This document shows, piece after piece, positions 1 through 64,000 of a stretch of 64,000 nucleotides of DNA. Positions within the stretch are counted from its first letter, which is position 1, and each line of letters opens with the position of its first letter. The stretch comes from a virus, in IMG/VR virus record IMGVR_UViG_3300025875_000621, positions 1 to 64,000 of that record. One strand, 5' to 3'. The position numbers and the translations under genes were made by a program. Under the pieces are notes generated by a model. The model saw only the letters and a program-made list of their open reading frames with translations, ran no database searches and had not been told where the DNA came from.

Positions 1-54
1 CCGGCTCCGGCGGGAGGCGGCCGCGTACCGCCGTGACGGCGCGGAGGACCCCCA

Positions 55-276
55 GTGAAGTGGCTGGTGAAGCTGACCGCCGGGCACCCCGGGGAGGAGG
101 TCACCGCGGACCGGTACCGCATGGACGCCGGCGGCTCCCTGGTCCTCACGGATGGGGACGTGTTCCAGCAGCGGCTGGTCCGCGCGTACTCCCCGAACGC
201 GTGGCACTCCGTGGCCCCCGTCCAGGAGCCGTCTACCCCGGAGACCCGCGCCGCGGCCGTCCGGAGCGTCCGGTGA
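55..276 (+). CDS. Small phage hypothetical protein
   Basis: GGAGG RBS; D.GG.L...V.AY.P..W motif shared with 1029..1241. Confidence 0.7.
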   Translation: MKWLVKLTAGHPGEEVTADRYRMDAGGSLVLTDGDVFQQRLVRAYSPNAWHSVAPVQEPSTPETRAAAVRSVR

Positions 277-482
277 GCCGCGGACCGCTGGCGGAGCTGC
301 TGTGCCGCCTGGGCCACCACAGCCTCACCCGCTGCGCCGGGCGCCTGGACCACCGGTGGCGGTGGAGCACGAAGGACCGCCGCTGGGTGGCCACCACGGA
401 GCACACCCCGCCCACGTCCAGCCTGCAGCGCCGGTGGGACGCGCAGTTCACCAGCCGCGGACGCCACGGCGGCCAGCAGTGA
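273..482 (+). CDS. Hypothetical protein
   Basis: GTGA overlaps with both neighbours. Confidence 0.55.
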   Translation: MSRGPLAELLCRLGHHSLTRCAGRLDHRWRWSTKDRRWVATTEHTPPTSSLQRRWDAQFTSRGRHGGQQ

Positions 483-718
483 CCCGCCGCGGGGTGCTCA
501 CCTTCCTGGCCGGCGCCGCCACCCCGCCCGCGCTCACCGTCCTGGTGGGCACCTGGGTGCACGTCACCACCCCGGGCACGGAGTGGACCTGCACCGTCTG
601 CGGCTACCGCACCGGCCCGCGCCGGGAGACCACCCTGGCCGTGGCCTGGCTCCGGTGGAAGCGGCACGTGCACTGGGACCGGCGCCGCGGTGACTGCGTG
701 CCGGAGCCCACCTGGTGA
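479..718 (+). CDS. Hypothetical protein with N-terminal hydrophobic segment and CxxC
   Basis: GTGA coupling; WTCTVCG. Confidence 0.55.
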   Translation: MTRRGVLTFLAGAATPPALTVLVGTWVHVTTPGTEWTCTVCGYRTGPRRETTLAVAWLRWKRHVHWDRRRGDCVPEPTW

Positions 719-1032
719 GCGACAGCCCAGGCCCCGTCTGGGACTCCCTGGTGGCTGACCTGGGGGAGCCGGAGCGGCGCCCACCCATCCGGCGGCTGGA
801 CACCCGGCCGCCCGTGCCGGTCACCGGCCCCCAGCCGGCGGTGCGCGTGCCGGGCGGGGCCACCGCCGTCTCCCGCCTCACCCGGGCGGAGTCCCGCCGC
901 CGCATGGCCGCAGCTGAGGAGGCTGCCTGGCAGGACGATCAGCCCACCACCAGCATGTTACTGACGGGTACAGATGCCCGAACCCCACCGGCGGGAGACC
1001 GCCACCAGCCAGCTGAGGAGCCCCACCCGTGA
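715..1032 (+). CDS. Hypothetical protein
   Basis: Coupled ORF in operon. Confidence 0.55.
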   Translation: MSDSPGPVWDSLVADLGEPERRPPIRRLDTRPPVPVTGPQPAVRVPGGATAVSRLTRAESRRRMAAAEEAAWQDDQPTTSMLLTGTDARTPPAGDRHQPAEEPHP

Positions 1033-1241
1033 GCGTCACCGTGCACGTCACCCCCATCGTGGCCACAGACCGCGCCCTGACCCAGACCCACGCCACCGGC
1101 GCCAGCGTGGACGTGGACTCCCGCGGCGCCCTCACCGTCTACGGACCCGGGGACGCCGTGGTGGCCGGCTACGCCCCCGGCGTCTGGCGGGACTACGCCG
1201 TGGCCCCGGACGAGACCACCGCGGTGGCAGACCGTGGCTGA
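1029..1241 (+). CDS. Small phage hypothetical protein (paralog of 55..276)
   Basis: Preceded by CCAGCTGAGGAGC; VDSRGALTVY..VVAGYAPGVW. Confidence 0.7.
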   Translation: MSVTVHVTPIVATDRALTQTHATGASVDVDSRGALTVYGPGDAVVAGYAPGVWRDYAVAPDETTAVADRG

Positions 1242-1941
1242 CCGCATCTGCGCGCACTGCACCGCCGGACGGCACCACCACTGCACCGGCCTGGTCTCCC
1301 TGGGGGAGGGCGTCCGCGGCGTGGCCCGCTGCGCCTGTCACTGCCAGCACGGCCAGCCCGCCACCCAGACCCCAGCGCCCGCGCCCACCGTCTACCGCCC
1401 CCGGCTCCTGGTGGACTTCGACGGCGTGCTCCACGCCTACCCGGACGGCTGGCAGGACGGCACCGTGTACGGCGGGCCCATGCCCGGCGCCCAGGCCGCC
1501 ATGGCGGAGCTGGAGCAGCGCGGCTACGAGCTGGTGATCTTCTCCACCCGGGACGCGTTCCAGATCAGCGCAGCCCTGGCGGACTGGGGCTGGCCCGCTT
1601 ACCGCATCACGAACGTGAAGGAGCCCGCCGCGGCCCTGATCGACGACCGGGCGGTGCGCTTCCAGGACTGGCCGCAGGCCCTGGAGGAGCTGCAGCGCCG
1701 CCACCCCGTGCGCGGCCGGGAAACCCGGACGGCGCCGGACGCCCTGCACTGCTGCTACCTCACCCCCGGCGGCAGCGGCTGCACCATGCCGTCCACCTTC
1801 CGGGTCACGGCTCAGGACACCGGGGACCCGTACAACGGCACGGAGTCCTGCACCCTCCACGTGGGTGACCTGCTGGGCTCTACCACTGACCGGCCCGCCA
1901 CCGGCTGGCTGGTCACCCCGCTGCAGGTGGACCGTGGCTGA
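1234..1941 (+). CDS. HAD-superfamily phosphatase-like protein with Cys/His-rich termini
   Basis: LLVDFDGVLH (motif I), IFSTR (motif II), K..A..LIDDRA (motifs III/IV). Confidence 0.75.
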   Translation: MADRICAHCTAGRHHHCTGLVSLGEGVRGVARCACHCQHGQPATQTPAPAPTVYRPRLLVDFDGVLHAYPDGWQDGTVYGGPMPGAQAAMAELEQRGYELVIFSTRDAFQISAALADWGWPAYRITNVKEPAAALIDDRAVRFQDWPQALEELQRRHPVRGRETRTAPDALHCCYLTPGGSGCTMPSTFRVTAQDTGDPYNGTESCTLHVGDLLGSTTDRPATGWLVTPLQVDRG

Positions 1942-2081
1942 CCGGCGGCTGCGGCTGGTCACCCGCCGGAAGCGCCGGGACATGACCGTCATCTGGACCC
2001 CGGAGGACGCGGCCGCGCTCACCGCGGAGCTGTCCCGCGCCCAGGCGGAGCGCGGCGTCCCCATCCCCCCGGAGGCCCGCC

Positions 2082-2597
2082 GTGGCTGAGCTGGCCGTGG
2101 ACCCGGACGCGCCGTCCTGCGGCCGGTGCATCCGGTACGTGAGCGGGCCCCGCGCCGGGCGCGTGTTCGTCCGCTGCTTCTCCTGCATCGGGCTGGCGTC
2201 CGCGTACGCCCGCGCGGAGCAGGACGCAGCCCGCCAGCAGCAGGAGGACGCGGACCGGGCGGAGCACATGGCCGCCGCCCAGGACGCGGCCGCGGAGCCC
2301 TCCCTGCCCCCGCTGGAGGAGGCGGCTGCCGCCTGGCGGGAGCTGGACGGCGCGGTCACGGCCTACATGCTGGGAGAGGTGGACGGCGCCCGGGTGGCGC
2401 AGGTGCAGTACGCCAGCATGATCCGGGTGCACCGGGCCACCGCGGTCCGCGCGGACGGCGGCCCGGACCTGTGGCACTCCCCCGCCCCCGGACCCCAGCA
2501 CTGGGACTGGCGGTGCCTGCGCTGCCACCAGCCCGTGGCCTACCACCCCGGCTGGTGGCGCCGGCTCCTCCACCGGTGGCAGCGGTGGGCCTGGTGA
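2082..2597 (+). CDS. Hypothetical protein with CxxC motifs
   Basis: RBS GGAGG, coupled ORF. Confidence 0.6.
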   Translation: MAELAVDPDAPSCGRCIRYVSGPRAGRVFVRCFSCIGLASAYARAEQDAARQQQEDADRAEHMAAAQDAAAEPSLPPLEEAAAAWRELDGAVTAYMLGEVDGARVAQVQYASMIRVHRATAVRADGGPDLWHSPAPGPQHWDWRCLRCHQPVAYHPGWWRRLLHRWQRWAW

Positions 2598-2721
2598 GCG
2601 GCGTGGCCACCGGCGCGTACTGCTGGGCGTGCTGGCACACCCACTCCGCCCGCGGCTCCTGCCGGCGCTGCCGCTGCGCCCACGCCCTCACCCGCAGCCC
2701 TGACCACACCCGGAGGACCCC

Positions 2722-3027
2722 GTGACCCAGCCCGTACAGGCCCGGTCCATGCGCATCACCCGCCTGGACCCGGGCGGGGACCCGGTGCCGGGCAGCACCC
2801 TCACCCTGGCTGGCACCGTCAGCTGGACCCCGGAGTTCCTGGCCCCTGAGGTGGAGCGGTACGTGGAGCGGCAGTGGCTGCCCCGGACGGCCACGCTCAC
2901 CGTCACCGTGCGCCCCAGCCGCCGGATGCTCCGCCTGCTCATGGGCCCCCGCTGGCGGTACGACCGTCGCCGCCACCGCACCGTCACCCGCCGGAAGTAC
3001 CGCGCACGCCAGAGGAGCCAGCGATGA
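2722..3027 (+). CDS. Hypothetical protein
   Basis: RBS GGAGGA, coupled. Confidence 0.6.
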   Translation: MTQPVQARSMRITRLDPGGDPVPGSTLTLAGTVSWTPEFLAPEVERYVERQWLPRTATLTVTVRPSRRMLRLLMGPRWRYDRRRHRTVTRRKYRARQRSQR

Positions 3028-3710
3028 CCCGCACCACCTGGAGCACCACCCAGGACGTGCCGCCCGCCCCCTGGGCCGCACTGGTCAGCGACATGACCCG
3101 GCTGCTGACCATGACCGCCGCGTCCGGAGCCCACGTCACCGGCCCCGGGGAGGACGGCGGCCCCGTCCTGGACACGGAGACCATCGCGTTCACCGTCCAC
3201 GCCCCGCCGGGGCAGCCCCTCACCGTCACCTTCCACCGCGCCGCCGGGGACGGGGAGGTCATCACCAACGCCCCGCACACGGACGGGATCGTGCTGGTGG
3301 CCATGGAGCGCGCCGCCCGCGCCTGGGGCGCCCTCCTCATCTGGGAGTCCGACGCGGGCACCGCGGCCCGCGCCGTCGCACAGACCCTGCTGTCCCGGCT
3401 GTACGCCCCGGATGACGCGGCCGTGTCCGGCGGGACCCTGCCCACCACCACGGACCAGCTGGCCGCCGCGGTGAGCCGCGCGTGGAACCGGGTCACGTAC
3501 GGAGACCGCGGCGCCCCGGACACCACTGGCCGCGCGTGGAGCCGCGCAGCCTACGGTGACCGGCCCACCTCAGAGGCCCCGCTGGCGGACCAGCTGGGTG
3601 CCCTGATCCAGGAGCTGACCGCGGAGCGCGCCGGGGTCATGGCCGCCGCGCAGCTGGCCGGCGCCACCCCCAGCCCCGCCCCGGCCCCGCCGAAGGAGAA
3701 CGCACCGTGA
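3024..3710 (+). CDS. Hypothetical protein
   Basis: ATG at 3024 after AGGAG; high-GC3 codon usage. Confidence 0.65.
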   Translation: MTRTTWSTTQDVPPAPWAALVSDMTRLLTMTAASGAHVTGPGEDGGPVLDTETIAFTVHAPPGQPLTVTFHRAAGDGEVITNAPHTDGIVLVAMERAARAWGALLIWESDAGTAARAVAQTLLSRLYAPDDAAVSGGTLPTTTDQLAAAVSRAWNRVTYGDRGAPDTTGRAWSRAAYGDRPTSEAPLADQLGALIQELTAERAGVMAAAQLAGATPSPAPAPPKENAP

Positions 3711-3849
3711 GGGCCCCGTACGCCCATCGCCGGGACCCGCGGTACGCCGTGGCCCGCGTCCTCTGCCGGCTCCGGGGCCACCGGTCTGCGTGGACCGGGA
3801 CGCACTACTACTGCACCCGCTGCGGCGGGGCTGGAGCGGACCTGAACCC

Positions 3850-4044
3850 GTGACCGTGCACCTGATCGTCCGCTGTGAGGGCACCACCGCGGACCGGCCC
3901 ACCGTGTCCCTGGAGCAGTGCCGCGGCGCGTTCCCCAGCCGGGAGACGCTGCCCGCCGGCGCGCAGCACGCCGCCCGGCAGGCCGGGTGGACCACCGTGC
4001 ACGGACGGGACCTGTGCCCGGCCTGCTCACGGAGCCAGCCGTGA
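3850..4044 (+). CDS. Small Zn-finger-like protein
   Basis: C...C and ARQAGW...DLCPAC; coupled to the sigma-factor gene. Confidence 0.55.
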   Translation: MTVHLIVRCEGTTADRPTVSLEQCRGAFPSRETLPAGAQHAARQAGWTTVHGRDLCPACSRSQP

Positions 4045-4667
4045 CCACCATCAGCCTGGAGGAGGAGCGCGGGCTGCTGCAGCTGGCCCGCGCCGTCACC
4101 GGCCAGCACGTGCTCCTGAACCCCGGGGACCGGCACCGCGCTGATGACGTGCTGTCCGACGCGTGCGCCGGGGTGGCGGAAGCCCTCAGCCGCTGGGACC
4201 CCACCGCCGGCAGCCTGAACGGCTGGGCGTACCGCCGCGCCGCCGGTGCCGTCATCGACGGCCAGCGCGCCCGCTCCCCCCTCAGCCGCGGCGCCTACGC
4301 GCAGCCCGGCGGCCCGGAACGCGCCCGCGCCCTCACCCCCTCCAGCCTGGAGGAGCTGGCGGGCAGCGGCTGGGCCCCGCCCACGGAGGACCATGGCCTG
4401 CACGCCCTGGAGGACCGGGAGCTGGTGCAGCAGCTGCTGCAGCTGGTCACTCCTCTGGAGCGGTACGTGCTCATCACCTGCGTGGCCCACGGCTACTCCC
4501 AGACGGAGGTGGCCGCGCACATGGGCGTCACCGTGGCCGCCGTGAACCAGTGGAAGATGCGCGGGCTGCAGCGCATCCGGTCCGGCCGGGCCGCGCGCCG
4601 CTCCGCCCCCAGCATCACCCCGGTGCCGGACACGCTGCCGCCCACCCCGCGGCCGGTGACCCCGTGA
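4041..4667 (+). CDS. Sigma-70 family RNA polymerase sigma factor (FliA/WhiG-like, short)
   Basis: Region 2-like EALSRWDPTAGSLNGWAYRRAAGAVIDGQR; SLEEL; region 4 HTH YSQTEVAAHMGVTVAAVNQWKMRGLQRIR. Confidence 0.8.
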   Translation: MTTISLEEERGLLQLARAVTGQHVLLNPGDRHRADDVLSDACAGVAEALSRWDPTAGSLNGWAYRRAAGAVIDGQRARSPLSRGAYAQPGGPERARALTPSSLEELAGSGWAPPTEDHGLHALEDRELVQQLLQLVTPLERYVLITCVAHGYSQTEVAAHMGVTVAAVNQWKMRGLQRIRSGRAARRSAPSITPVPDTLPPTPRPVTP

Positions 4668-6235
4668 CCCGCGGCGCCGTCCTCCCCGGGCTCACGGACC
4701 CCGCCGTGATGACCCTGGACCAGCTGGACGCGGAGGTCCGTGCCCTGTTCGCGCTCCAGGACCGCGCGAACCGGGACCACCCCCGGGAGCGGTGGCACAC
4801 CCCCGGGGACCTGGCGCAGGCACTGAACAAGCGGGTGGTGCAGACCGCCGCGCTGCAGGCGATTGACGCCGCACTGGTCCGGCTGCTGGACACCCCGGAC
4901 GGCAAGCTCATCATCTCCATGCCCCCGCAGGAGGGGAAGTCCCAGCGGGCGTCCCGCGCGTTCCCCCTGTGGGCGCTGCTGCAGAACCCTGAGCTGCGCA
5001 TCGCCCTGGCCTCCTACGAGGACCGGGTGGCCCGCCGCTGGGGCCGCGTCATCCGGGACGACATAGCCGGCCACCAGGAGGAGCTGGGGCTGTCCGTCCG
5101 CCCGGACGTCTCCGCGCAGCATGAGTGGCAGCTGGCTGACCATGAGGGCGGCATGTACACCACCGGCATCGGTGGTGCCCTGACCGGCCGCCCGGTGGAC
5201 CTACTGGTCATAGATGACCCGATCAAGGACCGGAAGCAGGCGGACTCCCTCACCTACCGGGAGGCCGTCTGGGACTGGTGGACGGACGTGGCCTCCACCC
5301 GTCTGGCCCCGGGCGCGCCCGTGGTGCTCATCCTCACCCGGTGGCATGAGGATGACCTGGCCGGCCGGCTCCTGGCCTCCGCGGAGGGACCCCAGTGGGA
5401 GGTCCTGAACATCCCGGCGCAGGCGGACCACCACCCGGAGAACGGGGAGACGGACCCGCTGGGCCGGGAGCCCGGGGAGTACCTGGACTCCGCCCGCGGC
5501 CGCACCACCGCGCAGTGGGAGGAGCGCAAGGCCCGGTCCGCGCACACCTGGACCGCCCTGTACCAGGGCCGCCCCTCCCCCGCGGAGGGTGACCTGTTCA
5601 AGCGTGGCTCCTGGGCCCGCTACGGCGCCCCGCTCTGGGTGGTCCGGGATGACGGCACCCGCTGGGTGCCGCCCATGCCCGGGGACCAGCTGGCCCAGTC
5701 CTGGGACATGGCGTTCAAGGCCCACGACCAGGCGGACTACGTGGTGGGCGGCGTCTGGCTGAAACGGGGCGTGAACCTGTACCTGCTGGACATGGTGCGC
5801 CGGCGCATGAGCTTCACGGAGACCCTGGAAGCCGTCCGGGTCCTGGCCGCCCGCTGGCCGCAGGCCACCCTGAAACTGGTGGAGGACAAGGCGAACGGCA
5901 CCGCCGTCATGGACATGCTGCGGAAGTCCGTGGTGGGCCTGCACCCCGTGGAGCCGGAGGGCGGGAAGATCGCCCGCGCCAACGCGGCCGCCCCGCTGGT
6001 GGCCTCCCAGAACGTGTGGCTGCCGGAGCCGGAGCTGCTGCCCAACGTGGAGGAGCTGGTGGTGGAGGCCGCCGCGTTCCCGAACGGCTCCCATGATGAC
6101 GCGGTGGACATGATGACCCAGGCCGTCCTCCACCTGGTGGTGAACCCCCTGGTGGGTCAGGCCCTGGTGGGCTCCTCCACCGGGCTCCGCGTGGGCGGTG
6201 GCGGTGGCGGCCGGCGCCCGGGAATCGGGCGGTGA
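4664..6235 (+). CDS. terL: Terminase large subunit
   Basis: Walker A SMPPQEGKS, Walker B LLVIDDP, LTRWHEDDLAGRL, nuclease SWDMAFK / VEDKANG / FPNGSHDDAVD. Confidence 0.95.
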   Translation: MTRGAVLPGLTDPAVMTLDQLDAEVRALFALQDRANRDHPRERWHTPGDLAQALNKRVVQTAALQAIDAALVRLLDTPDGKLIISMPPQEGKSQRASRAFPLWALLQNPELRIALASYEDRVARRWGRVIRDDIAGHQEELGLSVRPDVSAQHEWQLADHEGGMYTTGIGGALTGRPVDLLVIDDPIKDRKQADSLTYREAVWDWWTDVASTRLAPGAPVVLILTRWHEDDLAGRLLASAEGPQWEVLNIPAQADHHPENGETDPLGREPGEYLDSARGRTTAQWEERKARSAHTWTALYQGRPSPAEGDLFKRGSWARYGAPLWVVRDDGTRWVPPMPGDQLAQSWDMAFKAHDQADYVVGGVWLKRGVNLYLLDMVRRRMSFTETLEAVRVLAARWPQATLKLVEDKANGTAVMDMLRKSVVGLHPVEPEGGKIARANAAAPLVASQNVWLPEPELLPNVEELVVEAAAFPNGSHDDAVDMMTQAVLHLVVNPLVGQALVGSSTGLRVGGGGGGRRPGIGR

Positions 6236-6331
6236 GCTGATGAGCTGAACCGTCCAGTGAGCAGTCAGCGGACGAACGCTGAGAGGTGCAGCAGCCGCCC
6301 TCACCAGCACGATGCAGAACGGACCTTCCCC

Positions 6332-6670
6332 GTGACCGTCCTGACCACTCTGACCCTGACCACCCTGACCCTGGAGCCGGGCGTTACCCCGTACCCCGCA
6401 CCGCCGGGCACTGTGCCCTGCGCGGAGACCGCGGAGCTGCAGGCGGCACCGCGGGAGGAGCACCTGGCCGCGCCGGGCTCCCCCGTGGCCCGCGCCTGCG
6501 CCCGGGAGCAGACTGCCCCGGACGGCGCCCTGCCCGTCCGCTCCCCTGAGGGGAAGGTGGAGTACACCGTGCCGCCGCTGCGGTACCTCACAGACCTGGA
6601 GCTGGCCCAGTGGACCCACGCCCTGCTGGCGGAGCACGCCCGCCGCATCCCGCGGTACCCGCGGCCGTGA
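6332..6670 (+). CDS. Hypothetical protein (start uncertain)
   Basis: ORF with typical codon usage. Confidence 0.45.
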   Translation: MTVLTTLTLTTLTLEPGVTPYPAPPGTVPCAETAELQAAPREEHLAAPGSPVARACAREQTAPDGALPVRSPEGKVEYTVPPLRYLTDLELAQWTHALLAEHARRIPRYPRP

Positions 6671-7014
6671 CCGGGCCGGTGCCCTACCCGGCCGTGGCGC
6701 CCGGGGAGCCGGTCCCCGGGGAGACCCCGCCGGCACCGCACGTGCCCATCCACGGGGTGCGGGCCACGGCCGGGCCGCTGGCCGGTGTCCTGCGTGAGGT
6801 GCCGCAGCCCGCTGCGGCGGAGCGGGTGGCGGCGCTACAGGAGCAGATCACCGCGGACCCCGCGCTCACCCAGTGGCTGCGGAACTTCATGGCGGACACC
6901 CTGACGGACGCGGCCCAGCTGCTGCCCGGCTACACCGCGGCCGGGCTGACCGCTGATGAGGCGCTGCGCCGCATGGCCGCCGCCGCCCGCGTCCAGAACG
7001 GCCCGCTGTGGTGA
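6667..7014 (+). CDS. Hypothetical protein
   Basis: GTGA overlap with previous ORF. Confidence 0.55.
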   Translation: MTGPVPYPAVAPGEPVPGETPPAPHVPIHGVRATAGPLAGVLREVPQPAAAERVAALQEQITADPALTQWLRNFMADTLTDAAQLLPGYTAAGLTADEALRRMAAAARVQNGPLW

Positions 7015-7289
7015 CGGCCCGCCTGCCCCGGGTGCGGCGGCTGCGCTCCGGCACGTGGGCGCTGGTCCACCTCCGCGGCGTGGACTGGCCGGGGCTGTCC
7101 GCGCGCACCGTCCGCGGCTGGGTGCGGGGCTCCCAGTGCCTGGCCCGCTGCGGCTCCGGCCACACGTACGGGCCCGGCTGCCTGCTGGGCCGGGACCGCG
7201 CGCTGTAGGTGATCGACTGGCACCCCACCGTCACCGTCGTACACTGGGGGTGACCAGTACCGGTCACTCAGAGGCGGGGGAAACGCACT

Positions 7290-7568
7290 GTGACGGTAAG
7301 CCTGGCAGGACTGCTCAGAGGACCCCAGCGGCACACCCTGATGGTGTGCACGGACACCGGCCAGTGGTGGGAGCTGATCGACGGGCACCGGGACCGCATC
7401 GGCTCCGTGCAGGACGCGGAGCAGCGGGTCCGGGACTGGGGGTGGGGTGACCCGGACGCGGAGGTCAACCTGACCAGCGGCCACCACTACACGGTGGCCA
7501 GGGTGGACCGCTCCACCCTGGAGGCCCTGCCCATGCACCCCGGCCAGGACGTGGAGCTGCGGCCGTGA
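7290..7568 (+). CDS. Hypothetical protein
   Basis: ORF coupled to the downstream gene. Confidence 0.6.
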   Translation: MTVSLAGLLRGPQRHTLMVCTDTGQWWELIDGHRDRIGSVQDAEQRVRDWGWGDPDAEVNLTSGHHYTVARVDRSTLEALPMHPGQDVELRP

Positions 7569-7843
7569 CCCCGTGGCTGCTGGCCGGGGCGGGCTGGCTG
7601 CTGGCCGCCCTCCTGGCCGCGCTGCTCATCGGCGCGGCCATGCGCCGCCGGGACCACCGCTCCCCGGAGTGGCTGGCCTCCCACGGCCACCACGTCACCC
7701 TCCTGCCCAGCGGGGAGGGCGCACACCACCCCTCCTGCTGGTGCCTGATGGAGGGCCACACCCCCGCCGGCACGGAGCTGCCGGTGAAGATGCCCACACG
7801 CGGGCCCCGCCGTAGCCCGTCCGGACAGGCCCGCGGGCGCTGA
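7565..7843 (+). CDS. Small membrane-anchored protein
   Basis: N-terminal hydrophobic helix; H..HHPSCWC. Confidence 0.6.
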   Translation: MTPWLLAGAGWLLAALLAALLIGAAMRRRDHRSPEWLASHGHHVTLLPSGEGAHHPSCWCLMEGHTPAGTELPVKMPTRGPRRSPSGQARGR

Positions 7844-8799
7844 TGGACGCGGAGCTGGCGCAGGTCCTCCTGGGAGGAGCGGGCGGAGCGGGGACCCTGC
7901 TGGTGGGCATGTGGGCCCGCGGCCGCTGGGTCCTCCGCCACCTGCCGAAGCAGGCCCCGCCAGCAGCCCCCGTCCAGCCGTCTGTGCAGCCCTGCACAGA
8001 TGAGCCGGACTGGGGCACCCTGGCCGCCGCCCTGCAGTTCGTGCCGGAGTCCGTCCGCGCGGACTTCCTGCCCGCCTGGACCACCGGCGTCCGGCACGGC
8101 CACCGCCGCTCCACCCACCTGGTCCAGTGGTGCACCCGGGCGCACGCGGAGGAGCCCGCGGACTACGTGCGGCCGGAGGACCTGCGGTACACCGCCCCGT
8201 GGCATGAAGCCCGCTCCGCCGGCCAGGCCGCGGAGGAGCCCGCCACCGGCGCCCGGATGGAGGAGCTGGAGGCGCACCTGCTGGCGCAGGAGCAGAAGAA
8301 GTGGGAGGACCGGGCCCAGCACCAGCAGCGGGAGCTGGAGCAGCTGCAGGATGAGCAGCTGGCGCAGGACCTGGCCGTGAACGTGAAGCGCCTGGACGCC
8401 GCGATCCACACCCTGTTCCAGGAGACGCAGCAGCAGTACCGGGCCCGGACCCGGGGCCGGGCCGTGGACCCCCACGCCGCGCACGTCCTCATGGCCTACC
8501 ACCGGTGGGCTCGCGGAGAGGACCCCAGCGGCTGGCTGGCCGCCGCGGAGGGCATGGCCACCCGGCACGGAGCACAGAAGGACGCCACCGCACTGGCCTC
8601 CGCCATGGCCACCTCCTGGGACCTGCGCACCCGCGGGCACGGGCGCCCGCAGGTGTGGCCGGCGGCGCCGGAGCCGGAGCGCGGTGCACGCCGGCTCTGG
8701 CGCCACCCTGAGGAGAAGAAGCTGACGCTGGCACTGGATGAGCTGGAGGACCAGGCGTCCCCGTTCCGCGGCTTCCCCACCCGGAGTGAGCTGCGCTGA
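7843..8799 (+). CDS. Hypothetical protein with coiled-coil
   Basis: TGATG coupling; Q/E-rich central helix. Confidence 0.65.
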   Translation: MDAELAQVLLGGAGGAGTLLVGMWARGRWVLRHLPKQAPPAAPVQPSVQPCTDEPDWGTLAAALQFVPESVRADFLPAWTTGVRHGHRRSTHLVQWCTRAHAEEPADYVRPEDLRYTAPWHEARSAGQAAEEPATGARMEELEAHLLAQEQKKWEDRAQHQQRELEQLQDEQLAQDLAVNVKRLDAAIHTLFQETQQQYRARTRGRAVDPHAAHVLMAYHRWARGEDPSGWLAAAEGMATRHGAQKDATALASAMATSWDLRTRGHGRPQVWPAAPEPERGARRLWRHPEEKKLTLALDELEDQASPFRGFPTRSELR

Positions 8800-9133
8800 C
8801 CCCGGACCGTGACTGGCTGATCGCGCTGGCCGTGGTGTGGCTGGGCCTGGCCTGCGCCGCCTGGGTCACCTTCGCCTGGCCGGACCGCCCCCTGGGCGTG
8901 ACCGTGCTCACCGGCCTGTGCACCGTGGTGTTCATCGCCGCGCTGGTCCTGCTGGGCGCCGGAGCGTCGGGGTAGCCCCGCACCCCGGCGCCCGTACGCT
9001 GTGCCCGCGCCGGGGTGGGCTGGTCGTCCCAGGTGGGGCCCCCGTCAGGGGGAAGCTGGCGGGCACCCGCCCGCCCCGGCGCACCCGCACGCTGCTGGCC
9101 ACGGGCCGGGCGCACGCCAGCCCAGGAGCCCCA

Positions 9134-9418
9134 GTGACCCCGTACCTGCTGCGCCTGTACGGCCACGGCCGGCTCCTCCGCGTGAAGCCCACCCTGGTCA
9201 CCCTGGAGGACGACGGGGAGGGCGGGCACGTGAACCTGCTGGCTGTCACCATCACGGGTCTGCCCGCGGGCACGGTGGACACCGTGGAGCTGCGGCCCGC
9301 CGGTCACCCGGGGCCCGTGTGGGGCCTGGCCGCGTCCCCGCCGGTGGACGTCCACGGGGATGCGCCGCTGATCCTGGCGCCGCGCGCCCTGCGGGTCCCG
9401 GCGCTCACCGGAGGGTGA
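9134..9418 (+). CDS. Hypothetical protein
   Basis: AGGAG RBS before GTG. Confidence 0.5.
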   Translation: MTPYLLRLYGHGRLLRVKPTLVTLEDDGEGGHVNLLAVTITGLPAGTVDTVELRPAGHPGPVWGLAASPPVDVHGDAPLILAPRALRVPALTGG

Positions 9419-9578
9419 CGTGTGGTGCGCCGGGAAGCCACGGGGGGAGCTTCCCGGCGCCAGCTGAACGTACAGCGCCCATGCACAGACACGCAGCCCC
9501 GCGCCTCAGTGGGGCAGCAGTTGGGGCACGGCGCGTCAGGGCGTAGCTACTTGCGCACACGCCGTTACGTTCCCGGCC

Positions 9579-9938
9579 GTGATCCCCACCGCCGTCCTGG
9601 CCGTCCTGGCTGTCCTGCTGCCCCTGGCCGCCACACTGGCCACGGCCCGCGTCACCCGGGTCATCACCGCGGACCGCGTGGCCCAGCCGTTCCGCCGGGC
9701 CGTGGCCACCCGCTTCGGGCCCTCCTCCGCGGTGGCCTACTTCGTGAACTGCCGCTGGTGCGTCTCCATGTACGTGTCCATCCCGTTCGCCGCCGCCACC
9801 GTGTGGCTGCTGCTGGACCTGATCCCCGGCCTGGGTGACGTCCTGGGCTGGCCGGCCCGCATCCTGCTGGGCGCCCTCCTGGCCCTGGCCTACTCCCACG
9901 TGACCGCCCTGCTGGCGGGCCTGGAGGACGACGAGTGA
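9579..9938 (+). CDS. DUF1360-like membrane protein
   Basis: LATARVTRVITAD...FR...NCRWCVSMY; directly before portal. Confidence 0.75.
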   Translation: MIPTAVLAVLAVLLPLAATLATARVTRVITADRVAQPFRRAVATRFGPSSAVAYFVNCRWCVSMYVSIPFAAATVWLLLDLIPGLGDVLGWPARILLGALLALAYSHVTALLAGLEDDE

Positions 9939-9975
9939 GCACCCTGCCTGAGTCCATGACCGGGGGTCGCTGACC

Positions 9976-11502
9976 ATGGCCGCCCCCTGGCGCCGCGCCG
10001 TGAAGCCGGAGCCGGACGCGGAGACGCTGGCCCCGAACGCGCTGGTGGCCTCCGCTGCCCGCCTGGACATGACGCGGAAGCCCCGCGGCGCGATCCAGCA
10101 GGACTGGCAGGAGGAGGCGTGGAAGTTCTACGACTCCTGCGGGGAGCTGCGCTACGCGGCCCAGTGGATGGGGAACTCCCTGTCCCGGGCCACCATCTAC
10201 GCCGCGGACGTCCAGGAGGACGGCACCCCCTCCAGCACCCCCACGGAGAACGCCGGCGCGCTGGGCGCGGCGCACAACCTCCTGGGCGGCCCCACCAGCC
10301 AGGCAGGCATCCTCTCCCAGATCGGTGTGCACCTCACCATCGCCGGTGACTGCTACGTCATCGGGGAGACCCCCGTGGACGCGGCCGGGGACCCCCTGCC
10401 GGATGACGACTGGTACGTGGCCTCCACGGATGAGCTGTTCTACCAGTCCGGCTGGTGGATCGACCGCGGGAACGGGAAGCGCCTGCTGGACCCCACCCGC
10501 ACCGTCATCATCCGGGTGTGGCAGTCCCACCCGCGGAAGCGGTGGCAGGCGGACTCCCCCACCCGCGCCGTGCTCCCCATCCTCCGGGAGCTGGAGGCCC
10601 TGGTCCGGGTGGCCGGCACGCAGATGGACTCCCGCCTGGCCGGCGCCGGGCTGCTGATCCTGCCCATGGAAGTGCAGTTCCCCGCCCCCTCCCAGGAGGC
10701 GCTGGACGCCAACCCGGGCGCGGACCACCTGATGCTCTCCCTGGCGGAGAACACCCTGACCAGCCTGACGGACCCGGAGGACTCCTCCCGGCTGGTGCCC
10801 ACCGTGCTCCGCGTCCCCGGGGACCTGGTGGAGAAGGTCCAGCACATCTCCTTCGCCAGCCAGCTGCAGAAGGAAAACCAGGAGGCCCGGGAGGCGTGCA
10901 TCCGGCGCCTGGCCCTGGGCCTGGACATGCCCCCGGAGCAGCTGCTGGGCATGGGTGGCATCAACCACTGGGGCGTGTGGGGGGTGGAGGAGGCCGGGGT
11001 GAAGCTCCACATCGTCCCCCGCCTGACCACGATCATCTCCGCGGTGAATGAGGCGTACTACGAACCGGCGCTGGAGAAGCTGGGGCTGGCGCCCTACGCG
11101 TTCACCCTCTGGTACGACGTCTCCCAGCTGACGCAGCGGCCGAACCGCTCCCAGGACGCGCTGGCACTGCACAAGGCCGGGCAGCTGTCTGATGACGCGC
11201 TCCGCGCGGCCACCGGCTTCGGGGACACGGACGCCCCCTCCCAGGAGCAGCTGGTCACCACGTACCTGATGACCCTGGCCGCCGCGCAGCCCGCCCTGGG
11301 CCCCGCGTGCCTGCCCGCCCTCCTCCACCTGTGGAACGGCGGGTCCGTGACCACCATGCCCGTCCTGGTGTTCCCGGCCAACGGCGGAGCGCCCGCCACC
11401 ACCGTCACCCCGCTGCCGGCGCCCGCGCCGGCGGAGGACCGGGGCACCCCCAGCACCGCGCCGGACACCTCCGCCAGCGCACACGTCCGGAGGGCCGCGT
11501 GA
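9976..11502 (+). CDS. Portal protein (cluster B-like actinophage type)
   Basis: WQEEAWKFYDSCGELRY, SRLAGAGLL, IRRLALGLDMPPEQLLG, NHWGVW; lies between terminase and MuF/protease. Confidence 0.9.
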   Translation: MAAPWRRAVKPEPDAETLAPNALVASAARLDMTRKPRGAIQQDWQEEAWKFYDSCGELRYAAQWMGNSLSRATIYAADVQEDGTPSSTPTENAGALGAAHNLLGGPTSQAGILSQIGVHLTIAGDCYVIGETPVDAAGDPLPDDDWYVASTDELFYQSGWWIDRGNGKRLLDPTRTVIIRVWQSHPRKRWQADSPTRAVLPILRELEALVRVAGTQMDSRLAGAGLLILPMEVQFPAPSQEALDANPGADHLMLSLAENTLTSLTDPEDSSRLVPTVLRVPGDLVEKVQHISFASQLQKENQEAREACIRRLALGLDMPPEQLLGMGGINHWGVWGVEEAGVKLHIVPRLTTIISAVNEAYYEPALEKLGLAPYAFTLWYDVSQLTQRPNRSQDALALHKAGQLSDDALRAATGFGDTDAPSQEQLVTTYLMTLAAAQPALGPACLPALLHLWNGGSVTTMPVLVFPANGGAPATTVTPLPAPAPAEDRGTPSTAPDTSASAHVRRAA

Positions 11503-11858
11503 CCGCAGCACCCCAGCAGGCATCTGAGGAGATCGTCTGCGCACACTTGCTCACCCAGCGGGCCCTGGAGCTGGCCGGGAAGCGGCTCCTGACCCGCGCC
11601 GTCCGCGGCACCTACTCCGGGGACCTGCGGGAGCTGCACCAGTTCGTGCCCGTGGCCGCGGACCAGCTGCCCCGCCTGCTGGCCGGCGCGTTCGACTGGA
11701 TGGAGGACCCGTCCCTGGCGGGCATGATCCAGCTGGACCCAGTGCGCTTCCGGCAGGAGCTGGAGTCCTACGTGGGCGGCCTGCTCACCTCCGGCACCGT
11801 CCATGACGTGCGGTACCTGCCGCAGGTGGTCCAGCGCGCACGCCGGAGCGCGGCGTGA
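11499..11858 (+). CDS. Conserved head-region hypothetical protein
   Basis: RALELAGKRLL; coupled between portal and MuF. Confidence 0.7.
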   Translation: MTAAPQQASEEIVCAHLLTQRALELAGKRLLTRAVRGTYSGDLRELHQFVPVAADQLPRLLAGAFDWMEDPSLAGMIQLDPVRFRQELESYVGGLLTSGTVHDVRYLPQVVQRARRSAA

Positions 11859-14629
11859 CCCGCCGCGTGCGGCCCGGTGGCCGTGTCCAGGCCCGCGGCC
11901 CGGTGGGCGCGCACCTCCTCACCTACAGCGCCCCGCCCGTGGAGGAGCAGCCGGAGCCGTGGCCGGAGCCCGGGGACCCGCGCATGGCGGACCGGCTGGC
12001 GGCCGCGGAGCGCCTGGACGCCTACGAGGCCCGCGTGCTGGCCGCGGCCCGCGCCGCCCTCACGGAGTGGACCGGCCTGGTGTCCACCACCGTGCTGCGC
12101 TCCCAGATCACCGCGGCCGCCGGTGACGGCCTCCCCCCGGACCCGGGCGCGATCCCCCCGCTGTCCAGCGCCTGGGACCGCATCGTGAACTCCACCATCG
12201 TCACCGCGATCAGGGACCTGCTGGGTGAGGTGTTCGCCGCCCTTCTGCAGGAGGACCAGGTGGTCTCCGCCCGGCCGTGGCAGGAGGAGTACCTGGCCAC
12301 CGTGGTGAACCGGCTGTCCGGCGTCCCGGATGACACGTTCACCATCGTGCGCGCGGAAGTCCAGGACGCCATAGACCTGGGGGAGTCCATCCCGAAGATC
12401 AGGGACCGCGTGGAGGACGTCCTGGCCTCCCAGGGGGAGACCACCTGGGAGAACCGCGCGCAGGTCATCGCGCGCACGGAGACCATCGGGGCCTACAACG
12501 GCGGACACTTGGCCGCCTGGGCGGCCCGGGATGAGCTGACCGGCGCCACCACGGACAAGGTGTGGCTGGCCACCATCGACAGCAGGACCCGGGATTCCCA
12601 CTTCCGCGCGGACGGTCAGCGGGTCCGCATGGACCGCCCGTTCCGCGTGGGCGGGTTTCTGCTCATGCACCCCGGGGACCCCACCGGCCCGGCCAGTGAG
12701 GTCATCCAGTGCCGCTGCACCATGCTGGACCTGGAGGCGGACGAGGACACCCCGGACACCGCGGAGCGGCAGCTGCGTGACCCCGCAGACGTCCAGGGTG
12801 AGATAGACCGGCGCGCGGAGCAGGAGCCGGAGCCCGTGATCCGCGCGTACGACGACCCGGCGGAGCAGGACGCGCAGGCCCGCTCCGTGGACGCCGCGCG
12901 TGCCCTCACCGCATCCACCGCAGGCCCCGCACCCACGGGGCAGACTGTTACCGCTGCTGGCTCTGGGCCGGGCGTCACTTCCGCACACGAAGGACGCACG
13001 CCCATGCCGCGCACCTGGCGCTCTGACCCCTTCCTGGCCCCGTTCGCGGAGCCCACCGGGGACGGCCGCATCTTCAAGGTGGGGTCCCTCACCCACCGGG
13101 ACCTGCCGCTGCCCCTGCTCTACCAGGAGTCCTCCGCCATGGGCCATGACGGCTCCATCGTGGTGGGCCGCATCCTGGACGTGGAGTTCACGGACGCCGG
13201 CATCGTGGCCTCCGGGGACTACCTGGACGCCCCGGAGGTGAAGGTCGCCGTGGGCAAGGCCATGGCGCTGGTGGAGGCCGGCCTGGGCTCCGTGTCCGTG
13301 GACCTGGCCGCCGTCGTCGGGGAGCTGGTGGACGAGGACGGCAACCCCATCAGCATGGAGGACATCTGGGACGCCTGGGACCGCGGGGAGGAGCCCGTGG
13401 TACTGGACCAGGTGGCGGAGGGTGAGCTGATCGCGTGTACGCAGGTCGCCACGCCGGCTTTCGCGAAGGCCCGGATCGTGCTGGACCCCGTGTCCGCGGA
13501 GGAGAACCCCGCCGGCGGCGGTGACGGTGAGGCGTCCCTGGCGCTGCAGGACGCCGGTGGCGTCAGCATCGCCGTGGGTGACCAGGTGGACGTGGACCTG
13601 GCGGAGGACGGCTCCCTGCGCGGTGAGGTCACCGCGGTGGACGAGGAGGCGGAGACCGTCACCGTCCAGCCGCTGGACGACGACAACCAGCCCGCCGGTG
13701 ACCCCGTGGTGGTGGCGCCCAGCGCCGTCACCGTCACCAGCGCGGCCGCAGCAGCGGAGACGGAGGAGGACGCCGCGGAAGCAGTGGTGGCCGCCGCCGT
13801 GGCCGCCGCGGAGGCCCTGGTCGCCGGCCCCGGCGTGCTCCGCCCCCCGGCGGACTGGTTCACGAACCCGAACCTGCCGGAGCCCACCCCCATCACCATC
13901 ACGGATGAGGGCCGCATCTACGGGCACGTGGCCGTCTGGGGCACCTGCCACGTGGGGTTCTCCAACACGTGCGTAACCCCGCCCACCAGCCCCACCTCCT
14001 ACGCCTACTTCCACACCGGTGAGGTGGTGCTGGACGACGGCAGCCGCGTGGCCGTGGGGAACCTGACGCTGGGAGGGAGGCACGCGGACGTCCGCATGGC
14101 CTACCGCAGCGCGATCGAGCACTACGACGTGCAGGGCGCGGGCACCGGCATCATCCGGCTGTACGAGGACGAGCACGGCATCGCCATGGCCGGCGCCGTG
14201 GCCCCGGGCACCACGGAGGAGCAGGTGTACGACATGCGCCGCTCCCCCGTCTCCGGGGACTGGCGGCGGGTGGCCGGTGAGCTGGAACTGATCGGCGTGC
14301 TGTCCGTGAACGCCCCCGGCTTCCCCACCCCCCGCTTCGCCACGGACGAATCCGGCCGGACCGCGCTCACCGCGGCCGCGTCCGTCCGCCCGGCGGACGC
14401 CCCCCGCCGGCGCCGCCCCGCGGGCCTGTCCCAGCAGGAGCTGACGCGGCGCATCACGGAGACCGTGCGCGCCGGGATGCGGCAGGAGGTCCGCGCGGAG
14501 CTGCGCGCGGCCGCGGAGGAGCAGCAGCGGCGGGAGCGGCTGGAGCGCGTGGCCGCCTCCATCCGGCGTGACCCGCGGAAGCGCGTGGCGCAGCTGGCCG
14601 CCCAGGTGACCGCCGGTGGCAAGCGGTGA
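11855..14629 (+). CDS. MuF-like minor capsid protein fused to capsid maturation protease
   Basis: MuF: RAQVIARTET, KVWLATIDSRTRDSH, HPGDPTGPASEVIQCRC; protease: TGDGRIF, LPLPLLYQ, GHDG, GRIYGHVAVWGTCHVG, SGDWRR. Confidence 0.9.
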   Translation: MTRRVRPGGRVQARGPVGAHLLTYSAPPVEEQPEPWPEPGDPRMADRLAAAERLDAYEARVLAAARAALTEWTGLVSTTVLRSQITAAAGDGLPPDPGAIPPLSSAWDRIVNSTIVTAIRDLLGEVFAALLQEDQVVSARPWQEEYLATVVNRLSGVPDDTFTIVRAEVQDAIDLGESIPKIRDRVEDVLASQGETTWENRAQVIARTETIGAYNGGHLAAWAARDELTGATTDKVWLATIDSRTRDSHFRADGQRVRMDRPFRVGGFLLMHPGDPTGPASEVIQCRCTMLDLEADEDTPDTAERQLRDPADVQGEIDRRAEQEPEPVIRAYDDPAEQDAQARSVDAARALTASTAGPAPTGQTVTAAGSGPGVTSAHEGRTPMPRTWRSDPFLAPFAEPTGDGRIFKVGSLTHRDLPLPLLYQESSAMGHDGSIVVGRILDVEFTDAGIVASGDYLDAPEVKVAVGKAMALVEAGLGSVSVDLAAVVGELVDEDGNPISMEDIWDAWDRGEEPVVLDQVAEGELIACTQVATPAFAKARIVLDPVSAEENPAGGGDGEASLALQDAGGVSIAVGDQVDVDLAEDGSLRGEVTAVDEEAETVTVQPLDDDNQPAGDPVVVAPSAVTVTSAAAAAETEEDAAEAVVAAAVAAAEALVAGPGVLRPPADWFTNPNLPEPTPITITDEGRIYGHVAVWGTCHVGFSNTCVTPPTSPTSYAYFHTGEVVLDDGSRVAVGNLTLGGRHADVRMAYRSAIEHYDVQGAGTGIIRLYEDEHGIAMAGAVAPGTTEEQVYDMRRSPVSGDWRRVAGELELIGVLSVNAPGFPTPRFATDESGRTALTAAASVRPADAPRRRRPAGLSQQELTRRITETVRAGMRQEVRAELRAAAEEQQRRERLERVAASIRRDPRKRVAQLAAQVTAGGKR
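12956..12974 (+). promoter_or_regulatory. GCTGGCTnnGGGCCGGGCG motif before the internal protease start (ATG 13004)
   Basis: 17/19 identical to 60591..60609 upstream of the major capsid gene. Confidence 0.55.
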
Positions 14630-14985
14630 GCGCCGGCCTGCCCCGGCCCACCATCTGCCGCACGGTGGTGTACCGGTCACGGACGGGGAACTACTCCGTG
14701 CCCGCGATCATCACGGCCACGCAGGACTCCCTGTACCGGCCGGGCGTGGACGCCGGGTACGTGGCTGACCTGTCCTCCCCCACGCACGTGCACCTGCAGG
14801 TGTTCACCCCGGGGGTGCCGGGGAAGCGGCAGGACGCGGACGACTTCCTGGTGGAGTCCCCGCACGGCCGGGCGGAGAACGTGAACGGCTCCTACCCGGA
14901 GTACGACGTCCCGCAGGACACCCCGGAGGACCGGGTGGACGGGGTGCAGGAGCCCGGCACCTGGGCGTGGCCGGCGCGCGTCTGA
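14626..14985 (+). CDS. Phage hypothetical protein
   Basis: PT..R.V.Y...PAIIT...PGTWAWPARV pattern common in actinophages. Confidence 0.7.
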   Translation: MSAGLPRPTICRTVVYRSRTGNYSVPAIITATQDSLYRPGVDAGYVADLSSPTHVHLQVFTPGVPGKRQDADDFLVESPHGRAENVNGSYPEYDVPQDTPEDRVDGVQEPGTWAWPARV

Positions 14986-15176
14986 GGCAGGATCACGCCA
15001 TGACCAACGGTGAGCAGGGCATGACGTACGGGCAGTACCTGGACGGGATCGCACGGGCGCGTCAGGCCGGACCCTGGTGGTACGGCCCGGCGCGCATCGC
15101 CACCACGGCGACCATCAGCGCGGCACTGCACCTGCTGGTGCGCCGCTCCAGCAGGAAGAAGTAGGAGGAGGAGCAC

Positions 15177-15332
15177 ATGGCCGGGTGCAACTGCGGGGGC
15201 GGCGGGACCGCGAAGCGGTACGAGCTGCAGGACCCGAAGGGTGAGAACGCGGGCACGTACCTGACCCGCACGGAGGCGGTGGCCGCGCTCTCCGTGGCGC
15301 CCGCCGGGTACCGCGTGGTGACGAAGGGCTGA
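15177..15332 (+). CDS. 51-aa MAGCNCGG head-region protein (not in ORF track)
   Basis: Strong RBS GGAGGAGGAG; MAGCNCGGGGTAKRYELQDPKG...; followed by a terminator. Confidence 0.7.
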   Translation: MAGCNCGGGGTAKRYELQDPKGENAGTYLTRTEAVAALSVAPAGYRVVTKG

Positions 15333-15348
15333 CCCCCGCCCGCCTCAC

Positions 15349-15388
15349 GGAGAGCCCGCGTCCCCCACCCCGGGGACGCGGGCTCTCC
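15349..15388 (+). terminator. Intrinsic terminator-like hairpin ending the head operon
   Basis: GGAGAGCCCGCGTCCCC / GGGGACGCGGGCTCTCC 17-bp stem. Confidence 0.75.
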
Positions 15389-15452
15389 CCCTTCCGGGGG
15401 AACCCCCGGTGTACGGCTACAGGTCCCGGCGGCAGCTGCCGTAGATAGGGAC

Positions 15453-15737
15453 ATGGACGTCACCACCACCTCAGCTGCCCCGCGGGTCACCGCGGACCTG
15501 ATGCTCCGCGTGCTGGAGCACCCCGCCTCCGTCATCGTCTGGCTGCCGGCAGTGGACCTGCTGGACGTGGCGGAGTCCGGCCTGACCGCCGCGCAGGCGG
15601 ACAGCGCCAGCATCATCCCCGTGGTCTGGGCGGACGGCGCCCAGTCCCTCCTGGCCGCCGCCGGTGGCTCCCACGCCGCCGCCGCCCGCGCCGCCACCGC
15701 CCAGCTGGCTGACCTGCACGCCCGGGGCCTGCTGTGA
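15453..15737 (+). CDS. Hypothetical protein
   Basis: ORF coupled to next. Confidence 0.6.
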   Translation: MDVTTTSAAPRVTADLMLRVLEHPASVIVWLPAVDLLDVAESGLTAAQADSASIIPVVWADGAQSLLAAAGGSHAAAARAATAQLADLHARGLL

Positions 15738-16189
15738 CCATCAGCCTGCCGGACTGGATGACCGCCACCGGACCCGTGGACTTCTACGACCCGGAGCACC
15801 CCGTGGTGCAGGACCTGCTGGCCGCGGACGGGATCGTGGTGGACGCCAACGGCGCGCACCACGGACGCGGCGGCCGCTTCATCCCGAAGCAACTGGAGTA
15901 CGCGCACCTGGTGGAAGCGCACGTGGTGGAGGACACCCCGGCGCCGGGCACCCGCATCACCGTCCACGCCCCCCGCTGCCCTCACGGGCACTTCTCCCGC
16001 TGGGCGCTGCGCAACTGCGTGCCGTGCCGGGAGCCCCTGCAGGTGCAGTCCGTGCGCACGGACTCCCCCACCGGGGCGCAGCAGTGCACGGGCACGAAGG
16101 ACGACGGAGACCGGTGCACCCGCCGGACCCCGCGGCGCTTCCGCGGCCGCCCGGCGTGCCACCAGCACGGCGGCACGCCCACCTCCTGA
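15734..16189 (+). CDS. Cys-rich hypothetical protein
   Basis: HGRGGRFIPK; CTGTKDDGDRC..CHQHGG. Confidence 0.65.
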   Translation: MTISLPDWMTATGPVDFYDPEHPVVQDLLAADGIVVDANGAHHGRGGRFIPKQLEYAHLVEAHVVEDTPAPGTRITVHAPRCPHGHFSRWALRNCVPCREPLQVQSVRTDSPTGAQQCTGTKDDGDRCTRRTPRRFRGRPACHQHGGTPTS

Positions 16190-16204
16190 TCCATCCCCCG
16201 CACT

Positions 16205-16221
16205 GTGCACCCAGGGTGTAC
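16205..16221. promoter_or_regulatory. Palindromic operator GTGCAC-N5-GTGTAC
   Basis: Upstream of HTH gene; member of the repeated family. Confidence 0.65.
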
Positions 16222-16263
16222 GGTGCTGTCACACGTTCCGCACCACCGGCTGAGGAGCCCACC

Positions 16264-16956
16264 ATGCCCGCAGAGCTGCACCTGGTCCCGTCCGTCACGC
16301 AAGCCGTGGAGGGGGAGCTGCTGCCCGCCGCCCAGCCCACCAGCCGGCTGTCCCGCGAGGAGGCGCAGGAGCTGACCGTCAGCATCCGGCGGAACCTGCG
16401 CGGCGCCCTGGAGGGCCTGGGCGCCGCCCGTGAGCGGGAGGCATGGCGCGCCCTGGACTACCCCACCTGGCACGACTACTGCGAAGCGGAGTTCGGCTCC
16501 CTGGCGGAGCTGGCTCTGCCCGTGCAGGAGCGCGTGGCCCTGGTGGTCTCCATGACCACCGCGGAGCCGCCCATGTCCACCCGCACCATCGGTGAGCGCC
16601 TGGGCGTCTCCGCCTCCACCGTCTCCGCGGACCGCCGGAACGCCGCCGCCGCGGGCGCCGTCCTGCCCAGCACGGTCCGCGGGAAGGACGGGCGGGACCG
16701 CCCCGCCGTCAGCACCCGGAAGCTGGCCCCCGCCCCGGAGCCCGCCCCCGTGCTGACCGTGGTGGACCGCCTGGTGTCCCTCATCCAGGAGCACGGGCCC
16801 GCGTCCGCGCTGGCGCTGGAGGAGCGCACCGGGCTGCGGCACGGCGCCGTCTCCGCGGCGCTGCACCGCCTCTCCGTGCCGGGTGGGCGCCTGGTGTACA
16901 CCCGCCCGGCGAAGCGCGGCCAGCACGGCACGTACGGGCTGGCGGTGACCGGGTGA
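16264..16956 (+). CDS. HTH DNA-binding protein (two HTH-like domains)
   Basis: AWRALDYPTWHDYC; MSTRTIGERLGVSASTVSAD; C-terminal wHTH LEERTGLRHGAVSAALHRL. Confidence 0.75.
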   Translation: MPAELHLVPSVTQAVEGELLPAAQPTSRLSREEAQELTVSIRRNLRGALEGLGAAREREAWRALDYPTWHDYCEAEFGSLAELALPVQERVALVVSMTTAEPPMSTRTIGERLGVSASTVSADRRNAAAAGAVLPSTVRGKDGRDRPAVSTRKLAPAPEPAPVLTVVDRLVSLIQEHGPASALALEERTGLRHGAVSAALHRLSVPGGRLVYTRPAKRGQHGTYGLAVTG

Positions 16957-17177
16957 AGCTGCACACCGCCACCCCGCCCCGGACGGGCACCCGGGTCCAC
17001 CTGGCGGAGCTGCGGGTGGGCCAGAAGGTGATGCTGCGGACCACCTGCGGCCGCTGGCTGGAGGACCGCTGGCTGGTCCGGCACGTCTCCCCGCGGCTGG
17101 CCGTGGCGGAGGTGACCTGCACCCGCTGCGCACCCCAGGCCCGCCGCTGGCTGCAGGGGAATCTGCCGGACCAGTAG
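16953..17177 (+). CDS. Hypothetical protein with C..C
   Basis: Coupled ORF. Confidence 0.55.
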   Translation: MKLHTATPPRTGTRVHLAELRVGQKVMLRTTCGRWLEDRWLVRHVSPRLAVAEVTCTRCAPQARRWLQGNLPDQ

Positions 17178-17645
17178 CCTGGCCGCCTGTCCAAGGCGGG
17201 GGTAACAGCCGCCGCACGCCGGTGGGCAGCCGGTAGCCGCGCATGGGTCGTGCACGGCTGGAGCCCGGGACCGCAGCCGCAGCTGCAGTCCCGGGCTCTG
17301 TGCTGTCCGGCGCTACCCTGGCCGCCTGCCTGAGGTGGGACCGCTCACCGCACGCCAGGGGGAGGCAGCTGGCTGGCACCGGACTAGACACCCGGGCCAG
17401 GAGCCCGTCCACGCGCATCACGCCGCGGGGGCGGGCTCTGTGTCGTCTGGAGCGCAGCCGCGGTGGGCCTCTCCCCTCCACCAACTCTGGGCACAGCCAC
17501 CGCCGGCCCTCCAGGGTCCGCTGCGCCGCTCCGCGCCCTGGACCGCCGCCGGCGTCTGCTCCCGGCGCTGGTTACGGGGAGCTGCCCTGAGGGTGGTCTG
17601 GCCTCTGACCTGCAGATTCCCCCTTGGCACCGGCCCTCACCAGGC

Positions 17646-17662
17646 GTACACTAGAGGTGTAC
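17646..17662. promoter_or_regulatory. Palindromic operator GTACAC-N5-GTGTAC
   Basis: Perfect consensus about 30 nt upstream of ATG 17693. Confidence 0.75.
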
Positions 17663-17692
17663 AGCCCCCCGCCCCCACCGGAGGAGCGCACC

Positions 17693-18169
17693 ATGATCCA
17701 GCCCCAGCCCACCTGGGCCACCGCCCTCATCCGTGCAGCCGGCGGCCGCGTCCCGGAGTACGGCAGCCCGGAGTGGCACGCCCTCCCGGAGGACTCCCCG
17801 GCCCGCGTGGCGTCCTGCGTGATCGCCGCGGAGTGCTGGCGGCAGTACACGGACCCGGAGGAGACCGCCCGACGGCTGGCCGCGGAGGTGGCGGAGCTGC
17901 GCTACCAGCAGGAGTGCTACGAGGCGCAGGTGGCGGAGGAGGAGTGGCAGGCCGTCCGGGACCGCCTGGCCCGGCCCGCCCCCTCCCAGCGGGTGCTGCG
18001 CGTGCGCCGTGGGGACTTCACCGGCGCCGTGCGCGCGCTGGAGCAGGAGGAGCGGGTGGCCCACCTGCCGTTCTCTGAGGGGCTGCCGTACCCGGCCGTC
18101 GCCGGCGAGGGTGAGGGGCCACTGCCCGCTCTGCCGTCCACGGCCTCCATGATCCGCCGCGTGTCCTGA
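17693..18169 (+). CDS. DUF2742-like protein
   Basis: VPEYGSPEWHALPEDSPARVASCVIAAECW. Confidence 0.65.
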   Translation: MIQPQPTWATALIRAAGGRVPEYGSPEWHALPEDSPARVASCVIAAECWRQYTDPEETARRLAAEVAELRYQQECYEAQVAEEEWQAVRDRLARPAPSQRVLRVRRGDFTGAVRALEQEERVAHLPFSEGLPYPAVAGEGEGPLPALPSTASMIRRVS

Positions 18170-18257
18170 GCACCGGCGGCCGGGAGGTGTAGCGCGGACC
18201 CTTCCGGCCGCCGGGTTCCATCTGGACACGCTGGGCGCGGCGTGTCACCACCCACCC

Positions 18258-18274
18258 GTACACGGGTGGTGTAC
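18258..18274. promoter_or_regulatory. Palindromic operator GTACAC-N5-GTGTAC
   Basis: Perfect consensus, followed by the start-associated sequence at 18303. Confidence 0.75.
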
Positions 18275-18320
18275 AGTTCTAGTCAGACCGCAGGACACAC
18301 CACCAGCTGAGGAGCTGACC

Positions 18321-18581
18321 ATGTTCACCACCCCCGCACAGGCCCGCGCCAACCTCGCCGGCCAGGAGGCCCGCGTCCAGGACGCGGAGCTGACCGTGGC
18401 CCACCGCGCCCAGCGCGTGGAGTCCCTGCGCCACATGCTCCAGCTGGCGGAGCGGTCCCACGCCATCGCCGTGGAGAACCTGGAGGCCCAGCAGAGCTGG
18501 CTCCCGGACTACCAGCTCAGTGTGGAGCAGGCAGACGCCCTGGCCGCCATGCAGGCGCAGGGCACCTCTCCCCGGTACTGA
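18321..18581 (+). CDS. Small coiled-coil protein
   Basis: CACCAGCTGAGGAGCTGACC-ATG. Confidence 0.75.
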   Translation: MFTTPAQARANLAGQEARVQDAELTVAHRAQRVESLRHMLQLAERSHAIAVENLEAQQSWLPDYQLSVEQADALAAMQAQGTSPRY

Positions 18582-18675
18582 CTCCCACGGTCCCCCCTGC
18601 GTGACACAGGGGGGTGCCGCGGGAGCCAGACGCTGCCGATAGCACCAGCACCACCCACCAGCTGAGGAGCTGACC

Positions 18676-18975
18676 ATGATCCGCCGTGCCCTGATCGCCG
18701 CCACCATCGTCCTGTCCGTCCCCACCGCCGCCGTGGCCGTCCCCGTGGTCACCGTGACCGCGGCCGCGCCCGCCGCCGTGGCCTCCGCGGACGCCCGGAA
18801 CACGGACGTGCTGGAGAAGCTGACGTACTGCCCCGCCGGGAAGCACCTGGTGGGCTCCACCTGCGTGAAGAACCAGCGCCAGCTGGACACCACCACCGGC
18901 ACCGCCCGGAAGGTCACCGGCTGGGGCTGGGTGCTCCTGGGCTTCGCCAGCCTGGGCGGCATGCTGGCCGCCTGA
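18676..18975 (+). CDS. Small secreted/membrane protein
   Basis: Same start motif; signal peptide, C-terminal hydrophobic helix. Confidence 0.7.
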   Translation: MIRRALIAATIVLSVPTAAVAVPVVTVTAAAPAAVASADARNTDVLEKLTYCPAGKHLVGSTCVKNQRQLDTTTGTARKVTGWGWVLLGFASLGGMLAA

Positions 18976-19074
18976 CCGGGGGCCTGCACGGTCCCGCCCG
19001 GGGGTGAGAGCCCCGGGCGGGCGCCGCGGAGGCCAGCCGGTCCCCCGTCACCACCCAGCTGAGGAGCTGCCGCC

Positions 19075-19215
19075 ATGTCCGCACACCGCGCCACCCGCCG
19101 CCACCACGGTCTCACCGTGGACCGCCTGGGCATCACCGTCACCCGCACCCCGCGCCGCCGGGTCCGGGACCTGGACCTGTCCGGCGTCCTGTCCGCCGTC
19201 ACCCCCGCCCGCTGA
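19075..19215 (+). CDS. 46-aa protein (not in ORF track)
   Basis: CCAGCTGAGGAGC before ATG; MSAHRATRRHHGLTVDRLG... Confidence 0.6.
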   Translation: MSAHRATRRHHGLTVDRLGITVTRTPRRRVRDLDLSGVLSAVTPAR

Positions 19216-19241
19216 CCCCCATCACCCCCGGAGACCTGACC

Positions 19242-19685
19242 ATGTACACCACCGGCCACCTGACCCAGACCCAACTGGACGCCCTGCAGCCCGGCCAGCG
19301 CGTGCTGGCGGAGCTGGGACGCCCCGGCACGCAGGGCATGGAGTACGCCTGGCGCACCGTGGCCCGGCGCACCGCCACCCAGCTGGTGGTCACCTACCAG
19401 CTGCGCGGAGAGCAGCAGGAGGAGAGGTACCGCCAGCAGGCCCCCGGCCGGCGGGTCGGGGACGGGGCCAGCTCCGGGTACCAGGCGTACCTGGTGGACC
19501 CGGAGCACCCCAGCATCCAGAAGCGCCTGGCGGACCAGGAGAAGAAGCGCGCGCAGCGCCGCGTGGACGTCCGGCACACCGCCTGGCAGAAGGAGCCCGC
19601 CAGCCCGGTGGCCTTGCAGCAGCTGCGTGAGGCGCTGGACGCCTACGCGGCCGCGTACCTCCCCCAGGACGGGGCAGGCCAGTGA
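19242..19685 (+). CDS. Hypothetical protein
   Basis: GGAG RBS; VARRTATQLVV. Confidence 0.7.
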   Translation: MYTTGHLTQTQLDALQPGQRVLAELGRPGTQGMEYAWRTVARRTATQLVVTYQLRGEQQEERYRQQAPGRRVGDGASSGYQAYLVDPEHPSIQKRLADQEKKRAQRRVDVRHTAWQKEPASPVALQQLREALDAYAAAYLPQDGAGQ

Positions 19686-20188
19686 GCGCCCGCCCCGTCC
19701 CCGCCCCGCCGGAGGGCCTGGAGGCCCTGCGCTCCGGCTACGACCTGGACGGAGAGGCTGGCCGGCAGGACCGTGTGCGGCAGCTCCGCGTCTGGGCGGA
19801 GGGCGGCTGGCAGGTGGTGACGGCCCTGCGGCGGCGCAACCGGCGCAGCCTGGACGTCAGTTACTACGTGGGAGAGGACCTGCCGCGGAACAGGAACGGG
19901 CAGCGCGTGGTCCCGGAGCGCGTGGCCGCACCCCCGGAGCTGATCGCCAGCCACGTGCGCGCCGCGGAGAAGGTCCGCACGGACCTGCCGGCACGCGCGG
20001 GCGCCGCACCGCAGCCGGAGCCAGCCCGCCGGGTACCCGCGGACCGCCGCCCGGCTCCCAGCCCGGGGCTGCTGCGCATCCGGGCGGACGCCCAGCGGGA
20101 GCTGGCTGCGGACTACCGGCGCATGGCGGAGGAGGCGGACCAGCGGGCCGCGGAACTGGACCAGCAGGCACAGGAGGCAGAGCAGTGA
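19682..20188 (+). CDS. Hypothetical protein
   Basis: Coupled ORF. Confidence 0.6.
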   Translation: MSARPVPAPPEGLEALRSGYDLDGEAGRQDRVRQLRVWAEGGWQVVTALRRRNRRSLDVSYYVGEDLPRNRNGQRVVPERVAAPPELIASHVRAAEKVRTDLPARAGAAPQPEPARRVPADRRPAPSPGLLRIRADAQRELAADYRRMAEEADQRAAELDQQAQEAEQ

Positions 20189-20321
20189 GCGCGCCGTGGC
20201 CGCCGCCGCCGGAGCCGGAGCGGTGCTCCACCGGAGACGTGGAGACCGGGAACTGCCGGTCCTGCGTGAACTACCGCCGGGCCCGCGCTGAGGACCGGGA
20301 CCGGCGCCTGGGGCGTGCACG

Positions 20322-20774
20322 GTGAGCCGGCTGCAGCCGTACGAGGGCGTCACCGGCCGGGCCCGCTCCGCGGAGGACCCGCTGCTGACCCCTGCGGGCA
20401 GTGACCTGGTGCTGCAGCTGGTGAAGCCCCTGTACCGCGCCAGCCTCTCCGCCACCCCGAACTGCCAGGAGCTGCACAGCCAGCTGACGAACGCGGTGCG
20501 CGTGGGCCAGCCGGTGGCCGTCCATGACGCCATGTACTTCCGGCGGGACCAGGACGCACGCTGGAAGGCAGTGGGCTACCTGCTGCAGGAGCGGGAGGAG
20601 TGGGCCACCACGGACAGCCAGTGGCAGGTGGACCTGCGGAACGGGGACGCTGACCCGGATGAGCGCGGCGTGGAGCGGGACGCCTGGTACCTGCAGTACG
20701 GGCCGGCGGCGGAGGACGTGTGCCGGTGGACGAACTGCCAGGTGCTGGCCCTGCCCCTGGAGTGGAAGCCGTGA
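20322..20774 (+). CDS. Hypothetical protein
   Basis: Coupled ORF. Confidence 0.65.
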   Translation: MSRLQPYEGVTGRARSAEDPLLTPAGSDLVLQLVKPLYRASLSATPNCQELHSQLTNAVRVGQPVAVHDAMYFRRDQDARWKAVGYLLQEREEWATTDSQWQVDLRNGDADPDERGVERDAWYLQYGPAAEDVCRWTNCQVLALPLEWKP

Positions 20775-21109
20775 CCGCCCGGGTGCTGGAGCTGGTGCCC
20801 GGCCGCGCCTGGTCACATGAGCTGTCCGGCTGTGACGTGATCCTGGACGGTGTGCGCCTGGGCCGGGTGGCCCGCGTGTCCATCACCCGGGAGCGTCGCG
20901 CTCCCGGGCTCCGCTACGCCCTGGCCCGCTGGCAGTCTCCCGGCTGGAAGTGCTACCCGGCGGACGGCAGCTGGGCGCCGGAGGCCCAGTCCCGCCGGGA
21001 CGGGGTAGAGCGCCTGCTGGAGGATGCCGGGGTGCCGTACCAGGAGGCCCGGGAGCTGGCGGCCACCACCGTGCACGTCCGCGTGCGGCCGGCGGAGGAG
21101 ACCCCGTGA
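20771..21109 (+). CDS. Hypothetical protein
   Basis: GTGA coupling. Confidence 0.6.
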   Translation: MTARVLELVPGRAWSHELSGCDVILDGVRLGRVARVSITRERRAPGLRYALARWQSPGWKCYPADGSWAPEAQSRRDGVERLLEDAGVPYQEARELAATTVHVRVRPAEETP

Positions 21110-21534
21110 CGCTGGAGCACCTGACGGACCGGCAGCGGCTGGCGCTCACCCTGCCGCTGGCCCGCGCAGACCTGGGCCGGGACGCCCTGGCCCCGCTCCG
21201 CCGCCACCGGGACGTGAAGCACGGGACGCTGACCACCATCCTGGCGGTGGACCGTTAGGGCCGCCTGAACCATGGCGCGCCGGTCTGGCACGTCTCAGCA
21301 TCCCTGCAGCGCGGCGGCAGCTTCCTGCGTCTGACCCGTCCCCTGGAGCTGGCGGCCGTCCGGCTGCTGGCCGGCGTCGGCGGGGACCGGGAGTGGTGGG
21401 TGTTCACCGCCGGTCGCATCGGGCACCTGCGGGTGCCGCTGACCGCAGAGGAGGTGGCCGCGCTCCCGCCGGGTGGGCCGCCGGAGCATGACGCGGGGGA
21501 CACCGGCCCGGAGCGGCCGCGCACCATGCTCTGA
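21106..21534 (+). pseudogene. ORF interrupted by in-frame TAG at 21256..21258
   Basis: Coding-like frame continues 91 codons past the amber to TGA at 21532. Confidence 0.6.
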
Positions 21535-21614
21535 GCTGCCGCCCGTGGACAGCCGCTCCGCGCCTGCCCACCGTTGCCACCGGTGCTCCGTGGTCACGTG
21601 AGGGATGACGTGCC

Positions 21615-21666
21615 GTGCACTCCCGGTGCACGCGCGGGCTCTCCGTGACGTACACTCACCATGTAC
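21615..21666. promoter_or_regulatory. Tandem operators GTGCAC-N5-GTGCAC (21615..21631) and GTACAC-N5-ATGTAC (21650..21666)
   Basis: Same spacing as consensus; head of a long accessory operon. Confidence 0.6.
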
Positions 21667-21693
21667 GCATCACCCCCCGATGAAGGGCCGAAG

Positions 21694-22035
21694 ATGAGCG
21701 ACACACAGCCGGCGGAGCAGTTGCCCACGGCGGAGGACAGAGAGCTGGCGCAGCAGCTGGCCCCGTACCTGGTGGACGCCTGGGAGCCCACGCTGGCCGC
21801 GGCCGCCGCGGTCCTGCACGCCGCCCGGGAGCAGGGCCGCCAGGAGGTCCGCCGCCAGGTGGAGGCGGAGCTGGCGTCCTGCCAGCAGTACGCGGACGCC
21901 TACGGAGACCAGGCGCTGGCCAGCCTGCAGCGCACTCCCCGGGACTACGGTGGCGCCGCCCTGTACGGGGCCCGCGCCTCCGCCGCCCACCTGTCCGCCC
22001 TCCGTCTCCGGATCGCGCTGGACGGGGAGAAGTGA
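21694..22035 (+). CDS. Hypothetical protein (may start at 21661)
   Basis: ORF coupled to next. Confidence 0.6.
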   Translation: MSDTQPAEQLPTAEDRELAQQLAPYLVDAWEPTLAAAAAVLHAAREQGRQEVRRQVEAELASCQQYADAYGDQALASLQRTPRDYGGAALYGARASAAHLSALRLRIALDGEK

Positions 22036-22319
22036 CCACCGTGGGGCAGCCCTCCCAGCTGCGCTGGCTGCCGTGGCAGACCGCGGCCGCGGCCGCCCAG
22101 CGCGGAGGCCGCCTGCAGCCGTCACTGGAGAAGCCCTGGGGCATCTGGGACCAGCACACCCAGGAGTGGGTGGTGGTGGACCTGGAGACGGAACAGGACG
22201 CCACGGCCGCGCTGCTGACCGTGGAGTCCACGCACCCATGGGAGCTGGTGGTCCGGGAGGACCGCGGCGGCTTCCACGGGGAGCCGGGCTGGAATGAGGA
22301 CGGGGTGGAGGACTGGTGA
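22032..22319 (+). CDS. Hypothetical protein, tandem paralog 1
   Basis: WGIWDQHTQEW...LLTVESTHP. Confidence 0.65.
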   Translation: MTTVGQPSQLRWLPWQTAAAAAQRGGRLQPSLEKPWGIWDQHTQEWVVVDLETEQDATAALLTVESTHPWELVVREDRGGFHGEPGWNEDGVEDW

Positions 22320-22663
22320 CCACCTTCCTGCCGAACGACCAGCAGGCGGCCGTGGACGCCACCGTGGGCCGCTGGGGCGTCTGGGACACCCACACCCAGG
22401 AGTGGCTGCACCAGCAGCTGCCCAGTGAGCGGGAGGCGTGGCGGGCGCTGCTCTCCGCGGAGTCCCTGCACCCCATGCTTCTGGAGGTGCGGCAGGAGGA
22501 CCCGCCGCCGCCGGAGCCGGAGGACGAGGTGCAGTGCCCCACCTGTGACGGGGACGGGGATTGCTACCGGTGCGGCACCCAGTGTCCGGACTGCTACGGC
22601 ACGAAGCTGGTGACCGCTGAGGTGGCTGCGCAGCTGCGGAAGGACGGAAGGGGGTGGACGTGA
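22316..22663 (+). CDS. Hypothetical protein, tandem paralog 2 with DnaJ-like CxxCxGxG finger
   Basis: WGVWDTHTQEW...LLSAESLHP; CPTCDGDG...CPDCYGT. Confidence 0.65.
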   Translation: MTTFLPNDQQAAVDATVGRWGVWDTHTQEWLHQQLPSEREAWRALLSAESLHPMLLEVRQEDPPPPEPEDEVQCPTCDGDGDCYRCGTQCPDCYGTKLVTAEVAAQLRKDGRGWT

Positions 22664-22832
22664 CCCGCCGCCCGAACATGGCCCCGCGCCGGGTCGGCCA
22701 GCAGGTCCGCTGCCCGGACTGCCCCGCCCAGGTAGGCACCGTGAAGGGCAGGCACGGGCACGTCATCCGGGCCCACCCGGACCCGCAGCTGCCCCGCGTG
22801 TCCTGCGCCGGCTCCGGGAAGCTGGTGCGCGC

Positions 22833-23165
22833 ATGACCGCCCCGGACAGCGGACCGCAGAGCCTGGAGCAGCGGGCGGCCCAGCGGTACCACACGGACCC
22901 CCTGTTCCACGCCCGCGTGCACCTGGCTGCCAGCGTGGTGCTGACCAACACGGCTGGCGCCGCGCAGCTGCCCTCCACTCCCCTGCAGCTCCGCCGCGCG
23001 GCCGCTGTGGCTCTCCTGCTGGCGGAGCTGCCTCCGGAGGTCCTGACGCAGCGCACGCCGGCGTCTGATGCCCTGGAGCGGCTGATGACCACCGGGGACC
23101 GGGGGGCCATGACCTGGGAGGACGCCGTGCACCTGCTGGGCCTGGACCCGGAGACACCGCGGTGA
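22833..23165 (+). CDS. Hypothetical protein
   Basis: RYHTDPLFHARV; coupled. Confidence 0.6.
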   Translation: MTAPDSGPQSLEQRAAQRYHTDPLFHARVHLAASVVLTNTAGAAQLPSTPLQLRRAAAVALLLAELPPEVLTQRTPASDALERLMTTGDRGAMTWEDAVHLLGLDPETPR

Positions 23166-23572
23166 GCCGCGCGGACGGGCGCCAGCTGCAGCGGCTGGTG
23201 CTGGCGTTCACCCGGCACGGCATCACGGAGCGCGCGGACCGGCTCCGCCTCTGCTCCCAGCACGCCGGGCGCCGACTCTCCTCCTCCAGCCAGCTCACCA
23301 GCCAGGAGGCCACCGGCCTGGAGCACCGCCTGAACGGCCTACCCGTGAACGGCGCCCTGACGGCGTGGGTGGCGCACCTGGTGCAGGAGGAGGAGAGGGA
23401 AGCGCGGGAGCGCGCCTCCCGGCCCCGGCCGTCCCCGGCCGTCATCGTCTGCCGTACCGGCGGAGGAGGCCCACCCACCGCGGAGGACCTGGCCGCCGTG
23501 CAGGAGTTCGCAGAGCAGCTACAGGTCCTGGCAGACGCCGGCCTGATCCCCACCACAGAGGAGACCCCGTGA
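23162..23572 (+). CDS. Hypothetical protein
   Basis: GRRLSSSSQLTSQEA; coupled. Confidence 0.6.
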   Translation: MSRADGRQLQRLVLAFTRHGITERADRLRLCSQHAGRRLSSSSQLTSQEATGLEHRLNGLPVNGALTAWVAHLVQEEEREARERASRPRPSPAVIVCRTGGGGPPTAEDLAAVQEFAEQLQVLADAGLIPTTEETP

Positions 23573-24138
23573 ACACCCTCAGCCTGTCCGTCCTGGGCAT
23601 CGCCCTGGCCTTGCTGGTGATCCTGCTCAGCGTGCTGCTGCACCGGGCGGTGAGCCAGCGGGACGCAGCACGCGCGCAGGTGGACGCGCTCACCCACCGG
23701 CTGTCCGTGCTCAGGACTCAGCTGGACACCGCGATGCGCGGGCAGATGAGCGCGCAGGGCTCCTCCCGCGGCGTGGGCGCCCGGATCAGCAGCAGCCTGG
23801 GTCTGCGGAAGCCGCCGGCCAGGACCCGCGCGGAGGAGCGGGACGCGGAGCGCGGCGTGGACGTCACGGACATGCTGGACAGCCCGGCGGCCGTGATGCC
23901 CTCCTACTACCCGGGCCTGCACACGGAGGAGCCCGCCAGCAGCCGGGACACCGCGGACAGCAGCAGCCACTACGGCGGCGGCTACAGCGGCGGGCACTCC
24001 TCCAGCTGGGGCGGCAGTGACCACTCCAGCAGCTCCGGCGGGCACTCCTCCAGCTACGACGGCGGCGGGTCCTCCAGCTCCAGCTCCTCCTCCAGCAGTG
24101 ACAGCGGCTCCAGCGGCGGAGGCGGTGGCGGGGAGTGA
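23569..24138 (+). CDS. Membrane-anchored protein with Ser/Gly-rich tail
   Basis: N-terminal TM; SSSSDSGSSGGGGG C-terminus. Confidence 0.65.
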   Translation: MNTLSLSVLGIALALLVILLSVLLHRAVSQRDAARAQVDALTHRLSVLRTQLDTAMRGQMSAQGSSRGVGARISSSLGLRKPPARTRAEERDAERGVDVTDMLDSPAAVMPSYYPGLHTEEPASSRDTADSSSHYGGGYSGGHSSSWGGSDHSSSSGGHSSSYDGGGSSSSSSSSSSDSGSSGGGGGGE

Positions 24139-24584
24139 CCGCCCGCAGCAACCGGGCCCGCGCCGCCCTGGCCGTTCCCGTCCTCAGCGGCGCCGCCCTG
24201 GGCTTCCTGACCGCCTGCGGCGGCGGGGTCCCCTACGACGAGGACGGCGTGGACCGCGCCCAGCAGGAGTCCTACGCGTACTGCGCGGGGGAGGACGGCG
24301 TGGTCCTCCCGGACTCCGCCTGTGACACCGCCGCCGGCGGTGGAGGCGGGGGCGGCGGGGCGTTCATCTTCGTGGGCGGGTTCGGCGGCCAGCGGTACAG
24401 CCCCGGCCAGGTCATCCCCCCGGAGTACCGCTCCGGCAGTGGCACCACCCGGGTCTCCCCCGGTGACGCCGCCGCCCGCTCCCGGGCCGGGCTGCCCGCC
24501 TCCGGGAAGGTGACCAGCGGGACCCGCGTGGCCGGCGGCATCGGGAAGGGCGCCGCAGGCGGCGGCGCCAAGGCCGGGTCCTGA
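24135..24584 (+). CDS. Gly-rich lipoprotein
   Basis: Lipobox LTAC; YC...PDSAC; Gly-rich tail. Confidence 0.7.
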   Translation: MTARSNRARAALAVPVLSGAALGFLTACGGGVPYDEDGVDRAQQESYAYCAGEDGVVLPDSACDTAAGGGGGGGGAFIFVGGFGGQRYSPGQVIPPEYRSGSGTTRVSPGDAAARSRAGLPASGKVTSGTRVAGGIGKGAAGGGAKAGS

Positions 24585-24787
24585 TGAGCACGCTGGAGCT
24601 GTGGCTGGCGGCCGCGGAGCAGCCGGACCGGGAGGACTGGCACCCGCGGCCGCGGTACACCGGGAAGTGCACCAGCTGCGGCCGCTTCATCCCGAACGCC
24701 GGTCACTGGCTGCGCAGCGACATGCTGACCGGGGAGACCGTGGAGCTGGGGACCTGCGGCCGCTGCGGCACCGTGGAGGTGGAGTGA
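24584..24787 (+). CDS. Small Zn-ribbon protein
   Basis: CTSCGRF...CGRCG. Confidence 0.6.
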   Translation: MSTLELWLAAAEQPDREDWHPRPRYTGKCTSCGRFIPNAGHWLRSDMLTGETVELGTCGRCGTVEVE

Positions 24788-25161
24788 TGGACCCACTGCA
24801 GGAGCTGCTGCCGGACCACGGCCTGGAACACGTGGAGGTCCCCGGCCAGCTGGACCTGTTCCCGGACCCCGGCTTGCAGCTGCCGGGCATGCCCATCCCG
24901 CTGCCGCCGGCGGAGACGTCCCCGGACCGCCGCCGTACCGCCCGGCAGCGGGCGCTGGTGGAGCAGGGCTGGCACCCGCTCACCGGTACCCGGACGCGGC
25001 CGGAGCTGGGGACGTGCGGGGACTGCGCGCACCGGCTGTCCGCCGGGCGCCGGTACCCGAAGTGCGAGCTGCGGGTGTCCGCCAGCGCCGCCACAGACTG
25101 CAGGGCCTGGTGGCCAGCATGTGCTGACCACCGCACCACCACCACTGAGGAGAGCACGTGA
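24787..25161 (+). CDS. Phage hypothetical protein, Cys-rich
   Basis: GWHPL...TCGDCAH...YPKC...DCRAWWPAC. Confidence 0.65.
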   Translation: MDPLQELLPDHGLEHVEVPGQLDLFPDPGLQLPGMPIPLPPAETSPDRRRTARQRALVEQGWHPLTGTRTRPELGTCGDCAHRLSAGRRYPKCELRVSASAATDCRAWWPACADHRTTTTEEST

Positions 25162-25583
25162 CCAGCACCGAGCAGACCCCCGCGGAGCAGACCGTCCAGG
25201 AGACCTGGCTGGAGCGGGTGCAGGCCGTCGTGGACCGCATCAGCTACCGGCCGGACACCTACCGGTGGCGGGTGGAGGTGGACCAGGAGGACCCGCTGGG
25301 TCGGGTGTTCGTCCAGCTGCAGCACTACCGGCCGGACGCGTTCACCGGCGCCATGGCCTGGGGGCACGGCGGGAAGTCGTACCTGTCCCCGCACATGACG
25401 GAGGGGGAGCTGGTGCGCCGGCTGCTGGGCGCCGCGCTGGCGTACGAGGAGCATGAGGTGCGGGAGTTCTTCATGTGGCGGCCGGAGGGCACGGAGCCCG
25501 GGGAGGAGCGGCGCGTGTTCGGGCCGCACATCAGCGTCAGCGCCCTGTGGGACGTGGCGGACCAGCTGGACGTCCGCCAGTGA
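25158..25583 (+). CDS. Phage hypothetical protein
   Basis: GGKSYLSPHMT..E...EEHEVREFF...VFGPH. Confidence 0.7.
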   Translation: MTSTEQTPAEQTVQETWLERVQAVVDRISYRPDTYRWRVEVDQEDPLGRVFVQLQHYRPDAFTGAMAWGHGGKSYLSPHMTEGELVRRLLGAALAYEEHEVREFFMWRPEGTEPGEERRVFGPHISVSALWDVADQLDVRQ

Positions 25584-26407
25584 CCGCGGTGCCCTCCACG
25601 GACGCCCCCGCGCAGCCCGGCCGCCGGGCGCTGGTGGCGGACATGCGCGTCCGCATCGACCGGCGACACATGCGCACCGGTGACTCCATCCGGGGCGGCG
25701 TGGTTCTGCATGAGGTGCCCTCCGTGGAGGGCACCCGCGCGGACGCCCTGGCCGTGGACTTCCGCAGCTCTCACCAGGCGCTGGTGGGCTACGAGATCAA
25801 GGTGGACCGCGGGGACTGGCTGCACGAACTGGGCCAGCCGGAGAAGGCCCTGGCCTGGGCGCAGCACTGCACGGAGTGGTACGTGATCGCACCGGAGGGG
25901 GTGGTGCACCGGGAGGAGCTGCCGGACGGCTGGGGACTGATCGTGCCGGTGGCTCAGGTGCGCAGCACCGTCCGCGTGGCGGCCGTGAAGCGGGAGCCGG
26001 CGCCACTGCCCCTGCCGGTGGTGATCGAGCTGGCGAAGAAGCTGGACACGCTGAGGATCGCGGAGGTGGCGCAGGCCACGGAGAAGCTGCAGAAGAAGGT
26101 GCGGGACCTGGAGCTGGACGCCAGGCAGGGACGGGCGGCCAGTGACCGGGACCAGGAGGACGCCCGGATTCTGGCGGGGCTGCTGCAGCGCATCGGCGTG
26201 GACCGGCGGGAGGCGTCCATGTGGGCGCTGTCCCGTGAGGGGAACCCGGAGGAGCTGACCATGGCCGCGGCTCTCACCGGCCGGGACGGGCTGCTGCGGC
26301 TGCAGGAGCGGACCCAGCGCGACCTGGACAACGTGCGCCGCCTGGTGGGCAGCCTGGCGGCCCGGCTGGAGGGCCAGCCGGACACGGACGCCGGGTGGCC
26401 GGGGTGA
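25580..26407 (+). CDS. PD-(D/E)XK nuclease, MmcB-like
   Basis: RADALAVD...GYEIKVDRGDWLHEL..PEK...ELPDGWGLI. Confidence 0.75.
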   Translation: MTAVPSTDAPAQPGRRALVADMRVRIDRRHMRTGDSIRGGVVLHEVPSVEGTRADALAVDFRSSHQALVGYEIKVDRGDWLHELGQPEKALAWAQHCTEWYVIAPEGVVHREELPDGWGLIVPVAQVRSTVRVAAVKREPAPLPLPVVIELAKKLDTLRIAEVAQATEKLQKKVRDLELDARQGRAASDRDQEDARILAGLLQRIGVDRREASMWALSREGNPEELTMAAALTGRDGLLRLQERTQRDLDNVRRLVGSLAARLEGQPDTDAGWPG

Positions 26408-26718
26408 GTACCCCTGACCTGCAGGCGGACCGCTGCCGCCTCTGCCACGCCCCCTGCGGGGAGTGTGGCTGCAGACTGGGCGGCTGCTACAGCGAGGAGT
26501 GGTGGGCCAGCCAGCGCACGGACCCACAGCTCTACCAGCAGCCGCTCCAGGTCCGGTCCTGTCCCAGCGCGTACACCGCCTGGCAGGGGCTGGTGCTCCG
26601 CTGCACCGGTGAGCACCTGCAGGGCAACCCACGGCGGGGCCAGGTGCACCAGCAGCGCGTGGCCGGCATGACGTGGACCTGGTACGACGATGAGGCGGAC
26701 CGGGAGGGGGCGCGGTGA
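26404..26718 (+). CDS. Cys-rich hypothetical protein
   Basis: GTGA coupling. Confidence 0.5.
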   Translation: MSTPDLQADRCRLCHAPCGECGCRLGGCYSEEWWASQRTDPQLYQQPLQVRSCPSAYTAWQGLVLRCTGEHLQGNPRRGQVHQQRVAGMTWTWYDDEADREGAR

Positions 26719-27260
26719 GCGGGGTGGAGCACGTGCTGGCGTCCATCGACGGGGCGCTGCACGACTGGACCACCTCCGGGGACGCCATGCGCTGGTCCCC
26801 GGAGCCGGAGACCGCGCCGCCGCTGCAGCGCCAGTTCACCGGCCGCTTGGGCTTCCCTCCGCCCCCGCGGACGGCGCCGCCGACGCTGCTGATCCTGGCC
26901 GGGTCCGTCACCCTGGCGCGGGCGTCTGCGCTGGACCTGGGGCTCCCCAGCTCACCGCGGAGCGGGCTGTGGCGGGCCGCTGGCCGGTACGCCGCGGAGG
27001 AGCTGCGGGCTCAGTCCCACGTGCGCGTGCACGTCGGGTACGGCTACCACCAGCGGCCGGACGTGGCGGACCTGGAGTGGATGCTGGAGCGCATCGCCGC
27101 CCGCGGCGGCACCGTGGAGTGGGTGGGTGGCCACCCCTCCGGCCGTGGAGGGCGGGCGCCGGCGTTCACCCCGGAGCAGGAGCAGGAGACCCTGCTGCGC
27201 GGCTACGTGGCCCGCGGGGACGCCGTGCTGGACGGGCTGGCTCCGGGGGCGGAGCTGTGA
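26715..27260 (+). CDS. Hypothetical protein
   Basis: IDGAL.DW..S.DAMRW.P N-terminus. Confidence 0.6.
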   Translation: MSGVEHVLASIDGALHDWTTSGDAMRWSPEPETAPPLQRQFTGRLGFPPPPRTAPPTLLILAGSVTLARASALDLGLPSSPRSGLWRAAGRYAAEELRAQSHVRVHVGYGYHQRPDVADLEWMLERIAARGGTVEWVGGHPSGRGGRAPAFTPEQEQETLLRGYVARGDAVLDGLAPGAEL

Positions 27261-27295
27261 GGGAACAGTCAGACCACCCAGCTACGCTGCGCGTC

Positions 27296-27910
27296 ATGCG
27301 CGCCCCCCTCCTTCCCGCTGTAGCAGCGGCCGCCCTTCTGGGCACCGTGGTGCTGGCCAACGTCCTGTCCGCCCACTTCGGCCTGGTCTCCGCCGGGTTC
27401 GGGCTCACCGTCTCCGCCGGCACGTACGCCGCCGGCCTGGCCCTGGGTCTCCGGGACCTGCTGGACCGCGCCGGCGGACTCCGCTGGGTCCTGGGAGCTA
27501 TCGCCGCCGGCATCGTGGTCTCCGCCTGGGCGGCCAGCCCGCAGCTGGCCGTAGCCTCCGCTGCTGCATTTGCGGTCAGTGAACTGGTGGACCTGACCGT
27601 ATGGCGCAGCCTCCGCAGGACCCCTGCAGCGGCCACGCCGCCGCTTCTCAGGGACTCCTCCGGGCGAGGCGCGTACCGGCCCGGTCCGGCGTCTCCGCCG
27701 CGGAGGTCCTGGCGTGTGCCGCTGGTGGCTTCCAACGCCGCGGGGGCACTGGTGGACACCCTGGTGTTCCTGCCCCTGGCCGGCTTCGGACTCACCGCGT
27801 CCGCGGTGGGCGGTCAGTTCCTGGTGAAGGCCGTGTGGATGAGCCTGCTGGCGCTGGCCGTGGGTGAACTGGTGAGCCGCGCCCGCAGCCGCCGGGCGGT
27901 GATCGCGTGA
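27296..27910 (+). CDS. VUT/YhhQ-family queuosine-precursor transporter
   Basis: VVLAN, AGTYAAGLALGLRD, ASAAAFAVSELVD, ASNAAGALVDTLVFL, GQFLVK; multi-TM. Confidence 0.8.
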   Translation: MRAPLLPAVAAAALLGTVVLANVLSAHFGLVSAGFGLTVSAGTYAAGLALGLRDLLDRAGGLRWVLGAIAAGIVVSAWAASPQLAVASAAAFAVSELVDLTVWRSLRRTPAAATPPLLRDSSGRGAYRPGPASPPRRSWRVPLVASNAAGALVDTLVFLPLAGFGLTASAVGGQFLVKAVWMSLLALAVGELVSRARSRRAVIA

Positions 27911-28227
27911 CCCGGGAACTGCCCGCCGCAGTCCCCGCGGAGGCCCCTGTCCGCGTCACCGTCACCGGCGCACTGCAGCACCTGTGCCCACACGTGGAGG
28001 AGGTGGACCACGGGGCGGTGGAGGTGGCCTGGACATGCGCGGGCGGGACCCTAGAACTGCACTCCCTCAGGAAGTACCTGGACTCCTACGCGCAGCAGCG
28101 GATCAGCCATGAGGAGCTGACGCACCTACTGCGGGAGGACCTGGCCGGCGTCTCCGGCATCACGGACGTGCGGGTCATCACCACCTGGACCACCGCGGGG
28201 CTGTCCGTGCACGTGCAGGGCGCCTGA
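27907..28227 (+). CDS. QueF-like T-fold enzyme
   Basis: LCP...D, ELHSLRKYL (QueF-motif-like), SHEE. Confidence 0.75.
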   Translation: MTRELPAAVPAEAPVRVTVTGALQHLCPHVEEVDHGAVEVAWTCAGGTLELHSLRKYLDSYAQQRISHEELTHLLREDLAGVSGITDVRVITTWTTAGLSVHVQGA

Positions 28228-28233
28228 CCGGCC

Positions 28234-28848
28234 GTGCGGTACTTCGCCAACGCGTCCACGCAGCGCACCCGGGACGCCATGCGCGCCGGCCTGGTCGGCA
28301 TGATCGCCACACCCGCGGAGGGGCGGTCACCCGCGGACTACCCCGTGTGGTGCGCGGACAACGGCTGCTTCGGGAAGGGGTACCCCGGTGACGCCGCCTG
28401 GGTGCGGTGGCTGCAGAACCAGGCCGCTCACGCGGCGCGCTGCGTGTTCGCCACCGCCCCGGACGTGGTGGGAGACGCGGCCGCCACCCTGGCCCGGTCT
28501 GCGCCCTGGCTGCCGGTGATCCGGTCCCTGGGGTACCCGGCGGCCCTGGTGGCACAGGACGGGCTGGAGGCCCTGCCGGTGCCCTGGGACTCCTTCGACG
28601 TCCTGTTCCTGGGTGGGACCACAGAGTGGAAGCTGGGACCAGCGGCGGCCAGGCTGGCGTCTCAAGCGAAGGCGCGGGGGAAGGGTGTGCACATGGGCCG
28701 GGTGAACTCCGCGCGCCGGTGGGCCTACGCGGAGCTGATCGGCTGTGACACCGCGGACGGCACGTTCATCGCCTTTGGGCCGGACGTGAACCTGCCAAAG
28801 GTGCTGGCCTGGCAGGAGCAGGAACACCTGTTCAGTCACATGGCCTGA
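28234..28848 (+). CDS. Small TGT-fold transglycosylase (DpdA-like)
   Basis: DNGCF, APDVVGD, VAQDG, FLGG, VHMGRVN, DTADGT motifs in TGT order; context with VUT and QueF. Confidence 0.7.
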   Translation: MRYFANASTQRTRDAMRAGLVGMIATPAEGRSPADYPVWCADNGCFGKGYPGDAAWVRWLQNQAAHAARCVFATAPDVVGDAAATLARSAPWLPVIRSLGYPAALVAQDGLEALPVPWDSFDVLFLGGTTEWKLGPAAARLASQAKARGKGVHMGRVNSARRWAYAELIGCDTADGTFIAFGPDVNLPKVLAWQEQEHLFSHMA

Positions 28849-28857
28849 CCGGTCACA

Positions 28858-28897
28858 GCACAGGAGCCTCCGCCCACCTGGACGGGGGCTCCTGTGC
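28858..28897. terminator. Hairpin between convergent genes
   Basis: GCACAGGAGCCTCCG ... CGGGGGCTCCTGTGC. Confidence 0.7.
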
Positions 28898-28906
28898 GTG
28901 CGGGGC

Positions 28907-29821
28907 CTACTGCTGGGCGCGCCAGTCCAGGTAGCTCTGCGCGGCCGCCCGGTCCCGGCGGGACCGCCACTGGCTGGCCACCGTCCGCGCGGCCCACGCG
29001 TCCACGTCCGCGGGCGGGACCGCGGGCGCCACCGGCACCGGGGACACCGGCCCGACCGGGCCGCCGGGCTCCGCGGGGGCGGGCTGCGGTGCCGGCGCGG
29101 TGAGGGGCACGAACTGGGTGGCGTCCCCCTGCCGGGCCAGCAGGGTGGCCAGGGTCTGGGACTTCATGGCGAACCGGCCGCGCACCCCCCAGGCGTCCGT
29201 CCAGGAGTTGTCCATCCACCACAGGTCCCGGTCCGCGTCGTACTCCCGGCACAGGTACTCATGGCCGCCCTCGTCGTAGCCCAGGGCGGAGACCACGCCA
29301 GCGGAGTCCGGGGTGTTCATGGCGGACAGCCAGACGGTGCCGATGATGAACGGGCCACGCTGGATGCCCACGTGCGCGGCCGCCAGGGTGGTGATGTGCT
29401 CGTACCCGCTGATGATGCCCAGGCGGCGCAGCACCTTCGCCAGGGACAGGCCGTCCGTGCCGGTGTCCTCCGGCTCCCAGGCGCCTGGGAAGGGGTCCGC
29501 GGCGGTGGTGAGGCGGTACAGCTCCACCGCCCACTCCTGCGCCGTGGACGCCCGGGCCAGGCGCTGCTGCAGGTCCGCGGGCAGGGTCTGCCAGAACGGG
29601 TCTGTGGACAGCGCGGCCACGCCGGAGGACGCCACGCAGGTCCCCAGCCCGCCCTGGTTCAGGGTGGGGGAGTGCCGCTCCCAGCGGACGGTGCGCGGGG
29701 TTACGGTGACCCCGCGGGGGGCCACCAGATAGCGCAGTGACTGGGGGTCGTGGTTGATGTGGCGGCCGTTGCGCTGGCCGGGGCGGACGATCTCTGGGAC
29801 GAGCTGGCGGCGGTCAGCCAC
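28907..29821 (-). CDS. Papain-like (C1) cysteine peptidase
   Basis: NQGGLGTCVA (Q/C), GGHEY (H), DNSWTDAWG (N). Confidence 0.85.
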   Translation of the reverse strand: MADRRQLVPEIVRPGQRNGRHINHDPQSLRYLVAPRGVTVTPRTVRWERHSPTLNQGGLGTCVASSGVAALSTDPFWQTLPADLQQRLARASTAQEWAVELYRLTTAADPFPGAWEPEDTGTDGLSLAKVLRRLGIISGYEHITTLAAAHVGIQRGPFIIGTVWLSAMNTPDSAGVVSALGYDEGGHEYLCREYDADRDLWWMDNSWTDAWGVRGRFAMKSQTLATLLARQGDATQFVPLTAPAPQPAPAEPGGPVGPVSPVPVAPAVPPADVDAWAARTVASQWRSRRDRAAAQSYLDWRAQQ

Positions 29822-29924
29822 GGGGTGCTCCAGGTGCTGGTGGGGGTGCCCGGCCCCCAGCCAGCAGCCGCACCAGTCTGCGCGCCTGAGCCACGCGCCG
29901 CGGTCACCCGACTACGGTGCGTGC

Positions 29925-30344
29925 GTGTCTGTGACCCCGGTGACGCAGTGGACCGTGACCGCCGTGGTGCGGGCCGTGGACGGGGACACGGTGAAGCTGC
30001 GCCTGGCTCGGGACACCGGGGAGGTGCCCGGCCTGGTCCTCTCCGCGCGCACGAAGAACCCCCGCGGCGTCTCCGCGCGGCTCACCTGGGTGGACACCCC
30101 GGAGGAGAGCAGCGACCCCGCCGGGTGGGCGCGCGCTGCCGCGGACACCGGCCACTGGCTGGCGGACGCCCTGCAGGCCGCGGTGAACGGGCTGACCGCG
30201 GACGTGTACGGGGAGCCGGACGCGTGGGGCCGGTGGCTGCTGGACCTGTACCCCACCGGTCACCCGGAGGACTCCCTGTCCCGCTGGCTGATGACCAGCG
30301 GGGACGGCGGCCGCGGCTGGCCGGCCTACGTGAGAGGGAAGTGA
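29925..30344 (+). CDS. Thermonuclease (SNase-like) protein
   Basis: VRAVDGDTV, RLTWVDTPE, DAWGRWL. Confidence 0.75.
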   Translation: MSVTPVTQWTVTAVVRAVDGDTVKLRLARDTGEVPGLVLSARTKNPRGVSARLTWVDTPEESSDPAGWARAAADTGHWLADALQAAVNGLTADVYGEPDAWGRWLLDLYPTGHPEDSLSRWLMTSGDGGRGWPAYVRGK

Positions 30345-30347
30345 CCC

Positions 30348-30908
30348 GTGCCGTTCCTGTCCCAGGTGGCGATCCGCCGCGTCGGCGTGAACCGCTGGCA
30401 GCTGCTGGAGCCCCTGTGCTTCCGGGACCCGGTGACCGGCCGCACGTACACCGCGCCCGCGGGGTTCATCACTGACTTCGCCACCGTCCCCCGAATCACC
30501 CAGTGGGCCGTCCCCCGCACCGGCATGTGGGATGAGCCGGCCGTCATCCATGACCTGGGCTGTGAGGCGGTGCGGGAAGCGTGGGAGCAAGAGCGGGAGA
30601 ACCGGCGCCGGGAGGACTGGCTGCAGGCCCCGCTGCCCGTGCGGCAGCCCTGGGCGGACGCCCGGGGCGTGGACCAGCTGTGGCGCCGGATGCTGCGGGA
30701 CGGCGGCCTGGACCCGGTGTCCGCGCTGGTCCTGTGGGCCGCGGTCCGCTGGGGCGCCCTGGGCTCCCGGTACCGGTGGGCCGGGTGGTGGCGGGACCTG
30801 CCCGTCCTCCTCCCCATCACCGCCCTGCTGCTGAGCCTGGTCTTGGCGCTGGTACTCCTGGTGGCCGTGGCGTCACAGGGCGTGGCGCTGGCGCTCCTGC
30901 TGGCGTAG
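30348..30908 (+). CDS. DUF1353 family protein with C-terminal TM
   Basis: PAGFITDFATVPR, AVIHD, WAAVRWG. Confidence 0.8.
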   Translation: MPFLSQVAIRRVGVNRWQLLEPLCFRDPVTGRTYTAPAGFITDFATVPRITQWAVPRTGMWDEPAVIHDLGCEAVREAWEQERENRRREDWLQAPLPVRQPWADARGVDQLWRRMLRDGGLDPVSALVLWAAVRWGALGSRYRWAGWWRDLPVLLPITALLLSLVLALVLLVAVASQGVALALLLA

Positions 30909-30927
30909 CTCCACGACACTGACGCCC

Positions 30928-31602
30928 GTGCCCGAAGCCCCCACCGCCACCACCGCGGAGCCCCGCCTGCCCTCCGTCTCCGTCCACGTGGACAACCTGG
31001 AGACCCACCCCCAGAACGCGCGCCGCGGTGACGTCCAGAAGATCACCGCCAGCCTGCGCCGGCACGGCCAGTACCGGCCCATCGTGGTCCAGCGCCGCAC
31101 CGGCTACGTCCTGGCCGGGAACCACACCCTGATGAGCGCCCGCCGCCTGGGCTGGGAGCACCTAGACGTGGTGTACGTGGACGTGGACGACGAGGAGGCG
31201 CGGCGCATCCTCCTGGCGGACAACCGGACCAGTGACCTGGCCGCGTACGAGGACGGGGCGCTGGCGCTGCTGCTGGCGGAGGTCCCGGACCTGGAGGGCA
31301 CCGGCTACGACGGGGAGAACGTGGACGTGCTGCTGGCGCAGCTGGCCCCCGCACCGTCCGGCGGGGCTACCATCCTGGGTCTGGAGCAGTTGACGGCGGA
31401 GGCGATCCGGGGCACCGCGGAGAGCGCGCCGGCCACCGCCCCCGCTCCCCCGCCGCCCGCGCGGGAGGAGCGGCCGCTGCCCCCGCCCGTGGAGGACCCG
31501 CCGCCGCCGGCGGACCCGCCGCGGCCGCGCGCCACCCTGGTCACGGACTGCCCGCAGTGCGGGCACACCTGGCACCCGGAGCTGCGGAGCGCGGACCAGT
31601 GA
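30928..31602 (+). CDS. ParB/Srx N-terminal domain protein
   Basis: HPQNARRGD...GQYRPIVV...LAGNHT...LADNRTSD; C-terminal CPQCG. Confidence 0.85.
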   Translation: MPEAPTATTAEPRLPSVSVHVDNLETHPQNARRGDVQKITASLRRHGQYRPIVVQRRTGYVLAGNHTLMSARRLGWEHLDVVYVDVDDEEARRILLADNRTSDLAAYEDGALALLLAEVPDLEGTGYDGENVDVLLAQLAPAPSGGATILGLEQLTAEAIRGTAESAPATAPAPPPPAREERPLPPPVEDPPPPADPPRPRATLVTDCPQCGHTWHPELRSADQ

Positions 31603-32225
31603 CCACCCCGGACACCACGCCCGTCCGCCCCCTCCCCCAGGCGCAGCAGCTGCCGGTCACGGAGGTGCGGGAGGCGGAGAAGAACCCGCGCCGCATCCCG
31701 GAGCGCGCCGTGGAGCTGGTGGCCCAGTCCATCCGGCGCTTCGGCTGGCAGCAGCCCCTGGTGGTGGACCGGGACCGGTACCTCATCGTGGGCCACACCC
31801 GGTACCGGGCCGCGCAGTCCATGGGCCTCACCCACGTGCCCGTGGTCATCGCGGAGGATCTGACCCCGGAGGAGGTCCGCGCCTACCGGATCGCGGACAA
31901 CCGCACGCACGACTTCACCAGCTGGGACCTGCCCGGCCTGGCGCAGGAGCTGGAGGACCTGTCCGCGGAGTTCGGGGACGTCCTGGCCCTGGCGGACTGG
32001 GAGGTGGTCTCCGCCCGCATGGAGGAGGCCGCGGAGCGCGCCGGCGGAGACGCCGGGGACGTGGAGGACGGGCTGCCGGAGCTGGACCTGCCGCGGGACG
32101 TGAAGGACGCCCTGGACGGCGGGTTCCAGGTCAACGTCTGTTTCCACACGAAGGAGCAGGCCCTGGCCGCACAGCTGGCCCTGATGGAGCTGCCGGGGGT
32201 GTTCGATGTACGTCACGACTTCTGA
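31599..32225 (+). CDS. ParB/Srx N-terminal domain protein
   Basis: KNPRR...SIRRFGWQQPLVVD...IVGHTRYRAA...RIADNRT. Confidence 0.85.
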   Translation: MTTPDTTPVRPLPQAQQLPVTEVREAEKNPRRIPERAVELVAQSIRRFGWQQPLVVDRDRYLIVGHTRYRAAQSMGLTHVPVVIAEDLTPEEVRAYRIADNRTHDFTSWDLPGLAQELEDLSAEFGDVLALADWEVVSARMEEAAERAGGDAGDVEDGLPELDLPRDVKDALDGGFQVNVCFHTKEQALAAQLALMELPGVFDVRHDF

Positions 32226-33231
32226 GCAGCGCGGCGGCATCCTGGTGGCCGTCATCACCGGTGGCCGGCCGGAGCTGCGGCAGCGGCCCGTCCGCCACCT
32301 CCTGCCCGTCCTCCAGGACGCCGGGGTGCAGGACGTCACCTGGGTGGTGTCAGACCAGGACGCCCCCGGCTACGAACCGGACCAGCACCCGCAGGTCATC
32401 TACCCCCGCGCCTGGGCGGAGGAGTACGCGGCCGCGCACTGGATGAACCCGGCCCCGCCGGAGCCCGGCGCGTTCCTGGGCGCGTTCCCCGGCCGGGAGT
32501 GGGCCTGCCAGGAGGCGGAGCGCCGCGGCTGCTGGGCCGTCCTCCAGTTGGACGACAACATCGACACCCTGGAGTTCCTGCGCCGCAGCGGGGCGTCCAT
32601 GCGCTACACGCTGGAGCACGGCGGCATGGCCCTGTTCCTGGACTGCCTGGCCGGGGTGATGCTGTCCACGAACGCGCGCACCGTGGGCGGGCAGCTGTCC
32701 TCCGTGGCCCCCAGCAGCAAGCAGGCCGCGCAGGTGGCCCGCGCCGGCTTCCCCTACTCCCTGTTCCTGGAGCGCGTGGGAGAGGGCCGGGAGGAGTGGT
32801 ACGGCCCGTTTGAGGACGACATCACCCACTCCCTGCAGTACGGGTCACGCTGGGACGGCGCCACCGCCGCGGTGGTCCCCAGCCTCCGGTACCACAAGGA
32901 ACCGGGGAGTAAGTCCGGGATGCGCTCCCACTACAGCGGCACCCGCGCCGTCCAACTGCAGCGCCTGTTCCCGCAGTCCGCGAACATCGGGGTGCGCGCC
33001 ACGCGGTCCAACGGCCGCGGAGAGGGCCGGGTGTTCCACACCATGCCGCCGGGTGCCGTCCGGAACCCGCTGGTGGTCCGGGACCGCGCCCTGTTCAGCG
33101 CCGTCCGGGACCGGCTGCAGGAGCTGACCGTGGGCTGGTTCGCGGTGGAGCTGGAGGCCAACCAGGACAAGGCCCGCCGCCGCGCCGCCCAGGCGGAGAA
33201 GATGAGCGGCGGGCAGCCGGTCAACGGGTGA
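32206..33231 (+). CDS. GT-A fold glycosyltransferase (TAGT/GREB1-like), putative DNA modifier
   Basis: VITGGRP, GAFPGRE..C..A..RG, LQLDDNI (DxD-like), FEDDI; operonic with ParB-domain genes. Confidence 0.6.
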   Translation: MYVTTSEQRGGILVAVITGGRPELRQRPVRHLLPVLQDAGVQDVTWVVSDQDAPGYEPDQHPQVIYPRAWAEEYAAAHWMNPAPPEPGAFLGAFPGREWACQEAERRGCWAVLQLDDNIDTLEFLRRSGASMRYTLEHGGMALFLDCLAGVMLSTNARTVGGQLSSVAPSSKQAAQVARAGFPYSLFLERVGEGREEWYGPFEDDITHSLQYGSRWDGATAAVVPSLRYHKEPGSKSGMRSHYSGTRAVQLQRLFPQSANIGVRATRSNGRGEGRVFHTMPPGAVRNPLVVRDRALFSAVRDRLQELTVGWFAVELEANQDKARRRAAQAEKMSGGQPVNG

Positions 33232-33451
33232 TGACGGTCTGGCTGCCCGGGGTGAAGTGCATGAGCCGGCACACCTTCCCCTCCGGGCACGCCGCCCACG
33301 CGGCCGCTTCCGTGGCGTGCATGCCGTTGACCGGCTTCCACACGGACATGCCGGGCTGGAACACCTGCACCTTGTAGTACGGCTGGAAGCGGGTGGTGCG
33401 GCCGGGCCGGCGGGGGGCGGGCGTACGGCGGGCGGGGACGGTGGCGCTCAT
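33221..33451 (-). CDS. 76-aa hypothetical protein
   Basis: Minus-strand CCAGCTGAGGAGCTGACC-ATG; QPYYKVQVF. Confidence 0.7.
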   Translation of the reverse strand: MSATVPARRTPAPRRPGRTTRFQPYYKVQVFQPGMSVWKPVNGMHATEAAAWAACPEGKVCRLMHFTPGSQTVITR

Positions 33452-33481
33452 GGTCAGCTCCTCAGCTGGGGCGTGTCTGCT

Positions 33482-33498
33482 GTACACCGGGAGAGTAC
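33482..33498. promoter_or_regulatory. Operator GTACAC-N5-GAGTAC between divergent genes
   Basis: One mismatch to consensus. Confidence 0.7.
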
Positions 33499-33517
33499 AC
33501 GTGCCATGGTCTGCGGC

Positions 33518-33949
33518 ATGACCGGACGCGCCCTCATCACCCCCCGCTCCGCCACCCTGCTGGGCATCTACCGCGGAGAGGGCACCGCCTGTGACGCGTG
33601 CGGCCGGGAGCTGTCCGCCCGCCAGTTCCGCTGCACCACGGCGGACGGCAGCCTGCTGGTCCTGGGCCGCCGCTGCGCCGCCCGCGCCACCGGCTACCCC
33701 ACCACCCGCCTGGAGCACCTGGCCGCGGCGCTGGAGCGCCGGCAGGCGTGGGAGCGGGAGGTGGCCACCAGTTGGACGGTGGAGCAGCTGGCCGCGCACT
33801 ACCGGGAGGTGGTGGTGACATACCCGGACGGCACCCTGGACACCTGGCTGCCCGCGGAGGAGGGACAGCCAGCACGGACCACCCGCCGCCCCGTGCTGGA
33901 GGTGGCCACGGAGGAGCTGACACGCCTGCAGGCCCAGTACGCCAACTGA
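33518..33949 (+). CDS. Hypothetical protein with Zn-finger-like motif
   Basis: CDACGREL...LGRRCA. Confidence 0.65.
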   Translation: MTGRALITPRSATLLGIYRGEGTACDACGRELSARQFRCTTADGSLLVLGRRCAARATGYPTTRLEHLAAALERRQAWEREVATSWTVEQLAAHYREVVVTYPDGTLDTWLPAEEGQPARTTRRPVLEVATEELTRLQAQYAN

Positions 33950-33953
33950 CCCC

Positions 33954-33984
33954 GCAGTGCGTACACTCCTGGTGTACGCACTGC
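33954..33984. promoter_or_regulatory. Extended operator palindrome GCAGTGCGTACAC-N5-GTGTACGCACTGC
   Basis: 13-bp perfect arms, immediately followed by the start-associated sequence. Confidence 0.8.
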
Positions 33985-34005
33985 AGACCAGCTGAGGAGC
34001 TGACC

Positions 34006-34296
34006 GTGACCCAACCCAGCGTCCTGCTCACCGGACGGCCCATGTGGCACGCCGGCACCTGCCACATCTCCACGGACGGCGGCCAGACCGCCCTCTGCGG
34101 CATCACCCCGCAGGACCCCTCCACCACCACTGACCCCGGCTGCGGCACCTGCCTCCAGCTGGCGGAGGCCGCGGACTCCACCCCCCGGCCCGTGAACTGC
34201 CACTGCGGCCGCACCGTCTCCACCCTCCCGGGCGGGGACGGCCTCCACTGCGCAGAGCACGACCTGCCCGTCAGCACCCCCCGGCGCACCCGGTGA
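34006..34296 (+). CDS. Cys-rich hypothetical protein
   Basis: Start motif; TALCG..CGTC..CHCG. Confidence 0.65.
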   Translation: MTQPSVLLTGRPMWHAGTCHISTDGGQTALCGITPQDPSTTTDPGCGTCLQLAEAADSTPRPVNCHCGRTVSTLPGGDGLHCAEHDLPVSTPRRTR

Positions 34297-34751
34297 CCGC
34301 CTCCCTGGGCATGCGCCTGGCCGTGACCGGCACCTCCGGCCGCTGGCAGGCCGCCCTCCGCTCCGGCCACCGCCGCACCCTGGCGGAGTGCGGCCACGGC
34401 CACCGAAACAGGGACGGCGGACAGGCCAACGCCCGCCAGTGCGGTGAGCTGCTGATCCGCGCCGCACGCAACCCGCACGCCGCCGCCGCGTTCCGTGCGC
34501 ACGCCGTGGAGTCCGCGGCCGCCGCCCAGCGCGCCGGAGCCCGCATCACCCTGGAGGAGGCCAGCGCCCGCGCCACGGCCACCCTGGACACCTGGCGCAC
34601 CGTGGTCCTGGACGGGGACCTGCACGTCCCCAGCCGGGCCTGGGGCGCGGACCGCCCCGCCTGCGGCTGCTGCATCCCAGAGCCGTCCCCGGGGGAGCAG
34701 GAGCGGGCAGCGCGCCGGGCGGCTCACCGGGCACCCTGGAGCGCCCCGTGA
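34293..34751 (+). CDS. Hypothetical protein
   Basis: ECGHGHRNRD; coupled. Confidence 0.6.
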   Translation: MTASLGMRLAVTGTSGRWQAALRSGHRRTLAECGHGHRNRDGGQANARQCGELLIRAARNPHAAAAFRAHAVESAAAAQRAGARITLEEASARATATLDTWRTVVLDGDLHVPSRAWGADRPACGCCIPEPSPGEQERAARRAAHRAPWSAP

Positions 34752-35413
34752 CCGTCCTACACCTGGCCGTCCTGGTCTGTGACGGCTGTGGCACAGCCAG
34801 CCGCCACGTTCAGGGCACCGCAGAGGAGGCCCGGGTGCTTCTCTGGCAGGACGGCTGGCGGCGGAACGGCGGCCAGGGTGACCGCTGCCCCACCTGCTCC
34901 CCCGGGCGCGTGCAGCGCAACTACCTTCCCGGCGCAGCACCCGGCCTGTGTGACTGCGGCTGTGGGCGCACCACGCCGGTGGCTGACCGCAGCCGTGCCC
35001 GTTCCGGCTGGGTGAAGGGACAGCCTCTCCCCCGCATCCCCGGTCACCGCACCCCAGCCCCGCTGCGCGTGGACTCCGGCTGCCTGCTCTGGCAGGGCCG
35101 CGTGGACCCGGAGACCGGGTACGGCCGCCTGGGCGCTGGGCAGGCACACCGGGTGCTCTGGGAGCGGACCCGCGGGCCCATCCCGCCGGAACATGAGCTG
35201 GACCACCTGTGCCAGACGCCGCTCTGCGTGGAGCTGACCCACCTGGACTGCATCACCGCCGTGGAGCACTACGCCCGGACGCACCCGCGCGGTGAGACCT
35301 GCGGCCGTGGCCACACGGACTGGCGTCCCCGCCGAGACGGCGGGCGCTACTGCTGGCAGTGCAACCGGGACCGTGACGCGGAGCGCCGCCAGCTGCTTAC
35401 CACGACCCCCTGA
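34748..35413 (+). CDS. HNH (His-Cys box-like) endonuclease-domain protein with Zn-finger fusions
   Basis: GCLLWQG...GYGR...AHRVLW...GPIP...LDHLC...C...HL; CGRGH...YCWQC. Confidence 0.75.
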   Translation: MTVLHLAVLVCDGCGTASRHVQGTAEEARVLLWQDGWRRNGGQGDRCPTCSPGRVQRNYLPGAAPGLCDCGCGRTTPVADRSRARSGWVKGQPLPRIPGHRTPAPLRVDSGCLLWQGRVDPETGYGRLGAGQAHRVLWERTRGPIPPEHELDHLCQTPLCVELTHLDCITAVEHYARTHPRGETCGRGHTDWRPRRDGGRYCWQCNRDRDAERRQLLTTTP

Positions 35414-35445
35414 CCGCTCGCCACCCCCACTGCTGAGGAGCAGCC

Positions 35446-35790
35446 ATGACCACCGCCACCAGCCCCACCGTGGGGTACGTGCAGACCAGCACCATCCACG
35501 CCGTGCACGCCTCCATCAGCGGCGCGGACGTCATCCGGGACCACATGGGCCGCCTGTTCCTGCCCGGCCGCGTGGAGCTGCGCTGGATGGACGGCGTGCT
35601 CACCCAGGCGTCCGTCCGCGGCGTCCGCGTCACCGCCTCCGGGGACCCGTACGCCAACGGGGCCACCACCGCCCGCACGTACCTCAGCGCGGCCGGCACG
35701 CTGCTGCAGCCCAGCGTGCAGGAGCCTGGCGCGCCGGCCTGGCTGCAGGACCTGGTGAACCTGCACGCCCCCGCGGAGGCCCGGCCGTGA
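35446..35790 (+). CDS. Hypothetical protein
   Basis: GCTGAGGAGC start-motif variant. Confidence 0.65.
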   Translation: MTTATSPTVGYVQTSTIHAVHASISGADVIRDHMGRLFLPGRVELRWMDGVLTQASVRGVRVTASGDPYANGATTARTYLSAAGTLLQPSVQEPGAPAWLQDLVNLHAPAEARP

Positions 35791-36218
35791 AGCGCCTGCA
35801 GGACCCCAGTGCGCGCATCAGCGCGCGTATGGCGGAGCTGGGCCACCGGCCCCACCTGGACGGCTACCACCACCGGCACACGTGCGGCCGCTGCGGGCGC
35901 GCAGGGCTGAACGCGGGCGGCCCGGACTACGGGTCCGCGCTGCAGGAGCCGTGCCCCGGGCGGGAGGCGCGCCTGTGGCCCGCCGGCTGGGACTACTACC
36001 GGCCCCCGCGGCTGACGGAGGCCAACACCCGCGCCGCCCGGCTCTCCGCCTACCGGCACCAGGTGGGCCGCATCAGGGACGCCCGCCTCCTCCAGGACCA
36101 GCCCCTGCTGGCGGCCGCCCGCTGGCACGCCGCCCAGCACCGCGCGCACCTCATCGCACAGCACCGTGACCTGTCCACCCGCACCACCCCCACCCAGGAG
36201 ACCCACCGTGGCCGCTGA
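35787..36218 (+). CDS. Hypothetical protein
   Basis: GTGA coupling; CGRCG. Confidence 0.55.
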   Translation: MKRLQDPSARISARMAELGHRPHLDGYHHRHTCGRCGRAGLNAGGPDYGSALQEPCPGREARLWPAGWDYYRPPRLTEANTRAARLSAYRHQVGRIRDARLLQDQPLLAAARWHAAQHRAHLIAQHRDLSTRTTPTQETHRGR

Positions 36219-36513
36219 CCCCTTCCGCATCCCCGCCGCCCTGCTGGAGCGCATCGCGGAGTCCCGGAACACCGTGGTGGACGCCCGCGGTGACCTGGAG
36301 CAGCTGGTGTCCCAGCTGGAGGACGTCACCTCCGGCGCCCGCGCCGTCTGGGAGGAGCGCACGGAGAAGTGGCAGGACGGTGACCGCGGCCAGGCCGCCA
36401 GCACCTGGCTGGAGAACCTGGAGGAGCTGGTGGACAACCTGAACGAGCTGCGCTCCGCCATGGAGACCGCGGAGGAGTCCCTGCTGGACCCCGCGGCCTC
36501 CCCGGACTACTGA
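36208..36513 (+). CDS. Acidic helical protein
   Basis: AGGAG RBS; ERTEKWQDGDRGQ. Confidence 0.65.
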   Translation: MAADPFRIPAALLERIAESRNTVVDARGDLEQLVSQLEDVTSGARAVWEERTEKWQDGDRGQAASTWLENLEELVDNLNELRSAMETAEESLLDPAASPDY

Positions 36514-36514
36514 C

Positions 36515-36829
36515 ATGGCCCAGGCAGCCGCCGCGTGGGTGACCTGGCTGATGACGCTGCTGGCGGTGGTGGTCCTGCTGTGCTGGGCCCTCCGCCTGGC
36601 ACTCATGCACCACGGCGGCGGACAGATGCCCTCCCTGCGCTTGCCGCGGCCCTCCCGCGTGATCCAGCGGGCGATCTACGGCGGCCACGTGGAGCCCACC
36701 GCCAGCCAGGCACCCGCCCTCCACGTACTGGAGGAGGACGTGCACACCTACACCGCCCAGCAGGTCCTGAACACCCTGGCTGCTGACGTCCGCGCAGCCC
36801 TGGAAGCCGCACCGAAGGAGACCCCATGA
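36515..36829 (+). CDS. Membrane-anchored hypothetical protein
   Basis: N-terminal TM. Confidence 0.55.
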   Translation: MAQAAAAWVTWLMTLLAVVVLLCWALRLALMHHGGGQMPSLRLPRPSRVIQRAIYGGHVEPTASQAPALHVLEEDVHTYTAQQVLNTLAADVRAALEAAPKETP

Positions 36830-37536
36830 CCACCCCCACCACCGCCCCGTGGAAGCCCGGAGACCCGGACCCCACACCGCAGCTGACGGACTACACCGGC
36901 CACTGCTTCGCGGTCGCCTACCCGGCCCGCCTGGGCCGCGCCGTGCACTGCTCCTGGGAGAAGGGACCGGACCACCCGGACTGGCACGTGGCCGCGGACG
37001 TCCGTGGCCGCGTCACCCACGTCTGGGAGACCGGCATTGACCTGCCGGACGGACGGTTCCTGTCCCCCGCGGACACCCCGCCGCTGGGCTTCCGGGACGG
37101 GGAGACGCCGGAGACCGCCACGGACCGCTGCGCCCGGGAGGGCGGCGCCCTGGGCATCCGGCGTCAGTGCTCCATCGGCTACCACGCGGAGTGCAGCAGC
37201 CCCACCGGGGACAACTGCACGTGCGCCTGCCACGTCCTCACGGAGGAGGCCCCGCCGCCCCTGTGGACCGGCCCGGATGAGGGAGACGGACCGGTGGAGC
37301 TGGTGGAGGCCGGCGCCGGGCTGCGGCTGGAGAGCGACACCACCAGCCTGCTGGACCTGACCCGGGACAGCGCCGTCAGCCTGGGCCTGGCCCTCCTGCG
37401 CTGGGCACCCCAGTGCAGCGTCCGGTACGTGTCCCCCGGTGGCTTCTTCACCACCTGCGTCCGCCCGGACGGACACCCCATCCAGGACGTGGACGGCATC
37501 GGCCACGCAGACGCAGAGAGGCTGCAGCAGCTGTGA
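36826..37536 (+). CDS. Hypothetical Cys/His-rich protein
   Basis: AAGGAG RBS; CSIGYHAEC...CTCACH. Confidence 0.65.
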   Translation: MTTPTTAPWKPGDPDPTPQLTDYTGHCFAVAYPARLGRAVHCSWEKGPDHPDWHVAADVRGRVTHVWETGIDLPDGRFLSPADTPPLGFRDGETPETATDRCAREGGALGIRRQCSIGYHAECSSPTGDNCTCACHVLTEEAPPPLWTGPDEGDGPVELVEAGAGLRLESDTTSLLDLTRDSAVSLGLALLRWAPQCSVRYVSPGGFFTTCVRPDGHPIQDVDGIGHADAERLQQL

Positions 37537-37922
37537 CCACACCCCACGGAGACCGCCTCCAGGCCGCCCGCCGCGTCCTGGACGGACTCCCCGCAGCGAA
37601 GGACCCCGCCAGGTACCTGGCCGCCGCCATGGAGGCCCGGGAGTACGTGGCCGTTCGGCAGGCCGTGGGCGGGCCGTCCGGCCCCCGTAAGCCCGCACCG
37701 GAGCCGGAGGCCATGCGCCTGGCCGCGGAGATGACGGAGGAGGAGCGCGTGGCCCTCCCCGCGGAGTGCCACCGCCCCGTCTGGAACGGCCTGGGCACCC
37801 CGCACCTGTGGGCCTGCGCCGTCTGCTGGGGGGAGGGCACCATGACCAGCTGGCCGTGTGAGCCCGCCCGCGCCGGCGGCCTCACCCTGGCCCGCCACCT
37901 GGGCCTGGACTACCACTGGTGA
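37533..37922 (+). CDS. Hypothetical protein
   Basis: CAVCW...WPC; coupled. Confidence 0.6.
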   Translation: MTTPHGDRLQAARRVLDGLPAAKDPARYLAAAMEAREYVAVRQAVGGPSGPRKPAPEPEAMRLAAEMTEEERVALPAECHRPVWNGLGTPHLWACAVCWGEGTMTSWPCEPARAGGLTLARHLGLDYHW

Positions 37923-38224
37923 CCAGCACCCAGGCCACCGTCTCTGAGTGGCTGCGGACGAACCGGCGCGCACCCGGCAGCCCCTGGCGGCCGGATGACC
38001 TGAGGCCGGAGCAGTTCCACGCCGGACCGTGGCACGCGATCCGCGGCGGCATGGGTGGCCGGCCACTCAGCTGGTGCGGCCGCCACCCCACCGCGGTCAC
38101 CATCAACACCCGCCGCCACCCCGGCGCGGAGCCCCCCACAGGGGAGCGCCTGTGCGCGGAGTGCGTGCGCCGCGTCCGGGACGGGGAGCCCCGGCCGTAC
38201 CAGCGGAACAGGGGGCGGGGATGA
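37919..38224 (+). CDS. Hypothetical protein
   Basis: SWCG...CAEC; coupled. Confidence 0.6.
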   Translation: MTSTQATVSEWLRTNRRAPGSPWRPDDLRPEQFHAGPWHAIRGGMGGRPLSWCGRHPTAVTINTRRHPGAEPPTGERLCAECVRRVRDGEPRPYQRNRGRG

Positions 38225-38553
38225 CCCCGCTGGTGCTCTGGGCGGGCGGCCTGGCGCTGCGCCGCTGGGGCCGGGACTGGGCGCGCTACGGCACCCCCGT
38301 CATCATCACCGGCTGGCTGTACCTCACCTGCCAGAACGCGGCCGCCCGCGGCGTCAGCTACTTCACGGACCTGCTGTACCTGGTGCTCACCGTGACCACC
38401 TTCCTGCTGGCCGCCAGGTGGTTCATGCGCACCAGTGCCCAGCTTCTCCGGGACACCCTCGCCTGCCCCTGCGGGGAGACCCTGACCAGCCCACAGGAAC
38501 TGGCGGACCACCGCCGCGTCATGCACCCCAACGACACAGAGGAGACCCCATGA
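38221..38553 (+). CDS. Membrane protein with C-terminal C2H2-like finger
   Basis: Two hydrophobic segments; CPCG...H...H. Confidence 0.6.
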   Translation: MTPLVLWAGGLALRRWGRDWARYGTPVIITGWLYLTCQNAAARGVSYFTDLLYLVLTVTTFLLAARWFMRTSAQLLRDTLACPCGETLTSPQELADHRRVMHPNDTEETP

Positions 38554-39110
38554 GCATCCCCCACCTGGTGTACCGGAACACCCGCCCAGAGCTGCTGGCC
38601 TGGCGTGAGGACGTCCAGGCCCGGCTCCGCGCCTGCGGTGACGCCCGGGACGCGTTCCTGGACCGCTTCTGCACGGAGCACGGCGGGCCCCCGCAGGGAG
38701 AGCGCGGCACCTTCTCCCGCGGCACGGAGTGCACCGGGGTGGCCTGGCCGCAGGACACCCCAGTGCCGAAGGGGTGGCGGCGGCCGGCTGATGACCCACG
38801 GCTCATCCGGCCCCACCTCAGCACCCGCATCGGCAAGGCCGCCCAGTTGGAGCTGGACCAGCTCCGCTGGCCGGACGTCCAGGAGGAGCTGTCCCGCCTC
38901 CACGGCATGCGCTCATGGGCCGCGCCGCCCATGACCGGCCGGTACTACACCCCCGGCGTCCGCCTGGAGGAGGACGCCGTGTGGGCCACCTGGGGCACCC
39001 AGGACGTGGCCGCGGACGTGGAGCCGGACGCCACCGGACACGGCTGGGAGCGGGTCTCCCTGGTGGAGTACCTGCAGCGGTTCGGGGAGGGAGACAGCAC
39101 CACCTCCTGA
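38550..39110 (+). CDS. Hypothetical protein
   Basis: GGAG RBS, ATGA coupling. Confidence 0.65.
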   Translation: MSIPHLVYRNTRPELLAWREDVQARLRACGDARDAFLDRFCTEHGGPPQGERGTFSRGTECTGVAWPQDTPVPKGWRRPADDPRLIRPHLSTRIGKAAQLELDQLRWPDVQEELSRLHGMRSWAAPPMTGRYYTPGVRLEEDAVWATWGTQDVAADVEPDATGHGWERVSLVEYLQRFGEGDSTTS

Positions 39111-39199
39111 CCCACCTGGCGGGCGCGCCACCGCGCCCGCCAGGCCCACCCACTGCACACTGCTGACGCACACCACCCCACCTGAGGAGACCCGCGCAC

Positions 39200-39544
39200 G
39201 TGATGAACACCCGCACCCGCCGCACCGCCACCGCCCTGGCCCTGGCCGGCGCCGTCATGGTCACCGGCGCTGGCTGCGCGAAACGGAACATCGACCCCGC
39301 CGCCACCGGCTCCGCCCGCGTGGAGGGCACCGGCGGAGAGCACGCCCTGCAGAAGTTCTGCGACGGGCCGACGCTCATCTACTGGACCCCCGGGTACTCC
39401 GGGGAGGAGGACGAGTACGAGGCGTTCATCTACGAGTCCCCCGCGTGCACGGATGACGGAGACCCGGCCACCATCCCCGCCGGGGTCGTGGGCGCCGGAC
39501 CGCAGCAGCCCCGTGACGCGGGCGTGCAGGACGACGACGAGTGA
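39200..39544 (+). CDS. Lipoprotein
   Basis: Signal peptide ending GAGC; KFCDGPTLIY. Confidence 0.65.
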   Translation: MMNTRTRRTATALALAGAVMVTGAGCAKRNIDPAATGSARVEGTGGEHALQKFCDGPTLIYWTPGYSGEEDEYEAFIYESPACTDDGDPATIPAGVVGAGPQQPRDAGVQDDDE

Positions 39545-39756
39545 AAGCCGTCATGCTGGCCGTGGTCAGCGTCCTGGGCTACGTGCTGGTGGCCGCCCTC
39601 AGCGCGGTCATGCTGTTCTGGCCCGTGATGATCCTGCTGGGCGCCGTCCACTCCCAGCCGGGTCTGGAGTGGGTCCCCGCACTGGGCTGGTGGCCCACCC
39701 TCCTGGTGGTCCTCCTGCTCCACTGCCTCATCCCCAGCAGGTCCAGCGACGACTGA
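39541..39756 (+). CDS. Small membrane protein
   Basis: Hydrophobic; MILLGAVH...PALGWW. Confidence 0.65.
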   Translation: MKAVMLAVVSVLGYVLVAALSAVMLFWPVMILLGAVHSQPGLEWVPALGWWPTLLVVLLLHCLIPSRSSDD

Positions 39757-39770
39757 CCCAGCACACACAG

Positions 39771-39803
39771 GAGGGCCCCCACCGCGCTGCGGTGGGGGCC
39801 CTC
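39771..39803. terminator. Hairpin between convergent operons
   Basis: GAGGGCCCCCACCGC-gct-GCGGTGGGGGCCCTC. Confidence 0.8.
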
Positions 39804-39863
39804 TGCCGTATCCGCGGGAGCGACCCGCAGCCTCTCATCAAACGGCCGTGACTGGACGGCACG

Positions 39864-40055
39864 CTACTCCGTGGCCAGCGCGTTCACCGCATGCTGCACC
39901 AGCACTGACGCGCGCCCCTGAGCCCGCGCGTACCAGGCCATGAGCCCGGCCGCGTCCACGGGCTCCGTGACCGTCCGGGACACCGCGCCCAGCTCCTTCC
40001 CGTTCCCGTCCAGCACGCGGGCCATGACCGTCACCTCTACGCGCGCCGCCCTCAC
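39864..40055 (-). CDS. Hypothetical protein
   Basis: GTGA coupling on minus strand. Confidence 0.5.
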   Translation of the reverse strand: MRAARVEVTVMARVLDGNGKELGAVSRTVTEPVDAAGLMAWYARAQGRASVLVQHAVNALATE

Positions 40056-40372
40056 GGCTGCTCCTCCCGCGCGCTGCCCCGCTGCGCCTGCGGCGGCCGC
40101 ATCTTCCACTGGCCGGGCGCGCGCCTCCCCAGCTCCTGGAACAGAGCCGCCACCGCGTCATCCCGGGTAGCGGTCTCCGGGAGAGCGCGGACCAGCTCCC
40201 AGGCCACGCCGACGCCACGCGCCACGCCGGCGGTCTCCGCACCCTCCAGGCTGGTGTACACCCGCCCCACCAGCTCCTGCTCCAGCGGCCGCGGTAGCCG
40301 CGCACCATGCGGCATGCGCACCGTCTGCAGCGCCCGCGCCCGCCGCCGGTCATCCTCCTGCGGGGAGGTCAC
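40052..40372 (-). CDS. Hypothetical protein
   Basis: GGAGGAG RBS, coupled. Confidence 0.55.
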   Translation of the reverse strand: MTSPQEDDRRRARALQTVRMPHGARLPRPLEQELVGRVYTSLEGAETAGVARGVGVAWELVRALPETATRDDAVAALFQELGRRAPGQWKMRPPQAQRGSAREEQP

Positions 40373-40719
40373 GGCTGCTCCTCCCGCGCGTTCTCCCGGT
40401 GCTCACCGTCCGCGGTGCTCACCGTCTCCGCCTGGCCCTGCCCGCGCTGCTTCCTGTTCCGCGGCCGCCCCGGCACGCGCACCTCCGGCGGGCTCACGCC
40501 CACGCGGTCCAGCTCCTGCTCCGTCCACCCAGCCCGGGTGCACGCCGCGTACGCCTCAGCGTCCTCCTTCTGCCGCTCCGTCACCACGGCCTTCGCCTCA
40601 CGCAGCGCCGTCCTGGTGCGGGCCATGGCCTGCACCGTGCTCATCCGGCCGGCCAGCTGCTCCTCCAGGAGCTGCCTGGCCCGGTCCTCGTACTGCTCTG
40701 GGGTGGGTGGGGTCGCCAT
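40369..40719 (-). CDS. Hypothetical helical protein adjacent to oriT
   Basis: AYAACTRAGWTEQELDRVG; TACGCT-6nt-ATG leaderless-type start. Confidence 0.65.
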   Translation of the reverse strand: MATPPTPEQYEDRARQLLEEQLAGRMSTVQAMARTRTALREAKAVVTERQKEDAEAYAACTRAGWTEQELDRVGVSPPEVRVPGRPRNRKQRGQGQAETVSTADGEHRENAREEQP

Positions 40720-40807
40720 GCACGCAGCGTAGCGCTCCCTCCCCTCACTGCCACCCCACTCCGTCTGTCCACAGCTGGGGGGAAACCCTGTGGGTGAGTG
40801 GGTGTGA

Positions 40808-40881
40808 GCAAGCTAGAGGGATAGGGCCCCTAACGGCGCCCCATCCCTGGACGCCAGGGTGACGCTGTGCGACCCTGGCGT
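40808..40881 (-). other. oriT: Candidate MOBP-type origin of transfer (nic about 40809/40808)
   Basis: Minus strand: 11-bp imperfect IR (40817..40848) then CTAGCTTG^C, the same 8-nt spacing as RP4 CTATCCTG^C; second 10-bp perfect IR 40851..40881; upstream of the mobC/relaxase operon. Confidence 0.6.
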
Positions 40882-40945
40882 ACACCGGTGGTTCCCCTGG
40901 CGGGGATCGCTGCGCTGGGCTGACACACGACAGACGGAGGAGCCA

Positions 40946-41443
40946 GTGCCACAGGACAGGCCGCTGACGGCGGCGGACATGATGGAGCGGCTGCCGTTCA
41001 GCGTGCGGGGCACGCCGGGCTGGATGGACCGGGAGACGGCGGACGGGCGGACCATCGCGGCCGGCGCGATCAGCGCCGTGGAGTGGGTCCCGCTCCTGGC
41101 GCTGTACACGCGGGCCCGGGAGGGCGGTCACGCGGGTCAGAAGATGGTGGGCTGGGTGAACGTGTACCGGTCTGGGCTGGACCCGCTGGAGCTGCTGGTG
41201 TCCGGGTCGTGCGACAACATCGCGCCGGGCCGATACCCGTGCGGGCTGGACCTGGCGGAGGTGGAGGGCACGCTGGACGGCATCGACGTGGCGGCCTGGG
41301 TCCGGGGTGAGCAGACGGAGGAGGAGGTGGGCCCGGTGCGGCAGCGGATCACGTCCGCGCGGGTGATCGGCGTGACCGTGTACCTGCCCGCGTCGGGCAT
41401 GACCGGGGCGTTCCCGGACGCGTACGTGGAGGTGCTGAGGTGA
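40946..41443 (+). CDS. Diverged paralog of the prohead-protease domain
   Basis: TADGRTIAAGAI / VPLL..GGHAG..VG / GLDLAEVEG / GAFPDAYV align with the protease at 13004. Confidence 0.55.
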   Translation: MPQDRPLTAADMMERLPFSVRGTPGWMDRETADGRTIAAGAISAVEWVPLLALYTRAREGGHAGQKMVGWVNVYRSGLDPLELLVSGSCDNIAPGRYPCGLDLAEVEGTLDGIDVAAWVRGEQTEEEVGPVRQRITSARVIGVTVYLPASGMTGAFPDAYVEVLR

Positions 41444-42246
41444 CGGAGCTGGACGCCACGCGGCTGTGGCTCTCTGAGAACGGGGACCGGACGGCGCGGG
41501 ACCGTGAGGTGCTGCGGACGGTGGTGGGTTCCGGGGTGCACGGGATCGCGCTGGAGGGGCAGGACGACCACGACGAGATGGGTGTGTTCGTGGAGTCCCC
41601 GCAGCAGGTGCTGGGCATCCGGGAGGACGCGCAGCACTACGTGGCGCGGACGGTCCCGGAGGGGCACCGGTCCCGGCATGGGGACACGGACCTGACGCTG
41701 TACTCCCTGCGGAAGTACCTGGCGCTGGTGGCCACGGGGAACCCCACGGCGCTGCTGCCTCTGTTCACGCCGCGGGAGCAGGTGCTGCTGTCCACGCCGC
41801 TGGGTGAGCAGCTGCGCCTGTTCGGTCCCAGCCTGTTGTCTCAGCAGGCTGGCCGGCGGTTCCTGGGGTACATGACGGCGCAGCGTCAGCGGATCACGGG
41901 GGAGGACACGCGGCACACCCCGAACCGGCCGGAGCTGGTGGCCGCGCACGGCTTTGACACGAAGTACGCCAGCCACGCGCTGCGGCTGTGCATCCAGGGC
42001 CTGGAGGTGATGCAGACGGGGCGGCTGACGCTGCCGCTGCCGGACGGGCACAGGGAGCTGGTGCTGGAGGTGAAGCGCGGGGAGGTGCCGCTGGAGCAGG
42101 TGCTGGACCTGATCGACGTGCGCGCGGTGTTCCTGCAGTCCCTGCTGGACAGCGGGCGGTCTCCTCTGCCGGAGCGGCCGGACCTGGACGCGGTGAACAC
42201 GTGGTCCACGGCCGCGCACCTGGGCTACTGGACGGCGGAGTCCTGA
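41440..42246 (+). CDS. Pol-beta superfamily nucleotidyltransferase (RlaP/YcgL-like)
   Basis: VVGSGVHG...DDHDEMGVF; YSLRKY...GNP; DTKYASHALRL. Confidence 0.85.
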   Translation: MTELDATRLWLSENGDRTARDREVLRTVVGSGVHGIALEGQDDHDEMGVFVESPQQVLGIREDAQHYVARTVPEGHRSRHGDTDLTLYSLRKYLALVATGNPTALLPLFTPREQVLLSTPLGEQLRLFGPSLLSQQAGRRFLGYMTAQRQRITGEDTRHTPNRPELVAAHGFDTKYASHALRLCIQGLEVMQTGRLTLPLPDGHRELVLEVKRGEVPLEQVLDLIDVRAVFLQSLLDSGRSPLPERPDLDAVNTWSTAAHLGYWTAES

Positions 42247-42394
42247 TGGACGTGCTGCTGGTGGTCCTGGCGGTGGTGGTCCTGGTCCTGTCCATGGCGT
42301 GCGGCTATCTGGGGCGCATGTTGCAGGTGGCTCTGCGGGAGCAGCGTGCGGACGCCGCGCGCATCCTGCAGGAGTGCGGAGGAGGACCGCTCCG

Positions 42395-42703
42395 GTGAGT
42401 GCGCCGTGGCCGGGCCGGGAGCATCTGCGGGACTGCCCGGCTGACACCGGGTGGGACGCCGTGGACTGTGACTGCGGTGGCCGGTCACGGCAGCGGGTGG
42501 GGGCGGTGCGCGCCCTGTCCGGTGCGGAGTGGATGCGGCGCATGCCGGAGGTGGAGGCCGCCTGGTGGCGGGACGTGCGGCGGCGGTTCATCGCGGAGTA
42601 CCGGGCGCAGGGTCTGCGGCAGGTGCGGCCGCCGGAGGAGACCACGGAGTACGACGAGGAGGGTCGGATGGTGCGGCTGATCGTGGAGGGGTGGGCGGCG
42701 TGA
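42395..42703 (+). CDS. Hypothetical protein
   Basis: GGAGGA RBS; coupled. Confidence 0.5.
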   Translation: MSAPWPGREHLRDCPADTGWDAVDCDCGGRSRQRVGAVRALSGAEWMRRMPEVEAAWWRDVRRRFIAEYRAQGLRQVRPPEETTEYDEEGRMVRLIVEGWAA

Positions 42704-42812
42704 GGCGGCGTCACTGTGGGGCGTTCCACGTGGAGAGCGGCAGGTGGTGCGGCCGGTGGCGGTGGCACTTCGGGCGGCACCGGCTGGGGCGACGGTACGG
42801 GGAGGTGGGGAG

Positions 42813-43220
42813 GTGAGGGAGCCGGGGCGGGAGCTGTCCCGGGAGCGCCGCGCGAACGTGCCGGGTGGCCGTCCTGGGCGGCACAAGGTGACCACTTCCC
42901 CGGAGGAGGAGGCGCAGCTGCTGCTGCTGGCTGGGGAGCTGCGGGTGACGGTGCCGCGGCTGCTGGTGGAGTCCACGCTGTCCCGGGACGGGGTGCTGCC
43001 GGCGGAGCGTAAGCAGCTGATGGTGGACCTGTTCGCGGTGCGCCGTCAGCTGTCTGGAGTGGCCACGAACCTGAACCAGCTGGCGCGGCGGGCGAACGTG
43101 GGGGAGCTGCCGGTGGTGGAGGTGCGGGAGGAGTTGCGTCACCTGCGGGAGGTGGCCGGTCCGGGTGGCCGGATTGACCAGGCGCTGGAGGCGCTGGCGG
43201 CTGCGGGGGTGGGCGGGTGA
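42813..43220 (+). CDS. mobC: Relaxosome accessory protein MobC
   Basis: RRANVPGGR...EEEAQL...TVPRLLVE; LSGVATNLNQLARRAN. Confidence 0.85.
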   Translation: MREPGRELSRERRANVPGGRPGRHKVTTSPEEEAQLLLLAGELRVTVPRLLVESTLSRDGVLPAERKQLMVDLFAVRRQLSGVATNLNQLARRANVGELPVVEVREELRHLREVAGPGGRIDQALEALAAAGVGG

Positions 43221-43453
43221 CCACGCCGGAGCGTCAGGAGCTGCCGGTGGCTCTGACGACGGACGCGGGGGCGGTCATGGCGGCCACGCTGGACCTGCTG
43301 CGCGCCGGTGGCGTGGGGGTGGCCACGGCGCGGGAGCGGGCGTGGCTGGAGCTGTGCGGGGCGGCCACCCAGCTGGGGACGGCACTGGCCCGCTGGGACA
43401 TGGCCATGGAGGCGTACAAGGACGCGCGGCGCGCTGAGGAGGCGGGGAGCTGA
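43217..43453 (+). CDS. Hypothetical protein
   Basis: Coupled. Confidence 0.55.
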   Translation: MTTPERQELPVALTTDAGAVMAATLDLLRAGGVGVATARERAWLELCGAATQLGTALARWDMAMEAYKDARRAEEAGS

Positions 43454-43647
43454 TGGGGACCGTGGAGGCGGAGCCGCCGTACGGGCCGGGCGCGCTGTGT
43501 GAGGAGTGCGGGCACTTCGCTGCCCGGCACGGCGCCGGTGGGTGCACCGGCGTGACCGCGAGCTGCGGGTGTGCAGGGATGCGCTGGCTGGGTGTGCTGT
43601 GGCCGCGGCCGTGGCTGCCCGCGCCGGACGGGCTGGTGGCGCAGTGA
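43453..43647 (+). CDS. Small Cys-rich protein
   Basis: CEECGH..RH...C...CGC. Confidence 0.55.
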   Translation: MGTVEAEPPYGPGALCEECGHFAARHGAGGCTGVTASCGCAGMRWLGVLWPRPWLPAPDGLVAQ

Positions 43648-44195
43648 GCGGGGAGCCGGACCCGCAGTACCAGGTGCAGCTGCGCCGGCCTGGGGAGCAG
43701 GCGTGGCAGGCGGCCACGACGTGGCAGCGGTGCGGGCGGAGCAACGCGCGGCAGCAGGCGCAGGTGTTCGCGGACGGCTACCCGGTGGGCGGTGCGGTGC
43801 GCGTGATGATGCGGGACGCGGTGGACGCCACCCCGGTGGAGGTGTTCCTGGAGGTGAAGGAGCCGGTGCGGAAGTGTCCGGCGTTGGACTGCGTGTGGGA
43901 CACCCGCGGGACGGGTCACGGCGCCGGGATGCCGGTGTGCTGGCCGGACACCGGGAAGCTGGAGGGGTGCCTGCTGGGGAAGCGGCAGGAGGAGGCGGAG
44001 ACCCCGGAGACGGACGACGCGGCGGCGGTGAAGCGGGTGCGCGCGTACTGCCAGGAGGTCAGCGCGCAGAGCATGGCGGCGGTACCCGCGGAGAGCCCGG
44101 AGGAGGGCAACCCGGAGGAGGCGGCCGCGGAGGCGCGGGCGGTGCGGTACTTCATGGCGCAGCGGGTGCTGAGGCTGCTGCGGGGGCCGGTGTGA
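43644..44195 (+). CDS. Hypothetical protein
   Basis: GTGA coupling. Confidence 0.55.
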   Translation: MSGEPDPQYQVQLRRPGEQAWQAATTWQRCGRSNARQQAQVFADGYPVGGAVRVMMRDAVDATPVEVFLEVKEPVRKCPALDCVWDTRGTGHGAGMPVCWPDTGKLEGCLLGKRQEEAETPETDDAAAVKRVRAYCQEVSAQSMAAVPAESPEEGNPEEAAAEARAVRYFMAQRVLRLLRGPV

Positions 44196-44398
44196 CGGCG
44201 GCGCAGCGGCGGGAGCTGGTGGTGGCCCACGCGCTGTCCCTGGGGCTGTGCGGGGAGCGGTTCGGGCACCACGGGGTGTGCGACATGCCGCCCGGTCACC
44301 CGCCCATCGCGGAGGTCATGGGCTGGCTGCACGGTGAGGACGTGGGCGGTCCGCTGGACGCGTACCGGAGGCAGCTACTGGAGGAGGAGCGGACATGA
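44192..44398 (+). CDS. Small hypothetical protein
   Basis: CGE...CDMPPGH...H. Confidence 0.5.
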   Translation: MTAAQRRELVVAHALSLGLCGERFGHHGVCDMPPGHPPIAEVMGWLHGEDVGGPLDAYRRQLLEEERT

Positions 44399-44760
44399 GC
44401 GTGAGCCCAGAGGCGCGGGACTGGCTGGGTCGCCGTGTGCAGGTGCACCCGGCGTACGACACGGAGATGAAGCACCGGCCCATGGCGGAGGGCGTGGTGG
44501 TGGGGTTCTCCCCCGCTCCCAGCATCCTGGTGCGCGCGGAGGACGGGACGCAGACGGACTGGCAGGTGACGCTGCCCATCCGTGTGGTGGAGCAGTTTGC
44601 CGCCGCGCCGGCGTACGTGTCCCAGGAGGAGCGGGACCGGGACCTGATCGCGCGGCACCTGCGCGCGGCGGCGTCCGCGACCAACATCACGGACTGGCCG
44701 GCGTACTTGCAGCGCGTGGCTGACGGGCACCGCACCGGCACCTCCTGGTACCGCCCGTGA
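44395..44760 (+). CDS. Hypothetical protein (SH3-like N-terminus)
   Basis: WLGRRVQV...EGVVVG...ILVRAEDG. Confidence 0.6.
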   Translation: MSVSPEARDWLGRRVQVHPAYDTEMKHRPMAEGVVVGFSPAPSILVRAEDGTQTDWQVTLPIRVVEQFAAAPAYVSQEERDRDLIARHLRAAASATNITDWPAYLQRVADGHRTGTSWYRP

Positions 44761-44884
44761 GGGCGTGGTGGCACCGGCGGCTGGGCCACACCGTGACGGT
44801 GCGGCGCGTGTCCGTGCCGATGTGGGACCCGTCCGCCCGGGGGGAGCTGATCGACTGCTCCTGCGGGAAGCGGTGGGCACGGTG

Positions 44885-46465
44885 ATGCCGAACATCACCC
44901 GGGGCACCCGGCCGGGTGGGCTCATGGCGTACCTGGTGGGGCCAGGCCGGTCTAACGAGCACACGGAGCCGCACCTGGTGGCGGGGTCCTCCAGCATCAT
45001 GGCCTGGTTCGATGAGGAGGAGCTGTCCCACGACGCGGCGCTGAGCATCGCGCGTGAGCTGGACGCCCCGCACCGGTTGTACGGGGTGGACGTCCCCGGC
45101 GGGCACATCTGGCACTGCTCCCTGTCCCTCCGCGCGGAGGAGGGGCAGCTGACGGATGAGCGGTGGGCAGAGATCGCCACGGACTTCATGGAGCGCATGG
45201 GCTTCTCCGGTGGCGGGGATGAGACGGAGCCCGGCGGGAAGGCCCCGGTGCGCTGGGTGGCGGTCCGGCACGGCCTGTCCAAGGCGGGGAACGATCACGT
45301 CCACCTGGTGGTGGACCTGGTGCGTGAGGACGGCACCCGGGCGGACGTGTGGCGTGACCAGGTGCGCGCGCAGAAGGTGTCCGGGGAGTTGGAGAAGAAG
45401 TACGGGCTGGAGGTGCTGGAGTCCCGCAGTCGTGGCCGTGGGGAGCGCGGGGTGAAGCCGTCGGAGCTGGCGCGGGCGCGGACCGCGGGTGCCCCGGAGA
45501 CGGAGCGGGAGACGCTGGCGCGGACGGTGCGCGCCGCGGCCGCCGCCGCGGGGGATGAAGCGGAGTTCGTGCGCCGGCTGAGGGCGGAGCGGGTGCTGGT
45601 GCGGCCGCGGTACGCCACGGGCACGGACCAGGTGGTGGCCGGGTACTCCGTGGCCGTCCGTCCGTCCGGGACCGGGCAGCGGCCGGTGTGGTACGGCGGC
45701 GGGCACCTGGCCAAGGACCTGACGCTGCCGCGGCTGCGGGAGGACTGGGCGGACAGCCCGGAGGCTGCGCAGGGCGCGGTGGCGGAGTGGCAGGCAGCGC
45801 GCACGCAGCGGCGGCCGGCGGCGCCGGGCCGGGAGACGCGGGTGCCTACCGCGGACGTGTGGGAGCAGGTGAACGCGGAGCTGGAGCAGGTGCAGGAGCG
45901 GCTGGGCCGCGTGCCCGTGGATGACGTGGCGGAGTGGGCGCGGGTGGCCCGTGAGACGTCCGGCGCGTTCGCCGCCTGGTCCCGGCGGGTGGAGACCACC
46001 CCAGGGCCGCTGGCGGCCACCGCGGACGCCCTGGCCCGGTCCGCGCACGTGCCTGCGTGGCAAACGCGTGGCCGGCGCCCGTCCGGGCCGTCCGCGCGGG
46101 GTGCTGCGCTGCTGCTGGCGTCCGCGGCGCACGGCGGGCGGGGCCCGGTGGCGGAGGCGGTGCTGCTGCGTCAGCTGACCAACATGGCGCGGGCGCTGCA
46201 TGACGCGCATCTGGCGGTGGGGGATGCGCAGCGGGCCGCGCAGATCGCGTCCGCGGTGCGGCAGGACCTGGAGCGGGTGCGGCAGGTGCTGCCTGCCCCG
46301 GAGACGGCGCTGGCCCCAGCTGGGACGGTGCAGGAGGTGGCCCGGCCAGCGCCGCGGCCGCCCGCTCCCCCGGTGCGCCGGGTGGGGGACGTGCTGCCCG
46401 CGGACCTGGAGAGGGCCCGGCGGGTGCAGGACACCACCGCAGAGCGCGGTGGCGCGGAGCGATGA
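44885..46465 (+). CDS. MOBP-family relaxase (MobA/VirD2-like)
   Basis: Motif I GLMAYLVGPG, motif II HIWHCSLSL, motif III WVAVRHG...NDHVHLV. Confidence 0.92.
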   Translation: MPNITRGTRPGGLMAYLVGPGRSNEHTEPHLVAGSSSIMAWFDEEELSHDAALSIARELDAPHRLYGVDVPGGHIWHCSLSLRAEEGQLTDERWAEIATDFMERMGFSGGGDETEPGGKAPVRWVAVRHGLSKAGNDHVHLVVDLVREDGTRADVWRDQVRAQKVSGELEKKYGLEVLESRSRGRGERGVKPSELARARTAGAPETERETLARTVRAAAAAAGDEAEFVRRLRAERVLVRPRYATGTDQVVAGYSVAVRPSGTGQRPVWYGGGHLAKDLTLPRLREDWADSPEAAQGAVAEWQAARTQRRPAAPGRETRVPTADVWEQVNAELEQVQERLGRVPVDDVAEWARVARETSGAFAAWSRRVETTPGPLAATADALARSAHVPAWQTRGRRPSGPSARGAALLLASAAHGGRGPVAEAVLLRQLTNMARALHDAHLAVGDAQRAAQIASAVRQDLERVRQVLPAPETALAPAGTVQEVARPAPRPPAPPVRRVGDVLPADLERARRVQDTTAERGGAER

Positions 46466-46474
46466 GGAGGCACC

Positions 46475-47311
46475 GTGGCTGAGGACGATGGAGTGGACGA
46501 GGAGCTGCAGGCCGCCATGCGGCTGGGGGCCACCGCGGTGGCGGCCCTGCGGGAGCGGCGCGCCCGGGAGGTGCAGGCCGCCGCCCGTCAGGCGGAGGAG
46601 GAGTCCCGGCGGGCGGCCGGGCAGGACGGCACGCGCGGTGAGGCCACCAGGCAGGTGAAGGAGGCGGTGCGGCCGCAGGACCGGGAGCGGGGGGACCTGG
46701 GGGTGCTGCCGGAGGACCTGGCGCGGCAGCGGCAGGAGCGGGCGGCCGCGGAGGCGGTGGTGGCGGCGGACCTGGCGCGGAAGCAGCTGGAGCAGCGGTA
46801 CGGGGCGGAGTGGGCGGGCCGGGAGGACCTGCCGGAGGTGGTGACCGTGGAGACCAGCCACGAGTTCTTCACGGCCGTGTCCGTGGCGGAGCTGGTGCAG
46901 GAGGAGCGGGACCTGCCGCTGGTGATGCCGGCGCGGGAGGTGCTGCACCCGGAGATGAAGCCGCTGCTGGACCTGCAGCGGGAGGCGGACGTGGCCGCTG
47001 GGCGGCCGCCGGTGCCGCTGGAGTGGTTGTCCCCGAAGGACGTGGAGGGGAACCCGGCGCTGGCGGACCAGTGGCTGCAGCAGCAGGTGGACTCCGGGGT
47101 GTTGTCCCCGCGCGTTCAGGAGCGGGCGCAGCGGTCCCTGGACGCCAGGCGGGCGGGCCTGAGCCCGGAGGCGGTGACCGCGGTGCAGCTGACGGAGGCC
47201 GCGCAGCGGACGCCGGGGTCTGCTGCCGTGGCGAAGTCGCCGGCCAGCGCGCCGCGGGCCCGGAAGTTCCTGGGCCGCGGGGGCGGGAAGGAGCAGGAGC
47301 GCAGCCGGTAG
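46475..47311 (+). CDS. Hypothetical protein downstream of relaxase
   Basis: GAGGAGG RBS; helical, ends QERSR. Confidence 0.7.
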   Translation: MAEDDGVDEELQAAMRLGATAVAALRERRAREVQAAARQAEEESRRAAGQDGTRGEATRQVKEAVRPQDRERGDLGVLPEDLARQRQERAAAEAVVAADLARKQLEQRYGAEWAGREDLPEVVTVETSHEFFTAVSVAELVQEERDLPLVMPAREVLHPEMKPLLDLQREADVAAGRPPVPLEWLSPKDVEGNPALADQWLQQQVDSGVLSPRVQERAQRSLDARRAGLSPEAVTAVQLTEAAQRTPGSAAVAKSPASAPRARKFLGRGGGKEQERSR

Positions 47312-47343
47312 CGTGCACGGGGCCACCGTGACCCCGTGACGCA

Positions 47344-47377
47344 CAGAGCCCCCCACCCGTCTGGGTGGGGGGCTCTG
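47344..47377. terminator. Hairpin between convergent mob and tra operons
   Basis: CAGAGCCCCCCACCC-gtct-GGGTGGGGGGCTCTG. Confidence 0.8.
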
Positions 47378-47385
47378 CTGCGTGC

Positions 47386-47841
47386 TCAGCTGAACAGACC
47401 GTCCGGTGGCTTCCCCACAGGCAGGGGCTCCGGGCGGTCCTGGTGCCGCTCCGGTGTGCAGGAGCGCATGGGCCCGTCCGGGTCCGTCAGGGCGTCCATG
47501 TGCGGGCGGTAGTGGTCCCGCAGCCACACGGACATGCCGGTGGCCCCGTCCAGGCCCAGGTGCTCCCAGGCGCGCCACAGGGCGTCCAGGGTCAGGACGG
47601 CCTCCGGGTGCTCCCACCAGGTCTGGCACCACACGCGGTTCTGCCCGAACGCGCGCCGGTAGAAGGGCGCCAGCCAGTCCTGGACCCAGGTGGGGGAGTC
47701 CGGGAACTGGAGGGCGGGGGGCTCCTCCGGTGGCGGTGGTGGCTGCCGGGGGCGGGGCTTCACGGACGCGGCCAGGGCCTCCAGGGCCGGGTCTGTGCGG
47801 TCCTGCACAGACCCGGCCCAGGCGTCCGGGGGGACGATCAC
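47386..47841 (-). CDS. DUF4913 family conjugation-associated protein
   Basis: WC..WWEHPEA..LDALWRAWEHL...GMSVWLRDH...DGP. Confidence 0.85.
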   Translation of the reverse strand: MIVPPDAWAGSVQDRTDPALEALAASVKPRPRQPPPPPEEPPALQFPDSPTWVQDWLAPFYRRAFGQNRVWCQTWWEHPEAVLTLDALWRAWEHLGLDGATGMSVWLRDHYRPHMDALTDPDGPMRSCTPERHQDRPEPLPVGKPPDGLFS

Positions 47842-49631
47842 GGGGTGACCCAGGGGCTGCGGGCCCGCACCTCAGCCACGGGCGGCACGTCCGGCTCATG
47901 CTTGACGGCCGGGGGACGGGCGCCGCCGGCGGGGTCGTGGGCGGCCTGGGAGGCGCGTACGGCGTCCGCGTGGGGGCCGTCCATCCACGGGACGGTGCGG
48001 ACCAGGGTGGGCGGGGCGCCGGAGGAGAACACCAGCGCCCTACCCTTCGCCAGGCTGGACAGCTCCTGCACGTCCAGCAGGCGCTCCGCGTGGGTGGAGC
48101 GGCTGGTGGTCCGCTGCCCCTTGGCGTAGGAGGTGGAGACGGTGGTGGGCCGCCACTCCGGGAGCAGCTGGGACAGCTCCTGCAGCCACTCCGTCTCCCG
48201 GACGCCGCCGCCGTAGATGAGCACGTTCGCCGCGGACAGCAGCTTGCGCATGCCGTCCCGGCCCCACACCTCCACGCCCTGGGAGTAGGACTGCAGGATG
48301 GTCAGGATCAGGATGCCGCGGGAGCCGTAGTGGCTGTACATGTCCGGGAGGTCCTTCCACCGGCACACGTTCGCAGCCTCGTCCAGGACGCACACACCGG
48401 GGATGGGGAGCCGGCCGCCGGGGCTCTCCTTGGCGTACGCCTCCGCGGCCTCCGTGATCGACACGGTGAGCGCGGTGACCAGGGGGCCGGTGGAGCCCTC
48501 CCCCTCCCGGGACAGCAGGTGCAGGGTGTCCGCGGAGCGCACGAAGCGGGCGGGGGAGAACTGGCGGCGCCGGTCCCCCGCGGCGGGGGTGACCCAGCGG
48601 GCCGCGGCCCGGGAGGTCAGGAAGGAGCACATGCCCTTCGCGCCGCCGTACACGCCGTCCCGCTGCTTCGGGTTCAGGTTCACCATGCCCTCCAGGGCGG
48701 CGGCCTGCAGCGTGTAGCCCTGCCCGGACTTCCGGAGGATGACGGCGGGCTCATCGTCGGCGGGGGTGGTGAGCCACAGGTACACCTGGGTGATGGGCCG
48801 CTGGGCCACGGCGCAGGCCAGCAGCAGGTTCCCCAGCAGCTCCATGGCCGCGTTGTCGAAGTACGCGTCCGTGCGGGCGCCGACGTCCCGTGAGCTGGTG
48901 GCCCAGAGGCGGGCCAGCTTCTGGGCCTGCACCTCGTCCGTGACGTAGCTCAGCGGGTCCCACCACCAGGTGGGCTGCTCCCCCGCGATGCCCTGCGGAT
49001 CGAACACCCAGACGTGGCCGTGCTCTCCGCGGGGGTCCCGGGTGGCGTCGCACAGGTCCCGCTTGTTACTGGTGGCCACCACCCAGCCGGGGGCGTTCAG
49101 CACCCAGGGGATGCCGTAGGCGGAGGACTTCACGGTGCGGGGCCCGGCGACCAGCAGGGCCACGTCCTCCACCCCGGCGTACAGGGGCTGCCCGCCGGCC
49201 ACGGTGACGCCCAGGGGCTGGCCCACGTAGCCGTCCACGCCCAGGCGGCGGGCGGTGGCGGTGGCGCCCTTACGGCTGAGGGCGCGGAGGTCCTTCCCGC
49301 GGCCCAGGTGTGCACCGGCGCGGTCCACGCTGGGCTTCTGGCCGCGGCGGGCCCACATGGTGAGAAGCAGCCCGCCCGCGCCCAGCAGCAGGGCGGCCAG
49401 GCCGATGCCCAGGGCCAGGGCGCGGGGCGGCCACGGGACGGCGCCCTGGATGACGCCCAGGAGCAGGGCCACGGGGTTCCCGGGGAGCGCGGGCCCGCCG
49501 GGGGTGATCCACCAGCCCACGCGGGTCACCAGGTTCACGCCCCCGACGACCAGGACCACCAGGCTGATGCCCGCCCAGAGCAGGACGGCCTCCGTGTTGC
49601 TGGCGCCGGAGCGGCGGCTGGTGACGCTCAC
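47838..49631 (-). CDS. Type IV coupling protein (VirD4/TraG-like)
   Basis: Two N-terminal TMs, GPRTVKS, TSNKRD, VFDPQ, LDEAANVCRW, SHYGSRGI, ILQSYSQG. Confidence 0.9.
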   Translation of the reverse strand: MSVTSRRSGASNTEAVLLWAGISLVVLVVGGVNLVTRVGWWITPGGPALPGNPVALLLGVIQGAVPWPPRALALGIGLAALLLGAGGLLLTMWARRGQKPSVDRAGAHLGRGKDLRALSRKGATATARRLGVDGYVGQPLGVTVAGGQPLYAGVEDVALLVAGPRTVKSSAYGIPWVLNAPGWVVATSNKRDLCDATRDPRGEHGHVWVFDPQGIAGEQPTWWWDPLSYVTDEVQAQKLARLWATSSRDVGARTDAYFDNAAMELLGNLLLACAVAQRPITQVYLWLTTPADDEPAVILRKSGQGYTLQAAALEGMVNLNPKQRDGVYGGAKGMCSFLTSRAAARWVTPAAGDRRRQFSPARFVRSADTLHLLSREGEGSTGPLVTALTVSITEAAEAYAKESPGGRLPIPGVCVLDEAANVCRWKDLPDMYSHYGSRGILILTILQSYSQGVEVWGRDGMRKLLSAANVLIYGGGVRETEWLQELSQLLPEWRPTTVSTSYAKGQRTTSRSTHAERLLDVQELSSLAKGRALVFSSGAPPTLVRTVPWMDGPHADAVRASQAAHDPAGGARPPAVKHEPDVPPVAEVRARSPWVTP

Positions 49632-50512
49632 TGCCGCGCCCCGTGGTGGCGGGGGGCGTGCGCGTTCTGCCCGGACGGCCGGGCGGGGCCGGTGCCGCGG
49701 TGCAGGGCGCGGGCCCGCGGGTCCACGGGCTCCTCCTCCGGGATCACCCCAGCGTCCCGCAGCCAGTCGTGCGCGCACATGACGTGCTCCGTGACGGAGT
49801 TCATCACCTCACGCCACTGGCCCATGATGCGCTGGCCGGCGGCTTCCACCTGCTCCTGCCACGTCGGCCCCGCTGGCGGGAACGGCACGTCCAGCGCGCG
49901 GGCCAGGTACTCCTGGGTGCGCTGGCGGACCTGCTCCTGCATCTCCCACTGGACGGGGCGGGCGTACGGGACGTCCGGGCGACGGACCAGGGCGGGCAGG
50001 TCCTCCGGGATGGTCAGGGTGCCGTGGTACTCCGCAGGCAGCGGGATGGGCCGCTCTGGCTGCGTGGGGATGCGCGGCTCCGCGGCGGGCTCCAGCTGCG
50101 GCATCTGGACGGCGGGCAGGTTCTGCAGCCAGGAGTGCTGCACAGGCTCATCCACGATCAGGACGGGTGGGCGGGGCGCGGGCCGCGGCCGCCGGGGGAC
50201 GGTCAGCAGCTGCAGCACCTGGCCGTCCCGGGTGAGGTAGTAGTGCGCCAGCAGCTCCCAGGAGTCCGGGCGGCGTTCCACGGATGCCAGCTCCATGCCC
50301 AGCAGGGGCCACGGGCGGTGCGGCGGCCGGTCCCATGCGGTCACCAGCGGGTTCCCGTAGGAGTCCACGTCCACCGGCCGGTCATCCTCAGCCAGGGCGG
50401 GGGTCCAGGTGGCCGCGTCGTACGTGGCGTCCCAGTCCGGGTCCGGCTGCTCTCCCTCCGCCAGCAGGGCGTCCAGCTCCGCCAGCAGGTCCTCCGTGCG
50501 GTCCGCGCTCAC
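49628..50512 (-). CDS. Hypothetical protein inserted between VirB4 and VirD4
   Basis: Coupled on both sides; ends DPRARAL..RGTGP. Confidence 0.6.
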   Translation of the reverse strand: MSADRTEDLLAELDALLAEGEQPDPDWDATYDAATWTPALAEDDRPVDVDSYGNPLVTAWDRPPHRPWPLLGMELASVERRPDSWELLAHYYLTRDGQVLQLLTVPRRPRPAPRPPVLIVDEPVQHSWLQNLPAVQMPQLEPAAEPRIPTQPERPIPLPAEYHGTLTIPEDLPALVRRPDVPYARPVQWEMQEQVRQRTQEYLARALDVPFPPAGPTWQEQVEAAGQRIMGQWREVMNSVTEHVMCAHDWLRDAGVIPEEEPVDPRARALHRGTGPARPSGQNAHAPRHHGARQ

Positions 50513-52056
50513 GCCGCGGCCTCCTTCTGTAGCTGCACCGGGGCGGTGGTCCACCGGTGGTTCGTGTTGTTCAGGGCCAGCTCCGTCCGGGTGAGCACCA
50601 CCTGCACGGGGATGCCCGGCCGGCCGCCCACCTTCACCAGGAACTTCCCGCGGCCGGGCGGGGGCTCCTCCCGGCCCGCGGCCTGGTTCCAGGCCGGGGG
50701 GTCCGTCCAAGAGACCAGCACCTCCTCCTCCGCGGCGGAGAGCCCCACCACGTTCCGCAGCATGGGCATCTCACTGGCGGGGAGCCCGGCGCAGACGACC
50801 ATGCCGGAGGCGGCCACCAGCTGGCGGGCCATGGCGCGGTCTGCCTCATCCGGCAGGGTCTCCAGGTCCTCCATGCTGTGGGTGATGGACAGCTGGCCGG
50901 TGCCCCGCTGGCGGTTCAGCTTGGACAGGGCGCTGACGCGGCGGACCATGCCGCGGCCGGCGCGCAGCGGGCGCCACAGTTCGTCCTGGACGGTGAAGTA
51001 GCGGCGCTGGGGCTCCAGCCCGGCGTCCGCCAGGGCGTGCGCGATGTTGACCATCCCGAACCCGGCGGACCAGCACGCCAGGAGGAGCGCGGCCTGCAGG
51101 TCCTCCTGGGAGTCATCCACGCTGGACACGTCGAACACCAGGGGCCGGTCACGGCGCAGCGGGGTGGTGGTCTGCTGGGAGAACACCTCCCCGAACACGC
51201 CGCCGCACAGGCCCACCAGGGTGGCCTCCAGCGGCTCCGTGATCTGCAGGTACCGCTCCGTGCTGCCTCTGTCGATCGCCACCTCCCGCACCTCCGGGGG
51301 TGCGGACCGGATGACGCGGAGCAGGTCGTGCAGGGTGGGGATGCCCTGGTGGTCCCGGTCCAGGACGCGCAGCGCCCGGTCCACGATGGACTCCTCACGG
51401 TCTGTGGGGGGCGCGGACCGCCGGATGGTGACCAGGGCGGAGACCATGGTGACGCGGCGGCCGTGCGCGTCCGCCACGATCTGGGCGCGGTACTGGCGCA
51501 GCTCCGCGGCGCGGGCGGTGTCCCCGTCTGTCTCCGCGGCCGCGGCGGCGGTCTCCAGCAGCTCCGCCGCGGCGGTGGCCTCTCCGGGGTCCAGGACGTT
51601 GATGCTGCCGCGGCCCAGGCCCAGGGACAGGACCTGGCCGCCCATGGCCCGGATGGGCGCCACGTAGTCCGGTTTCAGGTCTCCCAGCACCAGGGGGATG
51701 ACCCCGCACGCGTCCAGGCCGATGATCCAGCGGCGGCCCACGGTGGACTTCCCCAGGCCGGGCTTCCCCAGGATGAACGCGGACGGGTTGCTGATGAGGT
51801 TGGCCCGCTGGAACCAGGCGATGGGGTCACAGCAGACGGTGGCGCCTCCACCGCCGCCCAGGTGACGGCCCAGGGGCACGCCGATGAGGGGGGTGCCGGC
51901 GCCCACGGACCAGGGGTACAGGCCGTTCACCTGGACGGTGGTGCCGCGGAACTCGTCCGCGGGCTGCAGGTAGGTGGCCTCTCCGCGGCCGTGGCCCTTC
52001 CAGCCGCGGGGGCCGGGCAGGGGGGCGGTGGCGGGCTTCTTCTTCCGGCCGATCAC
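50509..52056 (-). CDS. VirB4-like conjugation ATPase
   Basis: LGKPGLGKST, GDLKPDY, QDELWR, LNRQRG. Confidence 0.88.
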   Translation of the reverse strand: MIGRKKKPATAPLPGPRGWKGHGRGEATYLQPADEFRGTTVQVNGLYPWSVGAGTPLIGVPLGRHLGGGGGATVCCDPIAWFQRANLISNPSAFILGKPGLGKSTVGRRWIIGLDACGVIPLVLGDLKPDYVAPIRAMGGQVLSLGLGRGSINVLDPGEATAAAELLETAAAAAETDGDTARAAELRQYRAQIVADAHGRRVTMVSALVTIRRSAPPTDREESIVDRALRVLDRDHQGIPTLHDLLRVIRSAPPEVREVAIDRGSTERYLQITEPLEATLVGLCGGVFGEVFSQQTTTPLRRDRPLVFDVSSVDDSQEDLQAALLLACWSAGFGMVNIAHALADAGLEPQRRYFTVQDELWRPLRAGRGMVRRVSALSKLNRQRGTGQLSITHSMEDLETLPDEADRAMARQLVAASGMVVCAGLPASEMPMLRNVVGLSAAEEEVLVSWTDPPAWNQAAGREEPPPGRGKFLVKVGGRPGIPVQVVLTRTELALNNTNHRWTTAPVQLQKEAAA

Positions 52057-53615
52057 AGGGACTCCCGGATGACGGAGGGCAGGGCCAGGTGGTCCGGCAG
52101 GACCAGGCCCAGGGGCAGGGCGGCGGAGAACGCGGAGTCCTGGGAGCCGGTGACGGGGCGGAGGGTGATGCGGGCGGTGGCGGACAGGTTGTCCACCGCG
52201 GCGCGGGCGTCCTCCACGCGGAGCGCCAGGTGCTCCTCCGGGGTGCGCCAGGACTCCTGCTCCTCCCAGCGCCAGCGGGCGGGGGTGTCCAGGATGGTGG
52301 CGGTCACGACCAGCCCGAAGTTCACCAGGCCGGCGCCGCGCGCCTCCTCCTTCGCGGACTTGTCCGCGGACTCCTTCGCCGCCAGGTTCCGGGCGGAGGG
52401 CCGTTCCACGCTGGCGCGGGCGTCCGCGTTCTGCTTGTCCAGCTCCACGATGCGGGCGGCGCGGGCGGAGTCCATGGGCCGGTACAGCAGGGTGACGCGC
52501 TTCCGGTCCACGGACGTGTGCGGGGACAGCAGCTCCTGCAGCACGGAGTCATACACCTCTCCGCGGGGGGCCTGGGACATGGACCAGGTGACGGACACGG
52601 CGCCGTCGTGCCGGTAGTAGGGGACGGCGGCGTGGTGTCCGGCGGGGCCCACGTCCTGCCAGCGCAACTCCACGGGCTCACCGCTGGCGCGGGCCTCATC
52701 GAACACGGGCCCGGACCGGGGGTCGTACGCCGTGCGGATCACCTCGCACAGCTCCGCGGCGGAGAGGGGCCGCGCTGCGCCGGCGCCGGTGGTGTGGAGC
52801 CCGGCGGCCAGGTTCGGGATGCGGGACGCCAGGTCCCGGGCCACCTCCTCCGCGTTCCGGCGCTTCCCCCCGGTGCGGGTGGCGGCGGTGAACGTGAGCG
52901 CCACCCAGGCCCGGGTGCTGGCCTGCCCCGCCGGGTAGCTGGTGACGATCTCCTCCAGGACGGTGTGGGACAGCCGCGGCGGGCCCTGCAGGTTGCTGCG
53001 CACCTCCGTGCGGAGGCGGGTGCCGGTGTCCGGGGCGGTCTCCACGGTGACGGAGGCCGCGGTCAGGCCGGGCTCATCACCCAGGCTGGCCATGTAGCCG
53101 CCCCAGTTGGCCACGTACCGGGTGACCTGCTCCCGGTCCACCAGCTGCGCGCCGTTCGGTTCGCACTCCAGCACCACGGTGAAGTGGCCGGTGGCGGGGA
53201 CGTGGAGGAGTGCGAACGGGTGGCCGTAGGAGTCCCGGCCCTCTGAGAGGCGGGACGGGGCGGCCAGGCCGGGCAGCTGGAAGGTGCCCCAGTCCGTGCG
53301 TCCCAGCGGGCCGGAGCGGTACAGGTGGGAGCCGGAGCGGCGGGCGCGGCGGGAGCCCACGCTGGCGCCGATGCGCTGGAGGCCGGAGCGGTGGTGCCGG
53401 TCCCGGAGGGTGAGCGCGCCCAGGAACAGGGCCACCAGACCGGCCAGCACCAGGGCGGGGATGATGCCGGCCAGGGACAGGGTGAGGATGACCAGCACGC
53501 AGGCGCCCAGGAGGACGTAGGTGCCCAGGCGGCCCAGGTGCCCGATGCCGGGGGTCTCTGGGCGCCGGTAGTTCCCGTGGGTGGGCCGGTCCTGGACGGT
53601 GCTACTTGCTGCCAC
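52053..53615 (-). CDS. SCO6880/PrgI-like (VirB3-type) membrane protein
   Basis: HGNYRRP, two TMs, YRHDGAVSVTW, QDSAFSAALPLG; upstream of VirB4. Confidence 0.8.
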   Translation of the reverse strand: MAASSTVQDRPTHGNYRRPETPGIGHLGRLGTYVLLGACVLVILTLSLAGIIPALVLAGLVALFLGALTLRDRHHRSGLQRIGASVGSRRARRSGSHLYRSGPLGRTDWGTFQLPGLAAPSRLSEGRDSYGHPFALLHVPATGHFTVVLECEPNGAQLVDREQVTRYVANWGGYMASLGDEPGLTAASVTVETAPDTGTRLRTEVRSNLQGPPRLSHTVLEEIVTSYPAGQASTRAWVALTFTAATRTGGKRRNAEEVARDLASRIPNLAAGLHTTGAGAARPLSAAELCEVIRTAYDPRSGPVFDEARASGEPVELRWQDVGPAGHHAAVPYYRHDGAVSVTWSMSQAPRGEVYDSVLQELLSPHTSVDRKRVTLLYRPMDSARAARIVELDKQNADARASVERPSARNLAAKESADKSAKEEARGAGLVNFGLVVTATILDTPARWRWEEQESWRTPEEHLALRVEDARAAVDNLSATARITLRPVTGSQDSAFSAALPLGLVLPDHLALPSVIRESL

Positions 53616-54819
53616 TGGGTCCTCCGTCGTCGTCCTGGTCGGGTGCGCCAGCGCCGCTGGCGGTGTTCTGGCCCAGCACCTGCGCCACGGCGGCGCCGCG
53701 GGTGAGGGTGGCCACCCCGCCGCCTGCTGCCGTACCGCTGCCCCCGGGTCCACCGCTGGGGCCTCCGCTGGGGCCTCCGCCGCCGGCGGTGGGGGAGCCG
53801 GACGGGCCGGGGCCGCCGGGTGCGCCCGGGGCGCCAGGTCCACCGGTGCCGCCGGCTGCTGCTCCCCGGGTGGCGCCGCGGGGGACCACGGCGGAGCCGG
53901 AGGGCATGGCCATGGCCGCCACGGTGCCCGCGGCCGCTAGGCCACCGCCGCCGCCACCGGACACGGCGGACACGGCGGGCACCATCAGCCGGAGCAGGGC
54001 GGGCAGAGCCAGCAGGGACAGGAAGTGGAGCGCGATGCCGGAGGTGGACTCCGTGAGCTTGTCCCCGCCGTCCGCGTTCCCCACCATCTGGAAGCTGGCC
54101 GCGTAGATGGTGGCCGCGGTGGGCTTGTACAGCGTGAACGCCAGCAGCCAGCCAGTGATCTTGTCGAACCAGTTACGGCCTATGGCCGTGTTCGTGGCCG
54201 CGGCGGACAGCTGCCAGGACCCGGCCAGCAGGACCAGCAGCCCCCCGCGGGCCACCAGCAGGATGATCTGCACCACGTTGATGACCAGGGCCGTGAGCGC
54301 CACCCCGATGATGATGATGACGGTCATGGTGGCGTTCTCCACGTCCCCGGGGCCCAGGTTCAGCATGGCCACCAGGTCCTCCCCGAAGTTGTCCGTGGAC
54401 CGGCCCAGAATCCAGGTGGAGTACGCCTCCCCCGCGGTGATGCACAGCTGCAGCACGGTGAGCCCGGCGCCGGAGACGGCGATGAGCCGGGCCAGGGACT
54501 GCACCAGCTGCTTCCCGGGTTCCGCGCGGCGCTCCAGGGCCATGCGTATGGCGGCCACCAGGACGGAGAGCACGGCCACGGACAGGACCAGCCACCGCAG
54601 GGACCCCTCCAGGAAGTTCACCGTGCCGGAGGCGTCCCCGCCGCCGGGACCGGGGGTGGCCACCTCCGGGGTGGGGGCGCTCATCCAGAAGGTGGCCAGT
54701 GAGGTGGTGGCCTGGCCCAGGCCGGCGATGAGCTTGTTCGCCAGGTCTGTGAACGCGTCATCCAGCGCGGCGCTGGCCTTGCAGCCGAAGTCCACCAGGC
54801 CGCAGTCCGGCTCAGGCAC
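53602..54819 (-). CDS. VirB6/TrbL-like polytopic membrane protein
   Basis: Multiple TMs, AFTLYKP, Gly/Pro-rich tail; tra operon context. Confidence 0.75.
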   Translation of the reverse strand: MPEPDCGLVDFGCKASAALDDAFTDLANKLIAGLGQATTSLATFWMSAPTPEVATPGPGGGDASGTVNFLEGSLRWLVLSVAVLSVLVAAIRMALERRAEPGKQLVQSLARLIAVSGAGLTVLQLCITAGEAYSTWILGRSTDNFGEDLVAMLNLGPGDVENATMTVIIIIGVALTALVINVVQIILLVARGGLLVLLAGSWQLSAAATNTAIGRNWFDKITGWLLAFTLYKPTAATIYAASFQMVGNADGGDKLTESTSGIALHFLSLLALPALLRLMVPAVSAVSGGGGGGLAAAGTVAAMAMPSGSAVVPRGATRGAAAGGTGGPGAPGAPGGPGPSGSPTAGGGGPSGGPSGGPGGSGTAAGGGVATLTRGAAVAQVLGQNTASGAGAPDQDDDGGPSGSK

Positions 54820-55590
54820 TCAGGCCCCCCACGGCACGTAGCCGGTCAGGGACGGCAGCTGCCCGGCGCGGCCGGCCACGTCTCCGTCTGCGGGGAGGTC
54901 CACGCGCCAGTCCCCGTCCTCCCAGATGAGGGAGAGGGGAACGGAGGCCAGGCCGGCGGAGCTGGAGCCGCGGACGGCCAGGCTGAGGCTGGCCACGTCC
55001 TCCGTGTAGGAGGTGACCCGGAACCCGGCCAGCTGGTAGCGGGCGCCGGTGCCGGTGACCCGCTGCGGGTCATCCTCCAGCTGGTCCAGCAGGGCCTGCC
55101 GGCCGGGGCCGGTGGTCATGGTGTCCACGGCCGCGGGCAGCTGACGGGCGTCCGTGGTGGCGCCCAGGAAGCTGGCCGCTGCGTACAGGGCGCCCTCCGG
55201 GGTGCGCGCGAAGCAGGAGCGGAGCCCGGTGGCCGGGTCCACCTGGCCGGGCCCGGCGGCGTCCGGGTTGCTGGGGACGGCCAGGAAGCCGACCAGCTCC
55301 CACTGCCCGCCGGCGGGCGGGGTCATGGGCACGGTCTGGGGGCCTGCGGGCTGCGCGCAGTCCCCGGGCTGGGCGTCCGGTGCGCCGGTGGCCGGGGCGG
55401 GCGCCACGGCCGTGGGCACGGGGGCGTTCTGCGGGTCCTTCCCCAGGAACACGGTGTACAGCCCCAGCAGGACCACGGCCAGGAGGACCGTGCCGGCCAG
55501 GTAGCCGGTGCCGGGGTGGTGCCAGGCGCGGCGGAGCGTGCCGGGGCGCTCCGCCTCCTTCTCCGGGGTGTCCGGCTGGGTGCGGGTCAT
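54820..55590 (-). CDS. Single-TM conjugation protein (VirB8-like)
   Basis: CFARTPEGALYAA; LIWEDGDWRV. Confidence 0.65.
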   Translation of the reverse strand: MTRTQPDTPEKEAERPGTLRRAWHHPGTGYLAGTVLLAVVLLGLYTVFLGKDPQNAPVPTAVAPAPATGAPDAQPGDCAQPAGPQTVPMTPPAGGQWELVGFLAVPSNPDAAGPGQVDPATGLRSCFARTPEGALYAAASFLGATTDARQLPAAVDTMTTGPGRQALLDQLEDDPQRVTGTGARYQLAGFRVTSYTEDVASLSLAVRGSSSAGLASVPLSLIWEDGDWRVDLPADGDVAGRAGQLPSLTGYVPWGA

Positions 55591-55862
55591 CAGAGGAGCG
55601 CCGTCACCAGCGGGCCCGCGGAGCTGCCGATGATCGCGGCGCCCATGACCCAGCCCAGGGAGCCGGCGTGCTTACCGCCCTCCCCGTGCTTGTGCTGCAG
55701 GGCCATGAGGATGGCGGTCACGATGACGCCGATCACGCAGGCGATGGTGAGGCCCCAGGCCAGGTAGCCCAGGCCGGTGTCCACCCCCTCCATGCCGTCC
55801 GGCCGGACAGGGGTGGGCTGCTCCACAGCCAGCACGGTGAGGGTGTGCAGGGTGTCACGCAC
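55590..55862 (-). CDS. Small pilin/VirB2(TrbC)-like membrane protein
   Basis: Two hydrophobic helices; LGWVMGAAIIGSSA. Confidence 0.65.
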   Translation of the reverse strand: MRDTLHTLTVLAVEQPTPVRPDGMEGVDTGLGYLAWGLTIACVIGVIVTAILMALQHKHGEGGKHAGSLGWVMGAAIIGSSAGPLVTALL

Positions 55863-56448
55863 GGGGTGCCTCCTGGGCGGTGATGGGGTTGACCAGGGCG
55901 GAGACGTCCTGGAGTAGGTGGCGGACGGGGCGTGGCTGGGTGCGGGGCTGCTCACCCACGCGCCACTCCTCCATCCACGGGAGCCGCCAGACCCGGGGGA
56001 CTCCCCCGGTGATGAGGGCGGCCAGCTCCTGCAGCGGCCGCGGGAGGCGGCCGGGGGCGTCTGCCAGCAGGACCAGGCCCAGCAGGTCCTGCTGCAGGGC
56101 CGGGACGCCGCGCCCGGCCCACTGGCGGGCGGCGGCCTGGGCGGCGGTGAGCCCGGCCAGACTGGTGCGGGCCACCAACAGGGTGGGGACCGGGATGCCG
56201 GGCCAGGTGCGCTCCCCGTCGTAGCCGTCCAGCAGGCCGGAGAGAGTGGTGACCCCGGCTCCGCCGTGCGCGCCGGTGAGCCACAGCCTCACGGGCTCCT
56301 GGTGGAACACCTGCTGGACGCGCAGCGGGCCGGGCATGGTGACCAGCGGACCGTGCGGCGTGGTGGGGCCGGTGGCGGGGGCCGCGGGGGGCTCCTCCGC
56401 CACCGGCTCTACCGTCTCTGCTGGGCGGGTCAGCCACGGGTTCGTCAT
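55855..56448 (-). CDS. DUF6668-like P-loop protein
   Basis: GAHGGAGVTTL, LLVART, ADAPGRLPRPL. Confidence 0.75.
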   Translation of the reverse strand: MTNPWLTRPAETVEPVAEEPPAAPATGPTTPHGPLVTMPGPLRVQQVFHQEPVRLWLTGAHGGAGVTTLSGLLDGYDGERTWPGIPVPTLLVARTSLAGLTAAQAAARQWAGRGVPALQQDLLGLVLLADAPGRLPRPLQELAALITGGVPRVWRLPWMEEWRVGEQPRTQPRPVRHLLQDVSALVNPITAQEAPRA

Positions 56449-56536
56449 GCCGCGCTCCCCCCGGTTAGCAACTGGTGACGGTCGGTGCCGCCTCCGTGAC
56501 TTTATCCCAGCTAACGCCACGCGCAACAGTGCCAGC

Positions 56537-57976
56537 TCAGAGACCGCGGGAGACTTCCGCGGCCACCTGCAGCCACGCGTACCGGCTGCGCGGGCTCATC
56601 GCCTGGTAGTCGATGGGCCGGCCACCGGCCAGGGCCGCGTCCGGGGGCACCTCCACCACGGCGCGGGTGAGCTTCCCGAAGTGGGAGTGCACGCGGCGTG
56701 CCAGGTCCCGCTGCGCCCGGACCCGCTCACCGACGGCGGCGGCGGTCTCCGCGCGGACCAGGATGGTGACCGCGTTCCGCACCAGGTCCACCCGCCCGGC
56801 GTCCAGCAGCTGCTCCAGCATGAACGCGGCGTGGTCCACCGTGTCCTCTCCCAGGGACATGGGGACCACCAGCTGGTGGGCGGCGCTGACCGCGGCCTGC
56901 CAGACGGGCGCGATGGAGGAGTTCCCGGTGTCCACGATCACCAGGCGGTAGAAGCGGGACACCAGGCCGTGGACATGGCCGAACCCGTCCGCGTCCACGG
57001 CGTCCCGCAGGCTGGGGTCCTCCGTGGAGGCCAGGACGTCGAAGTGCTGATCCCCCTGCGGGCGCACGTAGTTGTCCAGGTCCCCCATGCGCGCGTTCGG
57101 GCCGGTGAAGCGGGGCAGGTCCCGCAGCAGGTCCACCGCGGTGTTCTTCTGCTCCGGGTTGGCCATGGCCCGCAGTCCCAGCGTGCCCCTGTTCTCGTTG
57201 GCGTCCCAGGCCAGAACTCCGCCGCCGCGGTGCTGACCCAGGGTGGCGGCCAGCGCCAGAACGGTGGTCGTCTTGGGCGCTCCGCCCTTCGGGTTCGCCA
57301 CCACGATGGTGCGGGGCCCGTCGTAGGACCGCTGCACGGTCTGGACGTTCCGCCTCCAGGTCATCTCTGCGCGGGAGGGGCTGGGCTTCACCAGGCCGCC
57401 GGTGCCGCGGCGGACGGCACCCTGCCAGCCCTGCTGCGCGTGCTCCGGGCGGCGGGGCGGCTGGGTGGCCTGCCAGTCCCGGTGGGTGGGGAGCGCGTCC
57501 GGGGCGGTCTCCGCGGGTGCCGGTGCCGGCTCCTCCTCCGGCGCGTGGCGGGGGCGGCCCACCAGGGGGTCCAGCTCCCCCAGCGTGGAGTGCCGGGTCC
57601 CCGGGGCCTGGTCACCGGCCCGCCAGACGGGCTCCTGGGGCAGCGGGTCTGTGCGAACTCGCACAGACCCGGCGGCCTCCGCCGTCCCCGGCCGGGCTGG
57701 GGGCTCCAGCCCGGCCTCCTCCACGCGGCCGTCCGGGTGCACGTACAGCACCCAGGCGCCGGCCGGGTCGTAGGTGTCCACGCGGACGGCGCGCTGCAGC
57801 TCCACGGCCACGTCCTTCACGTGGTCCAGGGCGCTGGTGCGGGCGGTGGCCACGTCCGGCGCTGCCACCGGGCGGTCCGGGCGGCCGGGCATGCTCACCT
57901 CACCGGTGCCGTCCTCCCGGACGGTGGCGGTGATGCGCGGCCAGGTGGGGATGGTGGCGGGGGTGGGCGTGGGCAT
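56537..57976 (-). CDS. MinD/ParA-family ATPase of the tra region
   Basis: NPKGGAPKTT, WDANENRGTLG, IVDTGN. Confidence 0.8.
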   Translation of the reverse strand: MPTPTPATIPTWPRITATVREDGTGEVSMPGRPDRPVAAPDVATARTSALDHVKDVAVELQRAVRVDTYDPAGAWVLYVHPDGRVEEAGLEPPARPGTAEAAGSVRVRTDPLPQEPVWRAGDQAPGTRHSTLGELDPLVGRPRHAPEEEPAPAPAETAPDALPTHRDWQATQPPRRPEHAQQGWQGAVRRGTGGLVKPSPSRAEMTWRRNVQTVQRSYDGPRTIVVANPKGGAPKTTTVLALAATLGQHRGGGVLAWDANENRGTLGLRAMANPEQKNTAVDLLRDLPRFTGPNARMGDLDNYVRPQGDQHFDVLASTEDPSLRDAVDADGFGHVHGLVSRFYRLVIVDTGNSSIAPVWQAAVSAAHQLVVPMSLGEDTVDHAAFMLEQLLDAGRVDLVRNAVTILVRAETAAAVGERVRAQRDLARRVHSHFGKLTRAVVEVPPDAALAGGRPIDYQAMSPRSRYAWLQVAAEVSRGL

Positions 57977-58005
57977 GGGGTCCTCCTCAGGTGGGGTGAT
58001 GCGGG

Positions 58006-59124
58006 TCAGGTGAGCGGGACGCCGTGGGCGCGGAGCCACGGCACGGGGTCTGTGAACTGGCCGTCCAGCTGCACCTCAAAGTGCAGGTGTGGGCCGGTGC
58101 TGTCTCCGTAGGAGCCGATGCGGGCGATCTGCTGGCCGGCCACCACGGGGTCTCCCACGCGGACCATGAGGTCCTGGGGGTACATGTGCGCGGAGCGGGT
58201 GAGGACCTGACGGCCCTGCTCATCCCGCCCGTGGTCCACCACGATCAGGTTTCCGTAGCCGGTGGAGGGCCCGGACCGGATGACCACGCCGGGCCCGGCC
58301 GCGTAGATGGGCTGGCCCAGGCCGGGGGCTATGTCGATGCCGTTGTGCATGGTGCCCCAGCGGGGCCCGTACGGGGACGTCATGCGGCCCACGGCGGGCA
58401 GGGTCCAGCCCTGCGAGGACGCCCCACCGGCGGGCGGCAGCGGCGGGTTCGCACCGCAGGGCAGAGCGCCGGCGCCGTCCACCACGGGGGTGGTGATGAC
58501 CTGCGCTCCGGCCAGGGCGTTCACCACCTGCGTGGCGGGGCCCCAGTAGCGCGTGTAGTGGTTCGGGTCCGCGTTCCGCTGGACGCGGTGCGCGGCCATG
58601 GTGGGCGCCATGGTCTCCCAGCCCTGGACGCTGCGGAGGCCGGGCTGTCCGCCGCGGCCGCCGGTGAAGAACATGGTGGCGCTGCCGTAGGCGTCCAGGC
58701 GTACCTCCCGCGGTCCCCACGGGTCCCGCTGCTGGAACCAGCCCAGGGAGTCCGGCCCGGCCAGGTCCCCGTGGTCCACCGCGGTCAGGGTGGACTCCCC
58801 CATGGAGACCATGACGCCGATGGTCTGGCCCTGGACGGAGAACCCGGCGTCCGCTCCGGCCTGGATGATCGCGGCTGCTCCCACCAGCTGGGCGCCGGAG
58901 TAGCCGGCCACGGAGCCGGTGGGCACGCCGGACACGGACACGGAGACGCTACCGCCAGTGGCAGCGCAGGGGGTCTGCTGGTCCGCGTCATCCTGGGCCA
59001 TGACGGTCAGGAAGATCAGCAGGAGGATCAGGAAAAACACGGGGCTGGCCACCAGCATGGCGCCCAGGGCGGGGAGCGCGTACCGGGCCGCGGCGCTCCT
59101 GGTCACGCCTCCTGCGGTGCTCAC
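58006..59124 (-). CDS. M23 peptidase with lysozyme-like N-domain (conjugative cell-wall hydrolase)
   Basis: GEST, DSLGWFQQR, HNGID, STGPHLHFEV. Confidence 0.88.
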   Translation of the reverse strand: MSTAGGVTRSAAARYALPALGAMLVASPVFFLILLLIFLTVMAQDDADQQTPCAATGGSVSVSVSGVPTGSVAGYSGAQLVGAAAIIQAGADAGFSVQGQTIGVMVSMGESTLTAVDHGDLAGPDSLGWFQQRDPWGPREVRLDAYGSATMFFTGGRGGQPGLRSVQGWETMAPTMAAHRVQRNADPNHYTRYWGPATQVVNALAGAQVITTPVVDGAGALPCGANPPLPPAGGASSQGWTLPAVGRMTSPYGPRWGTMHNGIDIAPGLGQPIYAAGPGVVIRSGPSTGYGNLIVVDHGRDEQGRQVLTRSAHMYPQDLMVRVGDPVVAGQQIARIGSYGDSTGPHLHFEVQLDGQFTDPVPWLRAHGVPLT

Positions 59125-59618
59125 CGGGCCGGTGGGGTGATGCGCTCCACCCGCCAGGGGCTGGCGCCGTCCTCCCGGACCATCAGCACGGCGTAGGTGC
59201 CGCCGTCCGTGTCCACCTGGGCGGTGGCCAGGTACGCGGAGGGGGAGGTGACCGTGGCGTCCCGCACGGTGCGGGCGGTGATGGTGGTGGGGTCCGTGCC
59301 GTACTGCTCTGCCTGGCCGGTGGCGGTGAGGTGCCCGGCCAGCACCTCATACCAGGTCTGCGGGTCCCGGTCCGGCTGGGCGTAGGCGCGCATGGCGTCC
59401 AGGGCCAGCAGGCGGGCGTCCTGCTCCGCGGCCGCATCCCAGGTGGGCGCGGGCTGGGGGGTGCCCAGCCCGGCGTGCTCATCTGAGGGCCCGTCCGCGG
59501 GGGACGGCGCCGGGACGGTCACGGTGACCGGGGCGGCAGCGTCCGGTGGGGGCGGGCTGGAGCAGCCGGCCAGGACGGCAGTCGCCAGCAGTGCGGCAGC
59601 GGTGGTGGGGTAGCGCAC
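59121..59618 (-). CDS. Conjugation-associated lipoprotein
   Basis: Lipobox LAGC; YGTDP; WRVERI. Confidence 0.7.
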   Translation of the reverse strand: MRYPTTAAALLATAVLAGCSSPPPPDAAAPVTVTVPAPSPADGPSDEHAGLGTPQPAPTWDAAAEQDARLLALDAMRAYAQPDRDPQTWYEVLAGHLTATGQAEQYGTDPTTITARTVRDATVTSPSAYLATAQVDTDGGTYAVLMVREDGASPWRVERITPPAR

Positions 59619-59781
59619 GGGGTCCTCCTCCATCCCAGCTAACGGGGCGCACCCATCGAACCACGGAGTGCCACCGTCCGTCACCAGCTGGCGCGGAGAC
59701 CAGCGCGCCCTGTAGTCAACTAGCGTGGACTCCGGCAAGAATGGGCCAGCGTCATCAGGGGCGCGGTGAGAGGAGCTGGAC

Positions 59782-60237
59782 GTGGCGGAGCAGGACGACC
59801 AGCCGGTACCGCACACCCTGGCGGAGAAGCTGGACCGCCTGTTCCGCACGGTGCACCCCGCTGGCCGCGGCCCGTACAGCAGTGAGGAGGTGGCCACCGC
59901 TCTCCGCACCCAGGAGCTGCCCACCATCTCCGCCACCTACCTGTGGCAGCTGCGGAACGGGGCGCGGGACAACCCCACGAAGCGGCACCTGGAGGGGCTG
60001 GCCACCTTCTTCGGGGTGGACCCCGGGTACTTCTTCGACGCGGAGGCCAGTGCGCGGATCACCGCGGAGCTGGAGCTGCTGGCCGCCATGCGGGATCAGG
60101 ACGTGCGGTCCGTGGCGCTGCGTGCCGCGGACCTGTCCCCGGAGTCCCTGGCCGCCGTCCGCTGCATGATCGAACACACCCGGCGCCTGGAGGGCCTACC
60201 CGCTGAGCCCGGAACCCCCGCGGCTGCGGTGGTCTGA
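59782..60237 (+). CDS. XRE/EspR-like HTH transcriptional regulator, divergent from the tra operon
   Basis: LAEKLDRLF.TVHPAGRGPYS...ISATYLWQLRNG.RDNP...LATFFGV. Confidence 0.85.
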   Translation: MAEQDDQPVPHTLAEKLDRLFRTVHPAGRGPYSSEEVATALRTQELPTISATYLWQLRNGARDNPTKRHLEGLATFFGVDPGYFFDAEASARITAELELLAAMRDQDVRSVALRAADLSPESLAAVRCMIEHTRRLEGLPAEPGTPAAAVV

Positions 60238-60251
60238 CCCACCACCCTCCC

Positions 60252-60268
60252 GTACATTCCTGGTGTAC
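60252..60268. promoter_or_regulatory. Operator GTACAT-N5-GTGTAC
   Basis: One mismatch; followed by CCAGCTGAGGAGC. Confidence 0.7.
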
Positions 60269-60297
60269 GTACACGCACCAGCTGAGGAGCTGAGACC

Positions 60298-60495
60298 ATG
60301 AGCGCACCGCAGCGCACCGTGCGGGTGTCCCTGCTGGGAGGCCCCCTGGACGGGAAGGTGGCGGAGCCCGCCTCCCTGCCGGGGACGAAGGGCCTCCGCA
60401 TCCGGGGGCAGGTGTACCGGCCCACCGGCCGGGTGGACCGGGACGGGCGGCCCATCTACGCGCACGCCAGCGTGAACTGGCCTCCCCGGTCCTGA
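60298..60495 (+). CDS. Small hypothetical protein
   Basis: Start motif; LLGGPLDG. Confidence 0.65.
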   Translation: MSAPQRTVRVSLLGGPLDGKVAEPASLPGTKGLRIRGQVYRPTGRVDRDGRPIYAHASVNWPPRS

Positions 60496-60590
60496 CGGAC
60501 CCCTCCGCTAGAACAGCGCCCGCCCGCGTGTCGCTCAGGACACGTAGGCGGGCGCTCTGCATGTCGGTTACCCTCCGCAGCAGGCGTATC

Positions 60591-60609
60591 GCTGGCTGAG
60601 GGCCGGGCG
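60591..60609 (+). promoter_or_regulatory. GCTGGCTnnGGGCCGGGCG motif upstream of major capsid gene
   Basis: Matches 12956..12974. Confidence 0.55.
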
Positions 60610-60642
60610 CGTGGCACCGCACCCCCCTCAGGAGACCCCGCC

Positions 60643-62415
60643 GTGACCCGTTCCCGGTCCACCACCACCCTGCTGCCCCGCATCCCCCGGGACGTCCCCG
60701 GCTACCTGCTGACCGTGTTCACCGCGCCCGTGGCCACGGAGCCGTTCCAGGCGCCGGAGGACCTGACCGTCCTCACGGACCAGGAGCTGGCGGACCTGGA
60801 GGCCGCGGCGGTCGCCGTCGTGGAGTCCATCGCCGGCATGGAGCACCCCACGGACGAGGACGCGGACGAGGCGGAGCGCGTCGCCGGCGTCATCGCCAGC
60901 GTGCGTGAGGTCTCCGCCGGCCGGGAGGAGGCCGCGGAGGCACGCCGGGCCCGCATCAGCGGCGCCCGTGAGCAGGTCGTGGTCCCCGCCGTGGAGGAGC
61001 CCCCCGCGGAGGAGGTCGTGGTCCCCAACGACGCTTCTGAGCTGACGGACCCGGCGCAGGCCGTGGAGCCGCAGCCGGAGGCCGTCACCGCCTCCCCCGC
61101 CGCCCCGGCCGCGCGCACCGGTGCCACCGCCGCCACCCGGGTCCGGGCCGCGGACGTCGGCACGCGTGCGAACGCCGCCACCGCCCCGCAGCGCCGGCCG
61201 GTCTCCCTGACCGCCGCCCCGGACGCCCCCGGCGTCACCCCGAACAGCACGTTCGACTCCATCCAGGACGTGGCGGACGTCGTGGGCCGCCGGGCCAGCG
61301 AGTACCCGGAGACGGTGGTCCCCGGCTCCGCGCGGGTGAAGATGCGCCACGGCATCGCGATCCTGCGGAAGGACGTGGACGCCAACCTGGTGGCCGCGAA
61401 CACCACGGACAGCCACGTCCTGGAGTTCGCCGCCCAGGAGTCCCGGCTGCGCGGTGGGTCCCTGGTGGCCGCCGGCGGCTGGTGCGCCCCCAGCGAGACG
61501 CTGTACGACCTGGTGGAGTTGGAGGCCGCGGACGGTCTCCTGGACCTGCCGGAGATCCAGGTGCGGCGCGGCGGAATCCGGTTCACCCCCGGCCCGTCCT
61601 TCTCCGACATCTACTCCGGCGTGGGCCGCGGCTTCTCCCAGACGGAGGCCCAGGCCATCGCCGGGGACACGAAGCCCTGCTACAAGATCGACTGCCCGGA
61701 CTTCACGGAGGTGCGCGCCGGGGTGGAGGGGCTGTGCATCACCAACTCCATCCTGCAGAACACCGCGTACCCGGAGCTGACCGCCCGCGTGGTCCGCGGC
61801 GCCCTGGCCGCGCACGCCCACCGGATCAGCGCCAAGTCCATCGCGAAGATGGTGGCCGGCTCCACCGTGGTGGCCCCGTTCGCCGCGCAGGGCGGCGGCG
61901 TGGCCCCCGTCCTGAACGCCGTGGAGCTGGGCGTGGAGGACTACCGGTACAAGCACCGCATGCCCCGCGGCGCCACCCTGGAAGCCGTGTTCCCCGCGTG
62001 GGTGTTCGGCGCCCTCCGCGCGGACCTGGCGTTCCGCTCCGGCCTGGACGCCCTGGACGTCACGGACGCCATGATCCGCGCGTGGTTCACCGCCCGCGGC
62101 ATCGTCCCCCAGTTCGTCTACGACTGGCAGGACACCACCCTGGGTGCCGCCACCGCGGCCGCCGCGTGGCCCACCACCCTGCAGTTCATGCTCTACGCGG
62201 CCGGCACCTGGGTCCGCGGCATGGGCGAGGTCATCAGCCTGGACACGGTGTACGACTCCGCCGGCCTGGCCCAGAACGAGTACGTGGGCCTCTTCACGGA
62301 GGAGAAGCTGCTGGTGGCGAAGCTGGGCCACGACTCCCGCCTGTACACGGTGCCGATCAGCGCCAACGGCGTCACCGCCGCCCAGGCCACCATCCCCAGC
62401 TCCGCGGCGGCCTGA
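60643..62415 (+). CDS. Major capsid (hexamer) protein with N-terminal scaffold-like region
   Basis: SLVAAGGWCAPSETLYDL, LPEIQVRRGGIRF, KPCYKIDCPDF.EVR, AYPEL, QFVYDWQ, YAAGTWV, LFTEE. Confidence 0.92.
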   Translation: MTRSRSTTTLLPRIPRDVPGYLLTVFTAPVATEPFQAPEDLTVLTDQELADLEAAAVAVVESIAGMEHPTDEDADEAERVAGVIASVREVSAGREEAAEARRARISGAREQVVVPAVEEPPAEEVVVPNDASELTDPAQAVEPQPEAVTASPAAPAARTGATAATRVRAADVGTRANAATAPQRRPVSLTAAPDAPGVTPNSTFDSIQDVADVVGRRASEYPETVVPGSARVKMRHGIAILRKDVDANLVAANTTDSHVLEFAAQESRLRGGSLVAAGGWCAPSETLYDLVELEAADGLLDLPEIQVRRGGIRFTPGPSFSDIYSGVGRGFSQTEAQAIAGDTKPCYKIDCPDFTEVRAGVEGLCITNSILQNTAYPELTARVVRGALAAHAHRISAKSIAKMVAGSTVVAPFAAQGGGVAPVLNAVELGVEDYRYKHRMPRGATLEAVFPAWVFGALRADLAFRSGLDALDVTDAMIRAWFTARGIVPQFVYDWQDTTLGAATAAAAWPTTLQFMLYAAGTWVRGMGEVISLDTVYDSAGLAQNEYVGLFTEEKLLVAKLGHDSRLYTVPISANGVTAAQATIPSSAAA

Positions 62416-62445
62416 CCCTTCCCCGGGTCTGACCCACCGCCCGTC

Positions 62446-62489
62446 TGACGTGAGGCCGGGGAGCCCACCGGCTCCCCGGCCTCACGTCA
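62446..62489 (+). terminator. 20-bp perfect hairpin between the two capsid genes
   Basis: TGACGTGAGGCCGGGGAGCC-cacc-GGCTCCCCGGCCTCACGTCA. Confidence 0.8.
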
Positions 62490-62508
62490 TGGAAGGAGCA
62501 CCAGCAGC

Positions 62509-63339
62509 ATGACCACCCCCCTGTTCGGCCAGCGGCTCATCGTGGAGGAGCCCGTCCCGGAGTCCACCGGCTACGGGCTGTACTCCGCGGCCACCGTGGT
62601 GGACTCCACGGACAAGCGGGCCTCCATGGGCGTGCAGTGGGAGTCCAGCTCCTGCGGTGTGGCCGGGACGTACCCGATCAACTGCCCCGGGGACTTCACC
62701 CTCCCGCTGACGGACGGCATCCCGTGGGTGGACGCCGCCCCGTTCGGTGTCGCCGCCGGGCAGCAGTGCAAGCCGGTGGGCGTGGAGCTGGAGCGCATCC
62801 AGGAGCTGGCGCAGGTCCGGTTCCAGCTCTCTGAGCAGTACGCCGTGGAGCGCGCCTACTGGACCGGGGACGTGTTCCCGGACGGTGTGGAGTCCCCGTA
62901 CCTGACGGACCCCTCCGCGGAGGTCCTGCACGGCACGGACCCGGTGAAGCCCGCGCACGCCGTGGGCCTGCTGGAGGCGTGGCTGGGCCACCAGTCCGGC
63001 GCCGTGGGCGTCATCCACGCGCCCCGCGTCCTGGCCCCCGTCCTGGCCGGCATGGCGGACTCCGCCGGCGGGAAGCTCCGCACGAAGGTGGGGACCCGGC
63101 TGGCGCTGGGCACCGGCTACCTGGGCACCGGCCCCGGCGGCAGCGCGCCCCCGGCGGACACCGTGTGGGTGTACGCCACCGGCCCCGTGCAGGTGGTCCG
63201 CGCGCAGGAGCGCCTGACCCCGCAGAACCCCGCAGACGCGCTGGACCGGTCCACCAACGAGGCCCGCGCCCACGCGGTCCGCATCGTGTCCGTGGGGCAC
63301 GCCTGCGGGCTGGCAGCAGTCCTGGTCACCCTGACCTGA
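62509..63339 (+). CDS. Major capsid pentamer / second capsid protein
   Basis: YGLYSAA, EQYAVERAYW, GVIHAP, GTGY, WVYATGPV, TNE; follows the hexamer gene. Confidence 0.8.
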   Translation: MTTPLFGQRLIVEEPVPESTGYGLYSAATVVDSTDKRASMGVQWESSSCGVAGTYPINCPGDFTLPLTDGIPWVDAAPFGVAAGQQCKPVGVELERIQELAQVRFQLSEQYAVERAYWTGDVFPDGVESPYLTDPSAEVLHGTDPVKPAHAVGLLEAWLGHQSGAVGVIHAPRVLAPVLAGMADSAGGKLRTKVGTRLALGTGYLGTGPGGSAPPADTVWVYATGPVQVVRAQERLTPQNPADALDRSTNEARAHAVRIVSVGHACGLAAVLVTLT

Positions 63340-63357
63340 CCTGAGAGAGGACCCAGC

Positions 63358-63885
63358 ATGAGCGAGTTCGTCACCGTCTACGTCAAGAACGGCGACCAGC
63401 AGGAGACCGCCCGGAAGCTCCTGGACGCCGCGGGCACCGACCCGGACTCCGTGGAGACCGTCACCGGCGGCTTCCGCGTCCGTGAGGAGGTGGCCGTGGC
63501 CGCCGGCTACGGCCCGGGGGAGGCCACGTCCGTGGACAGCGGGAACGTGGAGGGTGACGCGCTCCGCCAGAACGGCGGGACCGTCCACCTCCAGCACGCG
63601 ATCGACACGGGGGAGGTGCCGGAGGACGCCATGCCGGCCACCACCCTCACGGACGCCGTGCAGCAGACCGTGGAGCGTGGCGCGCAGCAGGCCGTGGAGC
63701 CCCCGGCCATGAACCCGGACGGGGACACCCCGGCCGCGCCGCCCACCCTCCCGGAGCCCGCGGAGCTGCGCGGGGAGGCGCTGGACCAGGCCCTCCGGGA
63801 CGCCAACCTGTCCACGGACGGCCGGGCGGACGAGAAGCGGGCCCGCCTGGCGGAGTTCCGTGCCACCCAGGCGGCGAACGCCTGA
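63358..63885 (+). CDS. Head-associated protein with C-terminal SAP/HeH-like helix pair
   Basis: ARKLLDAA...V.T..GGFRV; LRGEALDQALRDANLSTDGRADEKRARL. Confidence 0.65.
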   Translation: MSEFVTVYVKNGDQQETARKLLDAAGTDPDSVETVTGGFRVREEVAVAAGYGPGEATSVDSGNVEGDALRQNGGTVHLQHAIDTGEVPEDAMPATTLTDAVQQTVERGAQQAVEPPAMNPDGDTPAAPPTLPEPAELRGEALDQALRDANLSTDGRADEKRARLAEFRATQAANA

Positions 63886-63903
63886 CCCCGTAGCACCACC
63901 CCT

Positions 63904-63939
63904 GCGGCCCAGGTCCCCCAACCCGGGGACCTGGGCCGC
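63904..63939 (+). terminator. Hairpin terminator
   Basis: GCGGCCCAGGTCCCC / GGGGACCTGGGCCGC. Confidence 0.7.
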
Positions 63940-64000
63940 CCCCACTCCTGCACTCAGAGGACAGCCCGTGCGTCTCCTGCCCCCCACCCCACCAGGGCAC

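Follow-up and report, generated by a model that had tools for sequence, protein, structure and literature searches.

The window analyzed here, the first 64 kb (64,000 nt) of an IMG/VR virus contig of 94,637 bp with a GC content of 75%, carries a canonical actinobacterial conjugation module of the MOBP relaxase / VirB4-VirD4 kind directly upstream of the capsid gene, inside a phage backbone. The full contig represents a closed genome, that of a predicted non-integrating siphophage of very high-GC Actinomycetota. With somewhat more confidence than doubt, we read it as a tailed phage with built-in conjugation machinery that would spread both by particles and by cell contact. As the earlier note on this DNA had proposed, a phage backbone has here taken up a conjugation system that looks complete, as opposed to a fresh ICE insertion or a chimera. 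Relatives share both the modules and the junctions.

Relatives that share the two modules, which that note had suggested looking for, were identified. G001 (IMG/VR, 50.2 kb) is collinear through TerS, TerL, portal, protease, the accessory region, the oriT region, MobC, and relaxase, and L014 (metagenome, 17.9 kb) keeps the gene order from VirB4 across the tra genes and on into the capsid genes; the left junction of the module thereby recurs in G001 and the right one in L014, at about 75-90% amino acid identity (full range 47-91%). G003 (87.2 kb, CheckV 96%) shows genome-wide synteny and retains the association of phage and module, the latter in an unchanged position, with 55-69% identity and the tra operon inverted together with the HTH regulator. 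In G002 (107 kb, GC 63%), a homologous module lies next to a portal/MCP pair. At least two additional diverged phages have inherited module and phage genes together. That assembly joined a phage and a plasmid of one metagenome into a chimeric contig is hardly credible: the contig is metagenomic, lacks end repeats, and is classified by IMG/VR as linear, but both junctions are found in independently assembled, diverged contigs, to which a third and a fourth genome can be added, an identical T4CP sequence is present on another contig in ENA, 49.9 kb long, and the genome signature is uniform. Circularity, another point raised earlier, is borne out by the gene g157, which runs on into position 1, and by the two contig ends, which abut in the gene order of G001.

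Genes were called using a GC3/codon model and identified by family searches. The backbone order is TerS, TerL, portal, MuF-protease, MCP, tail, lysin, and then early genes, and the head genes are of the Rogerhendrixvirus/Wizardvirus type. TerS (contig positions 93568-94113; phrog_6299, E = 5e-25) lies just before the circular junction. PHROG matches confirmed the previously noted TerL (4664..6235; phrog_38, E = 4e-101; identity of 90% in G001 and 68% in G003), portal protein (9976..11502; phrog_776, E = 4e-127; 77% identity in G001), fusion of a MuF-like head morphogenesis domain with a prohead protease (11855..14629; phrog_859, phrog_2468, and phrog_18402), and major capsid protein (MCP, 60643..62415; phrog_777, E = 1e-160), all on the plus strand. 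On the same strand, the MCP, a conserved head gene (62509..63339; phrog_779), and the next head gene occupy 60643..63885, followed at 64-79 kb of the contig by genes for the tail, tape measure, Dit, and endolysin. A 130-bp stretch upstream of the capsid gene (60513..60642, plus strand) combines a terminator with a late-gene leader that is nearly 100% identical to that of L014, vs ~85% DNA identity for the flanking genes. The tail, lysis, and replication genes, which the earlier note proposed to look for in the full contig, are present and intact beyond the window. An element that is mainly a conjugative plasmid, with the virion genes as a domesticated or defective, GTA- or tailocin-like particle system, would account for the lack of an integrase and the presence of a replication initiator and a ParA-like gene. 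We consider this very unlikely because the backbone order matches that of related phages end to end, with the conjugation block as the insert, because the small and large terminase subunits, portal, protease, MCP, full siphovirus tail, endolysin, RecT and exonuclease (RecET), RusA, and WhiB-like genes are all intact, and because the late-gene leader is nearly invariant between relatives. That the capsid holds a 94.6-kb genome gains its plausibility solely from the Hendrix-type relatives, whose packaged DNA measures 95-98 kb.

Where relatives lack tra genes, no more than about 3 kb separates the capsid gene from the protease gene; here, ~25 kb of accessory genes and then the 20-kb conjugation module lie between the two. 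The accessory or early small genes (14626..39756, plus strand) are for the most part retained in the same order in G001 and G003. Among their products are ParB-like nucleases, a peptidase, an HNH nuclease, and a TET-associated glycosyltransferase, and the region carries GTACA-N7-TGTAC operators. Three small genes on the minus strand follow (39864..40719), the last of which (40369-40719) is a member of the mob module, and its homolog on the conjugative plasmid NZ_CP035496 precedes mobC in divergent orientation. At the other border, a phage operator, GTACATTCCTGGTGTAC, and an extended ribosome-binding site, CCAGCTGAGGAG, occupy 60252..60290 (plus strand) ahead of a 65-aa ORF (60298-60495); this cassette is missing from L014. 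The operator is one of seven perfect sites on the contig, and the 64-kb window contains 8 sites with at most one mismatch, vs 0.35 expected. These phage-wide operator and RBS motifs were found only at the operon border and not inside the mob or tra operons, so that regulatory integration is limited.

The plus-strand mob operon starts from a divergent intergenic region (40720-40945) that contains a candidate oriT (40893..40920, plus strand), an inverted repeat CCCCTGGCGGGG followed by TCGCTGCGCTGGGC. The same repeat-plus-14-mer is found upstream of mobC on NZ_CP035496, and the intergenic region is ~90% identical to that of G001, vs 55-64% protein identity for the flanking genes; the fold of the candidate is modest (z = -2.25). 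Four ORFs between this site and mobC (40946..42703), conserved in G001 at 63-88% identity and not found in the plasmid module, encode a protease-domain protein, a nucleotidyltransferase, and two small proteins. The first (40946..41443) had been described as a head-protease paralog opening the mob operon; the match to the MuF-protease is weak (27% identity over 102 aa, E = 3e-4; phrog_859, E = 6e-5), so that the paralogy is confirmed only in part. Of the small ORFs embedded in the mob and tra operons, which the note took as phage-type, only the RlaP/phrog_388 nucleotidyltransferase (41440..42246; phrog_388, E = 1e-54) is demonstrably so; the others match no PHROG. MobC, the relaxosome accessory protein (42813..43220), matched PF05713 with an E value of 4e-8, over the cut-off. 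Four small lineage-specific ORFs (43217..44760), three of them conserved in G001, separate mobC from the relaxase gene and showed neither a homolog on the plasmid nor a PHROG match. The MOBP-type relaxase (44873..46465) contains a MobA/VirD2 nuclease domain (PF03432, E = 4e-12) and is 53% identical to the plasmid relaxase, with the motifs YLVGPGR, HxWHCSLSL, and NDHVH kept and, with them, the tyrosine and the histidine triad. The conserved protein downstream (46475..47311) has a homolog after the relaxase of G003 (44% over 141 aa), and tblastn gave no match to the like-sized gene after the plasmid relaxase. A strong bidirectional terminator hairpin (47340..47385; DNA fold of -35.8 kcal/mol, z = -6.5) separates the convergent mob and tra operons.

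The tra operon is encoded on the minus strand. Its first genes (58006..59633) encode a membrane-anchored M23 cell-wall hydrolase, a VirB1 analogue (58006..59124; PF01551, E = 4e-26), and a lipoprotein with the lipobox LAGCS. They are followed by genes for a DUF6668 protein with a degenerate P-loop (PF20373, E = 4e-15) and a 479-aa ParA-like ATPase (AAA_31/CbiA; phrog_164, E = 1e-12), together at 55855..57976, and for a membrane-anchored DUF8175 protein and a 90-aa two-TM protein (54820..55862), both of which have counterparts in matching order on the plasmid. VirB8-like and VirB2/VirB3-like roles for the latter two are only guesses. The TrbL/VirB6-like polytopic membrane protein (53602..54819) has a Gly/Pro-rich tail and five hydrophobic peaks, two of them overlapping; its likeness to TrbL_3 clusters (Atlas features 0.97, structure TM 0.70) is a lead only. 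The SCO6880-family protein (52053..53615; NF042935, E = 5e-150) consists of a transmembrane hairpin and a VirB4 N-terminal-like domain, its model matching R388 TrwK/VirB4 chains (E = 4e-9). The next gene product (50509..52056) corresponds to the C-terminal ATPase half of VirB4, with a canonical Walker A motif (GKPGLGKST) and a model (pLDDT 89.7) for which VirB4 (4AG5, E = 3e-14) and R388 TrwK were the best PDB matches. The existence of fused VirB4/SCO6880 homologs of 950-1130 aa is in keeping with the view, supported by the models, that VirB4 is split here into these two proteins. A lineage-specific ORF (49628..50512; 47% identity in L014), coupled between the VirB4 and coupling protein genes, showed no family match and is not found on the plasmid. 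The operon ends with the VirD4/TraG coupling protein (T4CP, 47838..49631; PF02534 and PF12696) and a DUF4913 protein (47386..47841; PF16259, E = 3e-35). Divergently from the operon, on the plus strand, lies the gene for a plasmid-type EspR/XRE-like HTH regulator (59782..60237; 137 plasmid vs 2 phage matches), the best conserved of the block (91% identity in L014). Family and structure matches bear out most of the conjugation parts named before, namely MobC, relaxase, DUF4913, T4CP, VirB4, M23, and EspR-like proteins, with the VirB6-like protein as a lead.

The T4CP has an atypical Walker A motif, GPRTVKS, in which valine replaces the near-invariant glycine ahead of the lysine. Among the best 120 matches, 94 have GPR[TS]GK[TS], and the substitution is shared only with a close relative and with none of the other 118. 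In P-loop NTPases generally, such a change could cripple ATP binding. It is specific to, and fixed in, the sub-lineage while the rest of the T4CP is conserved, and together with the lineage-specific ORFs wedged into the operons it would be compatible with a T4SS-like apparatus kept for a job other than transfer of its own genome, such as envelope remodelling, exclusion of rival elements, delivery of protein or foreign DNA, or segregation-like functions, with the relaxase serving replication or mobilisation of other DNA. A precedent exists in Streptomyces: cmdABCDEF, chromosomal paralogs belonging to the same VirB4/SCO6880 family, influence sporulation and the segregation of chromosomes but not plasmid transfer; the SLP2 plasmid copies of genes of this family are required for transfer (PMC2782261). 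We regard such exaptation as unlikely, although not negligible, given that the full relaxosome set is retained (the constrained oriT-like site, MobC, and the relaxase catalytic motifs), that the G003 T4CP has a canonical P-loop (GPRGGKT), and that gene order in the module matches that of typed conjugative plasmids.

All of the ~20 module ORFs are intact, and their divergence is about equal to that of the phage genes: dS is alike for tra (0.33-0.58) and head genes (0.21-0.42), and dN/dS is 0.18-0.64, below 1 for every pair. Six-frame searches revealed no Phage_integrase, Resolvase, or rve domain and no transposase was found, in agreement with the earlier note; integrase and resolvase, like att repeats, were also absent from all four phage records, this contig and three relatives. 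Direct repeats flanking the module were limited to GC-rich chance matches, and no tRNA was detected. Neither composition nor restriction-site avoidance differs from module to module. The tetranucleotide-signature correlation between tra and phage segments (0.84-0.90) is the same as among phage segments, and the CGAS/STCG avoidance previously ascribed to both parts is seen in every segment (O/E of 0.50-0.60), with CTCG as the rarest 4-mer. The shortage of six-base palindromes is sharper: AGGCCT, GGATCC, TCATGA, TGATCA, AGCGCT, GAGCTC, CGATCG, and TCCGGA together account for 3 sites in the tra segment, vs ~42 expected, and are depleted also in L014 and G001 but not in the plasmid or the tra-less phage relatives. 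The earlier note had named close relatives lacking the whole block as counterevidence; the nearest tra-less relatives are distant (MCP identity of at most 63%). The recurring junctions and these sequence features speak against both a chimera and a recent arrival of the module. The designation "co-evolved" is apt at shallow depth but fails at the depth of G003, whose T4CP is not sister to that of the window, with cellular homologs intervening, which suggests module exchange with cellular elements. Such exchange, the status of the protease-MCP interval as a hot spot of gene insertion in this phage family, and the cointegrates described between a P1-like phage-plasmid and a conjugative plasmid (preprint 10.1101/2025.03.14.643293) would suit a plasmid or ICE module that recombined into a permissive site and is tolerated without benefit, heading to decay. 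This is improbable: the ~20 genes are intact also in the covered parts of relatives differing at up to 50% of residues, under dN/dS below 1; there is no recombinase, att repeat, or compositional break; and a capsid-limited genome would be expected to shed a useless 20 kb fast.

For a phage with its own conjugation machinery, the following cycle can be proposed. In a carrier cell that is not lysed, the phage would be kept as a plasmid-like prophage or in a carrier state, and the tra operon would be freed from control by the divergent HTH regulator. The M23 hydrolase, the VirB6-like protein, the split VirB4, and the accessory membrane proteins would then form a channel of the Gram-positive type. 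Nicking at the conserved repeat-plus-14-mer site (40.9 kb) would be the work of MobC and the relaxase. The coupling protein would deliver to the channel a single strand of the entire 94.6-kb genome with the relaxase attached, so that a touching cell would be infected without adsorption. Virion production would provide a second, long-range route. The cultured relatives (Rogerhendrixvirus) are presumably lytic. The ParB-like genes are of the nuclease type and the ParA-like ATPase is encoded inside the tra operon, observations that were counted against a stable non-lytic state. The nearest cellular kin of the conjugation proteins are from Kineococcus, Geodermatophilus, and Quadrisphaera, and the host group is high-GC soil actinobacteria.

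Among known systems, the conjugation module is collinear with that of the actinobacterial conjugative plasmid NZ_CP035496 (MOBP/MPF_T by MOB-suite) but differs from it in the lineage-specific ORFs wedged into the phage operons. According to a 2025 review, a dual mode of spread, through particles and through cell contact, has not been seen; if the reading favored here is true, a single element uses virions and conjugation, the very combination that the review called unseen.

The window covers the first 64 kb of a 94,637-bp contig recorded in IMG/VR as viral, with the topology class 'linear' and a CheckV completeness of 91%. GC content is 73-77% along the whole contig, without a compositional step. 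Because all frames are open in such GC-rich DNA, genes were called with a codon and GC3 model, which yielded 157 genes; almost all of them are on the plus strand, and most are coupled through 4-nt overlaps. The last ORF overruns the 3' end and resumes in frame at bases 1-36, with its stop 18 nt before the first gene. The same two end genes are adjacent in G001, a related contig of 50.2 kb (IMG/VR 3300025875_000618) found by a scan for the oriT motif, and the ends of our contig abut there within 2 nt. The end-spanning ORF and the abutting ends in G001 indicate that the genome is closed (circular or permuted), with nothing sizeable missing. Of the functions that the earlier note advised looking for on the full contig, tail, lysis and replication genes are all present on this closed contig, and an integrase was not found.

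By its predicted gene content, the element is a tailed phage (Caudoviricetes), a siphovirus whose HK97-type head is of the Hendrix/Wizard kind. PHROG matches (E 1e-25 to 1e-161) cover the terminase, the portal, the prohead protease and the major capsid protein (MCP). The small terminase gene lies at 93.6 kb of the contig, TerL at 4.7 kb, the portal gene at 10.0 kb, a MuF-protease fusion at 11.9 kb, and the MCP gene at 60.6 kb, followed by the conserved head gene phrog_779. Genes for a major tail protein, an adaptor, a 1293-aa tape measure, a Dit-like protein, a minor tail protein and an endolysin occupy 65-79 kb of the contig. After the lysis genes come an HTH_36/phrog_3171 replication initiator, RecT, a PD-(D/E)XK exonuclease, RusA, a WhiB-like protein, a repressor-like HTH protein and a Xis/MerR-like DNA binder. 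A sigma-70-family protein containing regions 2 and 4 is encoded directly upstream of TerL and coupled to it (4014-4667); this gene has no counterpart in G001.

The closest cultured relatives are the Microbacterium phages Hendrix, Rasputia, Leaf and Dewdrop (95-98 kb), with MCPs about 50% identical to ours; the MCPs of Wizard-type Gordonia phages are about 45% identical. TerL, portal, MuF/protease, MCP, major tail protein and adaptor are homologous between our element and both Rogerhendrixvirus (Hendrix, Rasputia, Leaf; 95-98 kb) and the Wizardvirus-type Gordonia phages. The genome sizes of the Hendrix-type phages are also similar, and in both groups, as in our element, the structural genes are mixed with many small genes and ParB-like nuclease genes. 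The distance from protease to capsid gene differs, being 0.5-3 kb in these phages and 46 kb in our element. Relatives without conjugation genes have MCPs at most 63% identical to ours and a capsid gene within about 3 kb of the protease. An MCP profile search identified 80 relatives, prophages or contigs, from actinobacterial and a few other genomes, with MCP identities of at most 51%; none of the 80 encodes tra genes within 10 kb, so the block does not generally accompany this type of capsid. The single MCP sequence, searched in species genomes, gave no match. Among 50,697 phage records, no comparable coupling protein was found; the three weak matches came from unannotated fecal contigs, none of them a cultured phage.

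Two tandem genes with ParB-like nuclease domains are located in the middle of the accessory region (30928-32225); their homologs in Rasputia are the first genes of the genome, which suggests that non-structural blocks have been rearranged on a large scale in this group of phages. Candidate DNA-modification genes include a three-gene cassette (27347-28848), the last gene of which matches phrog_15826 (E 3e-84), and a TET-associated glycosyltransferase (PF20691; 32206-33231). Both are missing from G001 and thus behave as swappable islands.

The conjugation genes form a mob operon on the plus strand and a tra operon on the minus strand. The candidate oriT (40893-40920, plus strand) is an intergenic inverted repeat followed by a 14-mer, and the repeat together with TCGCTGCGCTGGGC is common to our element and the mobC-upstream region of the Xylanimonas allomyrinae plasmid NZ_CP035496. 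In G001, the intergenic region carrying it is about 90% identical, far above the flanking genes. The candidate oriT is followed by four inserted ORFs, the MobC accessory protein (PF05713), four small ORFs, a MOBP-type relaxase (PF03432), a conserved gene and a very strong bidirectional terminator. Compared with the plasmid relaxase, the motifs YL...R, HxWHCSLSL and NDHVH, which comprise the catalytic Tyr and the His triad, are kept. From a promoter at 59.7 kb, the tra operon encodes, in order, a lipoprotein, an M23 hydrolase (a VirB1-like wall component), a ParA-like ATPase, a DUF6668 protein, a 90-aa protein with two transmembrane segments, a DUF8175 membrane protein, a TrbL/VirB6-like protein (so labeled from Atlas leads and hydrophobic peaks), an SCO6880 protein, an ATPase, a lineage-specific ORF, the VirD4-type coupling protein (T4CP) and a DUF4913 protein.

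Searching PDB sequences with the relaxase or with the VirB4-like ATPase returned nothing useful, and structure models were needed. The model of the ATPase half of VirB4 (pLDDT 89.7) has VirB4 4AG5 (E 3e-14) and R388 TrwK as its best PDB matches, and its Walker A motif is canonical. For the SCO6880 protein (pLDDT 76), TrwK/VirB4 chains were the only matches below E 1e-7 (E 4e-9). Elsewhere, some ATPase homologs are fusion proteins of 950-1130 aa (P0312, P0317 and P0320 in our set). Taken together, the two genes (50509-53615) resemble a split VirB3/VirB4. At the DNA level, the only matches of the 40-64 kb segment among phages and plasmids were short ones to capsid or T4CP genes, and a search of IMG/VR with the SCO6880 protein gave none.

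Against an assembly chimera, both junctions of the conjugation block recur in other assemblies. At the right junction, the metagenome contig Ga0210040_10004613 (L014, 17.9 kb) is collinear with our element from the ORF after the T4CP through VirB4, SCO6880 and all tra genes, and on through the HTH regulator and a small ORF into the capsid genes, with protein identities of 47-91%. At the left junction, G001 is collinear over TerS, TerL (90%), portal (77%) and MuF-protease (81%), then over the accessory region, the oriT region, the inserted ORFs (63-88%), MobC (72%) and the relaxase (80%). Synteny extends over the whole genome, at 35-80% identity, in the deeper relative G003 (87.2 kb, CheckV 96%), where the module occupies the same position; no homologs of the ParA-like, DUF6668 and two-transmembrane genes were detected in G003. 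The tra operon of G003 (loci L119-L123, ~42.4-52.5 kb) is reversed, together with the HTH regulator, as one unit relative to ours. In G002, a more distant phage record (107 kb, 63% GC), a homologous module adjoins a portal/MCP pair. The VirB4 locus scan used a 9-sequence alignment, the 51-sequence alignment being too diverse.

An alternative is an ICE recently inserted into a prophage, with an integrase and att or direct repeats delimiting the tra block. We rejected this candidate because no integrase or other recombinase, flanking repeats or tRNA was found to delimit the block; the earlier note had likewise seen no integrase, transposase or terminal repeats at the module borders. Specifically, tyrosine and serine recombinases and rve transposases (Phage_integrase, Resolvase, rve) were not detected in six frames of the closed contig, nor Phage_integrase and Resolvase in G001-G003; no tRNA was found on the contig; and direct and inverted repeats over 13-63 kb were limited to low-identity GC-rich matches, which leaves no att candidates. 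Between our element and L014, dN/dS is below 1 in 15 of 15 genes, with similar dS for tra and head genes, although the extreme GC3 bias compresses dS and makes these ratios only a rough sign of constraint. The tetranucleotide signature of the tra segment correlates with those of the phage segments at 0.84-0.90, equal to the phage segments among themselves. Four palindromes (AGGCCT, GGATCC, TCATGA and TGATCA) are missing from every segment of the contig, tra included, and four more (AGCGCT, GAGCTC, CGATCG and TCCGGA) are nearly missing from every segment; the tra segment contains 3 sites of these eight, versus about 42 expected. The same shortage is found in L014 and G001, and not to that degree in the plasmid, the tra-less phage relatives or G003. 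By these sequence counts, it is a lineage-specific restriction-avoidance signature of our element, L014 and G001. As judged from gene order and composition, the phage-conjugation hybrid is real and reproducible across several independent genomes, and neither artefact nor recent insertion explains it.

The earlier note had further proposed that the virion and conjugation genes co-evolved as one element. In the T4CP tree, our protein and that of the close relative are paired with full support, in agreement with this proposal at short range; the G003 T4CP does not group with them, not being joined to the pair to the exclusion of 118 cellular homologs. Strict co-divergence of the module with G003 is therefore rejected by the T4CP tree. 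SCO6880 and VirB4 of our element are 60-66% identical to cellular proteins versus 42-55% to those of G003. The association between phage and module persists, and the module has probably been swapped with host elements. Candidate hosts are Kineosporiales and Geodermatophilales.

The T4CP (47838-49631, minus strand) is full-length, with its domains present and Walker B kept. Its residues 163-169 read GPRTVKS in place of the usual GPRTGK[TS]. Among the 120 best T4CP matches, 94 contain GPR[TS]GK[TS], 24 others were not resolved by the pattern used, and the change from Gly to Val is common only to our element and the close phage relative (P0122/P0241 in our protein set), in which it is fixed and the T4CP otherwise conserved; the other 118 closest homologs lack it. 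The G003 protein has GPRGGKT, without the Val. The T4CPs of the pair are encoded on ENA contigs of 17.5 and 49.9 kb. The Gly before the Walker A lysine is near-invariant in P-loop NTPases, and its replacement by Val suggests that the ATPase activity of this T4CP may be weakened or repurposed.

A palindromic motif, GTACA-N7-TGTAC, occurs at seven perfect sites on the contig (17646, 18258, 21650, 33961 and 60252 in the window; 79695 and 86196 in contig coordinates). With up to one mismatch, the window contains eight sites versus 0.35 expected. The sites are intergenic, often followed by an extended RBS, CCAGCTGAGGAG; seven are present in G001, and the motif is nearly absent from G003 (one site). 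These sites are probably the operator set of a phage regulator. One operator/RBS cassette, which L014 lacks, follows the HTH regulator at the edge of the module; inside the mob and tra operons, neither the operator nor the extended RBS was found, and, accordingly, regulatory assimilation of the module is not claimed. Two of the earlier note's arguments against a recent ICE landing are weak: the similarity of the first mob gene to the head protease, which the earlier note read as paralogy, is weak, with no match in phage records, and the argument from 'phage-type' small ORFs was judged weak. Ahead of the capsid gene, positions 60513-60642 contain a terminator hairpin, a -10-like hexamer and a leader hairpin. 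This stretch is almost 100% identical between our element and L014, compared to about 85% at the DNA level for neighboring genes, suggestive of a control element for late genes that is under strong constraint.

Infection by phages and conjugation are regarded as alternatives whose trade-offs are opposite, the former lethal, high-yield and receptor-bound, the latter cheap, contact-dependent and broad in host range. Dual transmission, in virions and by conjugation, is the most economical reading, and we infer it with about as much doubt as confidence. A fuller scenario, which we offer tentatively as possible and somewhat short of probable, is that a non-integrating family of actinobacterial siphophages keeps conjugation as a second route of transmission. 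The family would comprise three or more syntenic genomes, plus a fourth that is more distant. What conjugation transfers would be the phage's own genome, which could pass from cell to cell on contact, in aggregates or mycelia, with no need for adsorption or a receptor. Exchange with plasmids and ICEs of the hosts would renew the module, and the coupling ATPase would have been remodelled in one sub-lineage. If true, such a lineage, with a complete mating system maintained under selection, would represent a third kind of mobile element, one that spreads by two routes. Prediction of phage host range would be blurred, phage genomes could bypass receptor-based resistance, and tools that sort sequences into virus or plasmid would be confounded. 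With its named genes, its candidate oriT and a coupling protein whose P-loop is a natural variant, the element offers a concrete testable system.

The closest kin of the module are actinobacterial plasmids of the MOBP and SCO6880/VirB4 type (NZ_CP035496, plasmids of Arthrobacter and Rhodococcus, and the SLP2 transfer genes). The Xylanimonas plasmid (32 kb; typed by MOB-suite as conjugative, MOBP/MPF_T) shares with our element, in the same order and at 30-62% identity, the upstream divergent gene, the oriT-like repeat plus 14-mer, mobC, relaxase, DUF4913, T4CP, VirB4 ATPase, SCO6880, VirB6-like, DUF8175, two-transmembrane and DUF6668 genes. Unlike these plasmids, our element lacks a plasmid backbone and holds the module inside a phage structural gene array. 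It also differs from NZ_CP035496 in additional ORFs (four separate oriT from mobC, another four precede the relaxase gene after mobC, and a single one separates T4CP from VirB4), in its hydrolase (M23, versus NlpC/P60 on the plasmid) and in the T4CP P-loop, GPRTVKS. SLP2 homologs of the VirB4/SCO6880 family are reported to be needed for conjugal transfer (PMC2782261). The cmdABCDEF genes (SCO4126-4131) on the Streptomyces coelicolor chromosome encode VirB4-like, SCO6880-like and membrane proteins that are paralogs belonging to the same family as ours. They have no reported role in plasmid transfer, and their deletion changes sporulation, pigment production and chromosome segregation according to the same paper, which discusses no relaxase, oriT or coupling protein at cmd (PMC2782261). 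The non-transfer role of cmd indicates that this machine can be exapted.

Phage-plasmids, such as P1, N15 and VP882, are another point of comparison, and some actinobacteriophages use parABS in place of an integrase. Like P1, N15 and VP882, our element is a tailed phage without an integrase that encodes a replication initiator (HTH_36/phrog_3171) and ParA/ParB-like genes, here the ParA-like ATPase of the tra operon and the nuclease-type ParB-like genes, a combination that makes an extrachromosomal prophage state conceivable. The repressor-like HTH protein and the dispersed operator are also present. T4SS domains are only sporadic in phage-plasmids (2025 preprint). Physical linkage of phage and conjugation functions in one transferable unit, as in our element, is described for E. 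coli p1002-1, one of the reported 'conjugative phage-plasmids', which are cointegrates; for the Streptococcus phage-ICE tandems, in which a phage and an ICE have accreted site-specifically into a single co-transferable unit; and for the 'conjugative prophage' Phi1207.3. As far as the sources on them go, all three arose recently, by fusion or by side-by-side accretion of two elements, whereas in our element the module is interleaved with the phage gene order, without recombinases, and conserved across phages that differ at 20-45% of residues. By sequence relationships, the module belongs to the actinobacterial MOBP/VirB4-VirD4 conjugation family and the backbone is a Rogerhendrixvirus-related siphophage; what is unusual is the combination of the two.
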